Source of the DNA: Helicobacteraceae bacterium
GTDB taxonomy: Bacteria; Campylobacterota; Campylobacteria; Campylobacterales; Helicobacteraceae
Assembly: GCA_900770765.1 (NCBI GenBank)
Contig: CAAGLK010000025.1
Location: 2,388-66,387, forward strand
Reading direction: 5' to 3'
DNA: 64,000 nucleotides
The translations under genes and the position numbers were made by a program. Each line of letters opens with the position of its first letter. Position 1 is the stretch's first letter. The notes beneath the pieces are model-generated. The model was given only the letters and a program-made list of their open reading frames with translations, ran no database searches and was not told where the DNA came from. Below are positions 1 through 64,000 of this stretch, piece by piece.

Positions 1-473
1 AAAATATAAAATTGATAAAAATCGGTGATAATTATAAATTTTAAGTCAAAATTGCCACTTTTTCGCTCTTTATAATAATAATAAATGCTTTGTGCTAGGG
101 CCTTTGTGTTTGTTATTCCATTATAATAAAACATCTCAGCACTTCCTGGCTTTTTAGCCTCTATTATTACCTCTACATTTTCGCCGCATAGACTTAAATC
201 AATGGCGTTATTTGCCTTATCTAGTGGCTTTTTTATGCTTGTTTTAAAGCCTAGTTGTTTAAAAAACTCTGCTAAATATTCTGCGACAAGGGAATCCTCT
301 CCTTTTAGCTTGTGATTTTTATCAATATCATTTAAATAAGATTCTAAAGCGTTTTTAAAAGTTTCTAAGTTTGAAAAGTCTTTATATTCTAAATATAGTG
401 GATTTAAGAATTCTTTAATATTATTACTATCAATGGAGTATTTTTGAAAATAAAGTTGTGATTGTGCCTTCAT
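1..473 (-). CDS. Partial hypothetical protein. Only the N-terminal ~157 aa are visible; the gene continues past the left edge. Contains a PD-(D/E)xK-like motif (IDLSL...VEVIIEAKK).
   Basis: Reverse-strand ATG at 473..471 opens a frame that runs to position 1 without a stop. The translation reads MKAQSQLYFQKYSIDSNNIKEFLNPLYLEYKDF...IDLSLCGENVEVIIEAKKPG... It is absent from the ORF track because it is open-ended. Confidence 0.4.
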   Translation of the reverse strand, partial: MKAQSQLYFQKYSIDSNNIKEFLNPLYLEYKDFSNLETFKNALESYLNDIDKNHKLKGEDSLVAEYLAEFFKQLGFKTSIKKPLDKANNAIDLSLCGENVEVIIEAKKPGSAEMFYYNGITNTKALAQSIYYYYKERKSGNFDLKFIIITDFYQFYI

Positions 474-557
474 AGTTTTGCCTTTTGAGATTTGGGCGGA
501 TTTTACGCAAATTTTGCTAAAATTGCGAAATTTTTGCTTAAATTTCAAGGAGATTCT

Positions 558-2330
558 ATGCGAAGCGATATGATTAAAAAGGGTTACAAAAGAGCGCCAC
601 ATAGGAGTTTATTAAGGGCTACAGGGCTAAAGGATGAGGACTTTGATAAGCCCTTTATCGGCGTGGCAAATAGCTATATTGACATAATCCCCGGGCATTT
701 TTTCTTAAATAAATATGCTGAGATTGTCAAAGATGAGATTAGAAAGGCTGGGGGTGTGCCTTTTGAGTTTAACACTATCGGCGTAGATGATGGGATTGCT
801 ATGGGGCATAGTGGTATGCTCTACTCCTTGCCTAGCCGCGAGCTTATAGCTGACTGCATAGAATCTGTGATGAACGCACATTGTTTGGACGCAATGATAT
901 GCCTGCCAAACTGCGATAAAATCGTCCCGGGTATGCTTATGGGTGCGCTGCGTGTAAATGTGCCTGCGATTTTTGTAAGTGGCGGACCTATGAGGGCTGG
1001 GAAGTTAGAAGATGGAAGCATTTTAGACTTAAACTCTGCCTTTGAAGCCGTAGGAGCTTTTGAATCTGGCAAGATAGATGAGGAGCGATTGCATAAGATA
1101 GAGTGCGAAGCCTGCCCTAGCGGAGGAAGCTGTAGCGGGATGTTTACCGCGAATTCTATGAACACACTGTGTGAGGCTATGGGCGTGGCATTATCTGGTA
1201 ATGGCACGATTCTAGCCCTAACGCCTGAAAGAGAGGAACTCTTAAGAGCGGCGGCGAGGAGGATTGTGGAGATTGCTAAAAGTGAGGAGTTGAGCGAAAA
1301 GTTTAGATTCCGTAATATTTTGAATAAAAAGGCGGTGCATAATGCCTTTGTCGTGGATATGGCGATGGGCGGGAGCACAAATACGATTTTGCATATGCTA
1401 GCAATTGCTAAAGAAGCCGAAGTGGAGTTTGACCTAAAGGATATAAATAAAATCGCCCAAAATGTCGCGCATATCGCCAAAATCGCCCCGGCGTTGAGTT
1501 CTATACATATGGAGGACATAAACCGCGCGGGGGGTGTTAATGCGGTAATGAATGAGATTGCTAAAAGGCATTCAGTATTGAGCGATAAATCGGCGATTCT
1601 ACACTCGCCAACGAAAGCCAATGCGGATTCTGTAGAATCTAACCCCCAAGAGACAACGCTCTATTTAGACGCACTCACAATCACGGGCGAGACGCTAGGG
1701 GATAGAATCAAAGGGGCGGAAATTTTAGATTCTAATGTTATTAGAAAAAATGAAAACGCCTATTCACAAGCGGGCGGCTTGAAAATCCTCTATGGCAATT
1801 TAGCAAAAGAAGGCGCGGTGCTGAAAGTCGCCGCAGTGGCAGAATCTATGAAGGAATTTAGCGGCAAGGCGGTGTGCTTTAATAGCCAAGATGAAGCCAT
1901 AGCTGGAATCGCTGGAGGCAAGGTCAAGGCTGGAAGCGTGGTGGTTATCCGCTATGAGGGACCGCGTGGAGGTCCCGGAATGCAAGAAATGCTAAGCCCA
2001 ACCTCGCTCATTATGGGAATGGGCTTAGGGGAGAGCGTGGCGTTAATCACCGATGGGCGATTTAGCGGGGCAACTCGCGGGGCGTGTATCGGGCATATAA
2101 GCCCAGAGGCGGCTGAGGGCGGACTAATCGCGCTTATTGAAGATGGCGATACGATAGAGATTTCTGTCTCGCGTGGGAGCTTGGAGCTAAAGGTGGAAGC
2201 GCAGATTCTAGAATCTAGAAAGGCAAAATGGCAGCCGATAAAAAAAGAGATAAAAAGCAAATGGCTCAAACGCTACTCGCTTTTAGTTAGTAACGCCGCA
2301 AATGGCGCGGTGCTAAAGACGGAGATGTAG
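558..2330 (+). CDS. ilvD: Dihydroxy-acid dehydratase
   Basis: ORF 492..2330. IlvD-like N-terminus starts at [23 protein letters not shown], preceded by an AAGGAG RBS. The CPNCDK... and Cys-cluster regions are typical of IlvD/EDD family dehydratases. Confidence 0.9.
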
Positions 2331-2346
2331 GGGTGGGCTTTAAATA

Positions 2347-3402
2347 ATGAGAGTTTGTGATATTTTTTGCGGAGCGGGTGGGCTTAGCTTTGGCTTTGCA
2401 AAAGATAGGGCTTTTGAGCTTGTTTTTGCGCTTGACAATGATAAGAGTGCGACACTAAGCTATCAGGCAAATCACCCTAATACTAAGCTAATTTGCAAAG
2501 ATATAAATGAGCTTACCAATGCTGAGTTAAAAGAATTTGGCGTAATTGATATTTTGCTAGGTGGTCCTCCTTGTCAAAGCTACTCTACACTTGGCAAAAG
2601 GCAGATGGATGAAAGGGCGAATTTATTTAAAGAATATTTGCGAGTGTTAGAATCTTTCCAACCAAAAGCCTTTATCTTTGAAAATGTAGTTGGGCTTTTA
2701 TCTATGCAAAAGGGTGAGCTTTTTTCTTATATTTGTAAAAATTTTGAGAAACTAGGCTATAGAATCTATCATCAAGTGCTAAATGCAGCAGATTTTGGTG
2801 TGCCTCAAATTAGACAGAGAGTTATTATTGTGGGTATTAGGCAAGGTTTTAGTAAAAACTTTATGTTTCCACAGGCTACACATAAGGAATTTATCACGCT
2901 AGAGCAAGCATTGAATGATTTGCCACCTATTAAAAGTGGTGAAAATGGCAATCATTTAGGATATAAATATGAGCCTTGCAATGAATTTTTGCATTTTGTT
3001 AGGAAAAGTGAAATTTTAAGCGAGCATGAGAGTCCAAAAAATAATGAGAATCTAATTAAAATTATGCAACTTCTAAAAGATGGGCAGAGCAAGGATGATT
3101 TGCCCTTATGTGTGCGACCAAAATCAGGCTACACAAACACTTATGCCAAAATGTGGTGGCAAAGACCAGCCCCTACAATTACGCGAAACTTCGCCACCCC
3201 AAGCAGCTCAAGATGTATCCACCCTAGAGATTCTAGAGCCTTAAGTATAAGAGAGGGGGCGAGACTGCAGAGCTTCCCAGATGATTATGTATTTTGTGGT
3301 AATGCAAGTGATAAAAAGCTCCAAATAGGAAACGCCGTGCCACCGCTTGTAAGTATGGCTTTAGCTAAGGCAGTGAGAGATTATTTTAAAGGTATGATAT
3401 GA
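2347..3402 (+). CDS. DNA (cytosine-5)-methyltransferase (type II m5C MTase)
   Basis: Motif I FCGAGG, motif IV GGPPCQSYS, motif VI ENV, motif VIII QIRQR, motif X GNAVPPLV. TRD-like region with TYAKMWW...RCIHP. Confidence 0.9.
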   Translation: MRVCDIFCGAGGLSFGFAKDRAFELVFALDNDKSATLSYQANHPNTKLICKDINELTNAELKEFGVIDILLGGPPCQSYSTLGKRQMDERANLFKEYLRVLESFQPKAFIFENVVGLLSMQKGELFSYICKNFEKLGYRIYHQVLNAADFGVPQIRQRVIIVGIRQGFSKNFMFPQATHKEFITLEQALNDLPPIKSGENGNHLGYKYEPCNEFLHFVRKSEILSEHESPKNNENLIKIMQLLKDGQSKDDLPLCVRPKSGYTNTYAKMWWQRPAPTITRNFATPSSSRCIHPRDSRALSIREGARLQSFPDDYVFCGNASDKKLQIGNAVPPLVSMALAKAVRDYFKGMI

Positions 3403-4031
3403 AAGAGATTGAAGCAACAAATCTATATGGAAAAGGACACGAACAGCAAAAGAAAAGACCATATCTAGCAATTTATGAGGACGCAAATTATTTTCTTGCA
3501 TTTCCAAAAACAACAAAAAGCAAAGGGGGCAAAGAGTATCCATCTCACAAGAATTTAATACTCGATAATAAAATAGAAATAATGATAGATCAGCTATCAA
3601 TTATTCCAAGAATAAACACCAGCATAAAAGATTTGAGCGGTTGGCAAATTAAACTACAACAATTAAGTTGTGATAGCACCGACAAAAAAATAGTTTTTGA
3701 ACATTTTTGTAAATTTGTGATTATGCAAGATAAAGAAGCCTCGCAAACATGTCAAGTTCGGTTTGGAGATATTATAGAGTTAAAACACTCTAACCCTTTA
3801 TTAACCAACAAACAGCACTTTATTGTTTTGTCTAGTGGCATATTTCATCAATCAAGAATGTGCTGCATAGCTCCATACAATCAAGAAAGTGGCAATATAG
3901 ATTATGCTTTATTGCATTGTATAGACTATGAAGCAAGGAAAATAACAAAAATTGACAATAAGAAATGCCTCAAAAAAGATGAAATTATCAATGAAATAAA
4001 AATATTATTCTTGGGAAATCAAAATGTTTAG
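3399..4031 (+). CDS. Hypothetical protein, 210 aa, translationally coupled to the upstream m5C MTase. Candidate restriction/defense component.
   Basis: ATGA overlap with the MTase stop and long intact ORF. No recognisable family motif. Locally depleted of GAATC/GATTC relative to surrounding genes. Confidence 0.5.
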   Translation: MKEIEATNLYGKGHEQQKKRPYLAIYEDANYFLAFPKTTKSKGGKEYPSHKNLILDNKIEIMIDQLSIIPRINTSIKDLSGWQIKLQQLSCDSTDKKIVFEHFCKFVIMQDKEASQTCQVRFGDIIELKHSNPLLTNKQHFIVLSSGIFHQSRMCCIAPYNQESGNIDYALLHCIDYEARKITKIDNKKCLKKDEIINEIKILFLGNQNV

Positions 4032-4761
4032 CGCAGATGATTTTAAGCAATATCGCAATGCTTTAGGCTTTAGTTCAAAACAAAATTTTAAAGAATTTTT
4101 AAGCGCAAAGGACATAAAGCCAGAAATTGACTTTACATATATAGATTCCTTAAATAAGCGGCTTTGCGAGATTTTTGAGCGCATAAATAAAATCTATTAT
4201 AAATCTTGCGATATAGAATCTTTTTTGCAAAATACGCTTTTTAATGCGTTTAATTTAATGAAAAATAATGCGATCTTAGAAAAGCTAAATAATCAAGGCA
4301 GACGCAAAGAAGAGGTGTATTTTGGCTGGATGCGCGGATTTTTAATTTGTGAATATTTTAAAGAGGCTATTTGTGATATTTTTAGCATTGATTTATCGCA
4401 GATTTTGCACATTGGAGGGGATGATTTTTCTTCGCTAGATACTTTTAAAAGAACACCTAAAGCAGATTTGCAAATACAAAACATAAGAATAGAAATGCAA
4501 AGTGGGTTTCAAGGGATTAATGATATTAAAGAGCATAAAGTGCGTGAGGCAAAACGCAATTTTTTAGAGCAAAAAATCAAAACTTTAGTGATACATTTTG
4601 ATATTTTTAATGGGCAGGTGGCTTTTGTGGATATTTCAAATATCGCAGATGATGATTTACATTGGATTACAAGGCAGCAAATGGAGGGACAAAGTGTGTT
4701 TAATATAGAGCAAAATTATTTTAAATGGAAATTACAAGTTAAGCCACCTTGTTTTGCATAA
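4024..4761 (+). CDS. Hypothetical protein, 245 aa, translationally coupled to the previous ORF (8-nt overlap)
   Basis: Intact ORF overlapping the previous stop. No recognisable motifs. GAATC/GATTC-poor. Confidence 0.5.
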   Translation: MFSADDFKQYRNALGFSSKQNFKEFLSAKDIKPEIDFTYIDSLNKRLCEIFERINKIYYKSCDIESFLQNTLFNAFNLMKNNAILEKLNNQGRRKEEVYFGWMRGFLICEYFKEAICDIFSIDLSQILHIGGDDFSSLDTFKRTPKADLQIQNIRIEMQSGFQGINDIKEHKVREAKRNFLEQKIKTLVIHFDIFNGQVAFVDISNIADDDLHWITRQQMEGQSVFNIEQNYFKWKLQVKPPCFA

Positions 4762-4820
4762 TATAGTTAAATAATGTTGATTTAAACATAGCTATTAGAA
4801 ATTTAGATTTAAGGATTTTA

Positions 4821-6047
4821 GTGGATTTTACGCAAAATAAAAAATATAAATTTGGTATTTTATTGGCGGCTACTAGTGATAGTATTTTTACACTTGGGAC
4901 TATGATTGCAAATATTTATGCGATTATGGGGGAGTGTGTGGATGTGTTTTATATAGTTAGCGATAAGATTCTACCTAGTGATAAAGTTGCTTTACAAAAA
5001 GTGGCAAGAGATATTGAAATAAAGTTTATACCATTTACAAAAGAAATTTTTGAAAATAATTTTATAGAGTTTGCAAATGCAAATAAAGAGGAATTAAGAG
5101 AGTTTTTAAAAGCACAAAATGCGTTTTTACGCCGCTGGTCTTATATGGTTTATGCTTGTTTTGAAGCGTTTAAATATTTAGGGGAGTGTGAGAGGATTTT
5201 ATATTTAGATTTTGATATTTTGCTGCTTCGCACATTATCGCATTTAAGTAGAGTAAAAGAGGGCTTTGCACTGCATAAAGGGCGGACGAAAATCTCGCAT
5301 AATGCGCCGCTTTATGAAGGTGAGTTTAGAAAATATCCTGTTTATAGAAGTGGCATAATTTTATTTACACAAGCGCTTGCTAATCCGCTAGAATCTTTAA
5401 AAAGCTGTTATAAAAATAGCTTTAAATATAAGATGATAAGCGACCAAGTGGCAATTTCCCTTTTAATCTATGAAAATAAAATAAAAGTAAAAAATTTATC
5501 ATATAAATACACAGGGCTTCCGCATTTTAGAAGCAATGATAATCCTTATTTAATCCATGCTTATGGTAGTAATAATAGATTTTGGAATAATAGGCTTTGT
5601 AATAGGCTTTTCCCTAGCTGGAATCTTTATTATAAAGAGTGGTTGGAATCCGGCGGAAGTGCTTATAAGGGCGGCTTTGTAGCAAATACTACAAACTCTT
5701 ATGAACGCTTTAGATACCATTTAAGCTATAAATTAGGCTATGCGATTGTTAAAAATCATACTTTTCCTAAGGCTTTAAAGCTGTTATTTTTACTGCCTTA
5801 TATCACGCTTAAGCATAAAATACAGATTCTAAGATATAAAAATTTAATAAAGAAAAAGCCCTTTTTAAAACTGCCGCCTCTAGTAACTTATGATGACTAT
5901 AATCGTGGAATCTTAGAAAAAAATAGTATATCTTATAGGCTTGGAAGTGCGCTGCTAGAAGTCTTTAAAGGTGGTAATATTTTTAGTAATTTTATGCGAT
6001 TTTGTAGGCAAAGCAAGGCTATTTATAAAAATAAGCTAGAATCCTAA
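4821..6047 (+). CDS. Putative glycosyltransferase (GT8-like; DxD-type motif YLDFDILL)
   Basis: 408-aa ORF. YLDFDIL and SDQVAISLL resemble GT8 DxD and DQD regions. The C-terminal half is unassigned. Confidence 0.45.
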   Translation: MDFTQNKKYKFGILLAATSDSIFTLGTMIANIYAIMGECVDVFYIVSDKILPSDKVALQKVARDIEIKFIPFTKEIFENNFIEFANANKEELREFLKAQNAFLRRWSYMVYACFEAFKYLGECERILYLDFDILLLRTLSHLSRVKEGFALHKGRTKISHNAPLYEGEFRKYPVYRSGIILFTQALANPLESLKSCYKNSFKYKMISDQVAISLLIYENKIKVKNLSYKYTGLPHFRSNDNPYLIHAYGSNNRFWNNRLCNRLFPSWNLYYKEWLESGGSAYKGGFVANTTNSYERFRYHLSYKLGYAIVKNHTFPKALKLLFLLPYITLKHKIQILRYKNLIKKKPFLKLPPLVTYDDYNRGILEKNSISYRLGSALLEVFKGGNIFSNFMRFCRQSKAIYKNKLES

Positions 6048-6811
6048 AACTGCTCGTATAGCAATTTTGCTGCCATTATAAATGAGATTCCAACTACAAG
6101 TGGCTTTATGATTTTTTTACCATAGCTAATAGCTGCTCTTGCACCAAGATTTGCCCCTATAAATTGCCCAACTGCCATAAGTAGCCCAATGCTAAAAAGT
6201 ATATGCCCACCAAGTGCGAAAAATACTAAAGAGGCAAGGTTTGTAGAAAAGTTATATAGCTTTGCTTGCCCTAAACTTTGCGTTAAATTAAATGCTCCAA
6301 AGAGAAGTAAGCTAAGCATAAAAAATGAGCCAGTGCCAGGCCCAAAGAATCCATCATAAAATGAAATAGCGGCTAAAGATAAGGTTAGGGCGGCTAGATT
6401 GCGTCTTTTTTCTTGTAAATCTTGTGTTATTTTAGGTGCAAATAAAAAATAGATTCCAAATATTAAAATTAAAAATGGCAAGAATTTATTTAAAAGAGAA
6501 TTATCTACAAACTGCACTAAAATCGTCCCAAGCGATGAAAATATAAAAGCTAAAATAGCATAAGGTGCGGCGGCTTTTAGCGGAATATAGCCTTTTTTGT
6601 AAAATTGATAAGTGGCTGAGAAGCTACCAAAAGAGCTTTGAAGTTTATTTGTCGCTAGTGCTTCAATAGGTGGGATTCCACTTAATAAAAGCGCTGGGAT
6701 TGTAATCATCCCCCCACCGCCTGCAATTGCATCTATAAAGCCAGCTACAAATGCCGCAAACACTAAAAAAAGTAAAATATTAAAATCTAAGTTTAAAAAA
6801 ATATCTTGCAA
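6044..6811 (-). CDS. TSUP (TauE/SafE, DUF81) family membrane transporter
   Basis: 255 aa, multi-pass hydrophobic, internal duplication with GGGxxxxP-type motifs (AGGGGMITIPALL; LGGHILF). Confidence 0.75.
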   Translation of the reverse strand: MQDIFLNLDFNILLFLVFAAFVAGFIDAIAGGGGMITIPALLLSGIPPIEALATNKLQSSFGSFSATYQFYKKGYIPLKAAAPYAILAFIFSSLGTILVQFVDNSLLNKFLPFLILIFGIYFLFAPKITQDLQEKRRNLAALTLSLAAISFYDGFFGPGTGSFFMLSLLLFGAFNLTQSLGQAKLYNFSTNLASLVFFALGGHILFSIGLLMAVGQFIGANLGARAAISYGKKIIKPLVVGISFIMAAKLLYEQF

Positions 6812-6844
6812 AATATGCCTTTTTTAGAAAAATTTAAAAATATT

Positions 6845-7234
6845 TTATAAAACATCGCATAAGGATTCGCCGTTGTGAAGTTTTGCACTTTTTGTATGCT
6901 GACACTCTAAAATGTTATTTTTTAACACAAAATGCACCATACTTCCATAAATATTTGCAGAGATTCCATTTTTTGCTTTATCAAAGTGGCAGTTTTGCGT
7001 CTTAAAATCTAGTGGTGCATAAAGAGCGTCCCAGTTTATGCTGCCTTGTTGTTTTTGCTCTTTTAGATTCAGTCTTAATTGCAGCATTTGTAGCTGTATT
7101 TTTTTCATACAAGTATTTTTTGAATATCCGCTAAATTTTGGAATCGCAATGCTTAGTAAGATTCCACTAAGTAAAATTACTAAAACAAGCTCAAAAAGCG
7201 TAAAAGCCGCCTTTTTAGAGTGTTTAAAAAACAA
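6845..7234 (-). CDS. Prepilin-type N-terminal cleavage/methylation domain protein (pseudopilin-like)
   Basis: N-terminus KKAAFTLFELVLVILLSGILLSIAIP is a class III signal with a conserved Glu at +5 after the predicted cleavage site. Confidence 0.6.
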   Translation of the reverse strand: MFFKHSKKAAFTLFELVLVILLSGILLSIAIPKFSGYSKNTCMKKIQLQMLQLRLNLKEQKQQGSINWDALYAPLDFKTQNCHFDKAKNGISANIYGSMVHFVLKNNILECQHTKSAKLHNGESLCDVL

Positions 7235-7694
7235 TAGAATTGCTCAATAGTGGAATCTTTAAGGATTGATTTAGCCCTATTTGATGCACTAGTTTTTCAC
7301 ATATTGCACCATTTGCATTTGCTGCTGCTTGTGTGCTTAACTCTAAAAATTGCACTGCATCTGGCGTGGTGGCTTGTGTATTATTTGCCCCTATTAGTTT
7401 TGCACTAATGCAAGGAAGCTGGCTAGAATCCTTAATTTTACTTGAAATTGCATATTCGCCTATGTCCCAATTTGCACTACTTAGGGTTATTGCACTTATA
7501 AAAGTGCCGCTGCCTTGTGCTAGAAAATACGCTGGAAAGGAAGTTTTAAGCGTGTTTATATCCGCCTTTAATGCGACTAGCTTTGCATCATCTCTACTTG
7601 CAGAAATTTTTGGGATAGCAACAGCGGCTAGGATTCCTAAAATTACTAAAATAAAAACAAGCTCAAGCATTGTAAAAGCACTTTTCTTACGCAT
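7224..7694 (-). CDS. Prepilin-type N-terminal cleavage/methylation domain protein (pseudopilin-like)
   Basis: MRKKSAFTMLELVFILVILGILAAVAIPK. The start was moved to the internal Met of ORF 7224..7718. Confidence 0.6.
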   Translation of the reverse strand: MRKKSAFTMLELVFILVILGILAAVAIPKISASRDDAKLVALKADINTLKTSFPAYFLAQGSGTFISAITLSSANWDIGEYAISSKIKDSSQLPCISAKLIGANNTQATTPDAVQFLELSTQAAANANGAICEKLVHQIGLNQSLKIPLLSNSIVF

Positions 7695-7744
7695 TTTAAT
7701 CCTTAAAATAAAAGGCAAAATTGTAGCATTTTAAGCTAAGTTTT

Positions 7745-8407
7745 TTAAACAATTTTACTTAAAGCATAAATTACTGCGGTTTCACTGCGTAAAATATTGC
7801 AATTTGACGCACTAAATTTAATTTGATTTTTTAAAATTTCTCTTTCTTTTTCGCTAAAGCCGCCTTCTGCACCAATTAGAAGTGGAATCTCTAAAGTTTC
7901 TTTTAAAGATTCCGAATTAAAGTCCATTACGGCTAAATTTGGGTAATTTTGTAACACAGATTCTAAGTTTGGTAGAATCTCTAGCTCCATTTTTGTAATT
8001 CTGCCGCATTGCATACAAGAATTTTCTAGGATTCTAGCTAAGCGTTCAAAATCTAATTTAAAATTTTTTTGTGAAAAAGAAGCGTAAAAAAATGTTAGTT
8101 TTTTTGCATTTAATTCATTTAAAAAAGGAAGTGTTTTTTCTATAACTTTAGGTTCTATTAATGCCCATATTATGTGTGCTGTGGGTGGGTTTAAAAGTGG
8201 TGTAGATTCTATGCTTTGCAGAGTTAGAATCGCCTCTTTTTTACTTAAATTTGATATTTTATAAGTGTAGGCGTTTAAGTCGTATAAGTTTCGTAAAATT
8301 AGGGATTCTTGCCTTTTTGTGCGTCTTGAGCGAAAAATATGTGTATAAAGCTCTCCGCTTATTGTAAGTGTGGGATTCTTTGCGTCTTTGTGAAAAATAA
8401 ATTGCAT
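7745..8407 (-). CDS. rsmE: 16S rRNA (uracil1498-N3)-methyltransferase RsmE (SPOUT)
   Basis: C-terminal LIGAEGGFSEKEREIL matches the RsmE GPEGG motif. Start placed at MQFIFHKD (8407), which overlaps the upstream stop by one base (TAATG coupling). Confidence 0.65.
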   Translation of the reverse strand: MQFIFHKDAKNPTLTISGELYTHIFRSRRTKRQESLILRNLYDLNAYTYKISNLSKKEAILTLQSIESTPLLNPPTAHIIWALIEPKVIEKTLPFLNELNAKKLTFFYASFSQKNFKLDFERLARILENSCMQCGRITKMELEILPNLESVLQNYPNLAVMDFNSESLKETLEIPLLIGAEGGFSEKEREILKNQIKFSASNCNILRSETAVIYALSKIV

Positions 8408-8800
8408 TATAAAAAAGCTACAAAAAGTGCTAAAAAAGCACAAAAATCAAAAGCATTTTTCAAAAATGCAAATTTAAAAAACGCCACTCTTTTAGCGGAA
8501 TCCGCCTCTATTTTTGCTAGTTTTTGCCTTTTGTGGCGGATAATTTCTAGGATAAAAACAATTAGCCACACAATAAGCATTACTAGAATCTTAAAATTAA
8601 AAATAAAGCCAAGCATAGCCCAAATTACGAGTCCGCTAAATAAAGAAGCACTCAATAGCGTATAATAGCCTGGTGCGACAAGTGCTAGAGTGCGGAGCTT
8701 TTTTGTATGTGTGGTAGAAAAACTAAGTGAATAAAGATTTAAAAGTGGTGGCAAAAATAGGGGGGCTGATAATAAAATATGGATAAAAATAAGTTCAATT
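8407..8800 (-). CDS. Small hydrophobic membrane protein (hypothetical). The 5' end is uncertain.
   Basis: ORF 8407..8868 has multiple predicted TM helices, and its stop overlaps the rsmE start. The annotated 5' end would overlap the tRNA, so the true start is probably internal. Confidence 0.4.
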
Positions 8801-8841
8801 CCTACAAATTCCAATGTGTTTTCTTTATATAAATTTAAAAT

Positions 8842-8918
<77 letters not shown>

Positions 8919-8953
8919 ATAAATATTAAAAAATGTAAATGAAGTTTTGAAAG

Positions 8954-9028
8954 TGGCTGGGGTACAAGGATTCGAACCTCGGAATGGCTGGACCAAAACC
9001 AGCTGCCTTACCGCTTGGCGATACCCCA
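8954..9028 (-). tRNA. tRNA-Gln (anticodon UUG)
   Basis: Reverse complement reads TGGGGTATCGCCAAGCGGTAAGGCAGCTGGTTTTGGTCCAGCC...GGTTCGAATCCTTGTACCCCAGCCA, matching the canonical tRNA-Gln acceptor and T-arm, with a TTG anticodon. Confidence 0.85.
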
Positions 9029-9092
9029 ATAATTTAAAAAGCGGAATTCTACCTTTATTTATTTTATTTGTCAATAATTTTTAAATAAAAGT

Positions 9093-9102
9093 TTCTTTAA
9101 AT
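9093..9102 (+). promoter_or_regulatory. Extended -10 element (TGATATAAT) upstream of ribBA
   Basis: tTGaTATAAT lies ~45 nt upstream of the ATG at 9147. An AAGGTT RBS precedes the start. Confidence 0.4.
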
Positions 9103-9146
9103 TTGATATAATTTTAAAAAATAATGAAAATTTAAGGTTATAAACA

Positions 9147-10175
9147 ATGAAAAATGAGGCGATTTTAAGAGTTGAAGAAGCTATAAAGGCTACAAAAAAT
9201 GGTGAAATGATAATTGTTATGGATGATGAGGATAGAGAAAATGAGGGGGATTTAGTGCTAGCTGGAATCTTTAGCACACCAGAAAAAATCAATTTTTTAG
9301 CACAAGAGGCAAGAGGGCTAATTTGTGTATCAATTACAAAAGAGCTTGCAAATAAACTTGACTTACCGCCAATGGTATCGCAAAATAGCTCAAATCATGA
9401 AACAGCTTTTACAATTTCAATTGACGCAAAAGAAGCAAAAACAGGAATCTCTGCTTATGAGCGGGATTTAACAATTCAGCTTATGTGTAAAAGCGGGGCG
9501 GCTCCTAGCGACTTTGTGCGGCCTGGACATATATTTCCCCTTATTGCAAAAGAGGGCGGTGTGCTAGAGAGAAGTGGGCATACAGAAGCTAGCGTGGATT
9601 TATGCCGCTTGGCTGGGTTAAAGCCTATTAGCGTAATTTGTGAGATTATGAGAGAAGATGGGCAAATGCCAGGGCGTGGTGATAAATTTTTAATAGAATT
9701 TGCAAAAAAGCATAATCTAAAGACGCTTTATGTGTCTGATTTAATAGAATATAGATTGCAATATGAAAATTTAATTAGCAAAATTTCTTGCGTGGATTCT
9801 AGCTTTTTAGGAGCTTGTGTTAAGCGGCTTGAATTTTGCGACCATTTAAATAGAGTGCATATTGTCTTTGCCTTTGGGGAGGCTAGGATTCCGCTTGTGA
9901 AATTTCACATTATTAAAAAAGATTTAGAATTATTAGAAAATGAAGTTTTATTTAATTCTTTAATGGAATCTATTAATTTACTTAAAAAAAATGGTGGATA
10001 TTTAATATTTTTAAGCGTGTCAAATAATAATGATATTAAGGGATTGGGTATTGGGGCGCAAATTTTAAAAGATTTAGGTGTAAATGATTTTAGGCTTTTG
10101 AGTCAATCAAAAATGCAAGATAGTGAGTATAGCGCGCTAAAAGGCTTTAATTTACGCATTGTGGAATCTGTATAA
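9147..10175 (+). CDS. ribBA: 3,4-dihydroxy-2-butanone-4-phosphate synthase (RibB domain with a C-terminal GTP-cyclohydrolase-II-like extension, RibBA-type)
   Basis: N-terminal VEEAIKA...IVMDDEDRENEGDL, RPGHIFPL and ERSGHTEASVDL are conserved DHBP synthase motifs. The C-terminal half is degenerate. Confidence 0.85.
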   Translation: MKNEAILRVEEAIKATKNGEMIIVMDDEDRENEGDLVLAGIFSTPEKINFLAQEARGLICVSITKELANKLDLPPMVSQNSSNHETAFTISIDAKEAKTGISAYERDLTIQLMCKSGAAPSDFVRPGHIFPLIAKEGGVLERSGHTEASVDLCRLAGLKPISVICEIMREDGQMPGRGDKFLIEFAKKHNLKTLYVSDLIEYRLQYENLISKISCVDSSFLGACVKRLEFCDHLNRVHIVFAFGEARIPLVKFHIIKKDLELLENEVLFNSLMESINLLKKNGGYLIFLSVSNNNDIKGLGIGAQILKDLGVNDFRLLSQSKMQDSEYSALKGFNLRIVESV

Positions 10176-10187
10176 ACTATAATGTTG

Positions 10188-10204
10188 TGGAATAAAAATT
10201 GCTT
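10188..10204 (+). promoter_or_regulatory. Sigma-54 (RpoN) promoter, TGGAAT-N5-TTGCTT (GG-N10-GC)
   Basis: TGGAATAAAAATTTGCTT-type -24/-12 element lies 37 nt upstream of the flgL ATG. rpoN is encoded in this same window. Confidence 0.6.
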
Positions 10205-10240
10205 ATAATCCTTTAAAATTTCCTTATTAAAGGGTAGAAA

Positions 10241-12904
10241 ATGCGTATTGGCACACATTCTAGATATACAATGCTGCAGTATAATCAAAACAAAACACAA
10301 AATTCTCTAAATAATGTCCTAACTCAAATGAACGGCTTAAAGATACAATATGGCTACCAGGATTCTAGCGTATTTAATAAAACTCTAGCGCTTGACTTTA
10401 ATGTAACAACACTAACACAAAGTAAAGAAATAGCATCAAACGCACTTACTTTCACGCGCCACACGGACACTGCCTTAAGTGAGCTTTCAAAAAGTATGGA
10501 TAATTTTAAAACAAAGCTAGTGCAAGGGGCAAATGATATTCATAGCGAAACTTCACGCCTTGCTATTGCAAAAGATTTAAAAGCTATTAGAGACCATTTT
10601 TTATCAATTGCAAATACTTCTATTGGCGGTGAGTATATCTTTAGCGGAAGTGCCACTACTACAAAGCCTTTTGGTGCAAATGGTGCTTATAATGGAAATA
10701 ATCAAGTATTAAACGCATTGCTTGGGTCAAATAATGAAGTGGCTTATAATATTACAGGTGCTGAGCTATTTTTTGGCTCTGATAATGATACAAATCGCAT
10801 AATTACTACAAATATAGGTAAATTTAATCAAAGCGAGTTAAATCCCGCGATTATGGATAAAAGCCACCCAACAGGGCAAGGGACGGAAGTGTATATTAAA
10901 GAAAGCGATACTTTAAGGGATTTAGTAGGCGATAATGATAGCGATACGACAAATAACCCTCCAGAAGTGTTTTATATCACAGGAAGAAAGCCAGATGGAA
11001 CTGCTTTTAAATCAAAATTTGAAATGGATATTAATTACACAGATGAAAAGCAAGCCGCAACAGTGGCGGATTTATTAGAAAAAATAGGCAAGGAATTTGG
11101 CAATACTGAGACTAGTAAGGTTGTAGATGTTAGCCTTAATGCGTGGGGACAAATTGAAATAAAAGATTTAAGCGGCGGACGCTCAAATATAGAATTTAGT
11201 ATGATTTCAAGCAGTTACAAGGACCCAAATAACGACCCAAACGCACAAAATCCGCTTCAAGGTGCCGATGGCGTTGGTGTGCTTGATATTGATGTGTTAT
11301 TAAATAGTGGTGTTAAGGTTAATTCCTATGTGCAAAGTCCATTTTTAGGCACTTTTGCTAGCCCTAGCATTACTTCGGTAGAAAATGATTATGACCATAG
11401 GCTACATACGATTCCAACTTCTTTTAGAACACATACTAATGAAGTAGCAAAAACAACTACGCTTCTAAGCGATATTTTTCCAGAAGGTGTTACGCAAATA
11501 GAGCTAAGTGGGACAAGAGGAAATGATGCAGATAAGAATCCGCAAAATCAAGCAATAGCGGCACAAACTTTTAATATCACTGCCACTTCTACGGTGCAAG
11601 ATTTAATGAATTCTATTTCTAATCTTTATGCGGGGAATGGGCAAAATGTTGAAGTGGAATTTGATAGCATAAGCGGCAAAATTACTATAAAAGATAATAA
11701 TGTAAGTCAAACAAATCCACCAGATAGAAACCCAGATGACTTGCCCTTTGATGGTGAAAGTTCTTTAAGTTTAACGCTTACCACACAAGATGCTAATGGT
11801 GCGGCTATAAATGGATTCCGCCATGATTATAGTGTGGAGTTTGATAGGGTTAGCTTTAGCAGAGAAGGGGGGACGCTTACTTCAAATGTAGCTCAAATTG
11901 TAAGGGATACAAATGAAATTGCAACAATGAATACAAAGCTAAGCGAAGTGGCTGGAGCTGGATTAAATGGGCATACTTATAATTTTGAAGTTAAAGATGT
12001 AAATGGAATCGCAATTAATGGACGCATTGAATTTAGAGATGCTGGAAGTGTGTTTATTATAGATTCTCCAGCACAAATTAATGGGGTGGATATTGATGGG
12101 ATTGAGATTCCAATACTGCAAGCTAATGGTAATCCACCGCAAGTCTCAGGCGAACCTACAAGTGCGGATAATGTTACCTATAAGCAACTTAGCGATACTT
12201 TAGGTATGATATTAAATCTAAGTAATTCTACGCCGGCTAATTTAACTGCTATTACAAATAATGGTGCTGGTAATGCTAACTTTAACACTCCAGCAAATAA
12301 ACTAGCCTATGAGGAATTATTAAAAGGTGCTAGTTATAGTGTTAGCGTTAAGTTAAATGTGGATGGGGAGCTTGAGGTGAAAGATTTAAGTAAAGTTCCT
12401 ACACAAATGGAATTATCGCTATATGATTCTACAAGCGATTTATACGCACTTAATGCAAATGGGCAAATAGCAGGGCAGCGACCGGCTTTGACATTTCAAT
12501 CAAATAGTGCAGTGGTAGCAGATGACCCACATGTGAATTTCTTTAAACAAATTGATGAAATGATTGAAGCGCTAGAGGCGGGGACTTACCGCGCTGGTGG
12601 TGTGGATAATTATAGCGATGCAATGCGGAATCCTGGAATCCAAAACGCCCTTTTACTATTTGACCACTTAAGCGACCATGTGGAAAAGGCACATACAAAA
12701 AATGGCGCACAAGGAAATGCTTTTACTTATTCAATTGAACGCACAGAGACGCTTATAACGCAAGTTAAGACGCTAAGGAGTGAGACTATTGATACTGACT
12801 TTGCCGAGGCTTATTTGCAGTTTTCAACGCTTAGTTTAAATTATCAAGCGATGCTTTCAAGCATTGGTAAAATTTCACAATTATCGCTTGTTAATTATTT
12901 GTAG
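10241..12904 (+). CDS. flgL: Flagellar hook-associated protein 3 (FlgL, long epsilonproteobacterial form)
   Basis: 887 aa. N-terminal flagellin-N-like heptads (LKIQYGYQDSSVFNKTL...) and C-terminal flagellin-C-like helix (LQFSTLSLNYQAMLSSIGKISQLSLVNYL). Confidence 0.8.
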   Translation: MRIGTHSRYTMLQYNQNKTQNSLNNVLTQMNGLKIQYGYQDSSVFNKTLALDFNVTTLTQSKEIASNALTFTRHTDTALSELSKSMDNFKTKLVQGANDIHSETSRLAIAKDLKAIRDHFLSIANTSIGGEYIFSGSATTTKPFGANGAYNGNNQVLNALLGSNNEVAYNITGAELFFGSDNDTNRIITTNIGKFNQSELNPAIMDKSHPTGQGTEVYIKESDTLRDLVGDNDSDTTNNPPEVFYITGRKPDGTAFKSKFEMDINYTDEKQAATVADLLEKIGKEFGNTETSKVVDVSLNAWGQIEIKDLSGGRSNIEFSMISSSYKDPNNDPNAQNPLQGADGVGVLDIDVLLNSGVKVNSYVQSPFLGTFASPSITSVENDYDHRLHTIPTSFRTHTNEVAKTTTLLSDIFPEGVTQIELSGTRGNDADKNPQNQAIAAQTFNITATSTVQDLMNSISNLYAGNGQNVEVEFDSISGKITIKDNNVSQTNPPDRNPDDLPFDGESSLSLTLTTQDANGAAINGFRHDYSVEFDRVSFSREGGTLTSNVAQIVRDTNEIATMNTKLSEVAGAGLNGHTYNFEVKDVNGIAINGRIEFRDAGSVFIIDSPAQINGVDIDGIEIPILQANGNPPQVSGEPTSADNVTYKQLSDTLGMILNLSNSTPANLTAITNNGAGNANFNTPANKLAYEELLKGASYSVSVKLNVDGELEVKDLSKVPTQMELSLYDSTSDLYALNANGQIAGQRPALTFQSNSAVVADDPHVNFFKQIDEMIEALEAGTYRAGGVDNYSDAMRNPGIQNALLLFDHLSDHVEKAHTKNGAQGNAFTYSIERTETLITQVKTLRSETIDTDFAEAYLQFSTLSLNYQAMLSSIGKISQLSLVNYL

Positions 12905-12936
12905 TTTTGTTTTTTTGTGTTGGTATGGATTTGTGT

Positions 12937-12982
12937 GCATTTTGCGTTAGCAAAATGGGTTAAATTTAAATAAAAAACCGCT
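12937..12982. repeat. 45-bp interspersed repeat copy 1, containing palindrome TTTTGCGTTAGCAAAA
   Basis: GCATTTTGCGTTAGCAAAATGGGTTAAAT(TT/C)AAATAAAAAACCGCT recurs at 55953..55997. Confidence 0.8.
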
Positions 12983-13013
12983 AAAAGCGTGCTAGGGGTT
13001 TGGGGGGATTCTT

Positions 13014-13062
13014 AAGGGGGGATAAGGGGAGCGCTTCGCAAGTAGTTCCCCTTGTCCCCCCT
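13014..13062 (+). terminator. GC-rich hairpin after flgL (17-bp stem AAGGGGGGATAAGGGGA / TCCCCTTGTCCCCCCTT, 16-nt loop) followed by a T-rich tract
   Basis: Near-perfect inverted repeat with one mismatch, in an otherwise AT-rich spacer. TATTTTTGG lies downstream. Confidence 0.4.
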
Positions 13063-13116
13063 TGAGCTAGCGGAGCTAAATATTTTTGGATTTAAAATTA
13101 AAAAACTACTAAATTA

Positions 13117-13132
13117 TTTTTGCTAACGCAAA
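13117..13132. repeat. Third copy of the TTTTGC-N4-GCAAAA palindrome (center inverted: TTTTGCTAACGCAAAA)
   Basis: Exact reverse-complement form of the palindrome at 12941 and 55957. Confidence 0.7.
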
Positions 13133-13185
13133 ATGCTATGAATCCTAGCGGATTCTAGCAATGATGGAATCCTATTTGTCATTGC

Positions 13186-13335
13186 AAGAGAGCGGAAGCG
13201 TAACGAAGCAATCTAACTTTTTAAGCATTAAAAAAATGTTTTTGCAAATATAAAGCGTTGGATTGCCACAACTTGCTACCGCAAGTCTCGCAATGACAGA
13301 GTGGGAAAGTTGTGTGATACTCGCAATGACGGAAG
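13186..13335. repeat. REP-like 'GTCATTGCAAG / CTCGCAATGAC' repeat cluster (copy region A)
   Basis: GTCATTGCAAG, CTTGCTACCGCAAGTCTCGCAATGAC and CTCGCAATGAC motifs are shared with 52605..52945. Confidence 0.7.
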
Positions 13336-13349
13336 GCCTATAAAATGGC

Positions 13350-13679
13350 TTAAATAGAAATATCTAAATGTGCTATTGTGCCATCGGTGTTTTTTTCTAT
13401 AATGTCTTTTTCGCTGGACTCCTTGGAATCCTCTTTGTTGGAATCCTTTTTATCATCTTCATCTTTTTCTTCTTTGCCATTTCCTTCTTTTTCATCTTTT
13501 ACTTCAAGTGTTTCTTCTGTGGGGCGGACTTCTTGAATTTCGTCTTGCTTTTCTTGCATTGTTTGTAGATTTATCATAGATTGAAAATCTTGTTTTATTT
13601 GTGTGTTTGCATGCTGGGCTGAGCCTACTTGTGCGTTTTGATTAATGTAGGTTACATTGCCTATTGGTGAGACTGCCAT
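13350..13679 (-). CDS. Hypothetical acidic Lys/Glu/Asp-rich protein (109 aa)
   Basis: Intact ORF downstream of the NFACT gene with a 38-nt overlap. C-terminal two-thirds is low-complexity KE/D-rich. Confidence 0.45.
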   Translation of the reverse strand: MAVSPIGNVTYINQNAQVGSAQHANTQIKQDFQSMINLQTMQEKQDEIQEVRPTEETLEVKDEKEGNGKEEKDEDDKKDSNKEDSKESSEKDIIEKNTDGTIAHLDISI

Positions 13680-15009
13680 TTGAATCCTTTTTTAAATCTA
13701 GCGTCTGCTCTTTTCCATAAGTTACGCTAGCGCCTTGCGTGATTTTAACAAATTTGCGCTTTGTGTAGTCTATTGTATAGTTTGCGCCTGTATTTTTTGT
13801 AAAACCCATTAAAATATTTGCCGCCTTTTGTAAGATTATAGCAGATAGCTTTGCTTTGCCGCTGTGGATTATGCAGTGTGAGCTTGGGATTCCTCTTATA
13901 TGCATCCATATATCATCGGCTTTTGCGTCTTTTAAAAGGGCTATATTTTCTTTTTCATTTTTGCCTATTGATACCTTAAAGCCTTCTATAAAAAAGCTCT
14001 CATATTGTCGCTCTTTATCGGTATTTTTATGCTTTGTTTCTTTTGTTTTGTTGGAATCTAAAATTTGCAAATCGTTTATATTTGTTACTTTTTGTATCAT
14101 TTTCTCTAATTGTTCGTAAAAGGTGATTTTTTCTTTTAAATTTTCTTCTTGTATGTGAATGTTTTTTGCTTTTTTGCTTAGCTTTTTGCTTTGTGTAAAA
14201 AATATTTGTGCTGCATTGCTAAGATTAGCGGAATCTTTAGGAAGTGTTATTTCTATGTTATCAAGCATTATTTTATCGCCTTTAAAATCCTTGTGTAGAT
14301 ATAGGTTTTTTATGATAAGTTGTCCTAAATTAGCTAGCTCTTGTGCTTTTTTCTCTAAGTTTTGCCTATTTTCTAGCTTTTGTAAATGTAAGTTTAGTTG
14401 TGAGATTTTATTTTTAATATAGTTTAGTGAATTTTGCTTTTTTACTTCTAATTCTTTTGCTTTTAGTTTATTAAAATTTTCTCTTAATGCGCTAAAGAGT
14501 TCGCCATTGTCTTTTATGGTTGGAATCTTTTTTGGCTGTGGCAAATCTAAAAGCGGCTTGTTTATTTTAACTTCTCTAAAAGATTGCTCTTTTGTTATGT
14601 GTCGCAATGCGTCTAAAATTATTTTATTAGAATCTAGTAAGATTAAGTTTGTATTGCGACCTGTGAATTCTATTTGCATAGTTGTATTTATGCTTTTATA
14701 GCTGTTTTGCAAACTTAAATTTATCTTTAAAATGCGGTTGTAGCCGTCTAGCTTTGCTTCTAAAATTAGTGCATTAAAACATAGCTTTTGCAAACTTATA
14801 TCAAAAGGGGCGTTGTAGAGTCTAGGCGATAATAAAAGCTCATCTGTTATAAAAATATTAGATTTCCCTCTAGTTAAATCTATGTAAAAAAGCTCTCCAT
14901 TAATATCTAGCTTAAATAAATTATCGCCGATTCTATAAATTTTTCTTAACTTTAGCGGAGGATTCTGTGTAAGATAAGCACTAAATTTTTGTAATAAATC
15001 TAATTGCAT
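13642..15009 (-). CDS. Fibronectin/fibrinogen-binding protein homolog (NFACT family, RqcH/FbpA-like)
   Basis: 455 aa. C-terminal NFACT-R/DUF814-like region DDIWMHIRGIPSSHCII. Confidence 0.75.
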   Translation of the reverse strand: MQLDLLQKFSAYLTQNPPLKLRKIYRIGDNLFKLDINGELFYIDLTRGKSNIFITDELLLSPRLYNAPFDISLQKLCFNALILEAKLDGYNRILKINLSLQNSYKSINTTMQIEFTGRNTNLILLDSNKIILDALRHITKEQSFREVKINKPLLDLPQPKKIPTIKDNGELFSALRENFNKLKAKELEVKKQNSLNYIKNKISQLNLHLQKLENRQNLEKKAQELANLGQLIIKNLYLHKDFKGDKIMLDNIEITLPKDSANLSNAAQIFFTQSKKLSKKAKNIHIQEENLKEKITFYEQLEKMIQKVTNINDLQILDSNKTKETKHKNTDKERQYESFFIEGFKVSIGKNEKENIALLKDAKADDIWMHIRGIPSSHCIIHSGKAKLSAIILQKAANILMGFTKNTGANYTIDYTKRKFVKITQGASVTYGKEQTLDLKKDSNGSLTNRQCNLH

Positions 15010-15018
15010 TTAGCTTCT

Positions 15019-16563
15019 CTAAATGGTGGAATCTAGCCGCTTAGTGGCGAAGTCTATGGCTTCTTTTGTGATTGTATCACCGCTTATCATCCTTGCTATT
15101 TCTTGGATTCTGCCTTGTTTATCTAGTGGGGTGATTGTGGAAGTTTTTTCGCCTTTTTTTACTAAAAAGTGTAAATCTGCTAGGCTTGGCATGTGCGGCT
15201 GGTGTGAAATGGCAAAAACTTGATAATTTTTTGAAAGTTGTTTTAGTGCTTTTGCTACGCCCTCTGATTCCTCTCCGCTTAAGTTTGCATCCACTTCGTC
15301 TAAAATTATAACTGCTTCTTGTGTCGCTGTGCTTTTGGTTAAAAGAAGTGCTAGACGCATTCGGTTAAACTCGCCAGCGCTTAGGTTTTTTAACTCTCCA
15401 TTAATGCTAATTTTAAGCTCGGCATTTCCTAAGTGGCTAAAGGATTCTAGCTTATTTAAAGTAACTTTTGCGTTTGGCATTTTTAGCGATTTTAATGCGG
15501 CATTTAGCGTTTTTTCAAACTCGCTTAAGTGCTTTTCTCGCTGTTTTAATAGGGATTCTGCCTTTTGTGATAAATCTTTACTTGCTTTGTCAAATTTAGT
15601 CTGTGTTTCTTTTAAGATGGAATCTAAATTTTCATAAGTTTTTAACTCTTGCTTTTTAGCTTCTAAATACTCTAGCGCTTCATTTACGCCACCATAGCGA
15701 TGTTTAAGGCTGCTTAGAGATTCTAAGCGATTTAGAATCTCTTCTGCATTAAAGTCGCTTAGCTCTTGTAGCCTTTGAGATTCTTCTTCGCATAGCATTT
15801 CTAGGGCGTTTAGGGATTCTAGGATTTGATTTTCTTCTTTATTTATTAATTTTAAAAAATTAGCCACTTTGTAGCTGTGGCTTAGGAAGTTTTGCACTTC
15901 TTGCAAACTATCTTCTATTTTTTCTTTTTTTGAAATTTCTTTTTTTAATTCTAATAGCTCTTCGTATTCTCCTACTTTTGGGTTTAAGGATTCTAGCTTT
16001 TGTATTTCAAAACTTACAAATTCTTTTAATTCCGCTACTTTTAGTGCGTCATCTTGTAATTTTTCTAACTCTTTTTTGATTTTATTGAAATTTTCAAAAG
16101 CCTTTTTGTAATTATCTAAAAATACAAAATGATTTTTGTCTTTACTAGCACAGAAGGAATCTAGGGTTAAAAATAAATTTGCTTCACTTGTGGCATCTAG
16201 CGATTTTGTGCCTAAATGCTTTAAAAAAGGTGAAAAAAGCTCGACTATTTTCTTTTTAGGAATATTTTGCGCGTTTATAAAATATCGCACTTTGTCGTTT
16301 TTGCTAAGGGTTAAAATAACCTCGCCTTCTTCTAGTAAGCCTTCAAATTCGCTTGGGATTCCGCTTAACTCTAGCGTGGCTTCTAGTAGCTTTGCGTTTG
16401 TTTCTTTAAGTCCAAAAAGTGCTAAGATGGAATCCATAAGCACGGATTTCCCAGCTCCACTAGCTCCACTAAATACATTAAAATTTAAATGCGGATAAAG
16501 TGTGGCTTCCTTAAATGCTGGTGAGTCTTTAATTAGAATCTTTTTTATAATTAGTTTTTGCAT
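15019..16563 (-). CDS. recN: DNA repair protein RecN
   Basis: Walker A FSGASGAGKSVLMDSI, long coiled-coil, C-terminal SMC signature region. The start ATG at 16563 overlaps the nadK stop (TAATG). Confidence 0.85.
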   Translation of the reverse strand: MQKLIIKKILIKDSPAFKEATLYPHLNFNVFSGASGAGKSVLMDSILALFGLKETNAKLLEATLELSGIPSEFEGLLEEGEVILTLSKNDKVRYFINAQNIPKKKIVELFSPFLKHLGTKSLDATSEANLFLTLDSFCASKDKNHFVFLDNYKKAFENFNKIKKELEKLQDDALKVAELKEFVSFEIQKLESLNPKVGEYEELLELKKEISKKEKIEDSLQEVQNFLSHSYKVANFLKLINKEENQILESLNALEMLCEEESQRLQELSDFNAEEILNRLESLSSLKHRYGGVNEALEYLEAKKQELKTYENLDSILKETQTKFDKASKDLSQKAESLLKQREKHLSEFEKTLNAALKSLKMPNAKVTLNKLESFSHLGNAELKISINGELKNLSAGEFNRMRLALLLTKSTATQEAVIILDEVDANLSGEESEGVAKALKQLSKNYQVFAISHQPHMPSLADLHFLVKKGEKTSTITPLDKQGRIQEIARMISGDTITKEAIDFATKRLDSTI

Positions 16564-17420
16564 TATTCTACATCTCCCCAATGGAATTTTTCTTTTAGAA
16601 TCTTAAAATAGTTCCATTGTGGGCTGTGGATTAGCTTTGCGGCGTCTCTAAGTGTTTTTATTGTTAATGTTTTTTTAAAATTTAGCGGTTTGCTTTCTTG
16701 CCCATCTATTATTACTCCACAATAGCCTTCTTCGCCTAGCTGGACACTTATTGTAAAATCGCTAGGTAAAATTAGCGGTCGCTGTGTTAGAGAGTGTGCA
16801 CAAATTGGCGTCAAAAGAATATTTTGTGAAAATGGATATACAACTGCCCCACCAGCACTTATATTATACGCAGTAGAGCCTGTTGGCGTAGCGATAATTA
16901 GCCCATCGCCAAAGTAGGCGTTAAAATATTCATCATTTACAAATGCTTTTAAAAAAATCATTCCAGCATCATTTGGACGCATTAAGATAATATCATTTAA
17001 GGCTACAAATTTATCTCCATCTATATCGCCTTGTAACATCATATGGCTTTCAATGCGGTATTCGCCGCTTTTTAGATTTGGCAAAAATGCTTTTACTTCA
17101 TCTTTTTGTAAATCTGTTAAGAATCCTAAATTGCCCATATTTATGCCTAAAATTGGCAAATTAAAAGGGAAGGAGCGCCTAGCGGTAGAAATTAGCGTCC
17201 CATCGCCGCCTATTGAAACTAGCGCATCGGCTTCTTTGCATAATGTCTCAAATTGCATTCCATGCATGCCTATCATTCCGGCGCTTATGGAATCTAAAAT
17301 TACTCTAAAGCCAGATTCTAAGGCTAGTTTTTGAAATTCTAAAAAATAGCTTTTAAGCTCTGGTGTTGATGGGCGTAAAAGGACGCCTAGCGTGTGAAGT
17401 GGTGGATTCTTAAGCTGCAT
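16563..17420 (-). CDS. nadK: NAD+ kinase
   Basis: GGDGTLISTARR motif and NAD-kinase C-terminal fold motifs (ATPTGSTAYNISAGG). Confidence 0.85.
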   Translation of the reverse strand: MQLKNPPLHTLGVLLRPSTPELKSYFLEFQKLALESGFRVILDSISAGMIGMHGMQFETLCKEADALVSIGGDGTLISTARRSFPFNLPILGINMGNLGFLTDLQKDEVKAFLPNLKSGEYRIESHMMLQGDIDGDKFVALNDIILMRPNDAGMIFLKAFVNDEYFNAYFGDGLIIATPTGSTAYNISAGGAVVYPFSQNILLTPICAHSLTQRPLILPSDFTISVQLGEEGYCGVIIDGQESKPLNFKKTLTIKTLRDAAKLIHSPQWNYFKILKEKFHWGDVE

Positions 17421-17421
17421 T

Positions 17422-18153
17422 TTATTCTACAAAATATGCTTTTATTTTATAGCCTCTTTTGTTTTCAAGCTGTAAGCTTGGTCCTTCAAATGCTGTGGCG
17501 TTTGGTAATTTTGCATTAATTTCTCTAATAGCACTCCACGCTCTAAAGCTAGCTAAGCCCTCTTGCTTTAACTCTGGGCTTAGACCGCGATAGGGGTTAG
17601 TATCTACTACGCCTTGAATCTCAAAAGCGACAACTTTTTTATCATTTTCTAATTCTGCATTTACTTTTGTAGCAATAGCTAAAAGACAGCTTTTAGGTAT
17701 ATCCCAGCTGCCTATTTGCATAGAATAGCACTCGGCTACTATTTGCTTTTTAGGCTTAATGCTATAGCGGAGTTTTGTAGCGATATTTGCACTTTTTGAT
17801 TGAATCTCTTGGACGCTTGTGCTTAAGCCTTGCACTGAGTTAGCTAAGGCGGCTACTTCTTTTTCTTTTTGATAAAGGGCATCTTGTAGGCGGCGGATTT
17901 CATCATCTTTTGCATTTTCGCTTTGTGGTAAGGTTTGCACTAAATGCGATGGTTGGAATCCTAAGGTGCTTTTTATTTTATCTAAAAGTGTTATAGCGTT
18001 TGGTTGCTGTAAAAAATAATATCCACTGCCTAAGAGTAGTAAAACTAAAAGCACAATTAATGCTAAATATGGTAAGAAATTACTATGCTTTGGGGCTTTT
18101 TTAGATTCTAGCTCCACTTTTATTTCTGGGATTTCTTGTTTATTTGTTTCCAT
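17422..18153 (-). CDS. Membrane-anchored coiled-coil protein with an OmpA/MotB-like C-terminal domain (putative)
   Basis: N-terminal TM (LPYLALIVLLVLLLL) and coiled coil. C-terminal GVVDTNPYRGLSPELKQEGLASFRAWS resembles the OmpA-like TD..N..LS..RA pattern. Confidence 0.45.
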   Translation of the reverse strand: METNKQEIPEIKVELESKKAPKHSNFLPYLALIVLLVLLLLGSGYYFLQQPNAITLLDKIKSTLGFQPSHLVQTLPQSENAKDDEIRRLQDALYQKEKEVAALANSVQGLSTSVQEIQSKSANIATKLRYSIKPKKQIVAECYSMQIGSWDIPKSCLLAIATKVNAELENDKKVVAFEIQGVVDTNPYRGLSPELKQEGLASFRAWSAIREINAKLPNATAFEGPSLQLENKRGYKIKAYFVE

Positions 18154-18163
18154 TTTTACTCCT

Positions 18164-18973
18164 TTATGCTACTCTTTTTACATTTGATTTAATTAATTCA
18201 TAGGCTTCATTAATTAAGCGGAATTTTTCTGCATAGCCGTCATTTATTTTTTTATCTTGCCCATAAACATTATCTGGGTGATAAATTTTAACAAGCTCAA
18301 TATAGCGGTTTTTAACGCTTTCAAAATCATCTTTAATGCCGCAGCCTAGCACTTGATAGCTTCTTTTTAGCAGTTTTTCTTCTTTTGTTAAATAAGTATC
18401 AAAGCATTCAAAAGTATTTTGTTTTTTAAATGTTTCATAATCAAAATCAAGCACGACATTATGAATAATTTTTTGTGAAAGCATAGCGATTAGCTTTTCC
18501 CAAAAATATGGACTGCTAGATTCTAAGAATATTTCTTGCCTTGTGTAGCTTAGTAAAAATTCTTGGAATTTAGAGCATAAATATCGCCTTGCTAAGCGGC
18601 TAGGGCGGCTAAGGCGTAGGCAAACTTGAGAATTCAAATAAGAGCTTTGAATAATTTGTAAAGATACGATTATATGCTCAAGCATAGCGCAATTTTCTAT
18701 TGTCTTAATGCGTATTGGAAGGTAGCTTTTATCTAAAATGCGCTGGAAGTTTATGCTATCTCTTTTATGCTCTTCTTGCATAGCCACATGATAAGCCCAA
18801 TTTAAAAAATAGTCTTTTTTGTATCTCTCGCCATCGTCTAAAATAAGCACTGAGCTTGATAGCTGATATGCTTTTGAAAAATGCTTATAAGCAAAAGAAA
18901 TTGCCCTTTTTAAAAACTGCGATTCTTTTTCAATGCTAATTTGAATGTATGGCTCTAGGAGCTCTACTTTCAT
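18164..18973 (-). CDS. DnaJ (J-domain) protein, with the J-domain at the C-terminus
   Basis: C-terminal YIELVKIYHPDNVYGQDK...EKFRLINEAYELIKS (HPD motif). Confidence 0.65.
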   Translation of the reverse strand: MKVELLEPYIQISIEKESQFLKRAISFAYKHFSKAYQLSSSVLILDDGERYKKDYFLNWAYHVAMQEEHKRDSINFQRILDKSYLPIRIKTIENCAMLEHIIVSLQIIQSSYLNSQVCLRLSRPSRLARRYLCSKFQEFLLSYTRQEIFLESSSPYFWEKLIAMLSQKIIHNVVLDFDYETFKKQNTFECFDTYLTKEEKLLKRSYQVLGCGIKDDFESVKNRYIELVKIYHPDNVYGQDKKINDGYAEKFRLINEAYELIKSNVKRVA

Positions 18974-19015
18974 AAACCTTCCTTTGTGTTTTTATCCTAT
19001 GTGTTTATAAAGCAA

Positions 19016-21031
19016 TTAGGATTCCACTTTTTGTAAAAACTCTTTAATGGTGCATAAATTTTGCTTGATTTTATCCATTTCTTGCTTAAGGGATAAAATT
19101 TGCGATTCTAAAAACTCTATTTTATTTTGTGTTGTTTTTGCATTATCGTTTAATATTTTAGAATAAGCCTTTTTTAGACAATTCATAGGGCCAAATAGCC
19201 TTGCTTGAAAGGCTTCAAAACAAAAGGCTTCATTTAGATAATCTCTAACATTGTTTAGTGTTGGGGTAAAAAGTGCGAATTCATCTTGATTTATTGCGTG
19301 TTTATTTATCGCATTTTTAATTTTTAAATCTAAATTATTTAGCGTGAAACTTAAGGCATTTTCATAGCTTAGCGATAAAAAATTGCTTAGCACGCTTAGC
19401 TCACTTTGCAAATATGCTACACACTCATTTGCATTATGTTTAAAATCTAGGATAAATAATAAATTTGTATTTTGTAAAATCGTGTTAAATTGTAATAAAC
19501 CATCGCTATTTTGTGCTTTTATAAATGGGGCGGCTATTTTTGGTGCGTCGTGCTGCCATTTATTTATGCTAGATTCTAGCATGTTTGTATGCGCTTCTAT
19601 GCTTTTTTTAAAATGGTCTAAAAATGTTTTTATCTTTACGCTTATTGCTTTGTAATCTCGTGCTAATTTTGTATCGTTATTTTGTAATTCTATGCGGATT
19701 TTTTCTAGTGGGAGAATCGTTACTTCCTTGCTATTTTGCAGAATCTTTTGACTTAGTAGAGTTTTTTTAGTGTAGTTGAAATCCATTTTTATAGATTCTA
19801 GTGAGTTATAAATTTTTTGCGCAAAAGAATCTAAGTTAGAATCTAAATTTAAATATAAATCATTAAAAATTTGCTGCTCTTTTTCTAAGCTGGAATCTGT
19901 GCTTTGCTTAAAGGATTCTAAGGATTTATTTAAAATATTTTGTAAATTTTTATATCGCTTTGCTATTTTGTGATATTGCAAGTTTAGTAAAATGTGCATT
20001 TCTTTTAGCTTTTTAATGCTTGTGTGGATTTTTGCTATTTTTGCCTTTGGCTTTATTGTGTTATTTAAAAACTCAAATATTAAGGGCATATTTGATTCTT
20101 GCATTAATTTCTCTGCATTTTTTGTATCTAGGGATTCTAACTCTTTTTTAAGTGAACTCTCTTGGCTTAGAATCTTATTTAAGCTATTTAGAATCTCGCT
20201 TGGGCTACTTGTCTCTAGCTTCGCACTTAGGGATTGTAAATTTTGAGTTAGATTTATTAGCTTTGTTTGTAGGAATTTTTCTTGTGTGTTTAGCCTTGCT
20301 TGCAGTGCCATTTTTGCAGAAATTGGGATGCAATTAAAAAAGATTCCGCTAAAGGCGTCTTTAGCATAGGTTAGGCTTGTTTGCACTTCTTTTTCATCTT
20401 TTAGCCTATCTTTTTGATTTAAAACACATAGGCTTTTTTGTGCAAAATGTGTGCTAAATTCTTTTAAAAGTGCTATTTCGCTGCTTTTACCTGCATTGTC
20501 TATTAAGGTTAGCCATATAATTCCATCTGTGCTATTTAGAATCTTTAGAGTAGTTTTTGTATCATCGGCGTTTTGTGAGTTAAAGCCTGGAGTGTCTAAA
20601 AAGTTAATTTCTTTTAAAAGTAAAATGGGAGCATAGAGACAAAAATGGTCTATATTTTTAGAATTTTCTCTATTTAGATTATGTAAAAATTCCACACTTT
20701 GAAGCACTTTTGCCCCATCTTTGTAGAGAATTTCTAAAATATAATCCTCTCCATAGCAGATTTTACACACTTTAGAAGTAATTGGCGTAATTCCTGTTGG
20801 CAGAATATCTTGCCCTAAAAGTGCGTTTAAAAATGTGCTTTTACCGCTTGAAAATTGCCCTATGATTGCTATTTGCATAGGTTCTTTGCTTTTATGCTCT
20901 AGCTTTTCAAAAAAGCTAAATTGATAGTCGTTTGGCGAGAGATTATTTTGACAATTTAATAATAATTCACTAATTTTTGATTTTTTTTCATTTTTTAAGC
21001 TAAGGCATTCTTGTATGTAATTTTCTAACAT
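19016..21031 (-). CDS. Bacterial dynamin-like GTPase (DLP), downstream member of a tandem pair
   Basis: P-loop GQFSSGKSTFLNALLGQ, G2/G3 motifs (DTPG), large helical stalk. Confidence 0.7.
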   Translation of the reverse strand: MLENYIQECLSLKNEKKSKISELLLNCQNNLSPNDYQFSFFEKLEHKSKEPMQIAIIGQFSSGKSTFLNALLGQDILPTGITPITSKVCKICYGEDYILEILYKDGAKVLQSVEFLHNLNRENSKNIDHFCLYAPILLLKEINFLDTPGFNSQNADDTKTTLKILNSTDGIIWLTLIDNAGKSSEIALLKEFSTHFAQKSLCVLNQKDRLKDEKEVQTSLTYAKDAFSGIFFNCIPISAKMALQARLNTQEKFLQTKLINLTQNLQSLSAKLETSSPSEILNSLNKILSQESSLKKELESLDTKNAEKLMQESNMPLIFEFLNNTIKPKAKIAKIHTSIKKLKEMHILLNLQYHKIAKRYKNLQNILNKSLESFKQSTDSSLEKEQQIFNDLYLNLDSNLDSFAQKIYNSLESIKMDFNYTKKTLLSQKILQNSKEVTILPLEKIRIELQNNDTKLARDYKAISVKIKTFLDHFKKSIEAHTNMLESSINKWQHDAPKIAAPFIKAQNSDGLLQFNTILQNTNLLFILDFKHNANECVAYLQSELSVLSNFLSLSYENALSFTLNNLDLKIKNAINKHAINQDEFALFTPTLNNVRDYLNEAFCFEAFQARLFGPMNCLKKAYSKILNDNAKTTQNKIEFLESQILSLKQEMDKIKQNLCTIKEFLQKVES

Positions 21032-21040
21032 AGTTTTCCT

Positions 21041-23368
21041 TTAATTTGTCGCAAATTGCTTTATATCTAAGAAGTGTGAAAAGCCGCACTCTATTAACTC
21101 TATGGCTTGTGTTAGCTCTTTTAATTTTACTTCTTTTGTTTCTTTGTTTTGTGATAGATTCTTAAGGGCGTTTTGTAGGCTTTCTTCTTTTAATTTAAGC
21201 GTGTTTGTTAGGTGGGATTCTACTTCGCTTAAATTTTGCATAAAGGATTCTAATAGCTCTTTTTCTAAAATTTCGCAAGTTTTTAGCAAGTTTTCTAAAA
21301 ATGTGTTGAAGCTAAGGTTGAAGCTGTTTTGTAGCGATTCTTTTATTTTAATTGTGTCGTTTTTACTAAAACTTGAGAGATTTTTAAAAATGGATTCTAG
21401 TAGCATTAGCTTAATTTTGGCTATTAGAGTGGAATCTAAATCTGTGTTGAAATTGGCTAGTTTTGGCTTAGTTTGCTCGTTTTGTAGTTTTTGTAAAGAA
21501 GTGCTAAATTGCGATTTTAGCTGTATTGTTTTTTTATATAAATTTTGTGAATTAAAGCGGAGAATTTCTACAAGCAAGTCTTGCAAGCCAAGGCTTAGCA
21601 TAGAATCTAAGCGGGTTTTTGAGAAATTTTGCCCTTTTTGTAAATCATATAAAATTTCGCTAAATATGCGGTCTATTAAAATACTTTGTGCTGTTTGTAG
21701 CTTCTGTGTTAATTCATTTTTTAGCGTTAATAAATAAACTTGTAATTGTGATTTTATGAATTCTAGCAATTCTTTTGTCTCTTTTAGCTCATTTTGTGCG
21801 GCTTCTTTTTCTTTACTTTGCTCTTCTAAAATTTCTTTTATTTCGCCCTCTTTTGCAAAAAGTAGGTTTTTTTCTAAAAGCAAGGCTTCTTTTGTGTCGC
21901 TAAAGATTCTGCTAAAGCCTTGCGTGGCTAGATATATTATGTCCTTTGCCTTTGAGCTATCGCTGCCTAATAGCGATTTTTCTAAATATCCCTCTAGTGC
22001 ATTAAAGCCAGAATCCTCTAAGTTAAATCCTAACTCCTTTGCTTTTTGCGGATTTGTTTTACAAACTAGCGCTGGATAGCTAGCAAGTGTCAAAAAGTCT
22101 AATCGCTTTAAAAGCAGTTCTGCTTCTTTTGCTTCTAAATTTTCTTTTAATCGCTGCTTTATACTATCTTTTGTGTAATTTAGTGCAGCGCTTAAGTCTT
22201 TTTCTTCTAATAAATCTGCGTGGGTTAGAATAATTAGGATTCTAGCTAGATTTGCATTTTTTAATGAGTATAAAATAAAGTCAATGTCAATTTGTGTAGC
22301 ACTTTGAGAGGCGTTCATTGCGTGGATTAATAGGTCGCATTTGCTTAAATAATTTTTTGTAATTTCCTCTCTTTGAATTATAGGGTCATCAAGCCCTGGA
22401 GTATCTACTATTGTTATATTGTTTTCTAGGAATCTTAGCGGAGTAAATAGCTTTGTTTGCTTTGTTAGAAAGCATAGTTTATGCGGGTGATTCGCTGAGG
22501 TAAAGGTCGGCAATTCTTCTAGCGTTATATTTTTAGTTTGAGATTCTTTTTTTATGTAAAGGGCGGTGGAATCTTTAAAATTTTGATTATTTAAAAGTGC
22601 TTTTGTTTTATCTGTTAAAATGGATTCCACCTCGCTCCACTCTTGCGTGTTCCAAAAGGTAATTTCTGCACTCTCTGTTTTACTATAGCTTAATAGTGTT
22701 AAGCTAGCGGTTTCTGGGATTGTTGAAGTGCCTAGAATCTCTTTTCCTAAAAGTGCGTTTAAAAGTGTGCTTTTACCAGCGCTTAAGATTCCTGTTATGC
22801 AGATTGTGAAGTTTTGATTTTTTGCTTTTTGTAAAATCTCTTGTGGTTTGCTTGTGGCTAAGTGTGGGAAGATTTGCACTATTTTGTCTAAATCATTTTT
22901 ACAATTTTCTAAAATTTCTAAGGATTCTTTTAAAAAATCATTAAAAATTATTTTAGGATTCTTACTAGAATCTTGCGTTTTTATAGAAATATTTTTGCTT
23001 ATCAATTCTTTAAAAAAATCTTTAATTAATGGGAGATTTTCATTAGAAACAAGGGCGTTTTTTTCTAAAATTTCTAAATTTTTTAGCGTTTTTTCCAAAA
23101 TGGCTTTAGTGGAATCTGGCCCAGCACTAAAGGCTTTATCAATATTTAAAAGCAGCGTGTATTGCACTTGTAAAATACCCTTAAAACTTATGCTTTTACA
23201 ATATTCCTCACATAACTTTTGCAAACTCTCACTTTTATAAAATACATTAAATCCAGCAGCCCCTAAGCTAAAAAATATAGCTAAAACTTCATCTGCATTA
23301 GGCGAGTTTAGAATATGTAAATTCCCAAGCGGTAAAATATCTTTATAAATTTTTTCAAATCTCTCCAT
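21041..23368 (-). CDS. Bacterial dynamin-like GTPase (DLP), upstream member of a tandem pair
   Basis: P-loop GILSAGKSTLLNALLGKE, DTPG, long helical regions. The arrangement resembles the Campylobacter DLP1/DLP2 pair. Confidence 0.7.
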   Translation of the reverse strand: MERFEKIYKDILPLGNLHILNSPNADEVLAIFFSLGAAGFNVFYKSESLQKLCEEYCKSISFKGILQVQYTLLLNIDKAFSAGPDSTKAILEKTLKNLEILEKNALVSNENLPLIKDFFKELISKNISIKTQDSSKNPKIIFNDFLKESLEILENCKNDLDKIVQIFPHLATSKPQEILQKAKNQNFTICITGILSAGKSTLLNALLGKEILGTSTIPETASLTLLSYSKTESAEITFWNTQEWSEVESILTDKTKALLNNQNFKDSTALYIKKESQTKNITLEELPTFTSANHPHKLCFLTKQTKLFTPLRFLENNITIVDTPGLDDPIIQREEITKNYLSKCDLLIHAMNASQSATQIDIDFILYSLKNANLARILIILTHADLLEEKDLSAALNYTKDSIKQRLKENLEAKEAELLLKRLDFLTLASYPALVCKTNPQKAKELGFNLEDSGFNALEGYLEKSLLGSDSSKAKDIIYLATQGFSRIFSDTKEALLLEKNLLFAKEGEIKEILEEQSKEKEAAQNELKETKELLEFIKSQLQVYLLTLKNELTQKLQTAQSILIDRIFSEILYDLQKGQNFSKTRLDSMLSLGLQDLLVEILRFNSQNLYKKTIQLKSQFSTSLQKLQNEQTKPKLANFNTDLDSTLIAKIKLMLLESIFKNLSSFSKNDTIKIKESLQNSFNLSFNTFLENLLKTCEILEKELLESFMQNLSEVESHLTNTLKLKEESLQNALKNLSQNKETKEVKLKELTQAIELIECGFSHFLDIKQFATN

Positions 23369-23370
23369 TT

Positions 23371-24513
23371 TTATCCTTTAAAAATATTTTTTAACATAAA
23401 AAATAAGATTCCACTTAAAATTAGGATTCCACTTAAAATTAAACATAAAACCTCCCAACCAAAATTTTTATAAATTATACTAGGAAGTGTCGTGCCAATA
23501 GTCCCACCTGTGTAATAAAATGCGAGATATAAGCCATTTGTGATGCCTTTTTGTGTGTTAGAAATTGAATTTACTAGGCTTGAGAGTGTGGAGTGTGCGA
23601 TAAACATCCCAATACATAAAATAAACACAGCAAAAAATAGCCACCAAAAGCTAGGGGTTAGCATAATTAAAGGCGCAAGCGAAAAGATAAAAAAGCCCAC
23701 CACAATAGCATTTATCTGCCCTTTAAGCCATTTTACTATTTTATAAGAAATAAGGGCAGTTAGGATTCCAACTAAATAGCCTGTGTATAAAAAGCCAATT
23801 TGCGCTGGAGTGATATTAGGCAAAATCTTTTTAGCTTGAAAGGGCATAAAATTTAGCGCACTAGAGAAGCAAAATAGCACTAAAAATGCGCCTAGATAAA
23901 TTAGTGCAAATTTTTTATTTTTAAGCGTTTGTAAAATCGTTTGCGGCGTGAGTTTAGCACTTGTTAGATTCTTAGAGGCTGGAATCTTTAGTGCTAAAAG
24001 GGCTATTATTATGCTAGAGATTCCAAGTGTCGCAAAGGTAAATTGCCATGAGATTAAAGAAGTTAAGATTCCGCCTCCTACGCGTGATAGCACACCGCCA
24101 AAGACGGTCGCTGCGACATATAGGCTTACATATTTTTGAGTGTTGCTAGAATCTATTTTTGTAAGCGTGGTAAGCGTGGCAGTAAGGGCAGCTGGAATCA
24201 TAAGGGCTTCTAAAATACGCAGAGTTAAAAACTGCCCATAAGTTTCGCTAAAGATTAGAGAAAATTGAAAGATTCCCATTAAACTTAAAGAAGCACAAAA
24301 AATGAATTTTGTATTAAATTTTTCTAATAAATATCCATATACAATTGGCGCAAAAGCAAGGGTTAGAAGTGCTATGGAAGTAAAAAGCGTAACTTCTGCA
24401 ATAGAGATTTGAAAAATTTCTATAAATAAAGGCTGCATAGGCTGAGCGATATAAAGGCTAGAGATTGTAACAATCGCACTAAGAAGCACTACAATTAGCG
24501 TGTAATTTTTCAC
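23371..24513 (-). CDS. MFS transporter
   Basis: 380 aa with ~12 predicted TM segments. MFS-type loop motifs (GxLxDRxGRR-like GYLLEKFNTK). Confidence 0.7.
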   Translation of the reverse strand: MKNYTLIVVLLSAIVTISSLYIAQPMQPLFIEIFQISIAEVTLFTSIALLTLAFAPIVYGYLLEKFNTKFIFCASLSLMGIFQFSLIFSETYGQFLTLRILEALMIPAALTATLTTLTKIDSSNTQKYVSLYVAATVFGGVLSRVGGGILTSLISWQFTFATLGISSIIIALLALKIPASKNLTSAKLTPQTILQTLKNKKFALIYLGAFLVLFCFSSALNFMPFQAKKILPNITPAQIGFLYTGYLVGILTALISYKIVKWLKGQINAIVVGFFIFSLAPLIMLTPSFWWLFFAVFILCIGMFIAHSTLSSLVNSISNTQKGITNGLYLAFYYTGGTIGTTLPSIIYKNFGWEVLCLILSGILILSGILFFMLKNIFKG

Positions 24514-24658
24514 AATCTGCCTTTCTTTAAAATCCTAAAATTTTAAGCAAAAAAGATTATAAAGTAAAGAATTTTTTAAAAAAAAGCAAATTTTTAAAAT
24601 CGTAAAAAAATTTAAAAGTTATGCTAGAATTTTTTAAAATTTTTAAAGGTTTTTAGCG

Positions 24659-25873
24659 ATGGTTATTAAGGGTGCTATGCTATGTGATGCAAATGGGGAG
24701 TTTAGAGGTGATGTTAGATTTAAAGAAGGGAAAATTACTGAGGTTAGCCGCTCTTTGACGCTTGAAAGCGGTGAAGAAGTCTTTGAAGCTAATGGGCTAG
24801 TTTTAATGCCTGGCTGCATTGATTTATACTCACAAATTGCTAGCATAAGTAGAGAAAATTTAATAGAGCTTAGTCAAAAAGCCGCAACAGGTGGAATCAC
24901 TCAAATAGCACTAATGGGTGGAATCTATAATGCGCTAGGCTTAGAGCTAATTTCTGCGCTGAAAGATTCCTTAAAGGCTGAGATTTTAGGCATTGTAGAT
25001 GCGATAAGTGCTGATAAAAATGCTTTAAATGAGCTTGCTATTTTAGTTAAAAAGGGCGCGAAAGGATTTTTTGTAAATTCTAGCTCTTGTGGGAATTTGC
25101 TAAGGCGGGTGTGTGAATTTTCTTTAATGTTTAATAAACCTATATTTTTTAACTGCGAAGATAGTAATTTAAGTGCAAATGGCGTAATGAACGATGGGGA
25201 ATTATCTGCTAGGCTTGGATTACCCGGAATCTTACCGCTAAGTGAGACAAAAGAAGTAGCGCAAATTAGCGAAGTGGCGAGATTTATGGGGATTAAGGCG
25301 GTGTTTTTAGCAATTGCCACTAAGCGAAGTGTAGAAATTATAAAAGAGGCAAATATCGCACTAAATAGCGAGAATCTAAGCGTGCAAACTTCAATTCACC
25401 ACTTACTTTTAACAGAGGATTTATGTAACAACTATAACACCGCTGCAAAAATAAAGCCACCTTTAAAGAGTGAATCCACAAGGGCAAGTTTGCTAAATAG
25501 TGTTAAAAATGGCGAGATTAGCTTGATTACTGCATTGCAGTCGCAAAAGTCCTTAGCACAAAAAGACTTATCTTTTGAAGAAGCTGCCTTTGGCGTGGAT
25601 ATGGTGGAGCATTTTTTACCTATATGCTATACGCTGCTAGTTAAAAATATGCGTTTGGGATTAAAGGATTTAAGCAGAATCTTAAGTTTTAATCCAGCTT
25701 GTGTGCTAGGGATGGAATCTAAGGGCTTAATCGCACCTGGATTTGATGCGGATTTTGTGATATTTAATCCTAAGGCTACGCAAATTATTGAAAATGCTGA
25801 TAGCCCTTATTATGATTCTATTTTTAGCGGAAGCGTGGAGCAAGTTTTTGTAAGTGGTAAAAGGGTTATTTGA
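24659..25873 (+). CDS. Dihydroorotase-like amidohydrolase (PyrC-like paralog)
   Basis: N-terminal beta-sandwich (KITEVSR), amidohydrolase-fold length and DxD/H pattern. A true class II pyrC lies nearby. Confidence 0.6.
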   Translation: MVIKGAMLCDANGEFRGDVRFKEGKITEVSRSLTLESGEEVFEANGLVLMPGCIDLYSQIASISRENLIELSQKAATGGITQIALMGGIYNALGLELISALKDSLKAEILGIVDAISADKNALNELAILVKKGAKGFFVNSSSCGNLLRRVCEFSLMFNKPIFFNCEDSNLSANGVMNDGELSARLGLPGILPLSETKEVAQISEVARFMGIKAVFLAIATKRSVEIIKEANIALNSENLSVQTSIHHLLLTEDLCNNYNTAAKIKPPLKSESTRASLLNSVKNGEISLITALQSQKSLAQKDLSFEEAAFGVDMVEHFLPICYTLLVKNMRLGLKDLSRILSFNPACVLGMESKGLIAPGFDADFVIFNPKATQIIENADSPYYDSIFSGSVEQVFVSGKRVI

Positions 25874-25891
25874 CGCATTTAAAGGAAAGAA

Positions 25892-26803
25892 ATGGCAGAA
25901 GTAAAGCAAGATGTAAAGACAGAAATAGGCGATGGGGCGGAGATTTTAGAGGTAATTGGTGATAAAATTTTTAGCGATAAAGTGCAAGCGCTTTTTACGC
26001 ATTTTGAAAATTGGTTTTTTAGCTTTTTACCTAATTTTATAAGTGCGATTTTTATTTTAGTATGTGGTTATTATTTCGCAAAATTTTTAGCAAAATATGT
26101 TTCAAAACTTATTTTAAAAATAACAGACGATGCGACTTTATCTGGCTTTTTTAAAAATATTATTTTTGTTGGAGTTTTAATTTTAGTAATAATTACTGCT
26201 TTAACAAATCTTGGGGTAAAAACTACTTCAATTATCGCTGTTTTAGGGACGGCTGGGCTAGCGGTGGCACTTTCACTAAAAGATTCTTTATCTAATTTAG
26301 CAGGTGGAATCTTAATTATTGTCTTTAGACATTTTAAAAAAGGAGATTTAATAACGCTTGGAAGCATAACAGGTAAGGTTGAGAGTGTAAATTTATTACA
26401 AACAATTCTAATAACACCAGATAATCAACGCGTTATCGTGCCAAATTCAAGCGTAGTAAAATCGCCCGTGATTAATGTAAATGCAAATGAAAAAAGGCGG
26501 ATGGACTTAACCTTTAGCGTATCTTACACTAGCGATTTACAAAAAACGCAAGAAATTTTAGATGAAATTTTTAGAGATGAAGTAAAGGTGCTAAAAGACC
26601 CAGCACCGCTTATTGGCGTCAATGCTTTAAATACTAGCAGTGTGGATTTTTTAGCAAGATTTTTTGTAAATTGTGAAGATTTTGTGAAAATAAAATTGAT
26701 TTTATTGCAAAAAGTAAAATTAAAATTTGATGAAGCTGGAATTGAGATTCCATATAATAAACTTGATATTAACTTAAATACGCCGCTAGAGAGTATGAAG
26801 TGA
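25892..26803 (+). CDS. Mechanosensitive ion channel (MscS family)
   Basis: Three N-terminal TM helices, then a conserved MscS beta-domain (GDLITLGSITGKVESVNLLQTILITPDNQRVIVPNS). Confidence 0.75.
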   Translation: MAEVKQDVKTEIGDGAEILEVIGDKIFSDKVQALFTHFENWFFSFLPNFISAIFILVCGYYFAKFLAKYVSKLILKITDDATLSGFFKNIIFVGVLILVIITALTNLGVKTTSIIAVLGTAGLAVALSLKDSLSNLAGGILIIVFRHFKKGDLITLGSITGKVESVNLLQTILITPDNQRVIVPNSSVVKSPVINVNANEKRRMDLTFSVSYTSDLQKTQEILDEIFRDEVKVLKDPAPLIGVNALNTSSVDFLARFFVNCEDFVKIKLILLQKVKLKFDEAGIEIPYNKLDINLNTPLESMK

Positions 26804-28041
26804 AGCAAATTATTGGCGCTAGCTTTGTAGTTTTATGCGATGCTAAATTTAGCGTTATAAAAAAAGGTGGAATCTTATTTGAAAATGGCGAGATTGTAGC
26901 TGTGGATTCTTACCTTAAACTGCGTAAAACTTATAAAGAAGCTAAATTTTTATTTTATGAAAATTGTGCTTTGACTCCGGCGTTTGCGAATATGCACTTG
27001 CATTTAGAGTTTTCTAAAAATTATGGCGATTTTTGCTTTGGCGATTTTGGCGAGTGGCTTGATAGCGTGATTTTAAAACGCGAGGGCTTAATGGAGGATT
27101 TAACGCCTTTTATGCAAGAGGGAGTAAAGCAGTGCTTGAAAAGTGGCGTAGGTTTCGTGGGGGCGGTTTCAAGTAATGGGCTTGATTTAGAAGTATTAGA
27201 AAAATCGCCGCTTAGAGTTTTGTATTTTAATGAAATAATTGGCTCTAATGTAGAAGCGCTTGATTTTTTATATCAAAATTTTTTAGAAAGATTTAAGGAT
27301 TCTAAAGCTAGGCGGAATCCTAAATTTACTCCAGCAGTGGCTATTCATGCGCCTTATTCTGTGCATCCTATGCTTTTAAAAAAAGTGCTAGATTTTGCAA
27401 AAAAGCAAGATTTAATAATAAGCACACATTTTTTAGAATCAAAGGCGGAAAAAGAGTGGCTAGAATCTAGCGGCGGCTATTTTAAGGGCTTTTATCAAAA
27501 GTTTTTTAATAAGGAGTTGGAATCTTTTTATAAACCTTTAGAGTTTTTAGAAAATTTTAAAGATATTAAAAATTTATATTTTACACATTGTTTAGAAGCG
27601 GATTTAAAAGAGTTGGAATCTTTAGAGAAGTTAAGGGCAAAAATAATAACTTGTCCTAAGTCAAATCGACTTTTAAATAATAAATTATTAGATTTAGATA
27701 GACTAAAAGCCTTTAAGATTCCGCTATGTGTGGCAACTGATGGGATTAGCTCTAATGATTCTTTAAACTTGCTAGATGAGCTTAGAGTGGCGTTATTTGG
27801 CTATTGTGGAAGCGAGTTAGAATCCTTGGCAAAAGAGCTAATTTTAAGCGTTACAAGAAGTCCATTTTTAAACACGCCTTTTAAGCTAGGTGAGTTAAAG
27901 GCTGGGAATTTAGCGGATTTTGCTTTATTTAGGATTCCGCTTACTAAAGAGTTTTTAGCACATAATTTAATTTTATACACAAAAGAAGCAGAGGCTTTAT
28001 ATATTAATGGAGAGGAGATTTTGCAATGCCAGAGAAGTTAG
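26800..28041 (+). CDS. Amidohydrolase family protein (chlorohydrolase-like; candidate aminodeoxyfutalosine deaminase)
   Basis: HxH at FANMHLHLEF and a metal-dependent hydrolase fold. Synteny with the pyrC-like gene matches the Helicobacter futalosine-pathway locus. Confidence 0.55.
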   Translation: MKQIIGASFVVLCDAKFSVIKKGGILFENGEIVAVDSYLKLRKTYKEAKFLFYENCALTPAFANMHLHLEFSKNYGDFCFGDFGEWLDSVILKREGLMEDLTPFMQEGVKQCLKSGVGFVGAVSSNGLDLEVLEKSPLRVLYFNEIIGSNVEALDFLYQNFLERFKDSKARRNPKFTPAVAIHAPYSVHPMLLKKVLDFAKKQDLIISTHFLESKAEKEWLESSGGYFKGFYQKFFNKELESFYKPLEFLENFKDIKNLYFTHCLEADLKELESLEKLRAKIITCPKSNRLLNNKLLDLDRLKAFKIPLCVATDGISSNDSLNLLDELRVALFGYCGSELESLAKELILSVTRSPFLNTPFKLGELKAGNLADFALFRIPLTKEFLAHNLILYTKEAEALYINGEEILQCQRS

Positions 28042-29435
28042 CAATTTTTAGAGAATATGATATTAGAGGAATCTTTAAGCAAGATTTGACAAAAGAAAGT
28101 GTGGTAAAAATAGGCTATTTAATTGGCTTAAAACTGCAAGAAAAGGGCGGTAAATCGCTAGGCGTGGGATATGATGCAAGGCTGCATTCTAAAGAGATTT
28201 TTAGCTGGTTTTGTGCTGGAGTGTTTGCAAGTGGGGTTAGAGTGTATGATTTAGGCGCGATTCCAACTCCTGTTTGCTATTATGCTTTATATTGTGATTT
28301 TGAAGGCTTGAGTTTAGATGGAAGCGTTATGATAACAGGCTCTCACAATCCACCAGAATACAATGGCTTTAAGATAACTTTAAAAAGACAGCCCTTTTTT
28401 GGCGAGGAAATTTATAAATTAGAAAAAGAATTTTACGCTCTTAATATAAAGGAGGTGGAATCTAAAATTATAGATAAGATTCCGCAGAGTTTAAGTGTGC
28501 TGCCTTTATATATAGATTATTTAGTTAAGGAATTTTCACATTTAAAGGGCTTAAAAGTGCCGCTTTGTATAGATTGTGGAAATGGAATTGCCGGGGTTGG
28601 AATCTTAGAGATTCTAAAAAGGCTTGATATTTCTGTTAATAGCTTGTTTGAGATGCCAGATGGAAATTTCCCAAATCATCACCCAGACCCAAGCGAAGAG
28701 AAAAATTTAAAGGATATTAAAAAAGAGTTGGAATTAAAAGGAGGAATTGGCTTTGCCTTTGATGGTGATGGCGATAGATTAGCGGTATTAAAGGCTACAA
28801 AAGAGGGGATAAAAAATTATAAAGGTGATGAGCTTGCAATAATTTTTGCAAATAGTATTAAAAATCCTGTTGTAATTGGAGAGGTAAAATGCTCGCAAAA
28901 TATGTATGAAGCGATAAATAAAATCGGTAAAAGCATTATGTATAAAACAGGGCATAGCAATTTAAAGGTTATGTTAAAAGAGTGTAATGCAGATATGGCT
29001 TTTGAAGTAAGTGGGCATATTTTCTTTAACGACCGCTACTTTGGCTTTGATGATGCTACTTATGCGGCTTTGCGTGTGCTAGAGCTTATTAAAAAAGATG
29101 GATTAGAGTTTGATAAATGTTTAGAGAATTTGCCAACGCTATATTCTACTGATGAAATAAAAATACAAACACAAGAGGAACAAAAATTTTTAATCATAGA
29201 AAAATTAAAAGAAGTATTGCAAAAAAGGCAGAATCTACCGCAAAACTTCCCTGAAATTTTAGAAATTATTACAATTGATGGCGTAAGGGTTGTGTTTAAA
29301 GATGGCTGGGGGTTAATTAGAGCTTCTAATACTACGCCTGTGCTTGTTACACGCTTTGAAGCTGTTAGTGCTGAGCTTTGTAGGCTTTATCAAAATGCAC
29401 TTTTAGAATTGTTAGAGGATATTAAAAATGCTTAA
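28026..29435 (+). CDS. Phosphomannomutase/phosphoglucomutase (alpha-D-phosphohexomutase)
   Basis: Active-site TGSHNPPEYNGFK, Mg-binding FDGDGDR, sugar-binding GEVKCS. Confidence 0.8.
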   Translation: MPEKLAIFREYDIRGIFKQDLTKESVVKIGYLIGLKLQEKGGKSLGVGYDARLHSKEIFSWFCAGVFASGVRVYDLGAIPTPVCYYALYCDFEGLSLDGSVMITGSHNPPEYNGFKITLKRQPFFGEEIYKLEKEFYALNIKEVESKIIDKIPQSLSVLPLYIDYLVKEFSHLKGLKVPLCIDCGNGIAGVGILEILKRLDISVNSLFEMPDGNFPNHHPDPSEEKNLKDIKKELELKGGIGFAFDGDGDRLAVLKATKEGIKNYKGDELAIIFANSIKNPVVIGEVKCSQNMYEAINKIGKSIMYKTGHSNLKVMLKECNADMAFEVSGHIFFNDRYFGFDDATYAALRVLELIKKDGLEFDKCLENLPTLYSTDEIKIQTQEEQKFLIIEKLKEVLQKRQNLPQNFPEILEIITIDGVRVVFKDGWGLIRASNTTPVLVTRFEAVSAELCRLYQNALLELLEDIKNA

Positions 29436-30435
29436 AATAAAATCACCTTATGATATGCACTTGCATTTAAGAGATAAAGAAATGCTAGAATCTGTAGCAA
29501 AATTTAGCGCAAAATACTTTAGCGGCGGCGTTGTAATGCCAAATTTAGCACAGCCTATTAGCAGCGTAGATTTAGCCCTAGCATATAAACAAAGGATTCT
29601 AGCAGCTTGTGGAGATGATAATTTTACGCCCTTTATGACTTTATATTTAAATGAAAATTTAGATAAAAAAGAATTACAAAGGGCAGTTGAAAATGATATT
29701 AGAATCTTAAAGTTATATCCAAAGGGTGCTACGACAAATAGTGAAAATGGCGTAAGCGATGTGCTAAGCCCTAAAATGCTAGAGATTTTAGAAATAGCAC
29801 AAGAGTTAGGATTCTTTTTAAGTATTCATGGTGAAAGTGGTGGGTTTTCGCTTGATAGAGAGGTGGAGTTTCATCCTATTTTTAGCGAGTTAGCACAAAC
29901 TTTTCCTAAGCTAAAAATAATTTTTGAACACTTAAGCGATAGGCGCTCCATTGCTTTAGTAGAAAAATATGAAAATTTATTTGCCACTTTGAGCTTACAT
30001 CATATTAGTATGAGTTTAGATGATGTTATTGGTGGGGCGTTAAATCCACATAATTTTTGTAAGCCGATTTTAAAATTACCACAAGATAGAGACGCACTTT
30101 TAAGTGTAGCTTTAAGTGCGCATTCTAAATTTGCTTTTGGCAGTGATTCTGCGCCGCATTTAAAAAGTGCTAAAGAGACCGCAAAAGGCGCCGCTGGAAT
30201 CTTTAGCGCGCCAATTTTGCTTCCAGCGCTAATAGAGATTTTTGAAAAGCATAATAAACTAGAGAATTTAGAAAAATTTGTAAGTTTAAATGCGCAAAAA
30301 ATTTATAATTTAAAAGGCGATTCTAAAGAAATAGTGCTGGTTAAAAAAGAGATGAAAATACCAGAGCTAATAGATGGAATCTGTCCTTTAAGAGCTGGTG
30401 AGATTCTAAGCTGGAGTTATGCAGAAAATGTCTAA
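29428..30435 (+). CDS. pyrC: Dihydroorotase (class II)
   Basis: [21 protein letters not shown] motifs, collinear with E. coli PyrC. Confidence 0.85.
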
Positions 30436-30919
30436 AGCTGCGATATATCCGGGGACATTTGACCCTATTACAAATGGGCATTTAGATATTATAGCTAGAG
30501 CTTGTAAGCTATTTGATGAGCTAATTGTCGCTGTGGCAAAATCAAGTGGTAAGAATCCTCTTTTTAATTTAGATGAGCGGGTTAAAATGGTGAATTTAGC
30601 TTTGCAAAATTTGCCAGAGCTGGAATCTAGGGTGCGTATATTACCTTTTTGTAATTTAATAGCGGATTTTGCAAAAGAACAAGGGGCGAATATTTTAGTA
30701 AGGGGCTTAAGGGCGGTGAGCGACTTTGAATATGAATTACAAATGGGCTATGCAAATGCCTCGCTAAATGATAAGCTAGAGACAATTTATTTAATGCCAT
30801 CACTTCAAAATGCCTTTATTAGCTCCACGGTTGTGCGCTCAATTTTAACTCATGGCGGAAGTGTGGGGCATTTAGTGCCTAGGAGTGTTGAGGAATATTT
30901 TAAAAATAAAGGCTTTTAA
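30419..30919 (+). CDS. coaD: Phosphopantetheine adenylyltransferase
   Basis: [18 protein letters not shown] (HxGH nucleotidyltransferase motif). Confidence 0.85.
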
Positions 30920-31494
30920 TGCAAGTTGTTTTAGAGGGCATTGATACCGCTGGGAAAAGCACACAAATAGCACTTTTAAAAGAAGAGTTTAAAGATGCGA
31001 TTTTTACAAAAGAGCCTGGTGGGACGGAACTTGGAAAAAGGATTAGGGAGATTTTGTTGCACGATTTTAAGGATTCCGCTATTTGTGCTAAGGCGGAGTT
31101 ATTTTTGTTTTTAAGCGATAGGGCAGAGCATTATGAAAAATTGATTTTGCCAAATAAAAATAAATTAATAATTTGTGATAGGAGTTTAATCTCTGGCATT
31201 GCTTATGCAAAGGATTTTGACTTTGAATTTTTAAAAAAGTTAAATTTATTTGCACTTAATGGAATCTTGCCGCAAAAAGTCGTGCTTTTAAAGCTAGATA
31301 AAGACACGCTAGAATTTCGCTTAAAGCAAAAAGAAGCTGATAGCATTGAGGCAAGAGGAGTAGAGTATTTGCTAAATTTACAAGAGCGGCTAATTTTTAC
31401 CATTGAAAAGCTAGGCGTGGAGTGTGAAATTATAGACGCAAGCGAAGAAATTAGCGTTATTAATTCTAAAATAGTTGAGTTTATTAAAAAATAA
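30919..31494 (+). CDS. tmk: Thymidylate kinase
   Basis: P-loop EGIDTAGKST, DRY-like and lid regions. Confidence 0.8.
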   Translation: MQVVLEGIDTAGKSTQIALLKEEFKDAIFTKEPGGTELGKRIREILLHDFKDSAICAKAELFLFLSDRAEHYEKLILPNKNKLIICDRSLISGIAYAKDFDFEFLKKLNLFALNGILPQKVVLLKLDKDTLEFRLKQKEADSIEARGVEYLLNLQERLIFTIEKLGVECEIIDASEEISVINSKIVEFIKK

Positions 31495-32075
31495 TGCGAT
31501 GCTTTGTGTGTGGTGGGTTTAGCTTAAAAAGTGTGTGTGGATTCTGCTTTTTAAATATTGAAATAACGCCAAGGTGTAGGGAAATGCAAGGGTTAAAGAT
31601 ATATAGCTTTTTTGATTATGACAATATAGCTTCACTTTTGCATGCAAAATATGAGATTTTTGGCAGTGTTGTTTATAAGTTTTTAACAAAAAGGGCAGCG
31701 GAGTATTTAAAAAATAGAGTGGAATCTTGCAATATTTTTTCTATTGGAATTGATGATAAGGTAAGTATTAGAGGCTATGCACATAATGCGATATTTTTAA
31801 AGGCGTTAGAAAAAGTTGGCTTTAAGCCTATATATAATTTTTTACAAGCACAAAGCCCTATAAAATATGCTGGTAAGAATCTAGCCTTTAGAGAAAAGAA
31901 TCCTAGAAAATTTATTTTAAAAAAGAGGATTCCAAGCGGTCTTTTAGAGGGTGGGGCTGTGCTTGTAGATGATATTGTAACAACAGGCACTACTTTAAAA
32001 GAAGCTAAAAAGTTTTTAGAAGCACAAGAAATTAAAGTGCATTATGCTTTTGTGTTAAGCGATGCAGATGGTTAA
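31494..32075 (+). CDS. comFC: ComF-family phosphoribosyltransferase (competence protein ComFC-like)
   Basis: N-terminal Cys4 (CFVCGG...CGFCF) and C-terminal PRTase motif VLVDDIVTTGTT. Confidence 0.6.
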   Translation: MRCFVCGGFSLKSVCGFCFLNIEITPRCREMQGLKIYSFFDYDNIASLLHAKYEIFGSVVYKFLTKRAAEYLKNRVESCNIFSIGIDDKVSIRGYAHNAIFLKALEKVGFKPIYNFLQAQSPIKYAGKNLAFREKNPRKFILKKRIPSGLLEGGAVLVDDIVTTGTTLKEAKKFLEAQEIKVHYAFVLSDADG

Positions 32076-32125
32076 ATAAGTTTAAATTTTGTAAAATTTG
32101 CTTTTTAATTTTAGGATTTTAATAA

Positions 32126-33919
32126 ATGGAACAACAAGCCTTAGCTTTAAAATATAGACCAATAGATTTTGACTCATTAGTGGGGCAAGAAGCAGTTAGC
32201 CGCACTTTATCACTAGCGCTAGAGAGTAAGAGATTAAGCCATGCTTATTTATTTTCTGGACTTCGTGGTAGTGGGAAAACATCAAGTGCTAGAATCTTTG
32301 CAAGGGCATTGCAATGCGATAAGGGGCCAAGTGCGAAACCTTGCGGAGAGTGTGCTAACTGCATAGCGGCAAATCCGCATAAAATGCGACACATTGATAT
32401 AATTGAGCTAGATGGGGCGAGTAATCGCAAGATTGATGATATTAGAGAATTAATTGAGCAGACAAAATATCATCCAAATATGGGGCGATTTAAGATTTTT
32501 ATCATTGATGAGGTGCATATGCTAACTAGAGAGGCCTTTAATGCACTGCTAAAAACGCTAGAAGAGCCACCAGAGTATGTAAAATTTATTCTTGCTACAA
32601 CAGACCCATTGAAGCTACCAGCTACGATTCTAAGCCGCACACAGCATTTTAGATTTAAGAGAATTTCGGATAAAAATATTTTTAATCATCTTAAAAAAAT
32701 ATTAGAATTAGAAAAGATTCCACATCAAGATGAAGCGATAAATATGCTAATCCGCAGTGGCTCTGGCTCATTGCGTGATACTTTAACACTGCTTGACCAA
32801 GTAATAATTTATTCAAGCTACAATATAACCGCTGAGGCTTGTGCAAATATGCTAGGGCTTATAAATCCGCAGAGTTTAGGAGTGTTTTTTGACTCCATAT
32901 TTTTAAGGGATAATAAGGCTTTAATGGAGCATTTAGAAGGGTTTTTTGACTATGAATGTGAAATGCTGCTTGATACTATGGGGATATTTTTAAAAGATAA
33001 GCTATTTTTAGGTAATGATGAGCGATTTAGTGCGTTAATTGTAGATAGATTTTTTAGGATTCTATCGCAAGCTAGAGAAATGCTTTCCCTTGGCGCTAAT
33101 GAAAATTTCATTTTAACCTTAAGTGTTTTTAAGATGCTGGAATCCTTAAAGGTAGAGAGTATAGAAAAAGCTATTTTAGATTTAGAAAAAGGCTTTTTTG
33201 AATCCCTACCAAAAGAGCAAAAAAAGCAAGAGATAGCGCAAAAGGCGGAATCTATTAAAATGGATTCTAGTGTGCAAAAAATAGGGCAAATTTCACAAGA
33301 TGATAGCGTTAGTAAAAATAGGGCATTAGAGCTTTTCTCAATTTTAAGCGATAAAGTTTATTCTCTTAATTATGATTTAGGTGAGATTTTTGAAAAGAAT
33401 ATTAATTTTATTTCTTTTGAAAATAATATTTTAACTTGGGAGAGTGGAGCAGAGGGAGTAGCTAAAGAGAGATTAATTAATGGCTATGCTAAGATTAAGA
33501 CATTTGTGCAAGAGATTTTTGGTATTAATACAGAAATAAAAGTGCTTAAAAAAGAAGTTAAGATTCCGCCAGAGATTCCACAAACTCCGCCTACACAAGA
33601 GAAAGAAGCACAAGAAATTAAAGAGATTCCACCACAAAGAGAAATAGCACAAGAGATTCCACAAGAATCGCAAGGCTTTAATAAAAACGATGAACTAGAC
33701 GATGATGATACTCCGCCTTGGGAGGAGCCAAAGCAAACTAGAGGGAATCCGCAACCACCGCAATTACAAACTACACAAGCTAACGCCTCGCCGCAAGTGC
33801 CGCAAAAAAGCCAAGCACAGCTAGAGGTGGAATCCGCTCTGCAGAGTCCGCTTTTAAAAAATGCTAAAGAGCTTTTAGAGATTCGGCAAATTAAAGCGAC
33901 AACAATAAGTAGGAATTAA
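32126..33919 (+). CDS. dnaX: DNA polymerase III subunit gamma/tau
   Basis: AAA+ GLRGSGKTS, Zn module CGECANC, SRT/sensor motifs. Pro/Gln-rich low-complexity C-terminal linker. Confidence 0.85.
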   Translation: MEQQALALKYRPIDFDSLVGQEAVSRTLSLALESKRLSHAYLFSGLRGSGKTSSARIFARALQCDKGPSAKPCGECANCIAANPHKMRHIDIIELDGASNRKIDDIRELIEQTKYHPNMGRFKIFIIDEVHMLTREAFNALLKTLEEPPEYVKFILATTDPLKLPATILSRTQHFRFKRISDKNIFNHLKKILELEKIPHQDEAINMLIRSGSGSLRDTLTLLDQVIIYSSYNITAEACANMLGLINPQSLGVFFDSIFLRDNKALMEHLEGFFDYECEMLLDTMGIFLKDKLFLGNDERFSALIVDRFFRILSQAREMLSLGANENFILTLSVFKMLESLKVESIEKAILDLEKGFFESLPKEQKKQEIAQKAESIKMDSSVQKIGQISQDDSVSKNRALELFSILSDKVYSLNYDLGEIFEKNINFISFENNILTWESGAEGVAKERLINGYAKIKTFVQEIFGINTEIKVLKKEVKIPPEIPQTPPTQEKEAQEIKEIPPQREIAQEIPQESQGFNKNDELDDDDTPPWEEPKQTRGNPQPPQLQTTQANASPQVPQKSQAQLEVESALQSPLLKNAKELLEIRQIKATTISRN

Positions 33920-34326
33920 TGCAAGAATTTATTTTAAAAGAAAGTGAGCTTTTTAAATTATGTGAAGCACTTGATTTAGCTAAGAATCCCGGAATTTATT
34001 TATTAAGCGGTAATTTAGCAAGCGGCAAAACAACGCTAATACAGGAATTTGTCAAAGCATTAGGAGAGAATTGTGCTGTAACTTCCCCTACTTATTTGCT
34101 ATCGCAATGCTATGGGGATAGAATCTTTCATTATGATATTTATCAAAAAAGTTTGCAAGAGCTTTTAGAGTTAGGATTCTTAGAAGAGCTTGAAAAAAGC
34201 GGCTGGCATTTTATAGAGTGGGGTGATGAAAATTTAGCTAAAATATTAAGAGAAGTTGGTTTATCTTTTAAAAGCATTTTTATATCATTAGAAAAAAACG
34301 CTAGAAAATATAGTATCAAGGGTTAA
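33919..34326 (+). CDS. tsaE: tRNA threonylcarbamoyladenosine biosynthesis ATPase TsaE
   Basis: Walker [12 protein letters not shown], 135 aa. ATGA overlap with dnaX. Confidence 0.7.
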
Positions 34327-34327
34327 A

Positions 34328-35050
34328 ATGCATTTTTTAGAAGCAAAAAATCTTAGCAAAATTATTAAAAAAACAAGAATTATTAATGATATTTCTATAA
34401 GTGTTAAAAGTGGCGAAGTAGTGGGGCTTTTAGGACCAAATGGAGCTGGTAAAACTACTAGCTTTTATATAATTTGCGGACTTTTAGCGCCTAGTAGTGG
34501 TAGTGTTAGCTTTGATGGGATGGATATTACAAGTTTTAGTTTGCATAAGCGTTCAAGTCTAGGGATTGGCTATTTACCGCAAGAATCTAGTGTTTTTAAA
34601 GATTTAAGCGTAGAGGAGAATTTACGCCTTGCCGCTGAAGTTTGCATTAAAGATGAAATAGAGCAAGATAGCCGCATAGAGGAGCTTTTAGAAGAGTTTA
34701 ATATTGAAGCGATTCGTAATAGAAAGGGTGTGAATCTAAGCGGTGGAGAGAGGAGGCGAGTAGAAATCGCTAGAGCTTTAGTTAAGAAGCCTAAGTTTAT
34801 TTTGCTAGATGAGCCTTTTGCTGGGGTGGACCCAATTGCGGTGCTAGATATTCAAAATATTATTAAAAAATTAGTTGAGTTTGGGATTGGCGTTTTAATT
34901 ACAGACCATAATGTGCGAGAAACTCTAAGTGTGTGTCATCGTGCCTATGTGATTAATAAGGGAGATTTATTAGCAAGTGGGGATAGTAGTGAGATTTATA
35001 AAAACGAGCTTGTTAGAAAGCATTATTTAGGAGAACATTTTAAAGTATGA
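34328..35050 (+). CDS. lptB: LPS export ABC transporter ATP-binding protein
   Basis: Walker [10 protein letters not shown], signature LSGGERRR, Walker B ILLDEP. Sits immediately upstream of rpoN (conserved lptB-rpoN linkage). Confidence 0.8.
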
Positions 35051-36375
35051 AATTACGCACACAAGCCACCGCATCTTTAAAGACAAAGCTATCTTCTACG
35101 CTTAAGAGTTGGTTGCCTATTTTACAAAGTGGTATGCATGAATTAGAGGAAACTTTAAATTCTTTTAACAAAGAAAATCCATATTTTGAAGTAAAATCTA
35201 AAATTATGCAAGATTTTAGCACACAGGATTCTAAGCATAAAAAGAAAAGCAAAGAAGCATTAAGAGGGGCGAAGGGAAGTGCGTTTGAAGGTGATAGTTT
35301 AGAGCAGTTTTGCATAAGTTGCGATTCTTTAGAAGTTGTGTTGTTTAATCAAATTGAGCCGCCATTATTTCCTACAAAAAGCTCTCAAGAAATAGCAAAA
35401 AAAATTATAGAAAATTTAGACGCCGATGGATATTTTGATGGAGATTGTGAAAGAATAGCACAAGAATGTAGTGAGATTTTAGGTGTAAATATCACAGAAG
35501 CACAAGTAGATGGAATCCGTAAGCGATTTGCCCATTTAGAGCCAAGCGGCATTGGTGCGTTAAATGTGGTGGAATCCTTTTTTTTTCAGCTTGAAAATTT
35601 AGATGTCCCTAGTGATATTTATGGACTTGTTGTAGAAATTTTAGAGGACTTAGAATCCCATATTAAATTTCAAAAAAATCCACTCTATCCTAAAGCTATG
35701 CGAGTGATACAAAGTTTTAAGAATCCTCCAGCTATTGATTATTTTCAAAAAGAAGAAGAAATAATCCCAGATATTTTAGTGCTAGAGGATAAAAATAGCA
35801 TAAATGTGCATATTAATGAAAAATATTATCCTAGCATTGAGATTCTAAAGCCAGATAAAAAAAGCACCACAAAAGAAAGCGAGGAGTTTTTAAAAAGCAA
35901 AATAAAAGAAGCGCGAGATTTAGTAGATGCGCTTGAGATGCGAAAAGCTACATTATATAAAATAGGACTTATGATTGTGGAGTATCAATATGACTTTTTT
36001 AAAGGTGGCGAGATTAAGCCTATGAAGCTAAAGGACTTAGCAGATGAATTTGGTCACTCTCCTAGCACGATTTCTAGAGCGATTTCTAATAAATATTTAG
36101 AATGCTCTAGGGGTATTATCGCACTTAAAAACTTTTTTACAACCGCTATTGATTTGGACACTTCAAATGCGACTATTAAGGATTTTGTCGCTACGCTTAT
36201 TAAAAATGAAAATAAGCAAAAGCCGCTAAGTGATAGTAAGATTCTAAAATTAGCAGTGGAGAAATTTAAGGTTAATATGGTTAGACGAACTATTGCAAAA
36301 TATAGGGCACAGCTAAATATTGCAAGCTCTAGCGAGAGAAAAAAGCTATATTTAATGTCGGTTAATTTACATTAA
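35047..36375 (+). CDS. rpoN: RNA polymerase sigma-54 factor
   Basis: C-terminal RpoN box [13 protein letters not shown] and HTH region. Contains a T9 tract (35578..35586). Confidence 0.85.
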
Positions 36376-36445
36376 TTTTATAATTGCTTTATTTTAACTT
36401 TATATTTTGCTTTTATAATTGTGATTATCATTTAAAGGAGAAACA

Positions 36446-36889
36446 ATGAAAACACAAATTTTAAAAACGACTTTAGGCTTTGTGCTTGTTAGCGCATTAA
36501 GTGCAAGTGCTTTTGCGGCGGATTTTTCTAAAAAAAGCGATAAAGAGCTAATAGATTTAGCAGGTAAAGTCGCACCAAAGGATTATCCAGATTTTAAAAT
36601 GGAAGTTTATAAAAGAGTGCAAGAAATGAAAGTAAAAGATGCAAAAGTCTTTAAAGAGCAGATGCGTAAAGCAAAAAGAGAAGCAATGCAAAACAACACG
36701 GTTAAGAAAAATAGAGAATACAAAGAAGCTATAAAAAAAGAAATAGACAAACGCTTAGAGAGTATGACGATTGAAGAAGCTAGAAATAGCGGTCTTTTAC
36801 AAAAGCCTAGAAATTTTCAAGAGCGAGATGCACAAAGGGATTTTAGAGATGGACGCCCTTGCGATGTAAGCTGCCCTTTAAATCGCTAA
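36446..36889 (+). CDS. Hypothetical secreted protein (signal peptide, Lys/Glu-rich, C-terminal CxxxC)
   Basis: N-terminal signal LGFVLVSALSASAFA followed by a charged helical region. Confidence 0.5.
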   Translation: MKTQILKTTLGFVLVSALSASAFAADFSKKSDKELIDLAGKVAPKDYPDFKMEVYKRVQEMKVKDAKVFKEQMRKAKREAMQNNTVKKNREYKEAIKKEIDKRLESMTIEEARNSGLLQKPRNFQERDAQRDFRDGRPCDVSCPLNR

Positions 36890-38028
36890 TCTTTTAAAAT
36901 TGCTTGGGCGCAATGCCACGCACTAGCCCAAGCAAAGGCTAAGTTATGCCCCCCACGATTCCCCACTATATCTAGCATTTCGCCTATTATAAATAGATTT
37001 TTTATTTTTTTAGAAGCAAAAGTTTTTGCGTCTATTTCTTTTACACTTACGCCACCTCCACTAACTTCTGCCATTTCAAATCCATAGGGGATAATGTTTT
37101 TGAGATTGAAATTTTTAAGCAAAAAGCATAGTTGTTTTATGTGTTTTGTATTGTTTGTAAAATTAAAGTTTTGCATAAAATATTTTGCTAATTTTGGCGG
37201 TAAGATTCCGCACAATATGGATTCTAGCGATAAATTTGCATTGTGTTTGTGTAAAAAATGATTTTCTAATTCTTGTAAAGACAAGGTTGGCAGTAAATCT
37301 AAGATTATTTCTAAATTTTTCTTTGTTTTGCAATATGAAGATATATCAAGCACTCCAAAGCCAGAGATTCCATAGCTTGTAAATAGCACATCATTTGTGG
37401 TTTGTGCTAGAATCTTTATGCTATCTTTTAGCGTTATTTTTGCATTTATTTTTACGCCGCTTATTTGCTCTTTTGATTTTATATTGCAATTTAGAGGCGT
37501 AAGAGATGGATAAGGCTGTAATATTTCTAATTGTAGTGATTTTGCAAGAGCTAAGCCTTTTGCGCTTCCGCCTAATTTTGGGTGTGCTTGGCTACCGCAA
37601 GCCAGGATTAAGTGGGTGCAAATATGCAATTCTTTATTGTTAGTTTCTAGCTGGAATCCGTTTTTAAAATTTGCGATTTTTGTAACTTCATTTTCGCATA
37701 GGATTTTTAAATTTTTCGCTTGTTGTAGGTGTTTTTCAAATATCATAAGCACCGATTTTGCAGAATTTGACAATGGATAAATTTTTTGATTTTCCGTTTT
37801 TGTTAATAATAAGCCAAGATTTTTACAAATTTTTTCAAAGGCTTTAAAATCAAATGAGTTTAAAATGGATTCTAGCTCATTTGTTAAAAAAGATGAGCTT
37901 TGAAATTCATTTGCATTTGTGTTTGCATTATGTATATTGCAGCGACCATTTCCGGTGGCTAGGAGCTTTTTCCCTAGAATCTTATTTTTTTCAAAAATTA
38001 TTGTTTTTATATTATATTTTGCTAACAA
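36886..38028 (-). CDS. HI0933/BaiN-family FAD-dependent flavoprotein
   Basis: N-terminal FAD-binding region with Rossmann-like character and C-terminal GGG motifs typical of the HI0933 family (NGRCNIHN near the N-terminus). Confidence 0.65.
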   Translation of the reverse strand: MLAKYNIKTIIFEKNKILGKKLLATGNGRCNIHNANTNANEFQSSSFLTNELESILNSFDFKAFEKICKNLGLLLTKTENQKIYPLSNSAKSVLMIFEKHLQQAKNLKILCENEVTKIANFKNGFQLETNNKELHICTHLILACGSQAHPKLGGSAKGLALAKSLQLEILQPYPSLTPLNCNIKSKEQISGVKINAKITLKDSIKILAQTTNDVLFTSYGISGFGVLDISSYCKTKKNLEIILDLLPTLSLQELENHFLHKHNANLSLESILCGILPPKLAKYFMQNFNFTNNTKHIKQLCFLLKNFNLKNIIPYGFEMAEVSGGGVSVKEIDAKTFASKKIKNLFIIGEMLDIVGNRGGHNLAFAWASAWHCAQAILKD

Positions 38029-38090
38029 AATAGCACAAAAGATTCCACTCGCACCACCGCCAACGATGGCAACGCAAGAATCTTTAGCCT

Positions 38091-39017
38091 TTATTGAAAG
38101 CTCCCATAAGACATAAGTTTATTAAAGCGGTTTTGTAAATAGTTAGAATCTTTTTTAATGGATTCTAGCTCTTTTAGAAAATATTTTTTAATTGCATTTG
38201 CAGCACTTTCTTTATCTCTATGCGCCCCAATCTCTGGCTCTTTAATGATATCATCAATCAATTTTGCTTCTTTTAATCCTTCAGGAGTTATTTTTAAAGC
38301 TTGTGTTGCATTTTCAATTTTAGTTGGGTCATTCCACAAAATTGCCGCACAACCTTCAGGCGAAATTACGCTAAAAATAGAATACTGCATCATAGCAAGG
38401 CGGTCTGCTACACCTATGGCAAGCGCCCCACCACTTCCACCTTCGCCAATTACTATAGAAATGGTTGGAATCTTTAGTGTGCTAAATTCTTGTAAATTCT
38501 TTGCAATCGCTTCACTCTGCCCTCTTTCTTCTGCACCAATTCCAGGGTAAGCACCAGGAGTATCTATAAACATTAATAGCGGAATCTTAAATTTCTCTGC
38601 CATTTTTGCCGCTCTTAAAGCCTTGCGATATCCCTCTGGGTTTGGCATACCGAAATTTCTTTGCAATTTATTTTTTGTCCCTCTGCCTTTTTCCTCGCCA
38701 ATTATCATTACTTTTTGATTGTCAATTTTACCTAAAAAGCAAACGATGGCATTATCATCGCTAAAATGTCTATCGCCGTGTATTTCAATAGCGTCTTTTA
38801 GTAATAAATTTATATAATCCATAGCATAAGGTCGGTCTGGATGGCGAGCGAGCTGGAGTTTTTGATAATCGCTTAAATTAGAATAAACTTGCTTAACTTC
38901 TTTATCTAGTGCGTTTTGTAGAATCTCAATTGCGTGAGAATCATTTTTTAGAGAAGCTGTAGAGATGCTTTCTTGTATATTTTTTATTTTTAATTCAAAA
39001 TCTAAATAAGTAGCCAC
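38091..39017 (-). CDS. accA: Acetyl-CoA carboxylase carboxyltransferase subunit alpha
   Basis: [23 protein letters not shown], collinear with AccA. Confidence 0.85.
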
Positions 39018-39020
39018 AAT

Positions 39021-40253
39021 TTACACTTTTTTAAAAATTACAACGCCATTTGTTCCGCCAAAGCCAAATGAATTACTCATAATTGTATTAATCTTTACCT
39101 CTCTAGCAGTGTTAGGGACATAGTCTAAATCGCAATCAGGGTCTTTTGTGATTTGATTAATCGTAGGCGGTAAGATTCCCTTTTGCATTGCCATAATAGA
39201 AATTACCGCTTCTAGCCCACCAGCAGCTCCCAAGCAGTGTCCAATTTGCCCTTTAGTGGAGCTAACAGGCGGTACTTCTCCATTAAATACTTTTTTTAAT
39301 GCTAGTGTTTCATACCAATCGTTGTATTTAGTGCTTGTTCCGTGTGCGTTTATGTAGTCTATTTTTGTATTTGCCATTTGTGTTGCCATTTTCATAGCAC
39401 GATATGCACCCTCGCCCTCTGGAGCTGGGGTTGTAATGTGATTTGCATCGCCACTTTCACCAAAGCCAATTAACTCCGCATAAATCGTAGCTCCTCTTGC
39501 CTTTGCGCTATCATAATCTTCTAGCACTAAAGCCGCAGCACCTTCTCCCATAACAAAGCCATTTCTCTCTCCATCAAAAGGACGGCTTGCAAATTGTGGC
39601 TCATCATTTCTATCGCTTAATGCTTTCATAGCGGCAAAACCACCGATTCCAACTCCACATATCGCAGATTCCGCCGCGACAACAAGCATTTTATCGGCAC
39701 AATTTAGCATAATTGTTTTAGCAGCTTCAATTATTCCATGTGTTCCAGCAGCACATGCTGTTACACTTGCTAAATTTGGCCCCTTTAGTAAATAATCAAG
39801 CGAGATAAATCCACCTAGCATATTTACAAGTGCCGAGGGAATAAAAAATGGAGAAATTCTCTTAGGACCTTTTTCAAAGTTAATTACAGAGTTTTTTTCA
39901 ATATTAATAAGCCCGCCAATGCCAGAAGCGGAGCTAATACCGAATCTCTCGTTGTTTATGGAATCTAAAAGTTTGCCATTTTCTAATAATCCACAATCTT
40001 CCATAGCTTCTTTTGCCGCCTTGATTCCAAGCTGGATAAAGCGGTCAGCTTTTTTTACTTCTTTTGCGTCCATAACGCTATTTGGGTCAAAGTCTGTAAT
40101 TTCTGCAGCGATTTTTACAGGAAATGAAGAGATATCAAAAGAGGAGATTGTTTTAACTCCACATTTGCCATCTATAATAGCTTTAAAAGAATCCTCTCTA
40201 TTTAGCCCAAGGGCATTAATCATTCCTATTCCAGTTACTACTACGCGTCGCAT
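39021..40253 (-). CDS. fabF: 3-oxoacyl-ACP synthase II
   Basis: Active-site Cys (TACAAG), His-His (HGTST... GHCLGAAG), C-terminal NSFGFGGTN. Confidence 0.9.
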   Translation of the reverse strand: MRRVVVTGIGMINALGLNREDSFKAIIDGKCGVKTISSFDISSFPVKIAAEITDFDPNSVMDAKEVKKADRFIQLGIKAAKEAMEDCGLLENGKLLDSINNERFGISSASGIGGLINIEKNSVINFEKGPKRISPFFIPSALVNMLGGFISLDYLLKGPNLASVTACAAGTHGIIEAAKTIMLNCADKMLVVAAESAICGVGIGGFAAMKALSDRNDEPQFASRPFDGERNGFVMGEGAAALVLEDYDSAKARGATIYAELIGFGESGDANHITTPAPEGEGAYRAMKMATQMANTKIDYINAHGTSTKYNDWYETLALKKVFNGEVPPVSSTKGQIGHCLGAAGGLEAVISIMAMQKGILPPTINQITKDPDCDLDYVPNTAREVKINTIMSNSFGFGGTNGVVIFKKV

Positions 40254-40304
40254 ATTATTCCTTATTAAAGTGGTTTAAGTGTGCGTAAGCACACTTTGTG
40301 GGCG

Positions 40305-40538
40305 TTAGGCTTTTGCTTTTTCAATATAGGCAACTACATCGCCAACGGTTTGGATTTTTTCAGCTTCTTCATCTGGTATTTCGATTTCAAATTTTTCTTC
40401 TAATGCCATTACAAGCTCAACAACATCTAAAGAATCCGCACCTAAATCATCTACAAATTTAGATTCTGGCTTAACTTCACCCTCATTTACATTTAATTGT
40501 TCTACAACAACTGCCTTTACATCATCAAATACTGCCAT
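40305..40538 (-). CDS. acpP: Acyl carrier protein
   Basis: [17 protein letters not shown] phosphopantetheine-attachment motif. Start trimmed to MAVFDDVK. Confidence 0.9.
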
Positions 40539-40608
40539 CGCAACTCTCCTTGCTAAAAATTTCAATAAAAAATGCTATTTTAGCTAAATTTCCTTAAGAA
40601 TTTCAAAA

Positions 40609-41352
40609 CTACATATATAATCCGCCATTTACCTTTAAAACTTCGCCTGTTATATAACTTGCATTTTGTGATAGTAAAAAGCTAACAGCTCCAGCTACTT
40701 CTGCGCCACTGCCGAAGCGACCTAGCGGAATATTTTTTGAATATTCTGCTTTTATTTCATCTTTTAATTCTTTTGTCATATCGCTTTCTATAAAGCCAGG
40801 AGTTACGCAATTAAAGCGGATTCCTTTGCTTCCGCCCTCTTTTGCAAAAGATTTTGTCATAGCAATCATACCGCCCTTGCTTGCCGCATAATTACATTGT
40901 CCAATATTGCCCATTTCACCTATTATTGAAGAAATATTTACAACAGCCCCATAGCCTTGTTTTCGCATAATTTTTAAGGCTTCTCTACAGCCTATAAAAC
41001 TTGAAGTTAAATTCGCTTCTAACACACTAGAAAATTCATCCGTTTTCATACGCATAGAGAGTTTATCGTTTGTAACTCCAGCGTTATTTACTAAAAATGC
41101 TAACTCTCCATCGCTATTTAAAATAGCATTGATTCCAGCTAAAAACTCCTCTTCTTTTGTTGCATCAAACTTTATTACAGCCGCTTTTCCGCCACTTTTT
41201 TCAATTTCTTCTTTAAGTGAATCTGCCAATTCTGGCTTTGAGCGGTAATTAATCCATACTTTTAAACCATCTTTTGCTAATTTTTTTGCAATTTCTGCAC
41301 CTATGCCTTTGCTAGCCCCTGTTATTAAAACATTTTTTCCGCAAAATTCCAT
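40609..41352 (-). CDS. fabG: 3-oxoacyl-ACP reductase
   Basis: SDR motifs TGASKGIG, NNAG, YAASKGG. Confidence 0.9.
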   Translation of the reverse strand: MEFCGKNVLITGASKGIGAEIAKKLAKDGLKVWINYRSKPELADSLKEEIEKSGGKAAVIKFDATKEEEFLAGINAILNSDGELAFLVNNAGVTNDKLSMRMKTDEFSSVLEANLTSSFIGCREALKIMRKQGYGAVVNISSIIGEMGNIGQCNYAASKGGMIAMTKSFAKEGGSKGIRFNCVTPGFIESDMTKELKDEIKAEYSKNIPLGRFGSGAEVAGAVSFLLSQNASYITGEVLKVNGGLYM

Positions 41353-41464
41353 TTTTATCCTTTAATAAAAAAGTGTGCCATTATAGCAAGAATCCTTTTT
41401 AATGTATTTTATTTTTAAGTCTATAACTGCTAGAATTCCAAAATTTTTTCAAAAAGAGATTCCC

Positions 41465-44400
41465 ATGCCAAAACGAACAGATATTAAAACAATTTTACTT
41501 ATCGGCTCTGGTCCTATTGTTATTGGTCAAGCTTGCGAGTTTGACTACTCTGGCACACAAGCGGCTAAGACGCTAAAGGAGCTTGGATATAGAGTTGTGC
41601 TAATTAACTCAAATCCAGCGACAATTATGACTGACCCTGAGTTTGCGGAACGCACATATATTGAGCCTATTACTGAAGAGGTTGTAGCTGATATTATTAA
41701 AAAAGAAAAAGTAGATGCGATACTGCCTACAATGGGTGGTCAAACTGCCCTAAATATCGCTATGAGTATGCATGAAAAGGGAATGCTAGATGGCGTAAAA
41801 TTCTTAGGTGCAAATCCAGCTGCGATTAAAAAGGGTGAGGATAGACAAGCATTTAAAGAAGCTATGCTTAAAATTGGCATGGATTTACCAAAGTCCTTTT
41901 ATGCTTACACGCTTGAAGAGGCGCTAAATGCGGCAAAAGAAATCGGCTTCCCACTAATAATCCGTGCTAGTTATACTCTAGCTGGTGGTGGAAGTGGCGT
42001 GGCTTATAATATTGATGAGTTTAAAGCGCTCGCACAAAGCGGCTTAGAAATTAGCCCTATTAATGAAATTTTAATTGAGGAATCGCTGCTTGGCTGGAAA
42101 GAGTATGAAATGGAAGTAATCCGCGACAAGGCGGATAACTGCATAATTGTCTGCTCTATTGAAAACTTAGACCCTATGGGAGTGCATACAGGGGATTCTA
42201 TTACAATCGCTCCAGCTTTGACTTTAACAGATAAAGAATATCAGCGGATGCGTGATGCCTCCTTTGCGATTTTGCGAGAAATTGGCGTAGATACGGGTGG
42301 AAGCAATGTGCAATTTGCGATAAATCCTAGCACAGGGCGGATGACCGTAATTGAGATGAATCCGCGCGTTAGCCGAAGTTCTGCGCTTGCTTCAAAAGCG
42401 ACAGGCTATCCTATCGCTAAGGTTGCCACGCTTTTAGCTGTTGGCTTTACCTTAGATGAGATTAAAAATGATATGACAGGCACACCAGCTTCTTTTGAGC
42501 CTAGTATTGATTATATTGTTACTAAGATTCCACGATTTACTTTTGAGAAATTCCCACAAGCAGATTCCACGCTTACTACCTCTATGAAAAGCATTGGCGA
42601 GGTTATGGCGATTGGTGCGACCTTTAAAGAATCCTTGCAAAAAGCACTTAATAGCCTTGAGACTGGAATCTTTGGCTTTAATTCTAAAAGTAGTGATTTA
42701 GGCGAGATTCAAAGGGAGGTTAGGAGAGCAAACCAAAGCCGCCTTTTATACATAGCAGATGCCTTTAGAGCTGGAGTTAGCGTAGATGAAGTGCATAGCT
42801 GGTGTAAAATTGATAAGTATTTTTTAAGTCAAATTAAAGAAATTATAGACTTGGAATCTCAAGTAAATTTTGAAAAATTGCAAAATGTGGAATCGCTAAT
42901 GGAGCTTAAAAAGGCTGGCTTTAGCGATAAAATGCTAAGTGTGCTGGTAAATAAAACCGATGGATTAGATGTAAGCGAAGAGGATATTTACTCGCTTAGA
43001 GAGAAGCTAGGCGTGGGGCTTTATTATAACGAAGTGGATACTTGTGCGGCGGAGTTTGCGACAAGCACGGCGTATTTGTATTCTACGGCGGATGGAGTGC
43101 GGAGTGCGGAGTGCGGAGAGGTTACTAAAAGTGGAATCGCAAATGCGGATTCCGCCACAAATCCGCTAAGAGATGAATCCGCTAAGGATTCTAGCAAGAA
43201 AGTATTGATTATAGGTGGCGGTCCTAACCGCATAGGGCAGGGCATTGAGTTTGATTACTGCTGTGTGCATGCTAGCTTTGCGCTGCGTGATATGGGGATT
43301 AAGAGCATTATGTATAACTGCAATCCAGAGACAGTTAGCACAGATTATGACACTAGCGATACGCTATATTTTGAGCCAATTACCTTTGAATATGTGCGAA
43401 GCATGATTGAGAGAGAAAAGCCAGATGGAATCATCGTGCATTTTGGCGGTCAAACGCCGTTAAAACTAGCTAGGAAGCTAACAAAAATCGGCGCAAAAAT
43501 CATCGGCACAAGTGCAAAAACAATTGATATAGCAGAAGATAGAGAGAAATTTGCAAAATTTGTAGAAGATAATGGATTATTGCAGCCGCAAAATGGCACC
43601 GCCACGACAAAAGAGGAGGCTATAAGCATAGCGCAAAACATCGGCTTCCCTGTGCTTGTGCGACCTTCTTATGTGCTTGGAGGGCGCGCTATGCGGATAG
43701 TGTATAGCGTGAGCGAACTGCAAGAGTATATGAACGAAGCAGTAAGTGTAAGTAATGACTCACCTGTGCTAATTGATAAGTTTTTAAATAACGCACTAGA
43801 GCTTGATGTGGATATTATTTGTGATGGGAGTGATGTGTATATTGCTGGGATTATGCAGCATATTGAGGAGGCTGGAATCCACAGCGGCGATTCTGCATGC
43901 TCACTGCCTACAATTAATATCTCAAGTGAAAAAATTAGAGAAATTGAAAAAACTACTGCAAAAATCGCTAGGAATCTAGGCGTAGTGGGGCTTATGAATA
44001 CACAATATGCGATTTTTGAAGATACGCTATATTTGATTGAAGTAAATCCGAGAGCTTCGCGCACCGTGCCTTTTGTCTCAAAAGCAACTGGGATTCCACT
44101 TGCAAAAGTCGCTACACATGTAATGGTTAATAGGAATCTTAAAGAAGCCTTAGAGAGATATGATAGATTTAAAAAGGTAGTGTTTGAAAATGGCGTCTAT
44201 AAGCCACGACTTGGGAAGCATATAGCCGTTAAAGAATCTGTTTTTCCATTTAGCAAATTAAGCGGGGCGGTTATGGTGCTAGGACCAGAAATGCGCTCAA
44301 CGGGTGAGGTTATGGGGATTAGCGATAGCTTTGGGCTAAGTTTTGCAAAGTCTCAAATGGCGTGTAAAAATGCCCTAGCACTTAGTGGAAAGGTCTTTAT

Positions 44401-44785
44401 CTCGCTAAAAAGCCTAGATAAGCCCTATGCGGCAGAAGTGGCAAGGGAGCTAGATAAGCTAGGCTTTATCATAAGTGCGACAAAGGGGACTGCAGAGATT
44501 ATTAAAAAAGCTGGAATCCCGTGCGAAGAGGCGCTAAAAATAAGCGAGGGGCGGCCAAATATTGGCGATGCGTTGGCAAATAACGAAATAGCAATGGCGA
44601 TAAACACAAGCGATGAGGCTTCAAGTAAAGATGACACAGATAAAATTAGGACGCAAGTATTAAGGAATAATGTGCCTTATTTTACGACTATTGAAGCGGC
44701 GAAAGTTGCGATAAATGCGATAAGCGAGATAAAGAGTAAGAATCCAAATATAGCTAAAGCACTGCAAGATTATCTAAGCGAGTAG
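41465..44785 (+). CDS. carB: Carbamoyl-phosphate synthase large subunit
   Basis: Start set at [30 protein letters not shown]. Two ATP-grasp halves plus an MGS-like domain. Lineage-specific insertion around 43060..43200. Confidence 0.9.
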
Positions 44786-44788
44786 GGT

Positions 44789-45259
44789 TTGGAATCTATT
44801 ATTTTTTTAGCACAAAGCGACACGACCGCTGGGTTTTTAAGCAAGAATCATAGGCGATTAAATGAGATTAAAGGACGGAATTTAGGGCAGAGTGTGCTAA
44901 TAACACTTGATTCTTTAAGTAAGCTAAAAAACTTAGTGCGTGTGCCAGAGTGTCATAAAAATAGGGTAAGAAGAAGTAAAAAAAGTAGCTTTGTGTATAA
45001 AAAAAGTGTAGCACTAAAGGCGGAATCTTTAGCGATTCGTGTTGTTTTTAGAGATTTTAGGGCAGTTAGCCATGCGGATTTTTTGCGATTTTTCCCTTAT
45101 CTTTATTCAAGCTCTGCAAATTTGCATAAAAGTGCGTTTAGTTTAGAATATGCACTTAAAAATACTGATTATATTGTGCTTGATAATAGGGGATTGTCGC
45201 AAAATAGGGCTTCAAAAATATATAAATTATCAAATAAGAGTATTAAAAAATTAAGGTAA
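44789..45259 (+). CDS. Hypothetical basic protein with weak YrdC/Sua5-like N-terminal similarity
   Basis: LAQSDTTAGFLSKN...RLNEIKGRNLGQSVLITLDSL resembles the YrdC fold opening. The protein is short and degenerate. Confidence 0.35.
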   Translation: MESIIFLAQSDTTAGFLSKNHRRLNEIKGRNLGQSVLITLDSLSKLKNLVRVPECHKNRVRRSKKSSFVYKKSVALKAESLAIRVVFRDFRAVSHADFLRFFPYLYSSSANLHKSAFSLEYALKNTDYIVLDNRGLSQNRASKIYKLSNKSIKKLR

Positions 45260-45263
45260 CTCA

Positions 45264-45740
45264 ATGAAAATTACAGAAATTATTCAATCGTTTTTAATTA
45301 GCCTTGTGCTTGTGTTTTTACTTTTTTGTATATTTTGGAGCGGTGTTTATTCAAGTTATATTAAATTTTATGGAGTAGCAGAGTTTTTTAATCCGTTTTT
45401 TGCAAATGTTTTTAATGGGGCGTTGTTTTTGTTTTTAAGTGCTATTTTTGGGGTGGCGTTTTTGATTCCTTTTATTAATAGAATCTTTAAGTTTGTATAT
45501 ATTTTACTTTTTTTAATTTCTATGTCTTGTTTTGTGCCGCTTGTGGGTGAGTCTATCGGCTATAGTTTGCTTAGTAAAACTTATAATTTAGAATTAGATG
45601 GAATCCAAAAGGAAATTATAGGTTTATATGAAAATAGCAAATACATAGTGTATTTAGAAAAAATTGAAGTGCTAGAAACACAAGAGAACAAAAAAAGCAC
45701 ATTAAGATATTATAAAAAACTTATAGAAAATACACAATAA
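45264..45740 (+). CDS. Hypothetical membrane protein (4 predicted TM helices)
   Basis: Hydrophobic N-terminal two-thirds. No known motifs. Confidence 0.45.
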   Translation: MKITEIIQSFLISLVLVFLLFCIFWSGVYSSYIKFYGVAEFFNPFFANVFNGALFLFLSAIFGVAFLIPFINRIFKFVYILLFLISMSCFVPLVGESIGYSLLSKTYNLELDGIQKEIIGLYENSKYIVYLEKIEVLETQENKKSTLRYYKKLIENTQ

Positions 45741-45797
45741 GGCGATTTAAAAATATCTTTTTATTTGTTAAAAACTATTCTTTAAGAATCTTTATTC

Positions 45798-46697
45798 TTA
45801 AAGTATAAAAGGTGTGTCTTGATAAACTGAAAAATTTAGCCAATTTGAAAATAGCACACTTGCACTTGAGCGCCACGATAGCACTGGGATTCCACTTTCA
45901 TTATAATAATTTATCGGTTTTGCTATTTCTAAGCCTTTATCTAAGTCCCTTTTGTATTCTAAATCTAGCGTGTTTTTTGCGTATTCTGGATGCCCTAAAA
46001 TAAAAAAGTCTTTAGAATCTTTTAAGGCGGTTATTCCACTATTCTCGCTACTTACTCCTACGCCTTCTAATAAAATCTTTAAATTTTTATTGCTTCTAGT
46101 GGCTTCTTCATCAATGCCTGAGTGCCTAGAGTGTGGCATTTTTACTACTTCATTTAAGCCATTTAAAAGCAAGTCGTTTTCTACCCAAATGTGATTAAAG
46201 ATTCCAAACTTCTTAGAATCTAAACTTATTTTTTTGATTTTATGAAAATAATAAAGTCCAGCCATTGCACCCCAGCAAAGATATAAAGTGCTGGTGCAAT
46301 GCGATTTTAGAAAATCCATAATTTTAGTTAATTCACTCCAATATTTCACCTCTTCAAATTCTAAATGCTCAATTGGCGCTCCTGTAACAATTGCACCATC
46401 AAATTTGCGATTCTTAATCGCATTGAAATTTACATAAAATCTATCTAAATGCGATTGCGGAGTATTTTTACCTATGTAGCTTTCTGTTGATAAAAGCGTA
46501 ATATTTACTTGCAGAGGCGAGTTTGCAAGTAGAGAAAAAATTTGATTTTCTGTTTCAATTTTTGTAGGCATTAGGTTTATAATTAGCACCTCTAGCGCCC
46601 TTATATCTTGGGCTTTTGCACGCTTTGCCCCCATAATAAAGGCATATTCTTTTAAAAAACTAAATGCTGGAATATCTTCTGGAATAATTAGTGGCAT
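45798..46697 (-). CDS. metA: Homoserine O-acyltransferase (MetA family)
   Basis: [11 protein letters not shown]...[16 protein letters not shown] and conserved Cys/His region (LYLCWGAMA). Confidence 0.8.
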
Positions 46698-46805
46698 TAA
46701 AATCCTTTTTTGTGGATTTAGATTTTTAATTTAAACTGCAGTAAATTTAAACTAAGAATCCAAATTTAAGATTCCACTTTAAAGCGTGGAATCTTAAAAA
46801 ATAAT

Positions 46806-48104
46806 TTATGCTTCTAGTGCAGCTTTTAAATCTTCTATTAAATCGCTTGCAGCTTCTAAGCCAATGCTTAATCTAACGGTGCAAGGTGTGATTCCAGCTG
46901 ATTTTAGCTCATCTTGATTTAGCTGTGAATGTGTAGTGCTAGCTGGGTGAATCACAAGCGATTTAGAATCGCCGATATTTGCGACAATTGCAAAGATTTT
47001 TAAAGCATTGCATAATTTAATTGCTTTTTCATGGGATTCTACTTCAAAGGCTAAGAGACCGCTACTTCTGCCATCTTTAAAGTATTTTTTAAGTAGTGCA
47101 TTGTAAGGGTTACCGCTTAAGCCTGGGTAGAATACGCTTTTTACTTTAGGGTGAGATTCTAGGAATTTCGCCACTTCTAGTGCGTTGTCGCTGTGCTTTT
47201 TGATTCTTAGCTCTAGCGTCTCTAGCCCTTGAATAATTAGCCAAGCATTTTGTGGAGATAGCGTAGCGCCGATATTTCTTAGCCACTCTGTAATTAATCG
47301 CACACTATAAATAGGCAGCGCTCCAGCAAGTGAAGCATAAACTAGCCCATGATAGCTTTCATCTGGTGTGTTAAATGCTGGGTAGCGTGGATTATCTACG
47401 ATAATTTCATTTAATCCAGCTCTTTCTACAATCGCCCCCCCTAGTGCGTTTCCTTGCCCATTAATATATTTGCTTAAGCTATATACGACAACATCTACGC
47501 CAAATTCTAATGGGCGGTGTAAAATAGGAGTCGCCACTGTGTTATCACAAATTGTTACAATTTTATGCTTTTTAGCTATTTTTGTAATTTTTTCCACATC
47601 TGCTATTGCGATTTGTGGGTTTGATAAGCTTTCAAATAAAATAGCTTTTGTGTTAGGCGTAATTGCCTTCTCTAGTGTGCCATCAATATCATCAATATCA
47701 AAAACTTCCGACTCAATGCCGAATCTTTTTAGTGTATGCACGATAAGTGTTTGTGTGCCACCATAGATTTTATTAGAATAAAGCACTTTATCGCCATTTT
47801 GCGCTAAATTTACAAGTGCGTAAAAAATCGCCGCTGTGCCACTTGCCGTTGCGATTCCAAAGGCACCGCCTTCTACTGCTGCAAGGCGGTCGCCTAGAAT
47901 CTTATAAGTAGGGTTTGTAAGCCTTGTGTAAATATTACCCAATTCTTGTAAGCCAAATCTAGCTGCGGCTTGTTCTAAACTCTCAAAGCTATAAGCTGTG
48001 TTTTGATAAATCGGCACGCTTAGCGTTCGCTCTTTATCATATTCATAAGCAGCGTGAAGCGCTAGTGTTTCTGGTTTGTAATTCCCTTGTGGTAAATTTG
48101 CCAT
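46806..48104 (-). CDS. metY: O-acetylhomoserine sulfhydrylase (PLP-dependent Cys/Met metabolism enzyme)
   Basis: PLP lysine motif SLSKYINGQGNALGG and length ~430 aa typical of MetY. Confidence 0.8.
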   Translation of the reverse strand: MANLPQGNYKPETLALHAAYEYDKERTLSVPIYQNTAYSFESLEQAAARFGLQELGNIYTRLTNPTYKILGDRLAAVEGGAFGIATASGTAAIFYALVNLAQNGDKVLYSNKIYGGTQTLIVHTLKRFGIESEVFDIDDIDGTLEKAITPNTKAILFESLSNPQIAIADVEKITKIAKKHKIVTICDNTVATPILHRPLEFGVDVVVYSLSKYINGQGNALGGAIVERAGLNEIIVDNPRYPAFNTPDESYHGLVYASLAGALPIYSVRLITEWLRNIGATLSPQNAWLIIQGLETLELRIKKHSDNALEVAKFLESHPKVKSVFYPGLSGNPYNALLKKYFKDGRSSGLLAFEVESHEKAIKLCNALKIFAIVANIGDSKSLVIHPASTTHSQLNQDELKSAGITPCTVRLSIGLEAASDLIEDLKAALEA

Positions 48105-48190
48105 TTTTAGTCCTTTGTTTTAAAATTTGTGGAATTGTAGCATAAATTTTTTAAAATACAATATGTAATTTAAAAAATTTGACAAAATTT

Positions 48191-48916
48191 TTATAAATTT
48201 AGCATTTCTATAAAAGCGGTTTGTATATTTGGCTTTGTAGCTTGTAGAATCTTAGTTTTATCGCTAAGCAGTGAAATAGCGGCTGTTTTTGTGCTGCTGC
48301 CAATGCAAAATGCTATGTTTTTAGGATTCCACTTATAGTTTTTTAAAAATGCTCTAATATGCGATGGTGCGCTAAAGAAAATGATGGAATCTGGCTTTAT
48401 TTCTGGCTTTTCTTTTAAGATTCTAGCTTTATTTTCATATAAAACTACATCTTGTATTTTGATATTATTTGCCCTTAAAATATCGGTTAAATTTGAAGCG
48501 ACTTTTTTTGCTCTAATAAATAAAATCTCGCTGTTTGTGAAATTAGTGTTGTTGGAATCCTTAAAATAGCTTATTAGCTCCTTAGCAAAGGCGTCCCCAT
48601 AGGCTATTTTAGATATAAAGTCTGCCTTTTTTCCTAAAGATTCTAATGCTTTAGCGCAAGATTCTCCTAATACTAAATTTTTTTTGTTATTCCATTGTGC
48701 TAAAAGTGCTTTGTTTTGTGGTAATTGTAAATTTTCATTTAATGAAAAAACCGCATTTTTAGAAGTGAAAATTAAAAATTTACTTTTTGAAAATAGAGAT
48801 TCTAATTCTTGTGGAAAAATTGTTTCTAGTTTAATTAAGTGTAGAATCGTAACGCTTTGTGGTAATTCTATGTTTAAAATAGGATTTTCTTTTGTGATAT
48901 AATAAATGCTTCTCAT
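48191..48916 (-). CDS. Putative uroporphyrinogen-III synthase (HemD-like); weak assignment
   Basis: 241 aa with a two-lobed pattern and the conserved-ish FFSAPS...AFCIGSSTKTA. Similarity is weak. Confidence 0.35.
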   Translation of the reverse strand: MRSIYYITKENPILNIELPQSVTILHLIKLETIFPQELESLFSKSKFLIFTSKNAVFSLNENLQLPQNKALLAQWNNKKNLVLGESCAKALESLGKKADFISKIAYGDAFAKELISYFKDSNNTNFTNSEILFIRAKKVASNLTDILRANNIKIQDVVLYENKARILKEKPEIKPDSIIFFSAPSHIRAFLKNYKWNPKNIAFCIGSSTKTAAISLLSDKTKILQATKPNIQTAFIEMLNL

Positions 48917-48945
48917 AAAAAAATTTTATCAAAAAAGGCTTAAGA

Positions 48946-49284
48946 TTGTTAATAAAAAATAAAAGTTTAGCGACTCCGCTTCCGCTGGAATCCCTATGTG
49001 TAGATAATGATGATTTTATTATTATTGATTTACGCTCTAGGGGTTATTTTTTAATAAGTCATATAAAAAATGCGTTAAATGTGGAATCCCTACAGCGCAT
49101 AGCTTATATTGCAGAAGAAAATAAAGAAAAAAAGATTCTGCTTTATTGTCATAGCGGTGCTACTGCGGCGGATTTTGGCAGTAGGTTAGTGCAAATGGGA
49201 TTTAATAATATTTATTATTTAGATTGTAATTTTTTCGCTTTACAAAAAAATGGGATTTTACTAGAAGGAGATGGTTTAAGTTAA
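48946..49284 (+). CDS. Rhodanese-domain protein
   Basis: Active-site loop YCHSGATAA with catalytic Cys. Confidence 0.6.
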   Translation: MLIKNKSLATPLPLESLCVDNDDFIIIDLRSRGYFLISHIKNALNVESLQRIAYIAEENKEKKILLYCHSGATAADFGSRLVQMGFNNIYYLDCNFFALQKNGILLEGDGLS

Positions 49285-49385
49285 TAAAATTAGTAGCTTT
49301 TATTAGTTTTTAAGCATTTTTATAAAGCGTCTTTTAGCATATTTTAGCTAGAATACGCCCTTTATTTTGCGTTAAAGTAGGTTTT

Positions 49386-49976
49386 ATGGAAGAGTTATTT
49401 ACGCGGCTTTTGCAAGAATATGGCTATATTATTTTATTTATTTGGAGTACTTTAGAGGGTGAGCTTGGGCTAATTATGGCTGGGATTATGTGCTATACAG
49501 GGCATATGATTATACCTATTGCTATTTTTGTGGCGGGGCTTGGCGGCTTTGTGGGGGACCAGATTTATTTTTATATAGGTAGATATAATAAAAAATTTAT
49601 CGCAAAAACTCTAAAAACACAGCGGCGGAAATTTGCCCTTGCACACTTACTATTACAGCGATATGGCTGGCCTATAATCTTCGTGCAGCGATATTTGTAT
49701 GGAATGCGAACGGTGATTCCTATGAGTATTGGTGTAACTCGTTATAGTGCGAAAATGTTTGCATTTATTAATTTTGTAAGTGCGCTTGTGTGGGCGGCTA
49801 TTACTATTATTTTAGCTTACTTTTTTGGCGAGGAGCTTTTAGCTATAGTGCATTATGGAAAAGAGCATTATTATGTGGCGATTCCTTTTGCAATTTTGCT
49901 AGGCGGTGGAATCTATTATTATCTACATAAAGTAACGCAAAAAGTAGAGAAAAAAGTTTTAGGAGGTAAAAAATGA
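49386..49976 (+). CDS. DedA/VTT-family membrane protein
   Basis: Conserved DedA motifs (GDQIYFYIGR, F..RY.YG.R). Confidence 0.7.
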   Translation: MEELFTRLLQEYGYIILFIWSTLEGELGLIMAGIMCYTGHMIIPIAIFVAGLGGFVGDQIYFYIGRYNKKFIAKTLKTQRRKFALAHLLLQRYGWPIIFVQRYLYGMRTVIPMSIGVTRYSAKMFAFINFVSALVWAAITIILAYFFGEELLAIVHYGKEHYYVAIPFAILLGGGIYYYLHKVTQKVEKKVLGGKK

Positions 49977-51382
49977 AAATTATAGCAAGTGATGAAATTG
50001 GCGAGATTCAAGGCATTTTTATTTATGATAAAAAATTGCCAAAATTAAGCGAAAAAGAAAAATCTATTTTAAAAATGCACGATTATAAAGGCGATGGAAA
50101 CTTTTTTTTACAAGATTCTAAGAAGTTTTTTATAGGTGTGGAATCTTACAATTATCCTTTCCCAAATTCACTAAGAGATGCGGCAGCCTCTGCGATTTTA
50201 AGCCTTAAAAAGCTAAAGGTAAAAAGCATAAGTTTAGAAGTGGATAGTAAAAATAAGGTAAGAGAAATTTGCGAAGGGCTTTTATTAGGATTCTACTCTT
50301 TTGAAACATATAAAAGTAAAAAGCAAGATTCTAGCTTGGAATCCGTGTTTTTAAATTCTAAAAAACTAGGGCAAAATGAGTTAAAAGAAATTATAAAAGA
50401 AGCAAAGATTCTAGCTAAAAGCATAAATAAAGCACGAGAGCTAATAAACACGCCGCCAGCAGTGGCAACGCCTAAATATGTCGCAGAGTTTGCTAAAGGA
50501 TTAGAAAAATTAGATGGAATCTCTTGTAAAGTTTATGATAAAAAATTTTTAGAAAAAGAAAAAATGGAAGCCTTTTTAAGCGTAGCAAAAGCAAGCGTAA
50601 ATGAGCCTTATTTAGTGCATTTAGCCTATAAGCCAAAGGGTAAAATTGCCCTTAAAGTCGCACTTGTCGGCAAGGGCTTAACTTACGATTCTGGCGGACT
50701 TAGCTTAAAGCCAGGCGATTATATGACTACCATGAAAGCCGATAAAAGCGGTGCTTGTGCTGTGCTTGGAATCTTAGAAGCAGTAGCAAAATTAGAGCTA
50801 AATATTGAAGTGCATGGAATCTTAGGTTTAGCTGAAAATATGATTGGAGGCGATGCTTATAAGCCAGATGATATATTAAAAGCTAGAAATGGTAAGACAA
50901 TAGAGGTTAGAAACACCGATGCCGAGGGGCGGCTTGTGTTAGCGGATTGCCTTAGCTTTGCAAGTGATTTAAAGCCAGATTATTTAATTGACCTAGCCAC
51001 GCTAACGGGGGCTTGTGTGGTAGCACTTGGTGATTATACAATCGGCGTTATGGGATATAGTGAGAATCTTAAAGAGAAATTTTTGGATTCTGCCTTTAGC
51101 GCTGGTGAGCTTGGTGGAAACTTGCCTTTTAATCCTTATCTTAAAAAACTTATTAAAAGCGAAGTAGCCGACCTTTGCAATATCCCTAGTTCTCGCTATG
51201 GAAGCGCTATAAGTGCTGGAATGTTTTTAGGCGAGTTTATAGATGAATCTTTGCTTGATAAGTGGCTTCATTTAGATATTGCAGGGCCTGCTTATGTGGA
51301 AAAAGCGTGGGGTGTGAATCCCTTTGGGGCTACAGGAGCTGGAGTTAGGGCTGTGGTAGAGTTTATTAAGAATCTAAAATAA
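49973..51382 (+). CDS. pepA: Leucyl aminopeptidase (M17)
   Basis: NTDAEGRLVLAD signature with Lys/Asp metal ligands (VGKGLTYDSGG). Confidence 0.85.
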   Translation: MKIIASDEIGEIQGIFIYDKKLPKLSEKEKSILKMHDYKGDGNFFLQDSKKFFIGVESYNYPFPNSLRDAAASAILSLKKLKVKSISLEVDSKNKVREICEGLLLGFYSFETYKSKKQDSSLESVFLNSKKLGQNELKEIIKEAKILAKSINKARELINTPPAVATPKYVAEFAKGLEKLDGISCKVYDKKFLEKEKMEAFLSVAKASVNEPYLVHLAYKPKGKIALKVALVGKGLTYDSGGLSLKPGDYMTTMKADKSGACAVLGILEAVAKLELNIEVHGILGLAENMIGGDAYKPDDILKARNGKTIEVRNTDAEGRLVLADCLSFASDLKPDYLIDLATLTGACVVALGDYTIGVMGYSENLKEKFLDSAFSAGELGGNLPFNPYLKKLIKSEVADLCNIPSSRYGSAISAGMFLGEFIDESLLDKWLHLDIAGPAYVEKAWGVNPFGATGAGVRAVVEFIKNLK

Positions 51383-51391
51383 AGGAACCTT

Positions 51392-52498
51392 ATGGGATTA
51401 TCAATAGGAATCGTAGGCTTACCAAATGTCGGTAAATCCACGACTTTTAACGCATTGACAAAAACACAAAACGCACAAGCGGCAAATTACCCCTTCTGCA
51501 CCATTGAGCCAAATAAGGCGATAGTGCCTGTGCCAGATTCTAGGCTTGATGAGTTGGCAAAAATCGTAAATCCGCAGAAAATCCAGCATAGCGTAGTGGA
51601 GTTTGTGGATATTGCTGGGCTTGTTAAGGGGGCTAGCAAGGGCGAGGGCTTGGGGAATCAGTTTTTAGCAAATATTAAAGAAACTCAGGTGATTTTACAT
51701 ATTGTTAGATGCTTTGAGGATGGTAATGTTACGCATGTAGAAGGCAGCATTGACCCACTGCGTGATGTTGAGATTATTGAAACTGAGCTATTAATTGCCG
51801 ATATGCAGAGTTTGCAAAAACGCATTGAACGCCTTAGTAAAAGTGCAAAAAGTGGGGCGGACAAGGAGGCAAAAGCACAGCTTGAAGTAGCCCTTAATCT
51901 CTTAAGCCATATTGAAGCTGGAAATGCGGTTAGATTGTTTAAAGATGCGGAGAATCCGCATTTTTTACAGCTTGATAAAGAGCTTAGATTCTTAAGCAAT
52001 AAAGAAATTATTTATGGTGCAAATGTGGATGAAGAAGGGCTAACTAGCGATAATAAATTTGTGGAATCTTTAAGGGAATACGCCACAAAACAAGGCGCAG
52101 AAGTGATTAAGCTGTGCTCTAAGATTGAAGAAGAACTTGTTGGCTTAAGCGATGAGGAGGCGGCGGAATTTTTAGAATCTCTAGGTGTAAATGAAAGTGG
52201 GCTAAATGCGATTATCCGCTTAGGCTTTGCTAAACTTGGGCTTATTTCTTACTTTACTGCTGGGGTTAAAGAAGTGCGTTCATGGACGATAAAAAGGGGT
52301 GATAAAGCCCCAGCAGCGGCTGGCGTGATACATAAGGACTTTGAAAAAGGCTTTATTAGAGCGGAAGTTATTGCTTATGATGATTTTATAAAATATGGCG
52401 GAGAAAGCAAGGCTAAGGAAGCTGGAGTGATGAGGGTTGAGGGTAAGGATTATGTCGTAAATGATGGTGATGTGATGCATTTTAGGTTTAATGTGTGA
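51392..52498 (+). CDS. ychF: Ribosome-binding ATPase YchF
   Basis: G1 GLPNVGKST, G4 NVDE, TGS C-terminal domain. Confidence 0.85.
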   Translation: MGLSIGIVGLPNVGKSTTFNALTKTQNAQAANYPFCTIEPNKAIVPVPDSRLDELAKIVNPQKIQHSVVEFVDIAGLVKGASKGEGLGNQFLANIKETQVILHIVRCFEDGNVTHVEGSIDPLRDVEIIETELLIADMQSLQKRIERLSKSAKSGADKEAKAQLEVALNLLSHIEAGNAVRLFKDAENPHFLQLDKELRFLSNKEIIYGANVDEEGLTSDNKFVESLREYATKQGAEVIKLCSKIEEELVGLSDEEAAEFLESLGVNESGLNAIIRLGFAKLGLISYFTAGVKEVRSWTIKRGDKAPAAAGVIHKDFEKGFIRAEVIAYDDFIKYGGESKAKEAGVMRVEGKDYVVNDGDVMHFRFNV

Positions 52499-52618
52499 GT
52501 AGATATTTGAGTTGTGTTTTTTAAGCAACCATTTAAGCAAGGCAATCTCGCTTTGATATTTTCGCCACTCTTTGAGGTTGCTATGGTAGAGAAGTGGGGG
52601 TTTGTTTTTTGTCATTGC

Positions 52619-52680
52619 GAGAATTTATAGTGTTATCCACTAAGTCATTGCGTCCCTTGCGGTAGCAAGTCGTGGCAATC
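52619..52680. repeat. 62-bp direct repeat copy 1 (REP-like 'GTCATTGCG...CTTGCGGTAGCAAG' element)
   Basis: Near-identical to 52873..52934. Contains the hairpin CTTGC-GGTA-GCAAG. Confidence 0.85.
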
Positions 52681-52872
52681 CACACATTTTACTACCTTAA
52701 CTTTTTAATTATTTAAAGCCTAGATTGCTTCGGTCGCCTCGCTCCCTCGCAATGACGGATTCCACTCTGTCATTGCAAGTCTCTTTATTAACACCATGTT
52801 TATAATTATGTGGATTTGTGGTGTTGCTTTGTTATTGCTAGATTTTATGCAGTGTAGCATATTTATCGTTAT

Positions 52873-52934
52873 GAGAATTTATAGTGTTATCCACTAAGTC
52901 ATTGCGTCCCTTGCGGTAGCAAATCGTGGCAATC
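52873..52934. repeat. 62-bp direct repeat copy 2
   Basis: GAGAATTTATAGTGTTATCCACTAAGTCATTGCGTCCCTTGCGGTAGCAA(G/A)TCGTGGCAATC. Confidence 0.85.
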
Positions 52935-52999
52935 TATAATACTTTTGTGAAAAGATAGCTTGGAATCTAAAATTAAGATTCCACTTTTTAGATTCTTAC

Positions 53000-53854
53000 T
53001 CACACTCTTAAAATATATTTTTTAAAGCGTTTTTTGCAAGAGTTTTTAAAACGCATTGAAAAACGCTGAAAGTAGTTTTGCCTTTGCATTTCTCTTTTAA
53101 TTTCCCACACTTCTGAAGTTAGCCTTGTTATTTTGTTTGCATTATATGCTAAAAGTTGCTTTTCACTTACAAGCTCTAGTGGCATAAAAAAATGCATAGT
53201 ATTCTCACCAAATGAATCTACACAAGCATAACCCATCCCATCAAGCACTCGTGCGACTTTTAAAAAGTCATCTGTGTAATTTGCCTCGGCAAAAATTAGC
53301 GGACGATTTTTAGCTATTAGCTCCCTTGCGCCATTTAGTGCCTTTGCCTCCATGCCTTCAATATCTAGCTTTATGATTTTAAAATTTTCTTGTAAATTTA
53401 GACTATCTAGCGTGTTACAATAAATCTCGCCTAGATTCTTATTTCCATCATTTGCTAAACTCATACCGCCATAATTATTATAAATTTCTCTCTTAAAATA
53501 TAGCGTCTCTTCTTTATCGCTTACACCTTGTGGGATTATTTTTATTAGATTTTCAAAGCCATTTATCTCAATTGATTTTTGCGCTATTTCTCGCATTTTT
53601 GGATTTGCCTCTAAGCCTATTACCTTAAATCCATTTGCGGCAAAAAATAGCGAGTGATTGCCGATATTCATCCCCACATCAAGCACACAATCGTCATCTT
53701 TTAAGTAGCTTAGCATAAGCTGTAAAAGCTCGTATTCATAAGGCTTACCACTTTCTAATATCGTCCTTTGAATATAGTCGCTATTTTTATAAGGAGCATA
53801 AACTTTGTAATTTATCTTTTCTTTTTCTAATTTAACTTCTATTGTATTTTTCAT
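53000..53854 (-). CDS. FkbM-family SAM-dependent methyltransferase
   Basis: LDVGMNIGNHSLFFAANGFKVIGLEANP (FkbM methyltransferase domain). Confidence 0.7.
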   Translation of the reverse strand: MKNTIEVKLEKEKINYKVYAPYKNSDYIQRTILESGKPYEYELLQLMLSYLKDDDCVLDVGMNIGNHSLFFAANGFKVIGLEANPKMREIAQKSIEINGFENLIKIIPQGVSDKEETLYFKREIYNNYGGMSLANDGNKNLGEIYCNTLDSLNLQENFKIIKLDIEGMEAKALNGARELIAKNRPLIFAEANYTDDFLKVARVLDGMGYACVDSFGENTMHFFMPLELVSEKQLLAYNANKITRLTSEVWEIKREMQRQNYFQRFSMRFKNSCKKRFKKYILRV

Positions 53855-53892
53855 TGTTTCCTCTAATCTAAAAGTAAAATTAGTATTAAATC

Positions 53893-53904
53893 AAAAAAAA
53901 AAAA
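53893..53904. repeat. Homopolymeric A12 tract in a divergent promoter region
   Basis: TCAAAAAAAAAAAACAACC lies between the FkbM MTase start (53854) and the fusion gene (54205). Confidence 0.9.
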
Positions 53905-53971
53905 CAACCTTAAAATTAGGGGATTTTGTGGAATTGTGGCGAAATTTAGAATCTTAAAATTTGCTTTTGTA

Positions 53972-53991
53972 TTGAAAATTAGAGTTTTCAA
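53972..53991. promoter_or_regulatory. Palindrome TTGAAAA-N6-TTTTCAA (copy 1) in a divergent intergenic region
   Basis: Perfect 7-bp arms. A second copy with an inverted center lies at 54158..54177. Both are followed by TACAA(A)TTTT. Confidence 0.4.
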
Positions 53992-54157
53992 TACAATTTT
54001 TAAAATCACAAAAATCCGCAAAGTGCGTAAATTGTGAAAAAGTTTAGGATTCTACCTTTTTTACAATTTAACCTTTCTTAAAAATTTAAAATTTTTTAAA
54101 CTTTCTAAACTCTCGCATTTTATGGCGTTTGCGATTCCACATTTGCTTCAAAAAAGT

Positions 54158-54177
54158 TTGAAAACTCTAATTTTCAA
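54158..54177. promoter_or_regulatory. Palindrome TTGAAAA-N6-TTTTCAA (copy 2), ~28 nt upstream of the ATG at 54205
   Basis: Same arms as copy 1. Confidence 0.4.
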
Positions 54178-54204
54178 TACAAAATTTTACTTTAAGGTTA
54201 GCAA

Positions 54205-55911
54205 ATGTCTAAAATAGCACAAAATGTGGAATCGCAAAATAAAATAGTCGCAATAATTCCCATTAAATTAAACAACGAGCGATTGCCAAATAAAAATTTA
54301 CTACCACTTGGGGCAAAACCGCTAATTTACTACATTCAAAATACACTTTTAAAGGTTAAACAAATAAGCGAAATTTATATTTATTGTAGCGATGAAAGTA
54401 TTAAGCCTTATATTTTAGATGGTGTGAAGTTTTTAAAGCGTCCTAAAAGTTTGGATTCTAATCACACGAATTTCACGCAAATTTTTAATGAATTTTACAA
54501 AGAAATTCAAGCTGATATTTATATCTACACTCACGCAACTTCGCCATTTATTAGCGATGCGACAATTACAAAATGCATTGATAAGGTGCAAAAAGGCGGC
54601 TTTGATTCTGCCTTTAGTGCGCAAGAATTGCAAGATTTCTTTTGGGATTCTAGCTTAAATCCTATTAATTTTGATTCTACAAATATCCCTAGAAGTCAGG
54701 ATTTAAGCCCAATTTATAAAGAGACTTCAGGCTGCTATGTCTTTAAAAAAGAAGTGTTTTTAAGCTACAAAACAAGGATAGGTAAGAATCCATTTATTAT
54801 AAATTTAAGCAAAAAAGAAGCGATTGATATAAACACAAAGGAGGATTTTTTGATGGCTTTAAGTTTTTTAAATTACACAGAGGAGGAAAGCGTGGAATCG
54901 CAAAATATAAAGCTACTAGACTGCACTTTGCGAGATGGTGGGTATATAAATAGCTGGAATTTTGGCTTTGAAAATATCAAATACATAATAGAATCCTTAA
55001 CAAAGGCAAATATTGATTTTATAGAGTTAGGCTACTTAAATCCGCTAAATGATGATGAAAATAAAAGTATTTTTAAGAATATAGAAACAATTAAAGAAGT
55101 CTTGCCAGATAATCATAAATCTAGCAAGTTTCTAGCAATGTGTGATGTGGCACAAGTCTCTCCTAAAGATATTACAAACTATAGCGGAGAGTCAATTGAT
55201 GGCTTAAGGATTGTGTTTTATAAGCATCAAATAAGCGAGGCTTTAGCTTTGTGTGAAAAGTCGCTTGAAGCTGGGTATTTGACCTTTATGCAGCCTATGG
55301 TTAGTATTGATTACACGCTATTTGAATATGAAAATTTAATTAAGCAAATTTGTCTTTTAAATCCGCATGGAATCGCTATTGTGGATAGCTTTGGCTATAT
55401 GAATAGTGATGATTTTAGAAAGTATTTTGCGATAATTGACACTATTGCTGCGTCAAATTTAATTATAGGATTCCACTCGCATAATAATATGCACTTAGCT
55501 TTTAATTGCGCTAAGGATATTTTAAATTATAAAACAAATAGGACGCTTTTGATTGATTCTAGTATTTGCGGTATGGGGCGAGGCGCTGGGAATCTAAACG
55601 CTGAAATAATCGCACAATATTACAACTGCACTTTAGGGCGAAAGTATGATTTAGAATTTATTTTAGATATTTTAAGCGAGATTATAGAGCCACTTAGAAG
55701 CTCATATAAATGGGGCTATACGCCTTATTATTTTCTAACCGCTATTTTTGAATGCCACCCTAATTTTGCTACATATTTATTAGAAGAGCATCCTAAATTA
55801 AGCGTTAATGAATTTAGCACTTATCTAAAAGCCCTGCCAAGTGAGATGAAAACAAAATGCAAAAAGCCTTATGTTTTAGAGTTGTATGAGAAGGTGTTTA
55901 AAATAAAGTAG
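54205..55911 (+). CDS. Fusion protein: N-terminal CMP-nonulosonic-acid (acylneuraminate-type) cytidylyltransferase domain, C-terminal HMGL-like (DRE-TIM) aldolase domain
   Basis: N-terminal IIPIKLNNERLPNKNLLPLGAKPLI (CTP_transf_3). From aa ~235, LLDCTLRDGGY...IELGY (pyruvate carboxyltransferase/HMGL-like). Confidence 0.65.
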   Translation: MSKIAQNVESQNKIVAIIPIKLNNERLPNKNLLPLGAKPLIYYIQNTLLKVKQISEIYIYCSDESIKPYILDGVKFLKRPKSLDSNHTNFTQIFNEFYKEIQADIYIYTHATSPFISDATITKCIDKVQKGGFDSAFSAQELQDFFWDSSLNPINFDSTNIPRSQDLSPIYKETSGCYVFKKEVFLSYKTRIGKNPFIINLSKKEAIDINTKEDFLMALSFLNYTEEESVESQNIKLLDCTLRDGGYINSWNFGFENIKYIIESLTKANIDFIELGYLNPLNDDENKSIFKNIETIKEVLPDNHKSSKFLAMCDVAQVSPKDITNYSGESIDGLRIVFYKHQISEALALCEKSLEAGYLTFMQPMVSIDYTLFEYENLIKQICLLNPHGIAIVDSFGYMNSDDFRKYFAIIDTIAASNLIIGFHSHNNMHLAFNCAKDILNYKTNRTLLIDSSICGMGRGAGNLNAEIIAQYYNCTLGRKYDLEFILDILSEIIEPLRSSYKWGYTPYYFLTAIFECHPNFATYLLEEHPKLSVNEFSTYLKALPSEMKTKCKKPYVLELYEKVFKIK

Positions 55912-55952
55912 AAATTTGCTATTGAAATTATAAATAAAATTTGATTTAGTAG

Positions 55953-55997
55953 GCATTTTGCGTTAGCAAAATGGGTTAAATCAAATAAAAAACCGCT
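55953..55997. repeat. 45-bp interspersed repeat copy 2 (contains palindrome TTTTGCGTTAGCAAAA)
   Basis: Matches 12937..12982. Confidence 0.8.
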
Positions 55998-56048
55998 TTT
56001 AAAAAAAGCTAGAATCCTAAATTTGCTATAATTTAATAAAGGATTCTT

Positions 56049-56435
56049 ATGCAAAGTTTATTTTATGTTTTTGTGGGCGTTTGTATTGTTTTGTTATTTG
56101 TCGCATTGTTTGTCGCACTTAAGAGACAAAAGAGGGCAAAAAAGGAAGTGGAATCTTTAAAGATTCCAAGTGCGGAGGAGCTTTTAGAATTATTAGAGAA
56201 TAAAAATAATGATTTAAAAAAGCTAGAATCTCTAGTAAGTTTAGCAAAAGCACATTTTAGGCAATACACACAAGAAATAAGCGATTTTGATTTAAAAGTA
56301 ATAGCGATTTTAAGCGCACATAAAGGCGTAAATACAAAGTTGATTTTAGATACAGAAAAGCATTTTAGCAGCTTGAATCCTACTAGAAAAGAGCTATTAA
56401 GCAAGGCTTTAAGCATAGGGTTATCAAACCGCTAA
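56049..56435 (+). CDS. Hypothetical membrane-anchored protein (N-terminal TM, helical cytoplasmic domain)
   Basis: Hydrophobic N-terminus VFVGVCIVLLFVALFVAL followed by a charged helix. Confidence 0.45.
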   Translation: MQSLFYVFVGVCIVLLFVALFVALKRQKRAKKEVESLKIPSAEELLELLENKNNDLKKLESLVSLAKAHFRQYTQEISDFDLKVIAILSAHKGVNTKLILDTEKHFSSLNPTRKELLSKALSIGLSNR

Positions 56436-56463
56436 GGCTAGAATCTAATTTTGGATTCTAGCT

Positions 56464-57705
56464 TTAAGAATTGCGATTTTTATAATCTAAATAGCTAAAA
56501 TTTTTCACCACTTCTAGCTCCCCATTTTTGCGTAAAATTGCTATGCTAGGAAGTGGGATTCCATTAAAAGTGTTATTTTTTACAATTGTATAATGCACCA
56601 TATCTTCAAAAATTATTCTATCACCCCTTTTAAGCGGCTGCTTAAAACTATAATCACCGATAACATCGCCAGCTAGGCAAGTTGGCCCACCAAAGCGGTA
56701 AGAGTAGGGCTTCTCACCTTTTAGCCGTAATTTATCGCCCTTTTTAATAGCTTTTGCAAAATAGCTATTTCTAACCATAGGGCGATAAGGCATTTCAAGG
56801 CAGTCTGGCATGTGTGCAGCAGCCGATGTGTCTAAAATCGCAATATCTACGCCATTTTTTACAATATCTAAAACACTGCTAATTAAAAATCCAGCTTGCC
56901 ACCCTACCGCTTCACCTGGCTCTAAATATACTTGTGTGTTATATTTTTCTCTAAAATTTTTAATGATTTTTATAAGTAAATTTACATCATAATCCGCTCT
57001 TGTTATGTGATGACCGCCGCCGAAGTTTATCCACTTCATTTGCGGAATCCACTCTTTAAAATGCGCTTCAAAATGCTTTAAGGTCCGCTTCAATGCATCG
57101 CTATTTTGCTCACAATGTGTGTGAAAATGCAGTCCGCTTATGCCACTTAGTCCATATTTTTTTACACCTCTTTTAAACTCTTTAAGTGGGATTCCAAGCC
57201 TTGAGCCTTGTATGCAAGGATTATAAATCTCTGGGCTTACTTCGCTGTATTGCGGATTTACCCTAAGACCTATTTCTATTAACTCTTTGCCTTCTTTTTG
57301 TCTAATTAGATTCTGTGCGGTAATTAAATCTTTAAATTTTTGCCATTGAAAAAATGAGTTAAAAATAATGTGATTTGCGATTTCTACTAGCTCTTGCATC
57401 TCTTGCTCTTTATACGCTGGGCTAAAAACTGCGATTTCTTTATTAAATTCTTCAAAGCCAAGTTTTGCCTCATAAATTCCACTTGCGGTAATTCCGCTTA
57501 AATATTGCTTTGCTAGTGGGAAACTTCGCCACAAGGCGTAGCCTTTAAGAGCTAGTAGAATCTTAGCGCCACTTTTTTTTTGAACTTCATCTAATAATTT
57601 TAGGTTTTTTTCAAATTTTTCTTCTTCTAGCACATAGCAAGGGCTAGGGATTTGCTGGAATCCTTTTGGATAGTTTTTTATTAAGGAGTTTTTAGCTTTT
57701 TGCAT
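56464..57705 (-). CDS. nspC: Carboxynorspermidine decarboxylase
   Basis: PLP fold-III decarboxylase motifs and the length and pattern of NspC, collinear with Campylobacter CANSDC. Confidence 0.75.
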   Translation of the reverse strand: MQKAKNSLIKNYPKGFQQIPSPCYVLEEEKFEKNLKLLDEVQKKSGAKILLALKGYALWRSFPLAKQYLSGITASGIYEAKLGFEEFNKEIAVFSPAYKEQEMQELVEIANHIIFNSFFQWQKFKDLITAQNLIRQKEGKELIEIGLRVNPQYSEVSPEIYNPCIQGSRLGIPLKEFKRGVKKYGLSGISGLHFHTHCEQNSDALKRTLKHFEAHFKEWIPQMKWINFGGGHHITRADYDVNLLIKIIKNFREKYNTQVYLEPGEAVGWQAGFLISSVLDIVKNGVDIAILDTSAAAHMPDCLEMPYRPMVRNSYFAKAIKKGDKLRLKGEKPYSYRFGGPTCLAGDVIGDYSFKQPLKRGDRIIFEDMVHYTIVKNNTFNGIPLPSIAILRKNGELEVVKNFSYLDYKNRNS

Positions 57706-58469
57706 TTTTTGCCTTTTTTTTGATTTTTGTTTAAAAATTCTAGCAAATCCTTGCTTGTGTGGAGATTTGAATTTATATTTTTTAAAGATAAATTAAAAAT
57801 TTCTAAAGCAGTTTTAGAATCTTGCAAGGCACGATGTAAATTAGTGTTATTTATATTTAAAAATTCATTTAAGAATCCTAGTGAATATCGTGGGGCGGGA
57901 ATTGTTTTTTTAGCTAGTTTAATGGTGCAAATTTTAGGATTATATAAGAATCCAAAGCCATTTTTTTCTAAAGAAGCGCTTAAAAAATTATAATCAAAAT
58001 CCGCATTATGCGCTACAAAAATACTATCGCTTAAAAATAGCTTAAAGGATTCTAGCACTTTATTAATGCTTGGGGCATTTTGTAGCATTTGTGCGGTAAT
58101 TCCTGTGATATTTGTAATATATTCTGGTAAATGCTCACAAAATATAAAACTTTCAAAAGTATCTATAATTTCGCCATTTTGCACTTTAATAGCGCCTATT
58201 TCAATGGGCGTGTGCTGGTGTGGATTATGCCCATTTGTCTCAATATCTACTATGCAAAAGGTTTCTTTCTCTAGTGGCGTAAGACTTGGGCGGAAATAGA
58301 CTTGATTATATGAAAATTCAAGTGGGATTCCACTTAGCTTAATTATTTCAAGCTCACTTTCTATATCGCTAAATAAGCCGCCTACTTCGCTAAGGAGTGT
58401 GTTAAATTCATTTTGGCTTAAAGGGCGTTTTTGTAATTTTTGTAAGATTTTGTCATATCGCTTTGGCAT
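57681..58469 (-). CDS. DnaQ-like 3'-5' exonuclease domain protein
   Basis: Exo I FCIVDIETNG, Exo II/III regions (VAHNADFDYNFL; HRALQDS). Confidence 0.65.
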   Translation of the reverse strand: MPKRYDKILQKLQKRPLSQNEFNTLLSEVGGLFSDIESELEIIKLSGIPLEFSYNQVYFRPSLTPLEKETFCIVDIETNGHNPHQHTPIEIGAIKVQNGEIIDTFESFIFCEHLPEYITNITGITAQMLQNAPSINKVLESFKLFLSDSIFVAHNADFDYNFLSASLEKNGFGFLYNPKICTIKLAKKTIPAPRYSLGFLNEFLNINNTNLHRALQDSKTALEIFNLSLKNINSNLHTSKDLLEFLNKNQKKGKKCKKLKTP

Positions 58470-58689
58470 TTTTTGCTTTCTAGTTTTAGTGTTTTGTAAG
58501 TTTGCAAGGCGTGATTTTATTGAGATTCTACTTAAATTAAGATAATATTAAGATTGCTTTAAAGCGTGGAATTAAAATTTGATTGCATTTTAAAGTAATA
58601 ATGAGATTGGACAATATTAAGCAAAAACAAGGAAATTTTATAAAAATATAAGAGATATTTTTTTAAACAATCTTGACAGCATATCAAAG

Positions 58690-58760
58690 CAATATCGTAA
58701 AATAGTTTGGATAATCGTTTTAAAAGTGCAAGGAAGTTACCTTTTTGGTAATGACCGAAG
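58690..58760. repeat. ~70-nt direct repeat copy 1 (CAATATCG.AA.ATAGTTTGGA...CAAGG...TACCT.T.TTGGTA.TGACCGAAG)
   Basis: Aligns with 58827..58895. A partial third copy lies at 58608..58633. Confidence 0.7.
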
Positions 58761-58826
58761 CACTTTTTAAAGGATTATTTAAAATATGAAGCGAGATGGC
58801 TGAGCCAACATTAATTTCAATAAAAC

Positions 58827-58895
58827 AATATCGCAAGATAGTTTGGACGATATTAAGCAAAAACAAGGGAGCTACCTTATTGGTAGTGACCGAAG
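58827..58895. repeat. ~70-nt direct repeat copy 2
   Basis: See copy 1. Ends in the small hairpin GCTACC-TTATT-GGTAG followed by TGACCGAAG. Confidence 0.7.
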
Positions 58896-58941
58896 TTTGA
58901 AGCGTAAATATCGTTCAAACTATAAAGCGAGATTGTTTTAT

Positions 58942-59886
58942 TTATACTCCAGCTTCTTCGCGGCGTTGCAAGTATTCCCAATACTCATCTACATTTTTTT
59001 GCCATTGTTCTATTAGATGCTCGTTTTCTTTTTTAAATAAATGCTTAAATCTAGCTTGAACGCCTAGATAATCACGCACAGGCACTTTATTTTTAGGTCT
59101 ATAAGTGATTTTTAGCTCTCTTCCGTTTCTAATTTCAAAAAGCGGAAAAACAAGCGAATCGGTCGCTAAATCGCTTACCTCTATAGTTTGATTTGCTGGG
59201 AATCGCCACTCAGTAGTGCAAGCGCTCATTGCATTTATAAAAGTCGGCCCCTCGGTTTCTACCGCTTCTTTAATTTTTTTACTCATATCTTTCCATTTAT
59301 TTGGTGCTACTTGTGCTACATAAGGTGCGCCATGTGCTGCCATAATAAATAGTAAGTCTTTTTTCTTATCCTTTTTTCCATAGCTTACACGCCCAGCTGG
59401 AGTTGTGGTTGTAGATGCTCCTAGCGGAGTTGAGCCGCTTCGCTGACCGCCTGTGTTTGCATACACTTCATTATCTAAGCATACATAAGTAAAATCATGC
59501 CCTCTCTCAAAACAGCCGCTAATGAATTGGAATCCTATATCATAAGTGGAGCCATCACCGCCAAAAGCGACAAATTTTGGTGTTTTATCGCTATATAATC
59601 GCCCTTTTCGCTTCAACGCCTTATACATAGCTTCCGCCCCAGCAATTGCTGTGGAGCTGTTTTCAAAGCCGATATGAATCCAAGGCGTATCCCAAGAAGT
59701 GTAAGGATAAACAGCGGTGCTAACCTCTAAACAGCCCGTAGATGCTGCTACTAAAACAGGGTGGTCGGTGCAGTTTAGCACTTCTCGCACGATGATTCCA
59801 TGCGCACAGCCAGGGCAGAGTAAATTTGCCCCTTGGAATCTTTCGTTTGCTTTTGAAAATTGTTTAAGATTCTTAATTTCGCTCAT
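58942..59886 (-). CDS. porB: Pyruvate:ferredoxin oxidoreductase beta subunit (TPP-binding)
   Basis: TPP motif GDG...N (VAFGGDGSTYDIG), Cys cluster CPGCAHG. Confidence 0.85.
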   Translation of the reverse strand: MSEIKNLKQFSKANERFQGANLLCPGCAHGIIVREVLNCTDHPVLVAASTGCLEVSTAVYPYTSWDTPWIHIGFENSSTAIAGAEAMYKALKRKGRLYSDKTPKFVAFGGDGSTYDIGFQFISGCFERGHDFTYVCLDNEVYANTGGQRSGSTPLGASTTTTPAGRVSYGKKDKKKDLLFIMAAHGAPYVAQVAPNKWKDMSKKIKEAVETEGPTFINAMSACTTEWRFPANQTIEVSDLATDSLVFPLFEIRNGRELKITYRPKNKVPVRDYLGVQARFKHLFKKENEHLIEQWQKNVDEYWEYLQRREEAGV

Positions 59887-59895
59887 TTTTTCTCC

Positions 59896-61113
59896 TTAAT
59901 TAAACTCCATTTTTGGACCTCTTAGGCCGATGAATTGTTGAGTTGCATGCGTTAGTTTGCCCTCTTTTGCATTTTGTGCTAATTCTTTATAAATTTCTTC
60001 TAAATGCTTTTGAGTTAAATCTCTACCGCCTAGACCATAAATATAATTACTCGCTACTGCTTTGCTATTAGCACCATAAAGAGCGGAGACACCTTCATTA
60101 AATAGCATACCCATTGCCCCTGCTGGTAGGCTTCTATCTAAAAATGCTACTGCTTTAAGATTCTTTAGTGCTTCACCTAGTGCTTTATAAGGGAAAGGAC
60201 GCAATACTCTAATGCTAACCACACCAGCTTTTATTCCACTTTCTCTTGCTTTTTTAGCGGCGATTCTGGCGGATTCCACCGTTGTCCCAAGGGCTACAAT
60301 TGCCACTTCAGCGTCTTGCATTTCATAAGATTCCACTACGCTATATTTACGCCCCGTTAAGGCTTCAAATTCTTTAAAAGTTTTTTCAATTGTGCTAATT
60401 GAACTCATTAGGGCTTCATGTTGTTGTGCTTTGTGTTCAAAATGCCAATCCTCTTCAGTTTGCGCACCAAAAGTGGCTGGTTTATCAAAGTCTAGCATTG
60501 CGTTTTTAGGCTTATAATCGCCTATAAATTTATAGGCTTCTGAGTCTTTTAGCGGTCGCACAGATTGCGCGGTGTGAGAGCAGATAAAGCCATCTTGATG
60601 CACCATTACAGGTAGCCGCACGGCGTAATCTTCTGCGATTTTAAACGCCATTAGGTTAAAGTCATAGGCTTCTTGTGGATTATAAGTGCAGAGATTTATC
60701 CAGCCAGCATCACGCCCTAGATACATATCAGAGTGGTCGCCATTAACATTTAGCGGACTAGCCAATGCCCTATTTACGACATTTAGCACGATAGGGAGTC
60801 GCATACCGCTTGCTTGATATAGCACCTCTACCATAAGTGCGAATCCTTGAGAACTTGTCGCAGTGGCCACACGCCCACCAGCTGCTGCCGCACCCACACA
60901 GCCGCTCATCGCCGCATGTTCGCTCTCTACCATTACAAACTCGCCATCAATATAGCCATTTGAAAGAAAGGTCGCGTAATTTTGCACAATTGGCGTAGAT
61001 GGCGTAATAGGATAAGCACTTACGACATCAATTTGTGCTTGTCGCATAGCGTGGCTTGCCGCCATGTTTCCATCCCAAACTTCTATTTCTTGTAATTCAT
61101 AAATTTCTGCCAT
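59896..61113 (-). CDS. porA: Pyruvate:ferredoxin oxidoreductase alpha subunit
   Basis: 405 aa with the PFOR domain I/II pattern (AYPITPST...). Confidence 0.85.
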   Translation of the reverse strand: MAEIYELQEIEVWDGNMAASHAMRQAQIDVVSAYPITPSTPIVQNYATFLSNGYIDGEFVMVESEHAAMSGCVGAAAAGGRVATATSSQGFALMVEVLYQASGMRLPIVLNVVNRALASPLNVNGDHSDMYLGRDAGWINLCTYNPQEAYDFNLMAFKIAEDYAVRLPVMVHQDGFICSHTAQSVRPLKDSEAYKFIGDYKPKNAMLDFDKPATFGAQTEEDWHFEHKAQQHEALMSSISTIEKTFKEFEALTGRKYSVVESYEMQDAEVAIVALGTTVESARIAAKKARESGIKAGVVSIRVLRPFPYKALGEALKNLKAVAFLDRSLPAGAMGMLFNEGVSALYGANSKAVASNYIYGLGGRDLTQKHLEEIYKELAQNAKEGKLTHATQQFIGLRGPKMEFN

Positions 61114-61124
61114 TTTTACACTCC

Positions 61125-61517
61125 TTAATCTTTCTTTTTAGCTTCTTTTGCGGGCCATTTTGCTAATGCGTCTGCCTCGCTTTCGTGTGTGTCAAACATT
61201 AAAAGCGATTTAGGATTCGTAGGGCACACATCCACGCACACACCACAGCCTTTACAATGCACATAATCCACACCAGCTAACTTTTCATCTCTAGCTAAAA
61301 TAGCAGAATCCGGGCACCACACCCAGCAGTTAAAGCAGTTTATGCAAATCTCGCTATTATGCACAGGCTTTTCCACTCGCCAATGCGCGACACTTGCGGT
61401 ATATGAGCTATCTTCTCTATATTCTCGTTTTTCTGTGTGTTGTGCTACTTCTTTGCCGCCGTCTTTGTTAAAAGGAAATAGCACAGACCCAGCTTCAAAT
61501 TCATTCCAACCTTTCAT
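61125..61517 (-). CDS. porD: Pyruvate:ferredoxin oxidoreductase delta subunit (2x[4Fe-4S] ferredoxin)
   Basis: CINCFNCWVWCPD and CKGCGVCVDVCP clusters. Confidence 0.8.
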   Translation of the reverse strand: MKGWNEFEAGSVLFPFNKDGGKEVAQHTEKREYREDSSYTASVAHWRVEKPVHNSEICINCFNCWVWCPDSAILARDEKLAGVDYVHCKGCGVCVDVCPTNPKSLLMFDTHESEADALAKWPAKEAKKKD

Positions 61518-61525
61518 AAATCCTC

Positions 61526-62086
61526 CTATTTTACTTCATTATAGGCTTTTCTTATAACTTCCATATTTGCGTCAATTATCTTTTGTGGAAGTTTTTTGCC
61601 AAGCACTTTTTTAAATGATTCTAAGAAATAATCAAGCTCTAAAGTTTTAGAAATCTTTAAAAACGCTCCAAGCATAGGCGCATTTGGGATAGACTTGCCA
61701 AAGGCGTCAATTGATAGCTTAACGCAGTCTAGCACATAGACTTCCTTGCCTTTAAGCTCTGGCTTACTTTGTATTAGCTCCTCTTTGCTTAGGCGAGTTG
61801 TGATAATGTATTTTGTATCTGGCTTTTCATTAGCACAAATATCAGTTATATACACAAGGCCAGGGTCAATTACTAAAATATAATCTGGATTCATAAACTT
61901 TTCGTGATTTAAAATAGGGCTATCATCAATGCGATTATACGCTGTCATCGCCGCTCCACGCTTTGCTGAGCCATAAAAGGCAAATGCTTGCACCTCTTTA
62001 CCAGTGCCTGCAATCACATCTGCTAAACCTTTCGCTCCTGTTACCGCACCTTGCCCAGCGCGGCTGTGCCATCTAATCTCTAGCAT
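61526..62086 (-). CDS. porG: Pyruvate:ferredoxin oxidoreductase gamma subunit
   Basis: RWHSRAGQGAVTGAKGLA N-terminus typical of the POR gamma subunit. Confidence 0.8.
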   Translation of the reverse strand: MLEIRWHSRAGQGAVTGAKGLADVIAGTGKEVQAFAFYGSAKRGAAMTAYNRIDDSPILNHEKFMNPDYILVIDPGLVYITDICANEKPDTKYIITTRLSKEELIQSKPELKGKEVYVLDCVKLSIDAFGKSIPNAPMLGAFLKISKTLELDYFLESFKKVLGKKLPQKIIDANMEVIRKAYNEVK

Positions 62087-62344
62087 AATGCCTCCTAAAA
62101 ATGTTTTAAAGTTTAGATTTTAAAAGATTCTATCTTAAATTAATAATCTTTGTGTAAAAAAAAGTAAAAAAAATGTTTAAGTGTGTAAAAATAACTCATA
62201 AGAAATTTTTATTTTTAGCGATTTTTTAAAATGTTAGGATTCTTATAAAACTTTGCAATAAACACAAAAAATTTTATTATAATTTGCCTTTTTTAAAAAG
62301 GATTCCACATAGACTCATTACCGATTATTTTATCCACTCTTTTA

Positions 62345-64000
62345 ATGGCTGTTATCTCTGGCATTGTTTTAAATAAACTTAAGATTCCAGCTATTATTGG
62401 CTATATTTTAACAGGCACGATAGCGGCGTATATCTTTGGGCTTCGTGTAGAGGATTCTACTGATTTAAATCAAGCAGCTGAGCTTGGAATCGTGTTTTTA
62501 ATGTTTATGATTGGGCTTGATTTTAGCTTTAAAAAAATTAAGCAAATGAAGCAAGAAGTGCTTGTTTTTGGTGGGTTACAAATTGGGCTATCAATTAGTG
62601 CGTTTTTTGCTGTGTGTTATTATTTATTAAGATTTGATTTTAACACTTCTTTAATTGTCGCTTGTGCGGTGTCTTTATCCTCTACGGCGATTGTTTTAAA
62701 GCATTTAAATGAAAGCAATCAAGCAAAAACGCCTTATGGAGAGGCCTCAGTTGGAATCTTAATTTTTCAAGATATTGCGGTAATTCCAATTTTACTTTTA
62801 ATAAAACTTCTAAGCAGTAAGGATTTAAGCACAACAGAGCTTTTTTTAAACACAGGAATCTCGGCTATTATTGTCGTGCTTTTATTAATTTTACCTGGTA
62901 GATTCTTAGCAAAATTTGCACTTCGCTCAAGTGCGAAGATGAAAACAGATGAGATTTTTGTAGGGGCGGTGTTTTTAATCGTGCTTGGGGCGGCTTATAT
63001 TAGTGAGCATTTTGGCTTTTCTATGTCGCTTGGGGCGTTTTTAGCTGGTATGATTGTGTCAAACTCGCCTTATAAATATCAAGTCGCAAGTGTGCTTGTG
63101 TATTTTAAAGATTTGCTTTTGGGTGTGTTTTTTATAACTATTGGTATGCAAGTTGATGTGCTTTTTGCTCTTATTCACTTGCCTATTGTGCTTGTTTTAG
63201 TTGCACTTATGATTTTAGGCAAAACGCTTATTATGTTTTTAGCGCTTTGGGCTTTTAGAGGCGCTAGGATAGCTATGCGTATAGCCTTGTCTCTATCGCA
63301 AATTGGGGAATTTTCCTTCGCTATTTTTCTTTTAGCAAGTCAATATAAAATTTTAAATTTAAAGCTAGATGGCGGAATCTTAAGCTTAATTTTTGGGCAA
63401 GAGTTTTTAGCCTCTCTTGATTCCACACAAATTCATCAATTTTTAACTTTAATGGTGATTTTTTCAATGGTCGCTACGCCTTTTATTTTAGAAAAGCTAG
63501 ATTTTTGCACTGATTTTGCCTTAAAAATGCTAGGCTTAAGAAGCCGCTTAAAACCTAAGGATAATAGGGCGAATCTAGGCGATGAAGAAGCGGTAAATGA
63601 AGTGATAATTTGCGGTTATGGGCTTTTAGGAAAAAGTGTTTTAAATAGCTTGCAAGGCTCTAGCGTTAATGTGCTTGTCGTGGATTCCAACTATGAAAGA
63701 GTGCAAAATGCACTAAAAGATGGTTGCAATATTATTTATGGAAACATCGCTGATAAAATGATTTTTAGAGAAATACAAGTGGAAAAATCAAGCGTAGTAA
63801 TTTTATGCGTAGAATCTGCAAATACAATAGCAAGTGCCTGCCAGCATATAAGCGGAATCTCGCATTTTGTAAGAATTGTTGCAATAACCGATGATGACGC
63901 ACTCGCTAAGTATTTGCAAAGCATAGGGATTTATGGTGTGGTAAATCAAACGCAAGAATGCGCTACGCTTTTATCTAATCTCGCACTAGAAGCACTAAGT
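62345..64000 (+). CDS. CPA2-family monovalent cation:proton antiporter with a TrkA-N (KTN) domain (Kef-type); 3' end beyond the window
   Basis: Open frame from ATG 62345 to the window end. ~12 TM segments, then a Rossmann motif VIICGYGLLGKSV. Absent from the ORF track because it is open-ended. Confidence 0.7.
   Translation, partial: MAVISGIVLNKLKIPAIIGYILTGTIAAYIFGLRVEDSTDLNQAAELGIVFLMFMIGLDFSFKKIKQMKQEVLVFGGLQIGLSISAFFAVCYYLLRFDFNTSLIVACAVSLSSTAIVLKHLNESNQAKTPYGEASVGILIFQDIAVIPILLLIKLLSSKDLSTTELFLNTGISAIIVVLLLILPGRFLAKFALRSSAKMKTDEIFVGAVFLIVLGAAYISEHFGFSMSLGAFLAGMIVSNSPYKYQVASVLVYFKDLLLGVFFITIGMQVDVLFALIHLPIVLVLVALMILGKTLIMFLALWAFRGARIAMRIALSLSQIGEFSFAIFLLASQYKILNLKLDGGILSLIFGQEFLASLDSTQIHQFLTLMVIFSMVATPFILEKLDFCTDFALKMLGLRSRLKPKDNRANLGDEEAVNEVIICGYGLLGKSVLNSLQGSSVNVLVVDSNYERVQNALKDGCNIIYGNIADKMIFREIQVEKSSVVILCVESANTIASACQHISGISHFVRIVAITDDDALAKYLQSIGIYGVVNQTQECATLLSNLALEALS

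Follow-up and report, generated by a model that had tools for sequence, protein, structure and literature searches.

Why should a pig-gut Helicobacter genome (contig CAAGLK010000025.1) carry the pentamers GAATC and GATTC several times more often than its composition predicts? In the 64-kb window, the whole stretch of DNA analysed here, GAATC was counted 217 times and GATTC 207 times on the plus strand, so that the duplex holds 424 GAWTC sites, one every 151 nt or 6.6 per kb (about one per 300 nt for each single word). The initial annotation had described the pentamers as enriched several-fold in genes and spacers alike. That description holds, with codon usage insufficient to explain it, while the true density is sparser than the proposed one site per 60-130 nt; the expectation given there, about one per 500 nt, agrees with the 135 sites (one per 475 nt) calculated from composition. 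GAWTC is the top positive outlier among 5-mers (z 19.9, runner-up 10.7) and lies inside every one of the top 6-mers and 7-mers, and no longer repeat element underlies its counts in the window. Depletion of the sister word GASTC is ordinary (O/E 0.64, order 1) and falls among the values of 80 unrelated control loci. Our literature search found no published description of hyper-abundance of the GAWTC word.

Against the 424 sites observed, composition (order 0) gives an O/E of 3.15, dinucleotides (order 1, 91 sites expected) an O/E of 4.67 and a third-order Markov model (170 expected) an O/E of 2.50, a value not near 1. Synonymous-codon shuffles yielded 150±10 sites vs 395 observed (O/E 2.63, z=24.8) and codon-order shuffles an O/E of 3.7. 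The usage of Glu-Ser, Asp-Ser and Gly-Ile codon pairs fails to account for the excess, as GGA-ATC encodes 54% of Gly-Ile pairs vs 4% predicted by codon usage, GAA-TCN 67% of Glu-Ser pairs vs 28% and GAT-TCN 71% of Asp-Ser pairs vs 36%; the word has reshaped synonymous codon-pair choice. In addition, motif-compatible dipeptides are over-used relative to amino-acid composition in the word-carrying clade (1.06-1.34; outgroups 0.77-1.04). GAWTC is raised 1.7-8x in each of the six frame/orientation classes, and the spacers hold 29 sites where 7.7 (order 0) or 4.3 (order 1) are expected, an enrichment of 3.8-6.7x. Since the excess shows in every reading frame, in both orientations and also outside genes, it lies at the DNA level, whatever the frame, the strand or the coding status.

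The extended forms named initially, GGAWTCC (53 sites) and GTGGAATC/GATTCCAC (52), are indeed frequent, but T-R-GAATC-Y is the better consensus: TRGAATCY is present in 215 copies vs 7.6±2.4 in dinucleotide-preserving shuffles, about 28-fold. The flank preferences (T at -2, R at -1, Y at +5) return in every frame/orientation class, and the motif has an AT-rich 3' extension, TGGAATCTTTAA. Density is alike in almost every one of the 59 ORFs (mean 6.4 per kb, SD 2.8; spacers 7.0 per kb), and no periodicity was found in the window. Among pairs at most 25 nt apart, inverted arrangements outnumber direct ones (36 vs 16). The word pairs into hairpins at gene ends, in four spacers that follow a 3' end or separate convergent genes (table). 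The spacer 46741-46800, singled out at first reading for its three sites, does carry them, and a perfect inverted repeat there begins 5 nt past the stop codon of the gene 46806-48104 on the minus strand. Of the others, one hairpin occupies a 28-nt spacer with convergent genes on either side, one lies between convergent ychF-like (+) and methyltransferase (-) genes, and the alternating triplet lies 3' of flgL, again between convergent genes.

Table. Coordinates of the GAWTC field and of the features discussed, in window positions.
Feature	Position	Strand	Detail
GAWTC field	1..64000	.	424 sites; T-R-GAATC-Y x215, both strands
Motif-poor stretch	3229..4967	.	2 GAWTC sites in 1.7 kb
Two pseudopilin-like genes	6845..7718	-	129 + 164 aa; prepilin N-terminal methylation motif
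Largest motif-free gap	10361..11410	.	1049 nt, within flgL
Three alternating motif copies	13140..13172	.	GAATCC tagc GGATTC ... GAATCC
Three-site spacer	46756..46793	.	GAATC 46756, GATTC 46770, GAATC 46789
Perfect inverted repeat, two motif copies	46767..46801	.	TTTAAGATTCCAC, 8-nt loop, GTGGAATCTTAAA; 13-nt arms
Motif-pair hairpin	52963..52984	.	TGGAATCT, 7-nt loop, AGATTCCA, then CTTTTT
Motif-pair hairpin	56441..56462	.	GCTAGAATC, 8-nt loop, GATTCTAGC

The near-even coverage of native genes breaks down in a probable foreign restriction-modification island, where the word is scarce. The motif-poor stretch covers two unannotated ORFs downstream of a cytosine-5 DNA methyltransferase gene, and these ORFs hold three of the window's few ACGT/GATC/GTAC/TCGA words; the paucity of the motif together with the presence of rare words suggests a recent acquisition in which the word is yet to accumulate. 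The genome otherwise shows extreme avoidance of many words (GATC, ACGT, GTAC, TCGA, GAAC and others), GATC being nearly missing with 2 sites in 64 kb. This avoidance, with the cytosine-5 methyltransferase gene and an MmeI-like gene, points to abundant methyltransferase and restriction activity. The pseudopilin genes reported in the initial annotation are present, with weak GspG/ComGC-like matches. Full-length homologues of the pseudopilin were seen in no group but the unsheathed enterohepatic Helicobacter clade, whereas the enrichment also reaches Wolinella and Helicobacter sp. 23-1046, a mismatch that counts against uptake as the explanation. The two genes provide context for an uptake hypothesis, with a putative role in DNA uptake.

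The enrichment follows lineage. In 11 Helicobacter/Wolinella loci the O/E of GAWTC ranges from 1.5 to 3.5, compared with 0.25-1.26 in about 80 loci of other bacteria, and H. pylori (0.28), Campylobacter, Sulfurimonas and Arcobacter show either no excess or a deficit. The R/Y flanks are kept across the enriched clade, and word and flanks are common to relatives with a DnaX identity of just 46-64%. A reciprocal control came from RAATTY. Only in the Campylobacter locus, a single 20-kb stretch from an uncultured species, does RAATTY exceed what codon usage predicts (1.89x the synonymous-shuffle level, z 11.7), and GAWTC is depleted there; in the Helicobacter window RAATTY is not enriched (0.97).

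We tentatively interpret (T)RGAWTCY as a word for self-recognition, comparable to uptake sequences or HIP1 and probably recognised when methylated. The closest precedent is the CtsM-methylated RAATTY of C. jejuni, whose role as a methylation-dependent uptake tag has been established by experiment (PMC8468864). Each of the two words is a short palindrome with an A/T core and R...Y flanks and is very frequent in its genome, Campylobacter belongs to a sister family in the same phylum, and the RAATTY signature of its locus resembles that of GAWTC in Helicobacter and Wolinella. The word itself differs, and for GAWTC the methyltransferase, the methylation and the uptake are putative. As with the DUS of Neisseriaceae and the USS of Pasteurellaceae, both orientations are over-represented, a codon and dipeptide cost is tolerated in genes, the word is common to related species and inverted-repeat pairs often stand at gene ends. 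DUS and USS measure 9-12 bp without their flanks, with roughly one copy per kb and an enrichment of hundreds-fold, unlike the GAWTC word, which spans 5-8 bp, reaches 3.4-6.6 per kb and is enriched 2.5-28 fold, with a putative uptake bias and receptor. HIP1 of cyanobacteria (GCGATCGC) is likewise a hyper-abundant, short, palindrome-like word found in all frames and spacers, phylum- or family-specific, and its function was long a puzzle. HIP1 has been tied to orphan methyltransferases (PMC4390886), and a recent preprint ties it to methylation-dependent transformation and transformation efficiency (bioRxiv 10.1101/2024.09.10.611283); it is also reported to be quasi-periodic. Unlike HIP1, a GC-rich exact octamer with GATC/CGATCG, the present word has an AT-rich degenerate 5-mer core with soft flanks and random spacing.

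Several observations count against the uptake-tag reading. The word is far shorter and denser than any classical uptake sequence; its spacing is near exponential, random and not even (CV 0.99); and the T at -2 lacks a mirror on the opposite side of the core, which is unexpected for a simple palindromic methyltransferase site. Moreover, no GAWTC methyltransferase was found in the window or in about 7 kb on each side, so that methylation of the word is purely what we infer. GAWTC-specific methyltransferases exist, and a methylation link is plausible, although it runs counter to precedent, since the methylated GANTC/GAWTC motifs known so far are depleted (log2 O/E about -1 to -1.7; PMC8919816).

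An unlikely, though the least unlikely, alternative is methyltransferase-coupled repair drive, in which near-motifs are converted and the word has no function of its own, as in the Elhai model of HIP1 (PMC4390886) or with Vsr/Dcm of E. coli. Hyper-abundance in all frames and spacers, its lineage specificity, the signs of abundant methyltransferase and restriction activity and the scarcity of most variants one letter away (0.31-0.85 of the level expected from synonymous shuffles) fit such a drive. So would the repair background, as to our knowledge Helicobacter lacks MutS1/MutL/MutH repair. However, the signature of T:G correction is missing, as the transition precursor AAATC/GATTT is undepleted (1.14) and the depleted neighbours are transversions (GAATG 0.31, GAATA 0.65, GAAAC 0.60). 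When codon usage is kept fixed, as in the synonymous shuffle, the neighbour deficit follows automatically from the excess. The window showed no Vsr-like gene.

Less probable still would be a motif for orphan methylation of the Dam/SeqA or CcrM type, with an epigenetic or replication-linked role and a high even density selected so that hemimethylation marks new DNA or regulates genes. GAWTC is a known adenine-methyltransferase specificity among CcrM relatives and is cut by TfiI, and the palindromic core, uniform density over genes and conservation across the lineage agree with this proposal; yet promoters and spacers show no concentration of sites (7.0 vs 6.6 per kb) and the neighbourhood searched yielded no such methyltransferase. 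We know of no several-fold enrichment of the Dam site GATC in E. coli. The GANTC/GAWTC core is shared with the CcrM family, the HinfI/TfiI specificities and HpyAIV of H. pylori, whereas the word is depleted in those systems, as in every documented case of its methylation (PMC8919816), and is the most enriched word here.

We consider it improbable that an abundant nucleoid-associated or chromosome-organising protein binds the word, or that a DNA-structural preference maintains it. The word is dense, dispersed and orientation-independent, and the asymmetric T at -2 and the 3' extension suggest a contact surface beyond a 5-bp methyltransferase site, but no candidate protein is known and periodic spacing is missing. 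We know of no case in which a nucleoid protein has driven an 8-mer to a 28-fold excess within coding regions.

It is very improbable that the excess arises passively from codon usage, frequent Glu-Ser/Asp-Ser/Gly-Ile dipeptides and restriction-site avoidance. In the clade, the GAWTC excess does grow with the strength of GATC avoidance (Spearman -0.77, n=9), and imposing the genome's extreme avoidance (ACGT, GATC, GTAC, TCGA and others) on synonymous shuffles raised their expectation by about 20%. These constrained shuffles nevertheless gave only 165-190 GAWTC vs 395 observed, and 14-23 TGGAATC/GATTCCA vs 120. The codon-free spacers and the third-order Markov result also contradict this explanation, as does H. 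pylori, which avoids GTAC and TCGA equally strongly and yet has GAWTC depleted. A polar motif of Chi, KOPS or primase-site type, acting in one orientation relative to replication and sharing with Chi (a 5-mer in Bacillus) and KOPS the character of a short, frequent chromosomal word, has next to no chance of being right, since the strand imbalance of TGGAATC (80:49) is about the size of a GC-skew effect for a G-rich word, TAGAATC leans the opposite way (53:71), and GAATC:GATTC and TRGAATCY (116:99) show no strand skew relative to replication despite a cumulative GC skew climbing across the entire window; with the near-exponential spacing, this balance rejects the polarity or chromosome-organisation motif suggested initially.

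Among the three explanations first offered, the uptake-sequence-like one appears best supported on comparative and anatomical evidence. It is favoured because the excess survives every null tried (Markov orders 0-3, both shuffle types and the constrained shuffles), because of the lineage pattern with its reciprocal control in Campylobacter, and because of the dipeptide over-use, inverted pairs, gene-end hairpins, motif-poor and probably foreign ORFs and pseudopilin genes. In the proposed mechanism, GAWTC would probably be adenine-methylated by a putative conserved orphan methyltransferase, fragments rich in word copies would be preferentially taken up or recombined within the lineage, and repeated transformation would let the word accumulate wherever coding constraints permit. 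(T)RGAWTCY may be a genome-wide, positively maintained word with the properties of a 'self' tag of non-pylori Helicobacter and Wolinella, a possibility we put forward with some reserve.

The plus strand of the window holds 217 copies of GAATC and 207 of GATTC, that is 424 duplex GAWTC sites or one per 151 nt, where Markov models of order 0, 1, 2 and 3 predict 135, 91, 94 and 170 sites, respectively. The several-fold excess read by eye in the initial annotation was thus borne out (2.5-4.7 times over orders 0-3) and did not shrink towards 1 under the third-order model, while its density of one pentamer per 60-130 nt proved somewhat too high. The spacer said to carry three sites (46741-46800) does so, and both GGAWTCC and GTGGAATC are frequent, as described there. 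Among all 5-mers, GAWTC is the most enriched against synonymous shuffles (z 19.9; runner-up 10.7), and each of the top five enriched 6-mers and top nine enriched 7-mers contains or overlaps it. The extended consensus TRGAATCY is present in 215 copies, against 7.6±2.4 expected. No hidden repeat or mobile element of greater length accounts for the counts, since no 14-mer exceeds four copies and the flank preference fades smoothly.

The 59 ORFs, covering 94% of the window, contain 395 sites, compared with 150±10 after within-gene shuffling of synonymous codons (z=24.8) and 107 after shuffling of codon order. The word is enriched in all six frame and orientation classes (1.66-8.0 times) and equally outside genes: spacers carry 29 sites in 4149 nt, where 7.7 (order 0) or 4.3 (order 1) are expected, at a density of 7.0 per kb versus 6.6 per kb in genes. 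Codon choice bends accordingly, with Gly-Ile written as GGA-ATC in 54% of cases (4% expected), Glu-Ser as GAA-TCN in 67% (28% expected) and Asp-Ser as GAT-TCN in 71% (36% expected). Dipeptides able to encode GAWTC occur at 1.06-1.34 times the expectation from amino-acid composition in the clade and at 0.77-1.04 in outgroups. The shuffles, the per-frame analysis and the spacers rule out codon usage or dipeptide content as the origin of the excess, and the codon pairs that the initial annotation had weighed as a full explanation do not provide one. The data show a lineage-specific pressure for (T)RGAWTCY that acts at the DNA level, overrides codon preference and shifts dipeptide use. C-to-T decay of GASTC was rejected as a source of the word, its deficit (approximately 107 words on both strands) being smaller than the excess of approximately 290; GASTC itself, at an observed/expected ratio of 0.64 (order 1), lies within the range of 80 unrelated control loci. 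A Vsr-like T:G repair signature was also rejected, as transition precursors are not selectively depleted.

When sites are oriented as GAATC, position -1 is a purine in 92%, position +5 a pyrimidine in 84% and position -2 a T in 62%, with weaker preferences for G at -4 and T at +6. These preferences recur in spacers and in each frame class, except the frame in which T-R-G would form a Trp or stop codon. The core and its R/Y flanks are symmetric; the T at -2 has no mirror on the other side. Spacing is near exponential (CV 0.99), and no periodicity or even spacing was detected, neither at 3 nt nor at longer periods, apart from a trivial deficit of very short distances. Density per gene is even (mean 6.4 per kb, SD 2.8), with no ORF deviating at p<0.01. 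Site pairs at ≤25 nt are inverted in 36 cases and direct in 16, 12 of the 29 spacer sites belong to inverted pairs, and motif-pair hairpins occur in four spacers, each at a gene 3' end or between convergent genes; these numbers are small throughout. The intergenic hairpins sit directly past stop codons or between convergent genes, with a T-run after only one of them; they may serve as 3'-end or terminator structures. Window-wide, CTAG (1.5 times), GCTAGC (2.7 times) and GCNGC (3.6 times) are also over-represented; CTAG is generally rare in bacteria. GCTAG often adjoins the GAWTC motif (e.g. GCTAGAATC, 32 occurrences).

The window has a G+C content of 35.0%, and its FlgL and DnaX fit Helicobacter-type models. 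The nearest named DnaX homologues, 57-64% identical, all come from unsheathed enterohepatic helicobacters (H. pullorum, H. rodentium, H. winghamensis, H. valdiviensis, H. turcicus and H. mesocricetorum). An ENA metagenome assembly contains a sequence identical to the window, and the NCBI MAG GCA_029012265.1 and further contigs of pig-gut and ENA metagenomes carry copies that are 99.4-99.75% identical. From these homologues and the pig-gut copies, we assign the DNA to an uncultured pig-gut Helicobacter species. For the two pseudopilin-like genes, the only full-length homologues found were in unsheathed enterohepatic Helicobacter (H. canadensis, H. mesocricetorum, H. turcicus, H. burdigaliensis and H. 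valdiviensis, among others), a narrower range than that of GAWTC enrichment. The start of the crude ORF call at 8407-8868 is probably wrong, because this ORF overlaps the tRNA-Met gene.

Features of the window, with positions in nucleotides of the whole stretch.
Position	Strand	Feature	Remark
1-473	-	5' end of MmeI-family type IIG restriction-modification gene	MmeI_Mtase and Eco57I domains
1628, 8308, 58104		Within-species motif polymorphisms	Seen against strain loci L091-L095; too few for statistics
2347-4761	+	Type II cytosine-5 DNA methyltransferase gene (351 aa), then two overlapping ORFs	Best solved relative M.HaeIII
3229-4967		Motif-poor stretch, one of the two largest	2 sites against approximately 9 expected from mean density
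6845-7718	-	Two adjacent pseudopilin-like genes	Prepilin N-terminal methylation motifs
8842-9028	-	tRNA-Met(CAT) and tRNA-Gln(TTG)	
10361-11410		Motif-poor stretch, one of the two largest	In flgL
13140-13172		Motif-pair hairpin	Intergenic
19016-23368	-	Two adjoining large dynamin-like GTPase genes	671 and 775 aa
46767-46801		Motif-pair hairpin	Intergenic; best of four, 13-nt arms
52963-52984		Motif-pair hairpin	Intergenic
56441-56462		Motif-pair hairpin	Intergenic

Comparison with relatives, suggested in the initial annotation, placed the excess in 11 Helicobacter and Wolinella loci and not in outgroups. We drew 80 control loci through CarB, mostly from distant taxa, and relatives through DnaX (loci of approximately 14-22 kb). 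The observed/expected ratio of GAWTC (order 1) is 4.67 in the window and 0.25-1.26 in the control loci, save one at 2.35, a sheep-colon Helicobacteraceae MAG. In the DnaX-anchored clade loci GAWTC reaches 1.5-3.5 times the expectation from composition and 1.3-2.6 times that from synonymous shuffles (1.3-2.65 times in the clade overall); the enriched loci belong to H. pullorum, H. rodentium, H. winghamensis and H. ibis, to three uncultured relatives, to a Wolinella MAG and, at a greater distance, to Helicobacter sp. 23-1046. All 11 loci with an excess keep the R(-1) and Y(+5) flanks. The word does not rise above 1 in loci of Campylobacter, Sulfurimonas, Halarcobacter and Nautiliaceae, and in H. 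pylori it is depleted (0.28 of composition, 0.45 of shuffle expectation), in line with GANTC restriction in that species. Between orthologues of the dnaX-tsaE-lptB-rpoN segment, motif use is correlated where both species can encode the word (pooled odds ratio approximately 6); 13 of 30 window sites are unique, half or more of them where the amino acids of the orthologue bar the word. Abundance is thus conserved and single sites only partly. Among five other strains (99.4-99.75% identical), 3 of 128 variable columns fall in motifs, against 3.9 expected, too few for a conclusion on selection at the sites; the changes are GATTC versus GACTC, GATTC versus GAATC (W-to-W, motif kept) and AATTC versus GATTC.

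Other words are strongly avoided. ACGT is absent from the window and GATC (4 occurrences, that is 2 duplex sites), GTAC (6), TCGA (10) and GTNNAC (8) are nearly so, each against 415 expected on both strands; strong depletion extends to TCNGA, ACNGT, GTSAC, CATG, TCNNGA, GAAC/GTTC and CTGA/TCAG. The pattern suggests that many restriction specificities known in Helicobacter are being avoided. Across nine clade loci, the window included (the others L001 and L082-L088), GATC avoidance tracks GAWTC excess (Spearman -0.77, p=0.016), and both might follow the overall strength of word selection. The two ORFs 3' of the cytosine-5 methyltransferase gene gave no family match; GAWTC is scarce in them, their G+C content is 30-31% and avoided 4-mers occur in both together. 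The motif-poor stretch that covers them includes several of the rare ACGT, GATC, GTAC and TCGA words. The methyltransferase gene and these ORFs probably form a restriction-modification island. Depletion of GGCC is only moderate (0.31). The MmeI-family gene is 1191 aa long when whole (L093, positions 4552-8127) and is broken into pieces of 216 and 763 aa in the strain of locus L094; as it is split there, it may be inactivated or phase-variable. No methyltransferase for GAWTC was found in the window and approximately 7 kb on either side, where the cytosine-5 and MmeI-family enzymes are the only DNA methyltransferases seen. A solitary gene of approximately 570 aa with N6_Mtase and Methyltransf_31 domains adjoins dnaX in two relatives, H. 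rodentium and one MAG (L085, 6912-8606; L088, 8158-9879), and is absent from the matching position in the window. It is a candidate methyltransferase for the clade.

The GAWTC excess can be classed with hyper-abundant lineage-specific DNA words, which are already known elsewhere. Like the uptake sequences of Neisseriaceae and Pasteurellaceae (DUS/USS), GAWTC is strongly over-represented against composition and Markov models, is found in either orientation within genes and within spacers, bends codon and peptide choice and is common to related species. DUS/USS have specific cores of approximately 9-12 bp and approximately one copy per kb, however, whereas GAWTC, with a 5-bp core, an 8-bp consensus and 3.4-6.6 copies per kb, is too short and too dense. 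With the cyanobacterial palindrome HIP1, it shares a hyper-abundant palindromic core in all frames and in spacers, its own T at -2 being unmirrored, but HIP1 is a GC-rich octamer with GATC/CGATCG methyltransferase sites and is reported to be quasi-periodic, while the GAWTC core is AT-rich, lacks GATC and is aperiodic. Lacking such defining features, the word behaves like DUS/USS and HIP1 and is a member of neither. Its behaviour is matched most closely, short of a claim to membership, by RAATTY, likewise a short palindromic word, abundant in its own lineage beyond codon usage. DNA uptake in C. jejuni needs RAATTY methylated by CtsM (PMC8468864). In the MAG locus of an uncultured Campylobacter (L009), RAATTY reaches 3.6 times the expectation from composition and 1.89 times that from synonymous shuffles (z 11.7), and against such shuffles it does not exceed 1 in any Helicobacter, Wolinella, Sulfurimonas or Arcobacter locus; the value in the Nautiliaceae locus (1.15, z 1.8) is not significant. 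Thus the two words mirror each other across the Campylobacterota loci examined and, as RAATTY is enriched only in the Campylobacter locus, the GAWTC footprint is of the same kind and size as that of a known transformation self tag.

Because of this parallel, the family-wide conservation with dialect-like flanks and the hairpin pairs at gene ends, together with the scarcity of the word in the probable foreign island and the increasing evidence that connects HIP1 with transformation, we tentatively propose that (T)RGAWTCY is a tag for self-recognition during DNA uptake or recombination. The tag would probably be read in methylated form and may have spread by transformation-driven accumulation. 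The tie of HIP1 to transformation is recent (bioRxiv 10.1101/2024.09.10.611283).

The main alternative is a methyltransferase-coupled repair drive of the type that Elhai proposed for HIP1 (PMC4390886), in which the word would accumulate through repair. We consider it unlikely, as selective depletion is missing in the transition precursor AAATC (1.14) and is seen instead in the transversion neighbour GAATG (0.31). Somewhat less likely still is an epigenetic role like that of Dam or CcrM, since methylated GANTC or GAWTC is consistently under-represented elsewhere (PMC8919816) and, in the CcrM system, has regulatory placement, whereas here the word is enriched 2.5-4.7 times and is equally dense in genes and spacers, without such placement. 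That a nucleoid protein binds the word appears improbable. Extreme word avoidance, combined with codon usage, could in principle inflate the remaining words, but a by-product of this kind is contradicted and very improbable: with synonymous codons swapped until the avoided words (25 curated or 625 data-driven) reached their observed level, GAWTC rose only from approximately 145 to 165-190 sites, against the 395 observed, and TGGAATC/GATTCCA reached 14-23, against 120. Restriction avoidance is thereby rejected at the synonymous level, and independently by the enriched spacers. A polar motif such as Chi or KOPS, orientation-biased relative to replication, is hardly conceivable, as the polarity or chromosome-organisation signal considered in the initial annotation is contradicted by balanced strands (217:207 for GAATC:GATTC, 116:99 for TRGAATCY) under a cumulative GC skew that is monotonic over the window.

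The excess is robust and family-wide. Extended to the phylum, the self-tag proposal would give each host-associated family of Campylobacterota its own very short methylated R...Y palindrome gating natural transformation, RAATTY in Campylobacter and RGAWTCY in non-pylori Helicobacter and Wolinella; the tag would have been lost in H. pylori upon acquisition of GANTC restriction and a switch to indiscriminate ComB-mediated uptake, and the GAWTC excess would be the footprint of an undescribed family-wide self-recognition system. Taken as a whole, this wider scheme is possible but doubtful. No published account of a GAWTC excess in Helicobacter or Wolinella was found in a search that lay outside most subscription journals, where an earlier mention is possible. 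Independently of its function, the word provides a sharp compositional marker for binning Helicobacter and Wolinella contigs and for spotting foreign islands. If it acts as a self tag, the DNA that enterohepatic Helicobacter and Wolinella accept could be predicted from it, which would matter for gene flow between gut pathogens, H. pullorum for example, and its inclusion or methylation in donor DNA would offer a handle for genetic manipulation. It would also provide, beside HIP1, a second and independent system bearing on the origin of hyper-abundant short words, and would turn methylation-gated uptake from a trait of one Campylobacter species into a principle of the phylum.

Follow-up and report, generated by a model that had tools for sequence, protein, structure and literature searches.

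Between the host gene ilvD and a GT8-like glycosyltransferase gene, the forward strand carries three intact, overlapping open reading frames: a C5-cytosine DNA methyltransferase gene (M), ORF2 and ORF3, the last of which encodes a restriction endonuclease (R). Together they make up an operon acquired by horizontal transfer, and its restriction-modification (R-M) core is a known type IIP system. Embedded in it is ORF2, the unusual part of the operon, and our overall reading, which we hold to be probable, is of an acquired type IIP R-M operon with an embedded MazF-like gene whose role we infer from its fold, conserved residues and position. In what follows, the window is the whole 64-kb stretch of DNA that was analysed.

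M (2347..3402, + strand) encodes 351 amino acids and starts 16 nt after the end of ilvD (492..2330, + strand; Pfam ILVD_EDD, 1e-124). Its stop codon overlaps the start codon of ORF2 in the 4-nt sequence ATGA (3399..3402, + strand), a translational coupling whose overlap also occurs in loci L022, L003 and L009. ORF2 (3399..4031, + strand; 210 aa) is an accessory gene between M and R, and its end overlaps the start of R (4024..4761, + strand; 245 aa) by the 8 nt ATGTTTAG (4024..4031, + strand). The GT8-like gene lies downstream (4821..6047, + strand; Pfam Glyco_transf_8, 6e-9). The first-pass annotation had described two ORFs of 210 and 245 aa after the methyltransferase, overlapping by 4 and 8 nt and set between ilvD and a glycosyltransferase-like gene, and the coordinates, junctions and Pfam matches confirm it on each point. 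A scan of positions 2100-5000 for promoters and terminators gave counts not above those of shuffled sequences, with no terminator between the cassette genes; the latter is consistent with read-through from ilvD, though it is not evidence for read-through.

Composition sets the block apart in one respect. The pentamers GAATC and GATTC had been reported as scarce in ORF2 and ORF3, and the count is correct, with 2 in 1363 nt (7.6 per kb in ilvD and 6.6 per kb window-wide). Only 1% of sliding 1363-nt segments hold two or fewer, nearly all of them overlapping the cassette, and a comparison of the whole cassette with the remaining window gives a Poisson P of 0.003. The G+C content of ORF2 and ORF3, considered as a sign of foreign origin, was set aside as not significant (30.8%, at the 9th percentile of a window with mean 35% and sd 3.7%). 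A search for flanking direct or inverted repeats as marks of a mobile element returned only short matches at chance level. The proposal that an R-M cassette had been acquired is upheld by comparison between genomes: in various species of Helicobacter and Campylobacter the same cassette occupies at least three places in the chromosome that are unrelated to one another (downstream of ilvD, between gltB and gltD, and beside a guaA-like gene), and it is GAATC-poor in all five of the GAATC-rich hosts tested.

The methyltransferase is a complete type II C5-cytosine enzyme, as had been claimed. It matches Pfam PF00145 (DNA_methylase; 2.5e-75), covering positions 1-322 of the 324 in the profile, as well as NCBIfam dcm (3e-70) and PADLOC MTase_II (1e-110). 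Six motifs could be placed in it: FCGAGG (aa 7), GGPPCQ (aa 72), ENV (aa 112), QIRQR (aa 154), SIREGARLQSFP (aa 300) and GNAVPP (aa 328). It is 67% identical to an H. pylori m5C methyltransferase whose locus reads TypA, D12 methyltransferase, 204-aa ORF, m5C methyltransferase, R, catalase-like gene and OMP, which matches the hp0481-hp0483 gene order (PMC2375058). The hp0483/jhp0435 product is M.Hpy99XI, with the specificity A(m5C)GT (PMC3936762; PMC10423294), and M falls in the M.Hpy99XI ortholog family. The 204-aa gene upstream of the H. pylori M ortholog, at the hp0482 position, was considered as an analogue of ORF2 and is unrelated to it.

The recognition site of the cassette is most likely ACGT, as for Hpy99XI, HpyCH4IV and MaeII, and the indirect evidence for this is strong. 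The window contains no ACGT where 47.5 would be expected, and pooling of 80 host loci gives 156 observed against 1552 expected (O/E 0.10), a depletion that can come from m5C deamination by any host ACGT methylase and is therefore evidence for the family, not for this copy. In most of the 80 host loci no 4-mer palindrome is more depleted than ACGT, the other palindromes having O/E values from 0.41 to 0.97. In H. pylori, the loss of ACGT is driven by deamination (PMC10423294). Depletion of ACGT is also common across the Campylobacterota generally.

ORF3 had been listed as an unknown ORF, a description that no longer applies: its family comprises more than 1000 homologs, many of them named 'restriction endonuclease' (NCBI), and its AF2 model (pLDDT 91.4) has a PD-(D/E)xK core. 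Neither a Pfam model nor a solved structure exists for the family; a direct sequence search against the PDB gave no useful match, and PADLOC, NCBIfam and plasmid collections gave none. With the model as query, the best PDB matches in Foldseek were Hjc, RecU, the SPARDA nuclease, HincII and DpnI (probability up to 0.96), and the candidate catalytic residues are D133/D134, D148, E157-x-Q159 and K169/K172 (invariant in the alignment). R is 57% identical to its H. pylori counterpart in the locus of hp0481-hp0483 order. In the sample of 80 genome loci, which served both for gene context and for the pooling of ACGT counts, ORF3 homologs from many phyla adjoin an M ortholog in every case, with M preceding R in Campylobacterota and R preceding M elsewhere. 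By homology, fold and context, M and ORF3 are thus shown to belong, as methyltransferase and PD-(D/E)xK endonuclease respectively, to a widespread type IIP R-M family of two genes. ORF2 is a rare accessory gene outside this canonical system: it lies between M and R in 1 of the 80 loci, a relative of it lies upstream in one further locus, and C. coli and M. aeolicus carry M and R alone.

ORF2 entered as a single seamless insertion, exactly between the stop codon of M and the start codon of R, in one Helicobacter/Campylobacter clade; this follows because the junctions are exact and because the trees of M and of R each place all M-ORF2-R cassettes in one clade. When the ORF2/R junction is compared with that of H. 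labetoulli (locus L023), the ORF2 stop codon (TAG) is seen to be built from codons 2-3 of R. The H. labetoulli cassette is itself nested in the ORF2-bearing clade and has lost ORF2, so that M abuts R with both genes full-length, and the R-M system can therefore do without ORF2. ORF2 has been co-inherited and has co-diverged with M and R under purifying selection, with dS of 0.75-0.87 (0.80-1.07 in M and R) and dN/dS of 0.2-0.3 (about 0.1 in M and R).

The first-pass annotation had found no recognisable signature in ORF2 or ORF3, which is true by eye but not with profile tools, given the naming of the ORF3 family and a near-threshold match of ORF2 to PemK/MazF. This match to Pfam PemK (PF02452) covers aa 6-71 and scores 21.8 bits, just under the gathering threshold of 23.1. 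The N-terminal domain (aa 1-110; 3399..3728, + strand) also matches S. aureus MazF in a profile comparison (HMMER), in which R20 falls on the Arg of the R-P motif and T39 on the Thr of the I-T motif; these two residues correspond to Arg25 and Thr48, which are catalytic in Bacillus MazF (PMC7354611). Across 17 sequences, R20-P21 and T38-T39 are invariant, and G13, H14, E15, Q16, P48, S49, H50, D64 and Q65 join them as invariant or nearly invariant positions. In the structural model, the fold of ORF2 is of the MazF/Kid/CcdB type, within the RNase/gyrase-poison superfamily, the tools not reporting to which domain the structural matches align.

The C-terminal domain (aa 118-210; 3750..4028, + strand) is modelled with the order strand, strand, short helix, strands and long helix, as in MazF (pLDDT about 90), and lacks the catalytic Arg and Thr. 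The MazF-like character of this domain may be read from the topology of this one model, for which the alignment was shallow (14 sequences). The linker at aa 77-91 (DLSGW) is modelled poorly. The C-terminal half gave only chance-level matches in the PDB and Pfam, and comparison of the two halves for internal duplication gave no signal (hhalign, probability 0.2%), so that the term 'tandem MazF' is established for the N-terminal half only. ORF2 as a whole found no useful match in a direct sequence search of the PDB and no match in PADLOC or NCBIfam; PHROGs yielded nothing for the window proteins and weak MazF-like matches for two ORF2 relatives. Neither a Vsr domain (Pfam/NCBIfam, E ≤ 1) nor a helix-turn-helix domain (Pfam, NCBIfam) was found. 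The activity of ORF2 is most likely that of an endoribonuclease. A literature search found nothing relevant on a single-chain two-domain MazF, whether tandem, fused or pseudo-dimeric, and only general reviews on MazF combined with restriction-modification. The suggestion of an undescribed methyltransferase-associated defence or toxin module is accordingly sound in part: the two-domain, antitoxin-less architecture and the position in the operon were not found described in that search, but MazF/PemK is a known toxin fold.

The ORF2 family is very small, with 31 clusters among 1.84 billion representatives. It had no matches in plasmid and phage collections or IMG/VR, and a scan of JGI metagenomes turned it up on a single short contig, where it was solo. 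Two subfamilies, 35-36% identical, each adjoin a different clade of the same R-M family. The second lies upstream of M-R with a 200-nt gap to M in locus L026; in locus L104, where ORF2 has its own promoter-like spacer, it is flanked by a decayed M on one side and the final 53 codons of R on the other. The M and R genes of these two cassettes belong to a clade distinct from that of M-ORF2-R. In locus L008, ORF2 has been retained with M after the decay of R. Five further ORF2 lineages stand alone among housekeeping genes without M or R, beside ilvD, Rrf2, a pseudouridine synthase gene, a 16S rRNA gene or an FkbM-like gene, and a functional link to restriction is therefore not required. The H. 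felis copy adjoins GmrSD type IV restriction genes. ilvD is a recurrent insertion neighbour of the cassette or of ORF2, with the arrangements ilvD-M-ORF2-R in L008, ilvD-M-R in L023 and ilvD-ORF2 in L014.

Beside ORF2, no conserved small ORF that could be an antitoxin gene (MazE/PemI) was found in any context examined. Tandem Repeats Finder, applied to positions 2200-4900 of the window and to the region upstream of the H. felis copy, gave only trivial repeats of about 2-3 copies and no tandem-repeat antitoxin RNA. Toxicity would be expected of an active MazF that no antitoxin accompanies.

We propose that M would protect host DNA by methylating the cytosine in its ACGT sites and that R would cut incoming DNA where ACGT is unmethylated. 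At the level of fold, ORF2 is a single-chain, two-domain protein of the MazF/PemK type. Its N-terminal domain keeps the catalytic Arg and Thr together with the loop residues lining the RNA groove of MazF, and its degenerate C-terminal domain probably takes the place of the other subunit in the usual MazF dimer. Most likely it would cleave single-stranded RNA in a sequence-specific manner, using one composite active site and having no protein antitoxin dedicated to it. Through the overlaps, its translation is coupled to that of both M and R. In the weakest step of this proposal, the presence of ORF2 in the operon may add a toxic/abortive-infection or addiction layer at the RNA level to the restriction of DNA. 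Relatives of ORF2 persist alone and beside a decayed R or decayed M and R, and ORF2 can thus function independently of R.

One variant would account for the missing antitoxin by making ORF2 an antitoxin-free RNase that is harmless since its RNA site, with ACGU as the candidate, has been purged from the host. Host mRNAs would then be immune while transcripts from incoming phages or plasmids would be cut, self and non-self being told apart by motif avoidance and not by modification or an antitoxin, which would amount to restriction acting on RNA. ACGT is indeed absent over tens of kb at ORF2-bearing loci, except in H. felis L013 (6 against 12 expected) and H. suis L007 (1 against 9). Against this variant, 16S rRNA contains ACGU; three of the H. 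felis sites lie in an rRNA gene and three in neighbouring genes, which weakens it, as does a search of ORF2-bearing cassettes for an avoided sense-strand k-mer that might be the RNase site, in which only R-M palindromes stand out. We consider it very unlikely.

Other explanations of ORF2 have to be weighed against the preferred reading of a MazF-like gene embedded in an acquired R-M operon. ORF2 may be a selfish or hitchhiking orphan gene, toxin-like in kind and functionally unrelated to restriction, that comes to lie near R-M genes through shared integration hot spots or defence islands of the Campylobacterota. The five solo lineages, the H. felis copy beside GmrSD, the existence of all three ilvD arrangements and the full-length, abutting M and R left after the loss of ORF2 in H. 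labetoulli would all suit such a gene. However, the family is tiny, yet both of its subfamilies, only 35% identical, lie beside the same R-M family in three arrangements, and an insertion that is exact to the codon and shares start and stop signals has persisted over a dS of about 0.8-1.0, so that a mere hitchhiker appears rather unlikely. A regulator of the R-M operon, analogous to a C protein, would bind or cleave the polycistronic mRNA or act as a translational spacer that lowers or delays R relative to M in a new host. ORF2 lies exactly between M and R, and its overlapping start and stop codons make the translation of R depend on that of ORF2; moreover, the Campylobacterota cassettes with M before R have no C gene, and MazF-fold proteins bind single-stranded RNA. 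Such a role nevertheless seems distinctly improbable when cassettes without ORF2 are common and have full-length M and R in the loci examined (C. coli, H. labetoulli), when relatives of ORF2 are kept alone and in decayed cassettes, and when invariant residues of catalytic type favour an enzyme over a spacer. Coupling to R is, in addition, not conserved in the family, given the 200-nt distance to M in L026 and the promoter-like spacer in L104.

The first-pass annotation had offered a split or heterodimeric restriction endonuclease with ORF2 and ORF3 as its subunits, an idea in keeping with their tight overlap, common orientation and co-divergence. It is close to refuted and extremely improbable: ORF3 homologs lie beside M almost always without ORF2 (about 78 of the 80 loci, and likewise C. 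coli, H. pylori and M. aeolicus), for which reason it is rejected; relatives of ORF2 exist without R and outlive its decay (L008, L104); in H. labetoulli, M and R stayed full-length and abutting after the loss of ORF2; and the modelled fold of ORF2 belongs to the RNase/gyrase-poison superfamily, not to a DNA nuclease or DNA-recognition module. The most improbable of the explanations, in our view, is that ORF2 substitutes for Vsr as a T:G mismatch-repair nuclease acting after the deamination of 5-methylcytosine, as vsr does where it overlaps the 3' end of dcm. ORF2 directly follows an m5C methylase gene, whose end it overlaps, it stayed with M after R decayed in L008, and deamination does drive the loss of ACGT in H. 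pylori (PMC10423294). Yet ORF2 has neither a Vsr nor a PD-(D/E)xK signature and its modelled fold is that of MazF/Kid. MazF catalysis uses the 2'-OH of RNA, and nicking of DNA is therefore not expected of ORF2. Genomes that carry ORF2 are still without ACGT sites, and so give no sign of protection from loss by deamination.

If the reading of an embedded MazF-like gene is true, ORF2 would be a natural single-chain MazF with one active and one degenerate domain, and would show how a dimeric toxin becomes an enzyme with one active site. Tied by overlapping codons into a DNA-restriction operon, it would also make a compact defence or addiction unit that acts at both the DNA level and the RNA level. 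Since it has no antitoxin gene, one must ask what keeps its activity restrained, or whether ORF2 is toxic at all. If ORF2 is an inert passenger, the finding shrinks to a better annotation. The R-M core is ordinary, and what is added there is only that a family with more than 1000 members gains a probable specificity from the comparison of ACGT depletion.

Several known systems resemble parts of this operon. The type III toxins ToxN, AbiQ and CptN score lower than MazF in structural comparison with ORF2 and have no detectable sequence similarity to it, and no tandem-repeat antitoxin RNA array lies by ORF2, either in the window or at the solo H. felis locus. Like dcm-vsr and other genes linked to m5C methylases, ORF2 is a small, co-transcribed gene that overlaps the methylase 3' end; it differs from Vsr and C proteins in having no Vsr nuclease or helix-turn-helix domain, a different fold and a likely RNA substrate. 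With the type II toxins MazF, PemK and Kid (PF02452), ORF2 shares the MazF/Kid/CcdB-type fold seen in its model and, as far as the alignment indicates and in the N-terminal domain only, the putative catalytic Arg of the R-P motif and the Thr/Ser after strand 3. Whereas those toxins are homodimers of subunits of about 110 aa, ORF2 is a single chain of 210 aa with two unequal domains, without an antitoxin gene upstream or downstream in any context, its neighbours here being M and R, and it occurs either alone or embedded in an R-M operon. The R-M core resembles the ACGT-specific m5C systems Hpy99XI, HpyCH4IV and MaeII, which likewise consist of an m5C methyltransferase and an adjacent, co-oriented nuclease of about 250 aa in genomes purged of ACGT, with the identities of 67% (M) and 57% (R) given above linking it to the H. 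pylori pair in the locus of hp0481-hp0483 order (hp0483/jhp0435 being M.Hpy99XI). The present cassette differs from these systems in its third gene, ORF2, between M and R, and from the Hpy99XI locus in its chromosomal site downstream of ilvD.

The cassette comprises three genes on the forward strand: M, the C5-cytosine methyltransferase (MTase) gene (2347-3402, 351 aa), ORF2 (3399-4031, 210 aa) and ORF3, or R (4024-4761, 245 aa). Its flanking genes are ilvD (492-2330), which ends 16 nt before it, and a GT8-like gene (4821-6047), which begins 59 nt after it. The first-pass annotation had described three overlapping same-strand ORFs headed by a complete MTase, and both points hold. The ORF scan and the sequence give overlaps of 4 nt (ATGA) for M/ORF2 and 8 nt for ORF2/ORF3, and M is, on sequence grounds, a complete C5-cytosine methyltransferase, matching Pfam (2.5e-75, entire profile covered), NCBIfam dcm (3e-70) and PADLOC MTase_II (1e-110), with six conserved C5-MTase motifs located. 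The MAG twin of the window (L001) shows full identity to it in ilvD, M, ORF2, R and GT8, the genes that were compared. Its public record has no gene for the R ORF (8626-9363, equivalent to window 4024-4761), which has an intact frame and is 100% identical; this is probably an annotation gap.

ORF3 matched no model in Pfam, NCBIfam or PADLOC and has no relative in the PDB by sequence. It has more than 1000 homologs, many carrying the NCBI name 'restriction endonuclease', from sources including Campylobacter, Helicobacter, Bacteroidota, Neisseriaceae and Methanococcus aeolicus. In its AlphaFold model, built on 35 homologs (pLDDT 91.4, pTM 0.88), the C-terminal core resembles PD-(D/E)xK nucleases with Foldseek probabilities of up to 0.96, the matches including Hjc, RecU/PrfA, the SPARDA nuclease, HincII and DpnI. 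The alignment residues D133, D148, E157-x-Q159, K169 and K172 are invariant and D134 nearly so, and these likely form the catalytic set. When homologs were scanned with one genome per species, an M ortholog (40-85% identity) adjoined the ORF3 homolog in all 80 loci, which span many phyla. Campylobacterota, H. pylori among them, have M before R; most other phyla have R before M, as does M. aeolicus. In C. coli the pair is set between hisB and hisH, with no gene separating M from R. Because M and R adjoin in every locus, and do so without ORF2 in C. coli and M. aeolicus, ORF3 is the restriction endonuclease cognate to M, ORF2 is dispensable for it, and M and R are the canonical pair of a known two-gene restriction-modification (R-M) system. 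The earlier suggestion that the two unknown ORFs form a split or heterodimeric endonuclease is thereby ruled out, as ORF3 homologs pair with M without ORF2.

The specificity of this pair can be approached through palindrome avoidance. ACGT is absent from the window (0 observed vs 47.5 expected), and pooled over the 80 host loci it occurs 156 times vs 1552 expected (observed/expected 0.10). In most of these loci, from unrelated phyla, no other 4-mer palindrome is as depleted; the others stand at 0.41-0.97. The cassettes themselves hold 0 copies vs 8.7 expected where ORF2 is present and 1 vs 20.6 in the others. The H. pylori ortholog pair (67% identity to the window for M, 57% for R) lies in the order TypA (which we take to be hp0480 of the 26695 annotation), D12 adenine MTase, 204-aa ORF, m5C MTase, R, catalase-like gene (presumably hp0485) and outer-membrane protein. 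This order agrees with hp0481-hp0482-hp0483, where hp0481 is an adenine MTase and hp0482 is hypothetical (PMC2375058). Both jhp0435 and hp0483, the latter frameshifted in 26695, are M.Hpy99XI, a type IIP m5C methylase of ACGT (PMC3936762). ACGT depletion in H. pylori has been ascribed for the most part to methylcytosine deamination (PMC10423294), which fits a depletion that follows the methylase. It is therefore highly probable that the M/R family is that of the ACGT-specific systems Hpy99XI, HpyCH4IV and MaeII, and ACGT is the predicted specificity of the window copy. M. aeolicus, which carries a member of the family, is presumably the species from which MaeII was isolated; we treat this as a lead only.

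Other palindromes are also avoided in the window (observed/expected): GATC 2/163, GTAC 3/58, TCGA 5/76, GGCC 19/112, CGCG 40/153, CCGG 16/49, GCGC 128/355 and CATG 47/130. Such extreme avoidance of many 4-mers points to a host lineage with many R-M systems. A gene for a 1320-aa MmeI-like type IIG/IIL R-M fusion starts just upstream of ilvD (window 1-~470, reverse strand) and corresponds to L001 1113-5075 (Pfam MmeI_Mtase, Eco57I and TaqI_C), so the ACGT cassette lies one gene away from another R-M system.

ORF2 belongs to the MazF/PemK fold. The window protein matches Pfam PemK/MazF over aa 6-71 near threshold (E 2e-4, 21.8 bits; threshold 23.1), and all 17 aligned family members match this model (best 3.7e-9). 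In a Foldseek search with its AlphaFold model (pLDDT 81.6, pTM 0.82; loop aa 77-91 poorly modelled), the best 50 PDB matches listed were all MazF, Kid, MoxT or PemK-type toxins. Aligned with S. aureus MazF, the N-domain profile pairs G-H-E-Q with G-S-E-Q, R20-P21 with R-P, T39 with the Thr of I-T, and P-S-H with P-T-H. Across the 17 sequences, with identities down to 32%, there is no variation at G13, E15, Q16, R20, P21, T38, T39, S49, H50 or Q65 and almost none at H14, P48 or D64. R20 and T39 correspond to the catalytic Arg25 and Thr48 of Bacillus MazF (PMC7354611). In our own reading D64-Q65 is the MazF E/D-Q motif; HMMER sets that segment seven residues differently. The C-half (aa 118-210) is modelled with high confidence and has a MazF-like order of strand, strand, short helix, strands and long C-terminal helix. 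It lacks the catalytic Arg and Thr, and sequence comparison detects no similarity with either MazF or the N-half. As its resemblance is one of topology only, we infer from the model that ORF2 may be a single-chain pseudo-dimer. No antitoxin-like ORF or repeat array was found beside ORF2 in any context examined.

The family is rare, with 17 homologs among 5.8 billion clusters; a profile search of 1.84 billion representatives gave 31 clusters at E<=1e-3, about 10 of them full length. All members with a named source organism are from Helicobacter or Campylobacter, and none was found in plasmid, phage or viral collections. The M-ORF2-R arrangement occurs downstream of ilvD (the window, L001 and a second ilvD-linked contig, L008), between gltB and gltD (C. 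upsaliensis and related contigs, L003 and L009-L012), and beside a guaA-like gene (H. zhangjianzhongii and one metagenome contig). In L008 (5626-6769) R survives only as pieces of 137, 90 and 147 aa, with M and ORF2 intact. The cassettes of C. coli (L017-L019, 2942-4750; hisB/hisH) and of the C. upsaliensis-like contigs (gltB/gltD) interrupt biosynthetic operons with almost no intergenic DNA, which suggests dependence on host operon transcription.

The window copy of ORF2 has an ATG that overlaps the stop of M and a stop built from R codons 2-3; it is an accessory MazF-fold gene, codon-coupled to M and R. In neighbour-joining trees, one for M and one for R, every M-ORF2-R cassette falls in one clade, the window copy branching first. 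Nested inside this clade is the H. labetoulli cassette (L023, 8948-10744), which has no ORF2: M abuts R directly (...TATTTTAAAGGATTTTAA / ATGTTTAAC...), the R ATG coming straight after the M stop. Set beside this junction, the window sequence shows how precisely ORF2 was inserted. The simplest reading is one gain and then one clean loss, ORF2 apparently having been lost by clean deletion or the cassette replaced by recombination. Values of dS are 0.75-0.87 for ORF2 and 0.80-1.07 for M and R, with dN/dS of 0.2-0.3 and about 0.1, respectively. Equal dS across the three genes and low dN/dS show that ORF2 is a real, constrained gene that has travelled with M and R since its insertion.

The GAATC/GATTC scarcity in the cassette is confirmed, and the foreign origin proposed from it is supported. 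The window holds 424 copies (6.6 per kb, 2.3-2.7x the order-3 Markov expectation) and ORF2 plus ORF3 only two; counts as low occur in 1% of sliding windows, nearly all overlapping the cassette. The G+C of ORF2 plus ORF3 (30.8%) is ordinary for the window. Density is 4.4-7.9 per kb in the window, L008, L014, L022, L023 and L025, and 0.3-1.5 per kb in Campylobacter (~1) and in H. pylori, H. heilmannii and H. labacensis (0.7-0.8), the enrichment being a trait of one Helicobacter group. Five GAATC-rich hosts were tested, and in each the cassette is depleted (2.0-3.3 per kb vs 4.9-8.4 in the flanks), which supports horizontal acquisition and fits the multiple insertion sites. That the enrichment reflects a signal of the uptake type, or one linked to methylation, is conjecture. 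GAGTC/GACTC stands at 0.64x expectation in the window. The sole other GAATC/GATTC-poor stretch (about 10000-11800) coincides with an 887-aa ORF (10241-12904) that carries a Flagellin_N domain in L001.

ORF2 genes are also found outside this arrangement. A second subfamily, 35-36% identical, goes with a different M/R clade (L024/L025), and in L026 it lies upstream of M-R across a 200-nt gap. Solitary copies occur in H. suis; in H. felis (L013, 1-6865), where a 16S rRNA gene immediately precedes the copy and two GmrSD-type genes (type IV restriction) follow it; directly after ilvD on one contig; after an Rrf2 regulator gene; and with a pseudouridine synthase gene on one side and a ybaK-like gene on the other. 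In a decayed cassette (L104 174-1855, also L105 and L106) M is damaged and R is reduced to its last 53 codons; an intact ORF2-like gene of the second subfamily stands between the two, preceded by an AT-rich spacer that has elements resembling a promoter and a ribosome-binding site (TAGAAT, AAGGA). The first 27 residues of the L104 M match are unlike other M proteins, and a search of it for GGPPCQ found no copy. The solitary and decayed-cassette copies indicate that the ORF2 family functions independently of R and probably of M. The family has repeatedly landed beside the same R-M family, a link that is neither one-off nor obligatory.

How these parts might act together can be outlined. The R-M system would, with good support, methylate and cut ACGT. 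We give roughly even chances that ORF2 is an endoribonuclease of defined sequence specificity, having a single composite active site and a degenerate domain that replaces the second protomer. More tentatively, ORF2 might supply an RNA-level toxic layer in the operon, through abortive infection or stronger post-segregational killing. Self-toxicity might be avoided by auto-inhibition through the flexible acidic-aromatic linker (DLSGW/DLSDF, aa 77-91), which would act like the MazE tail, by a very narrow RNA specificity or by low activity. Genome-wide ACGT avoidance could itself render an ACGU-specific RNase harmless; however, ACGU occurs in rRNA and six ACGT sites are present in the H. felis locus, and we consider such a specificity very improbable for the putative endoribonuclease.

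Set against known systems, the core of the cassette is an ordinary type IIP R-M system of probable ACGT specificity; inserted in it is a rare gene for a two-domain MazF-fold protein that lacks an antitoxin.
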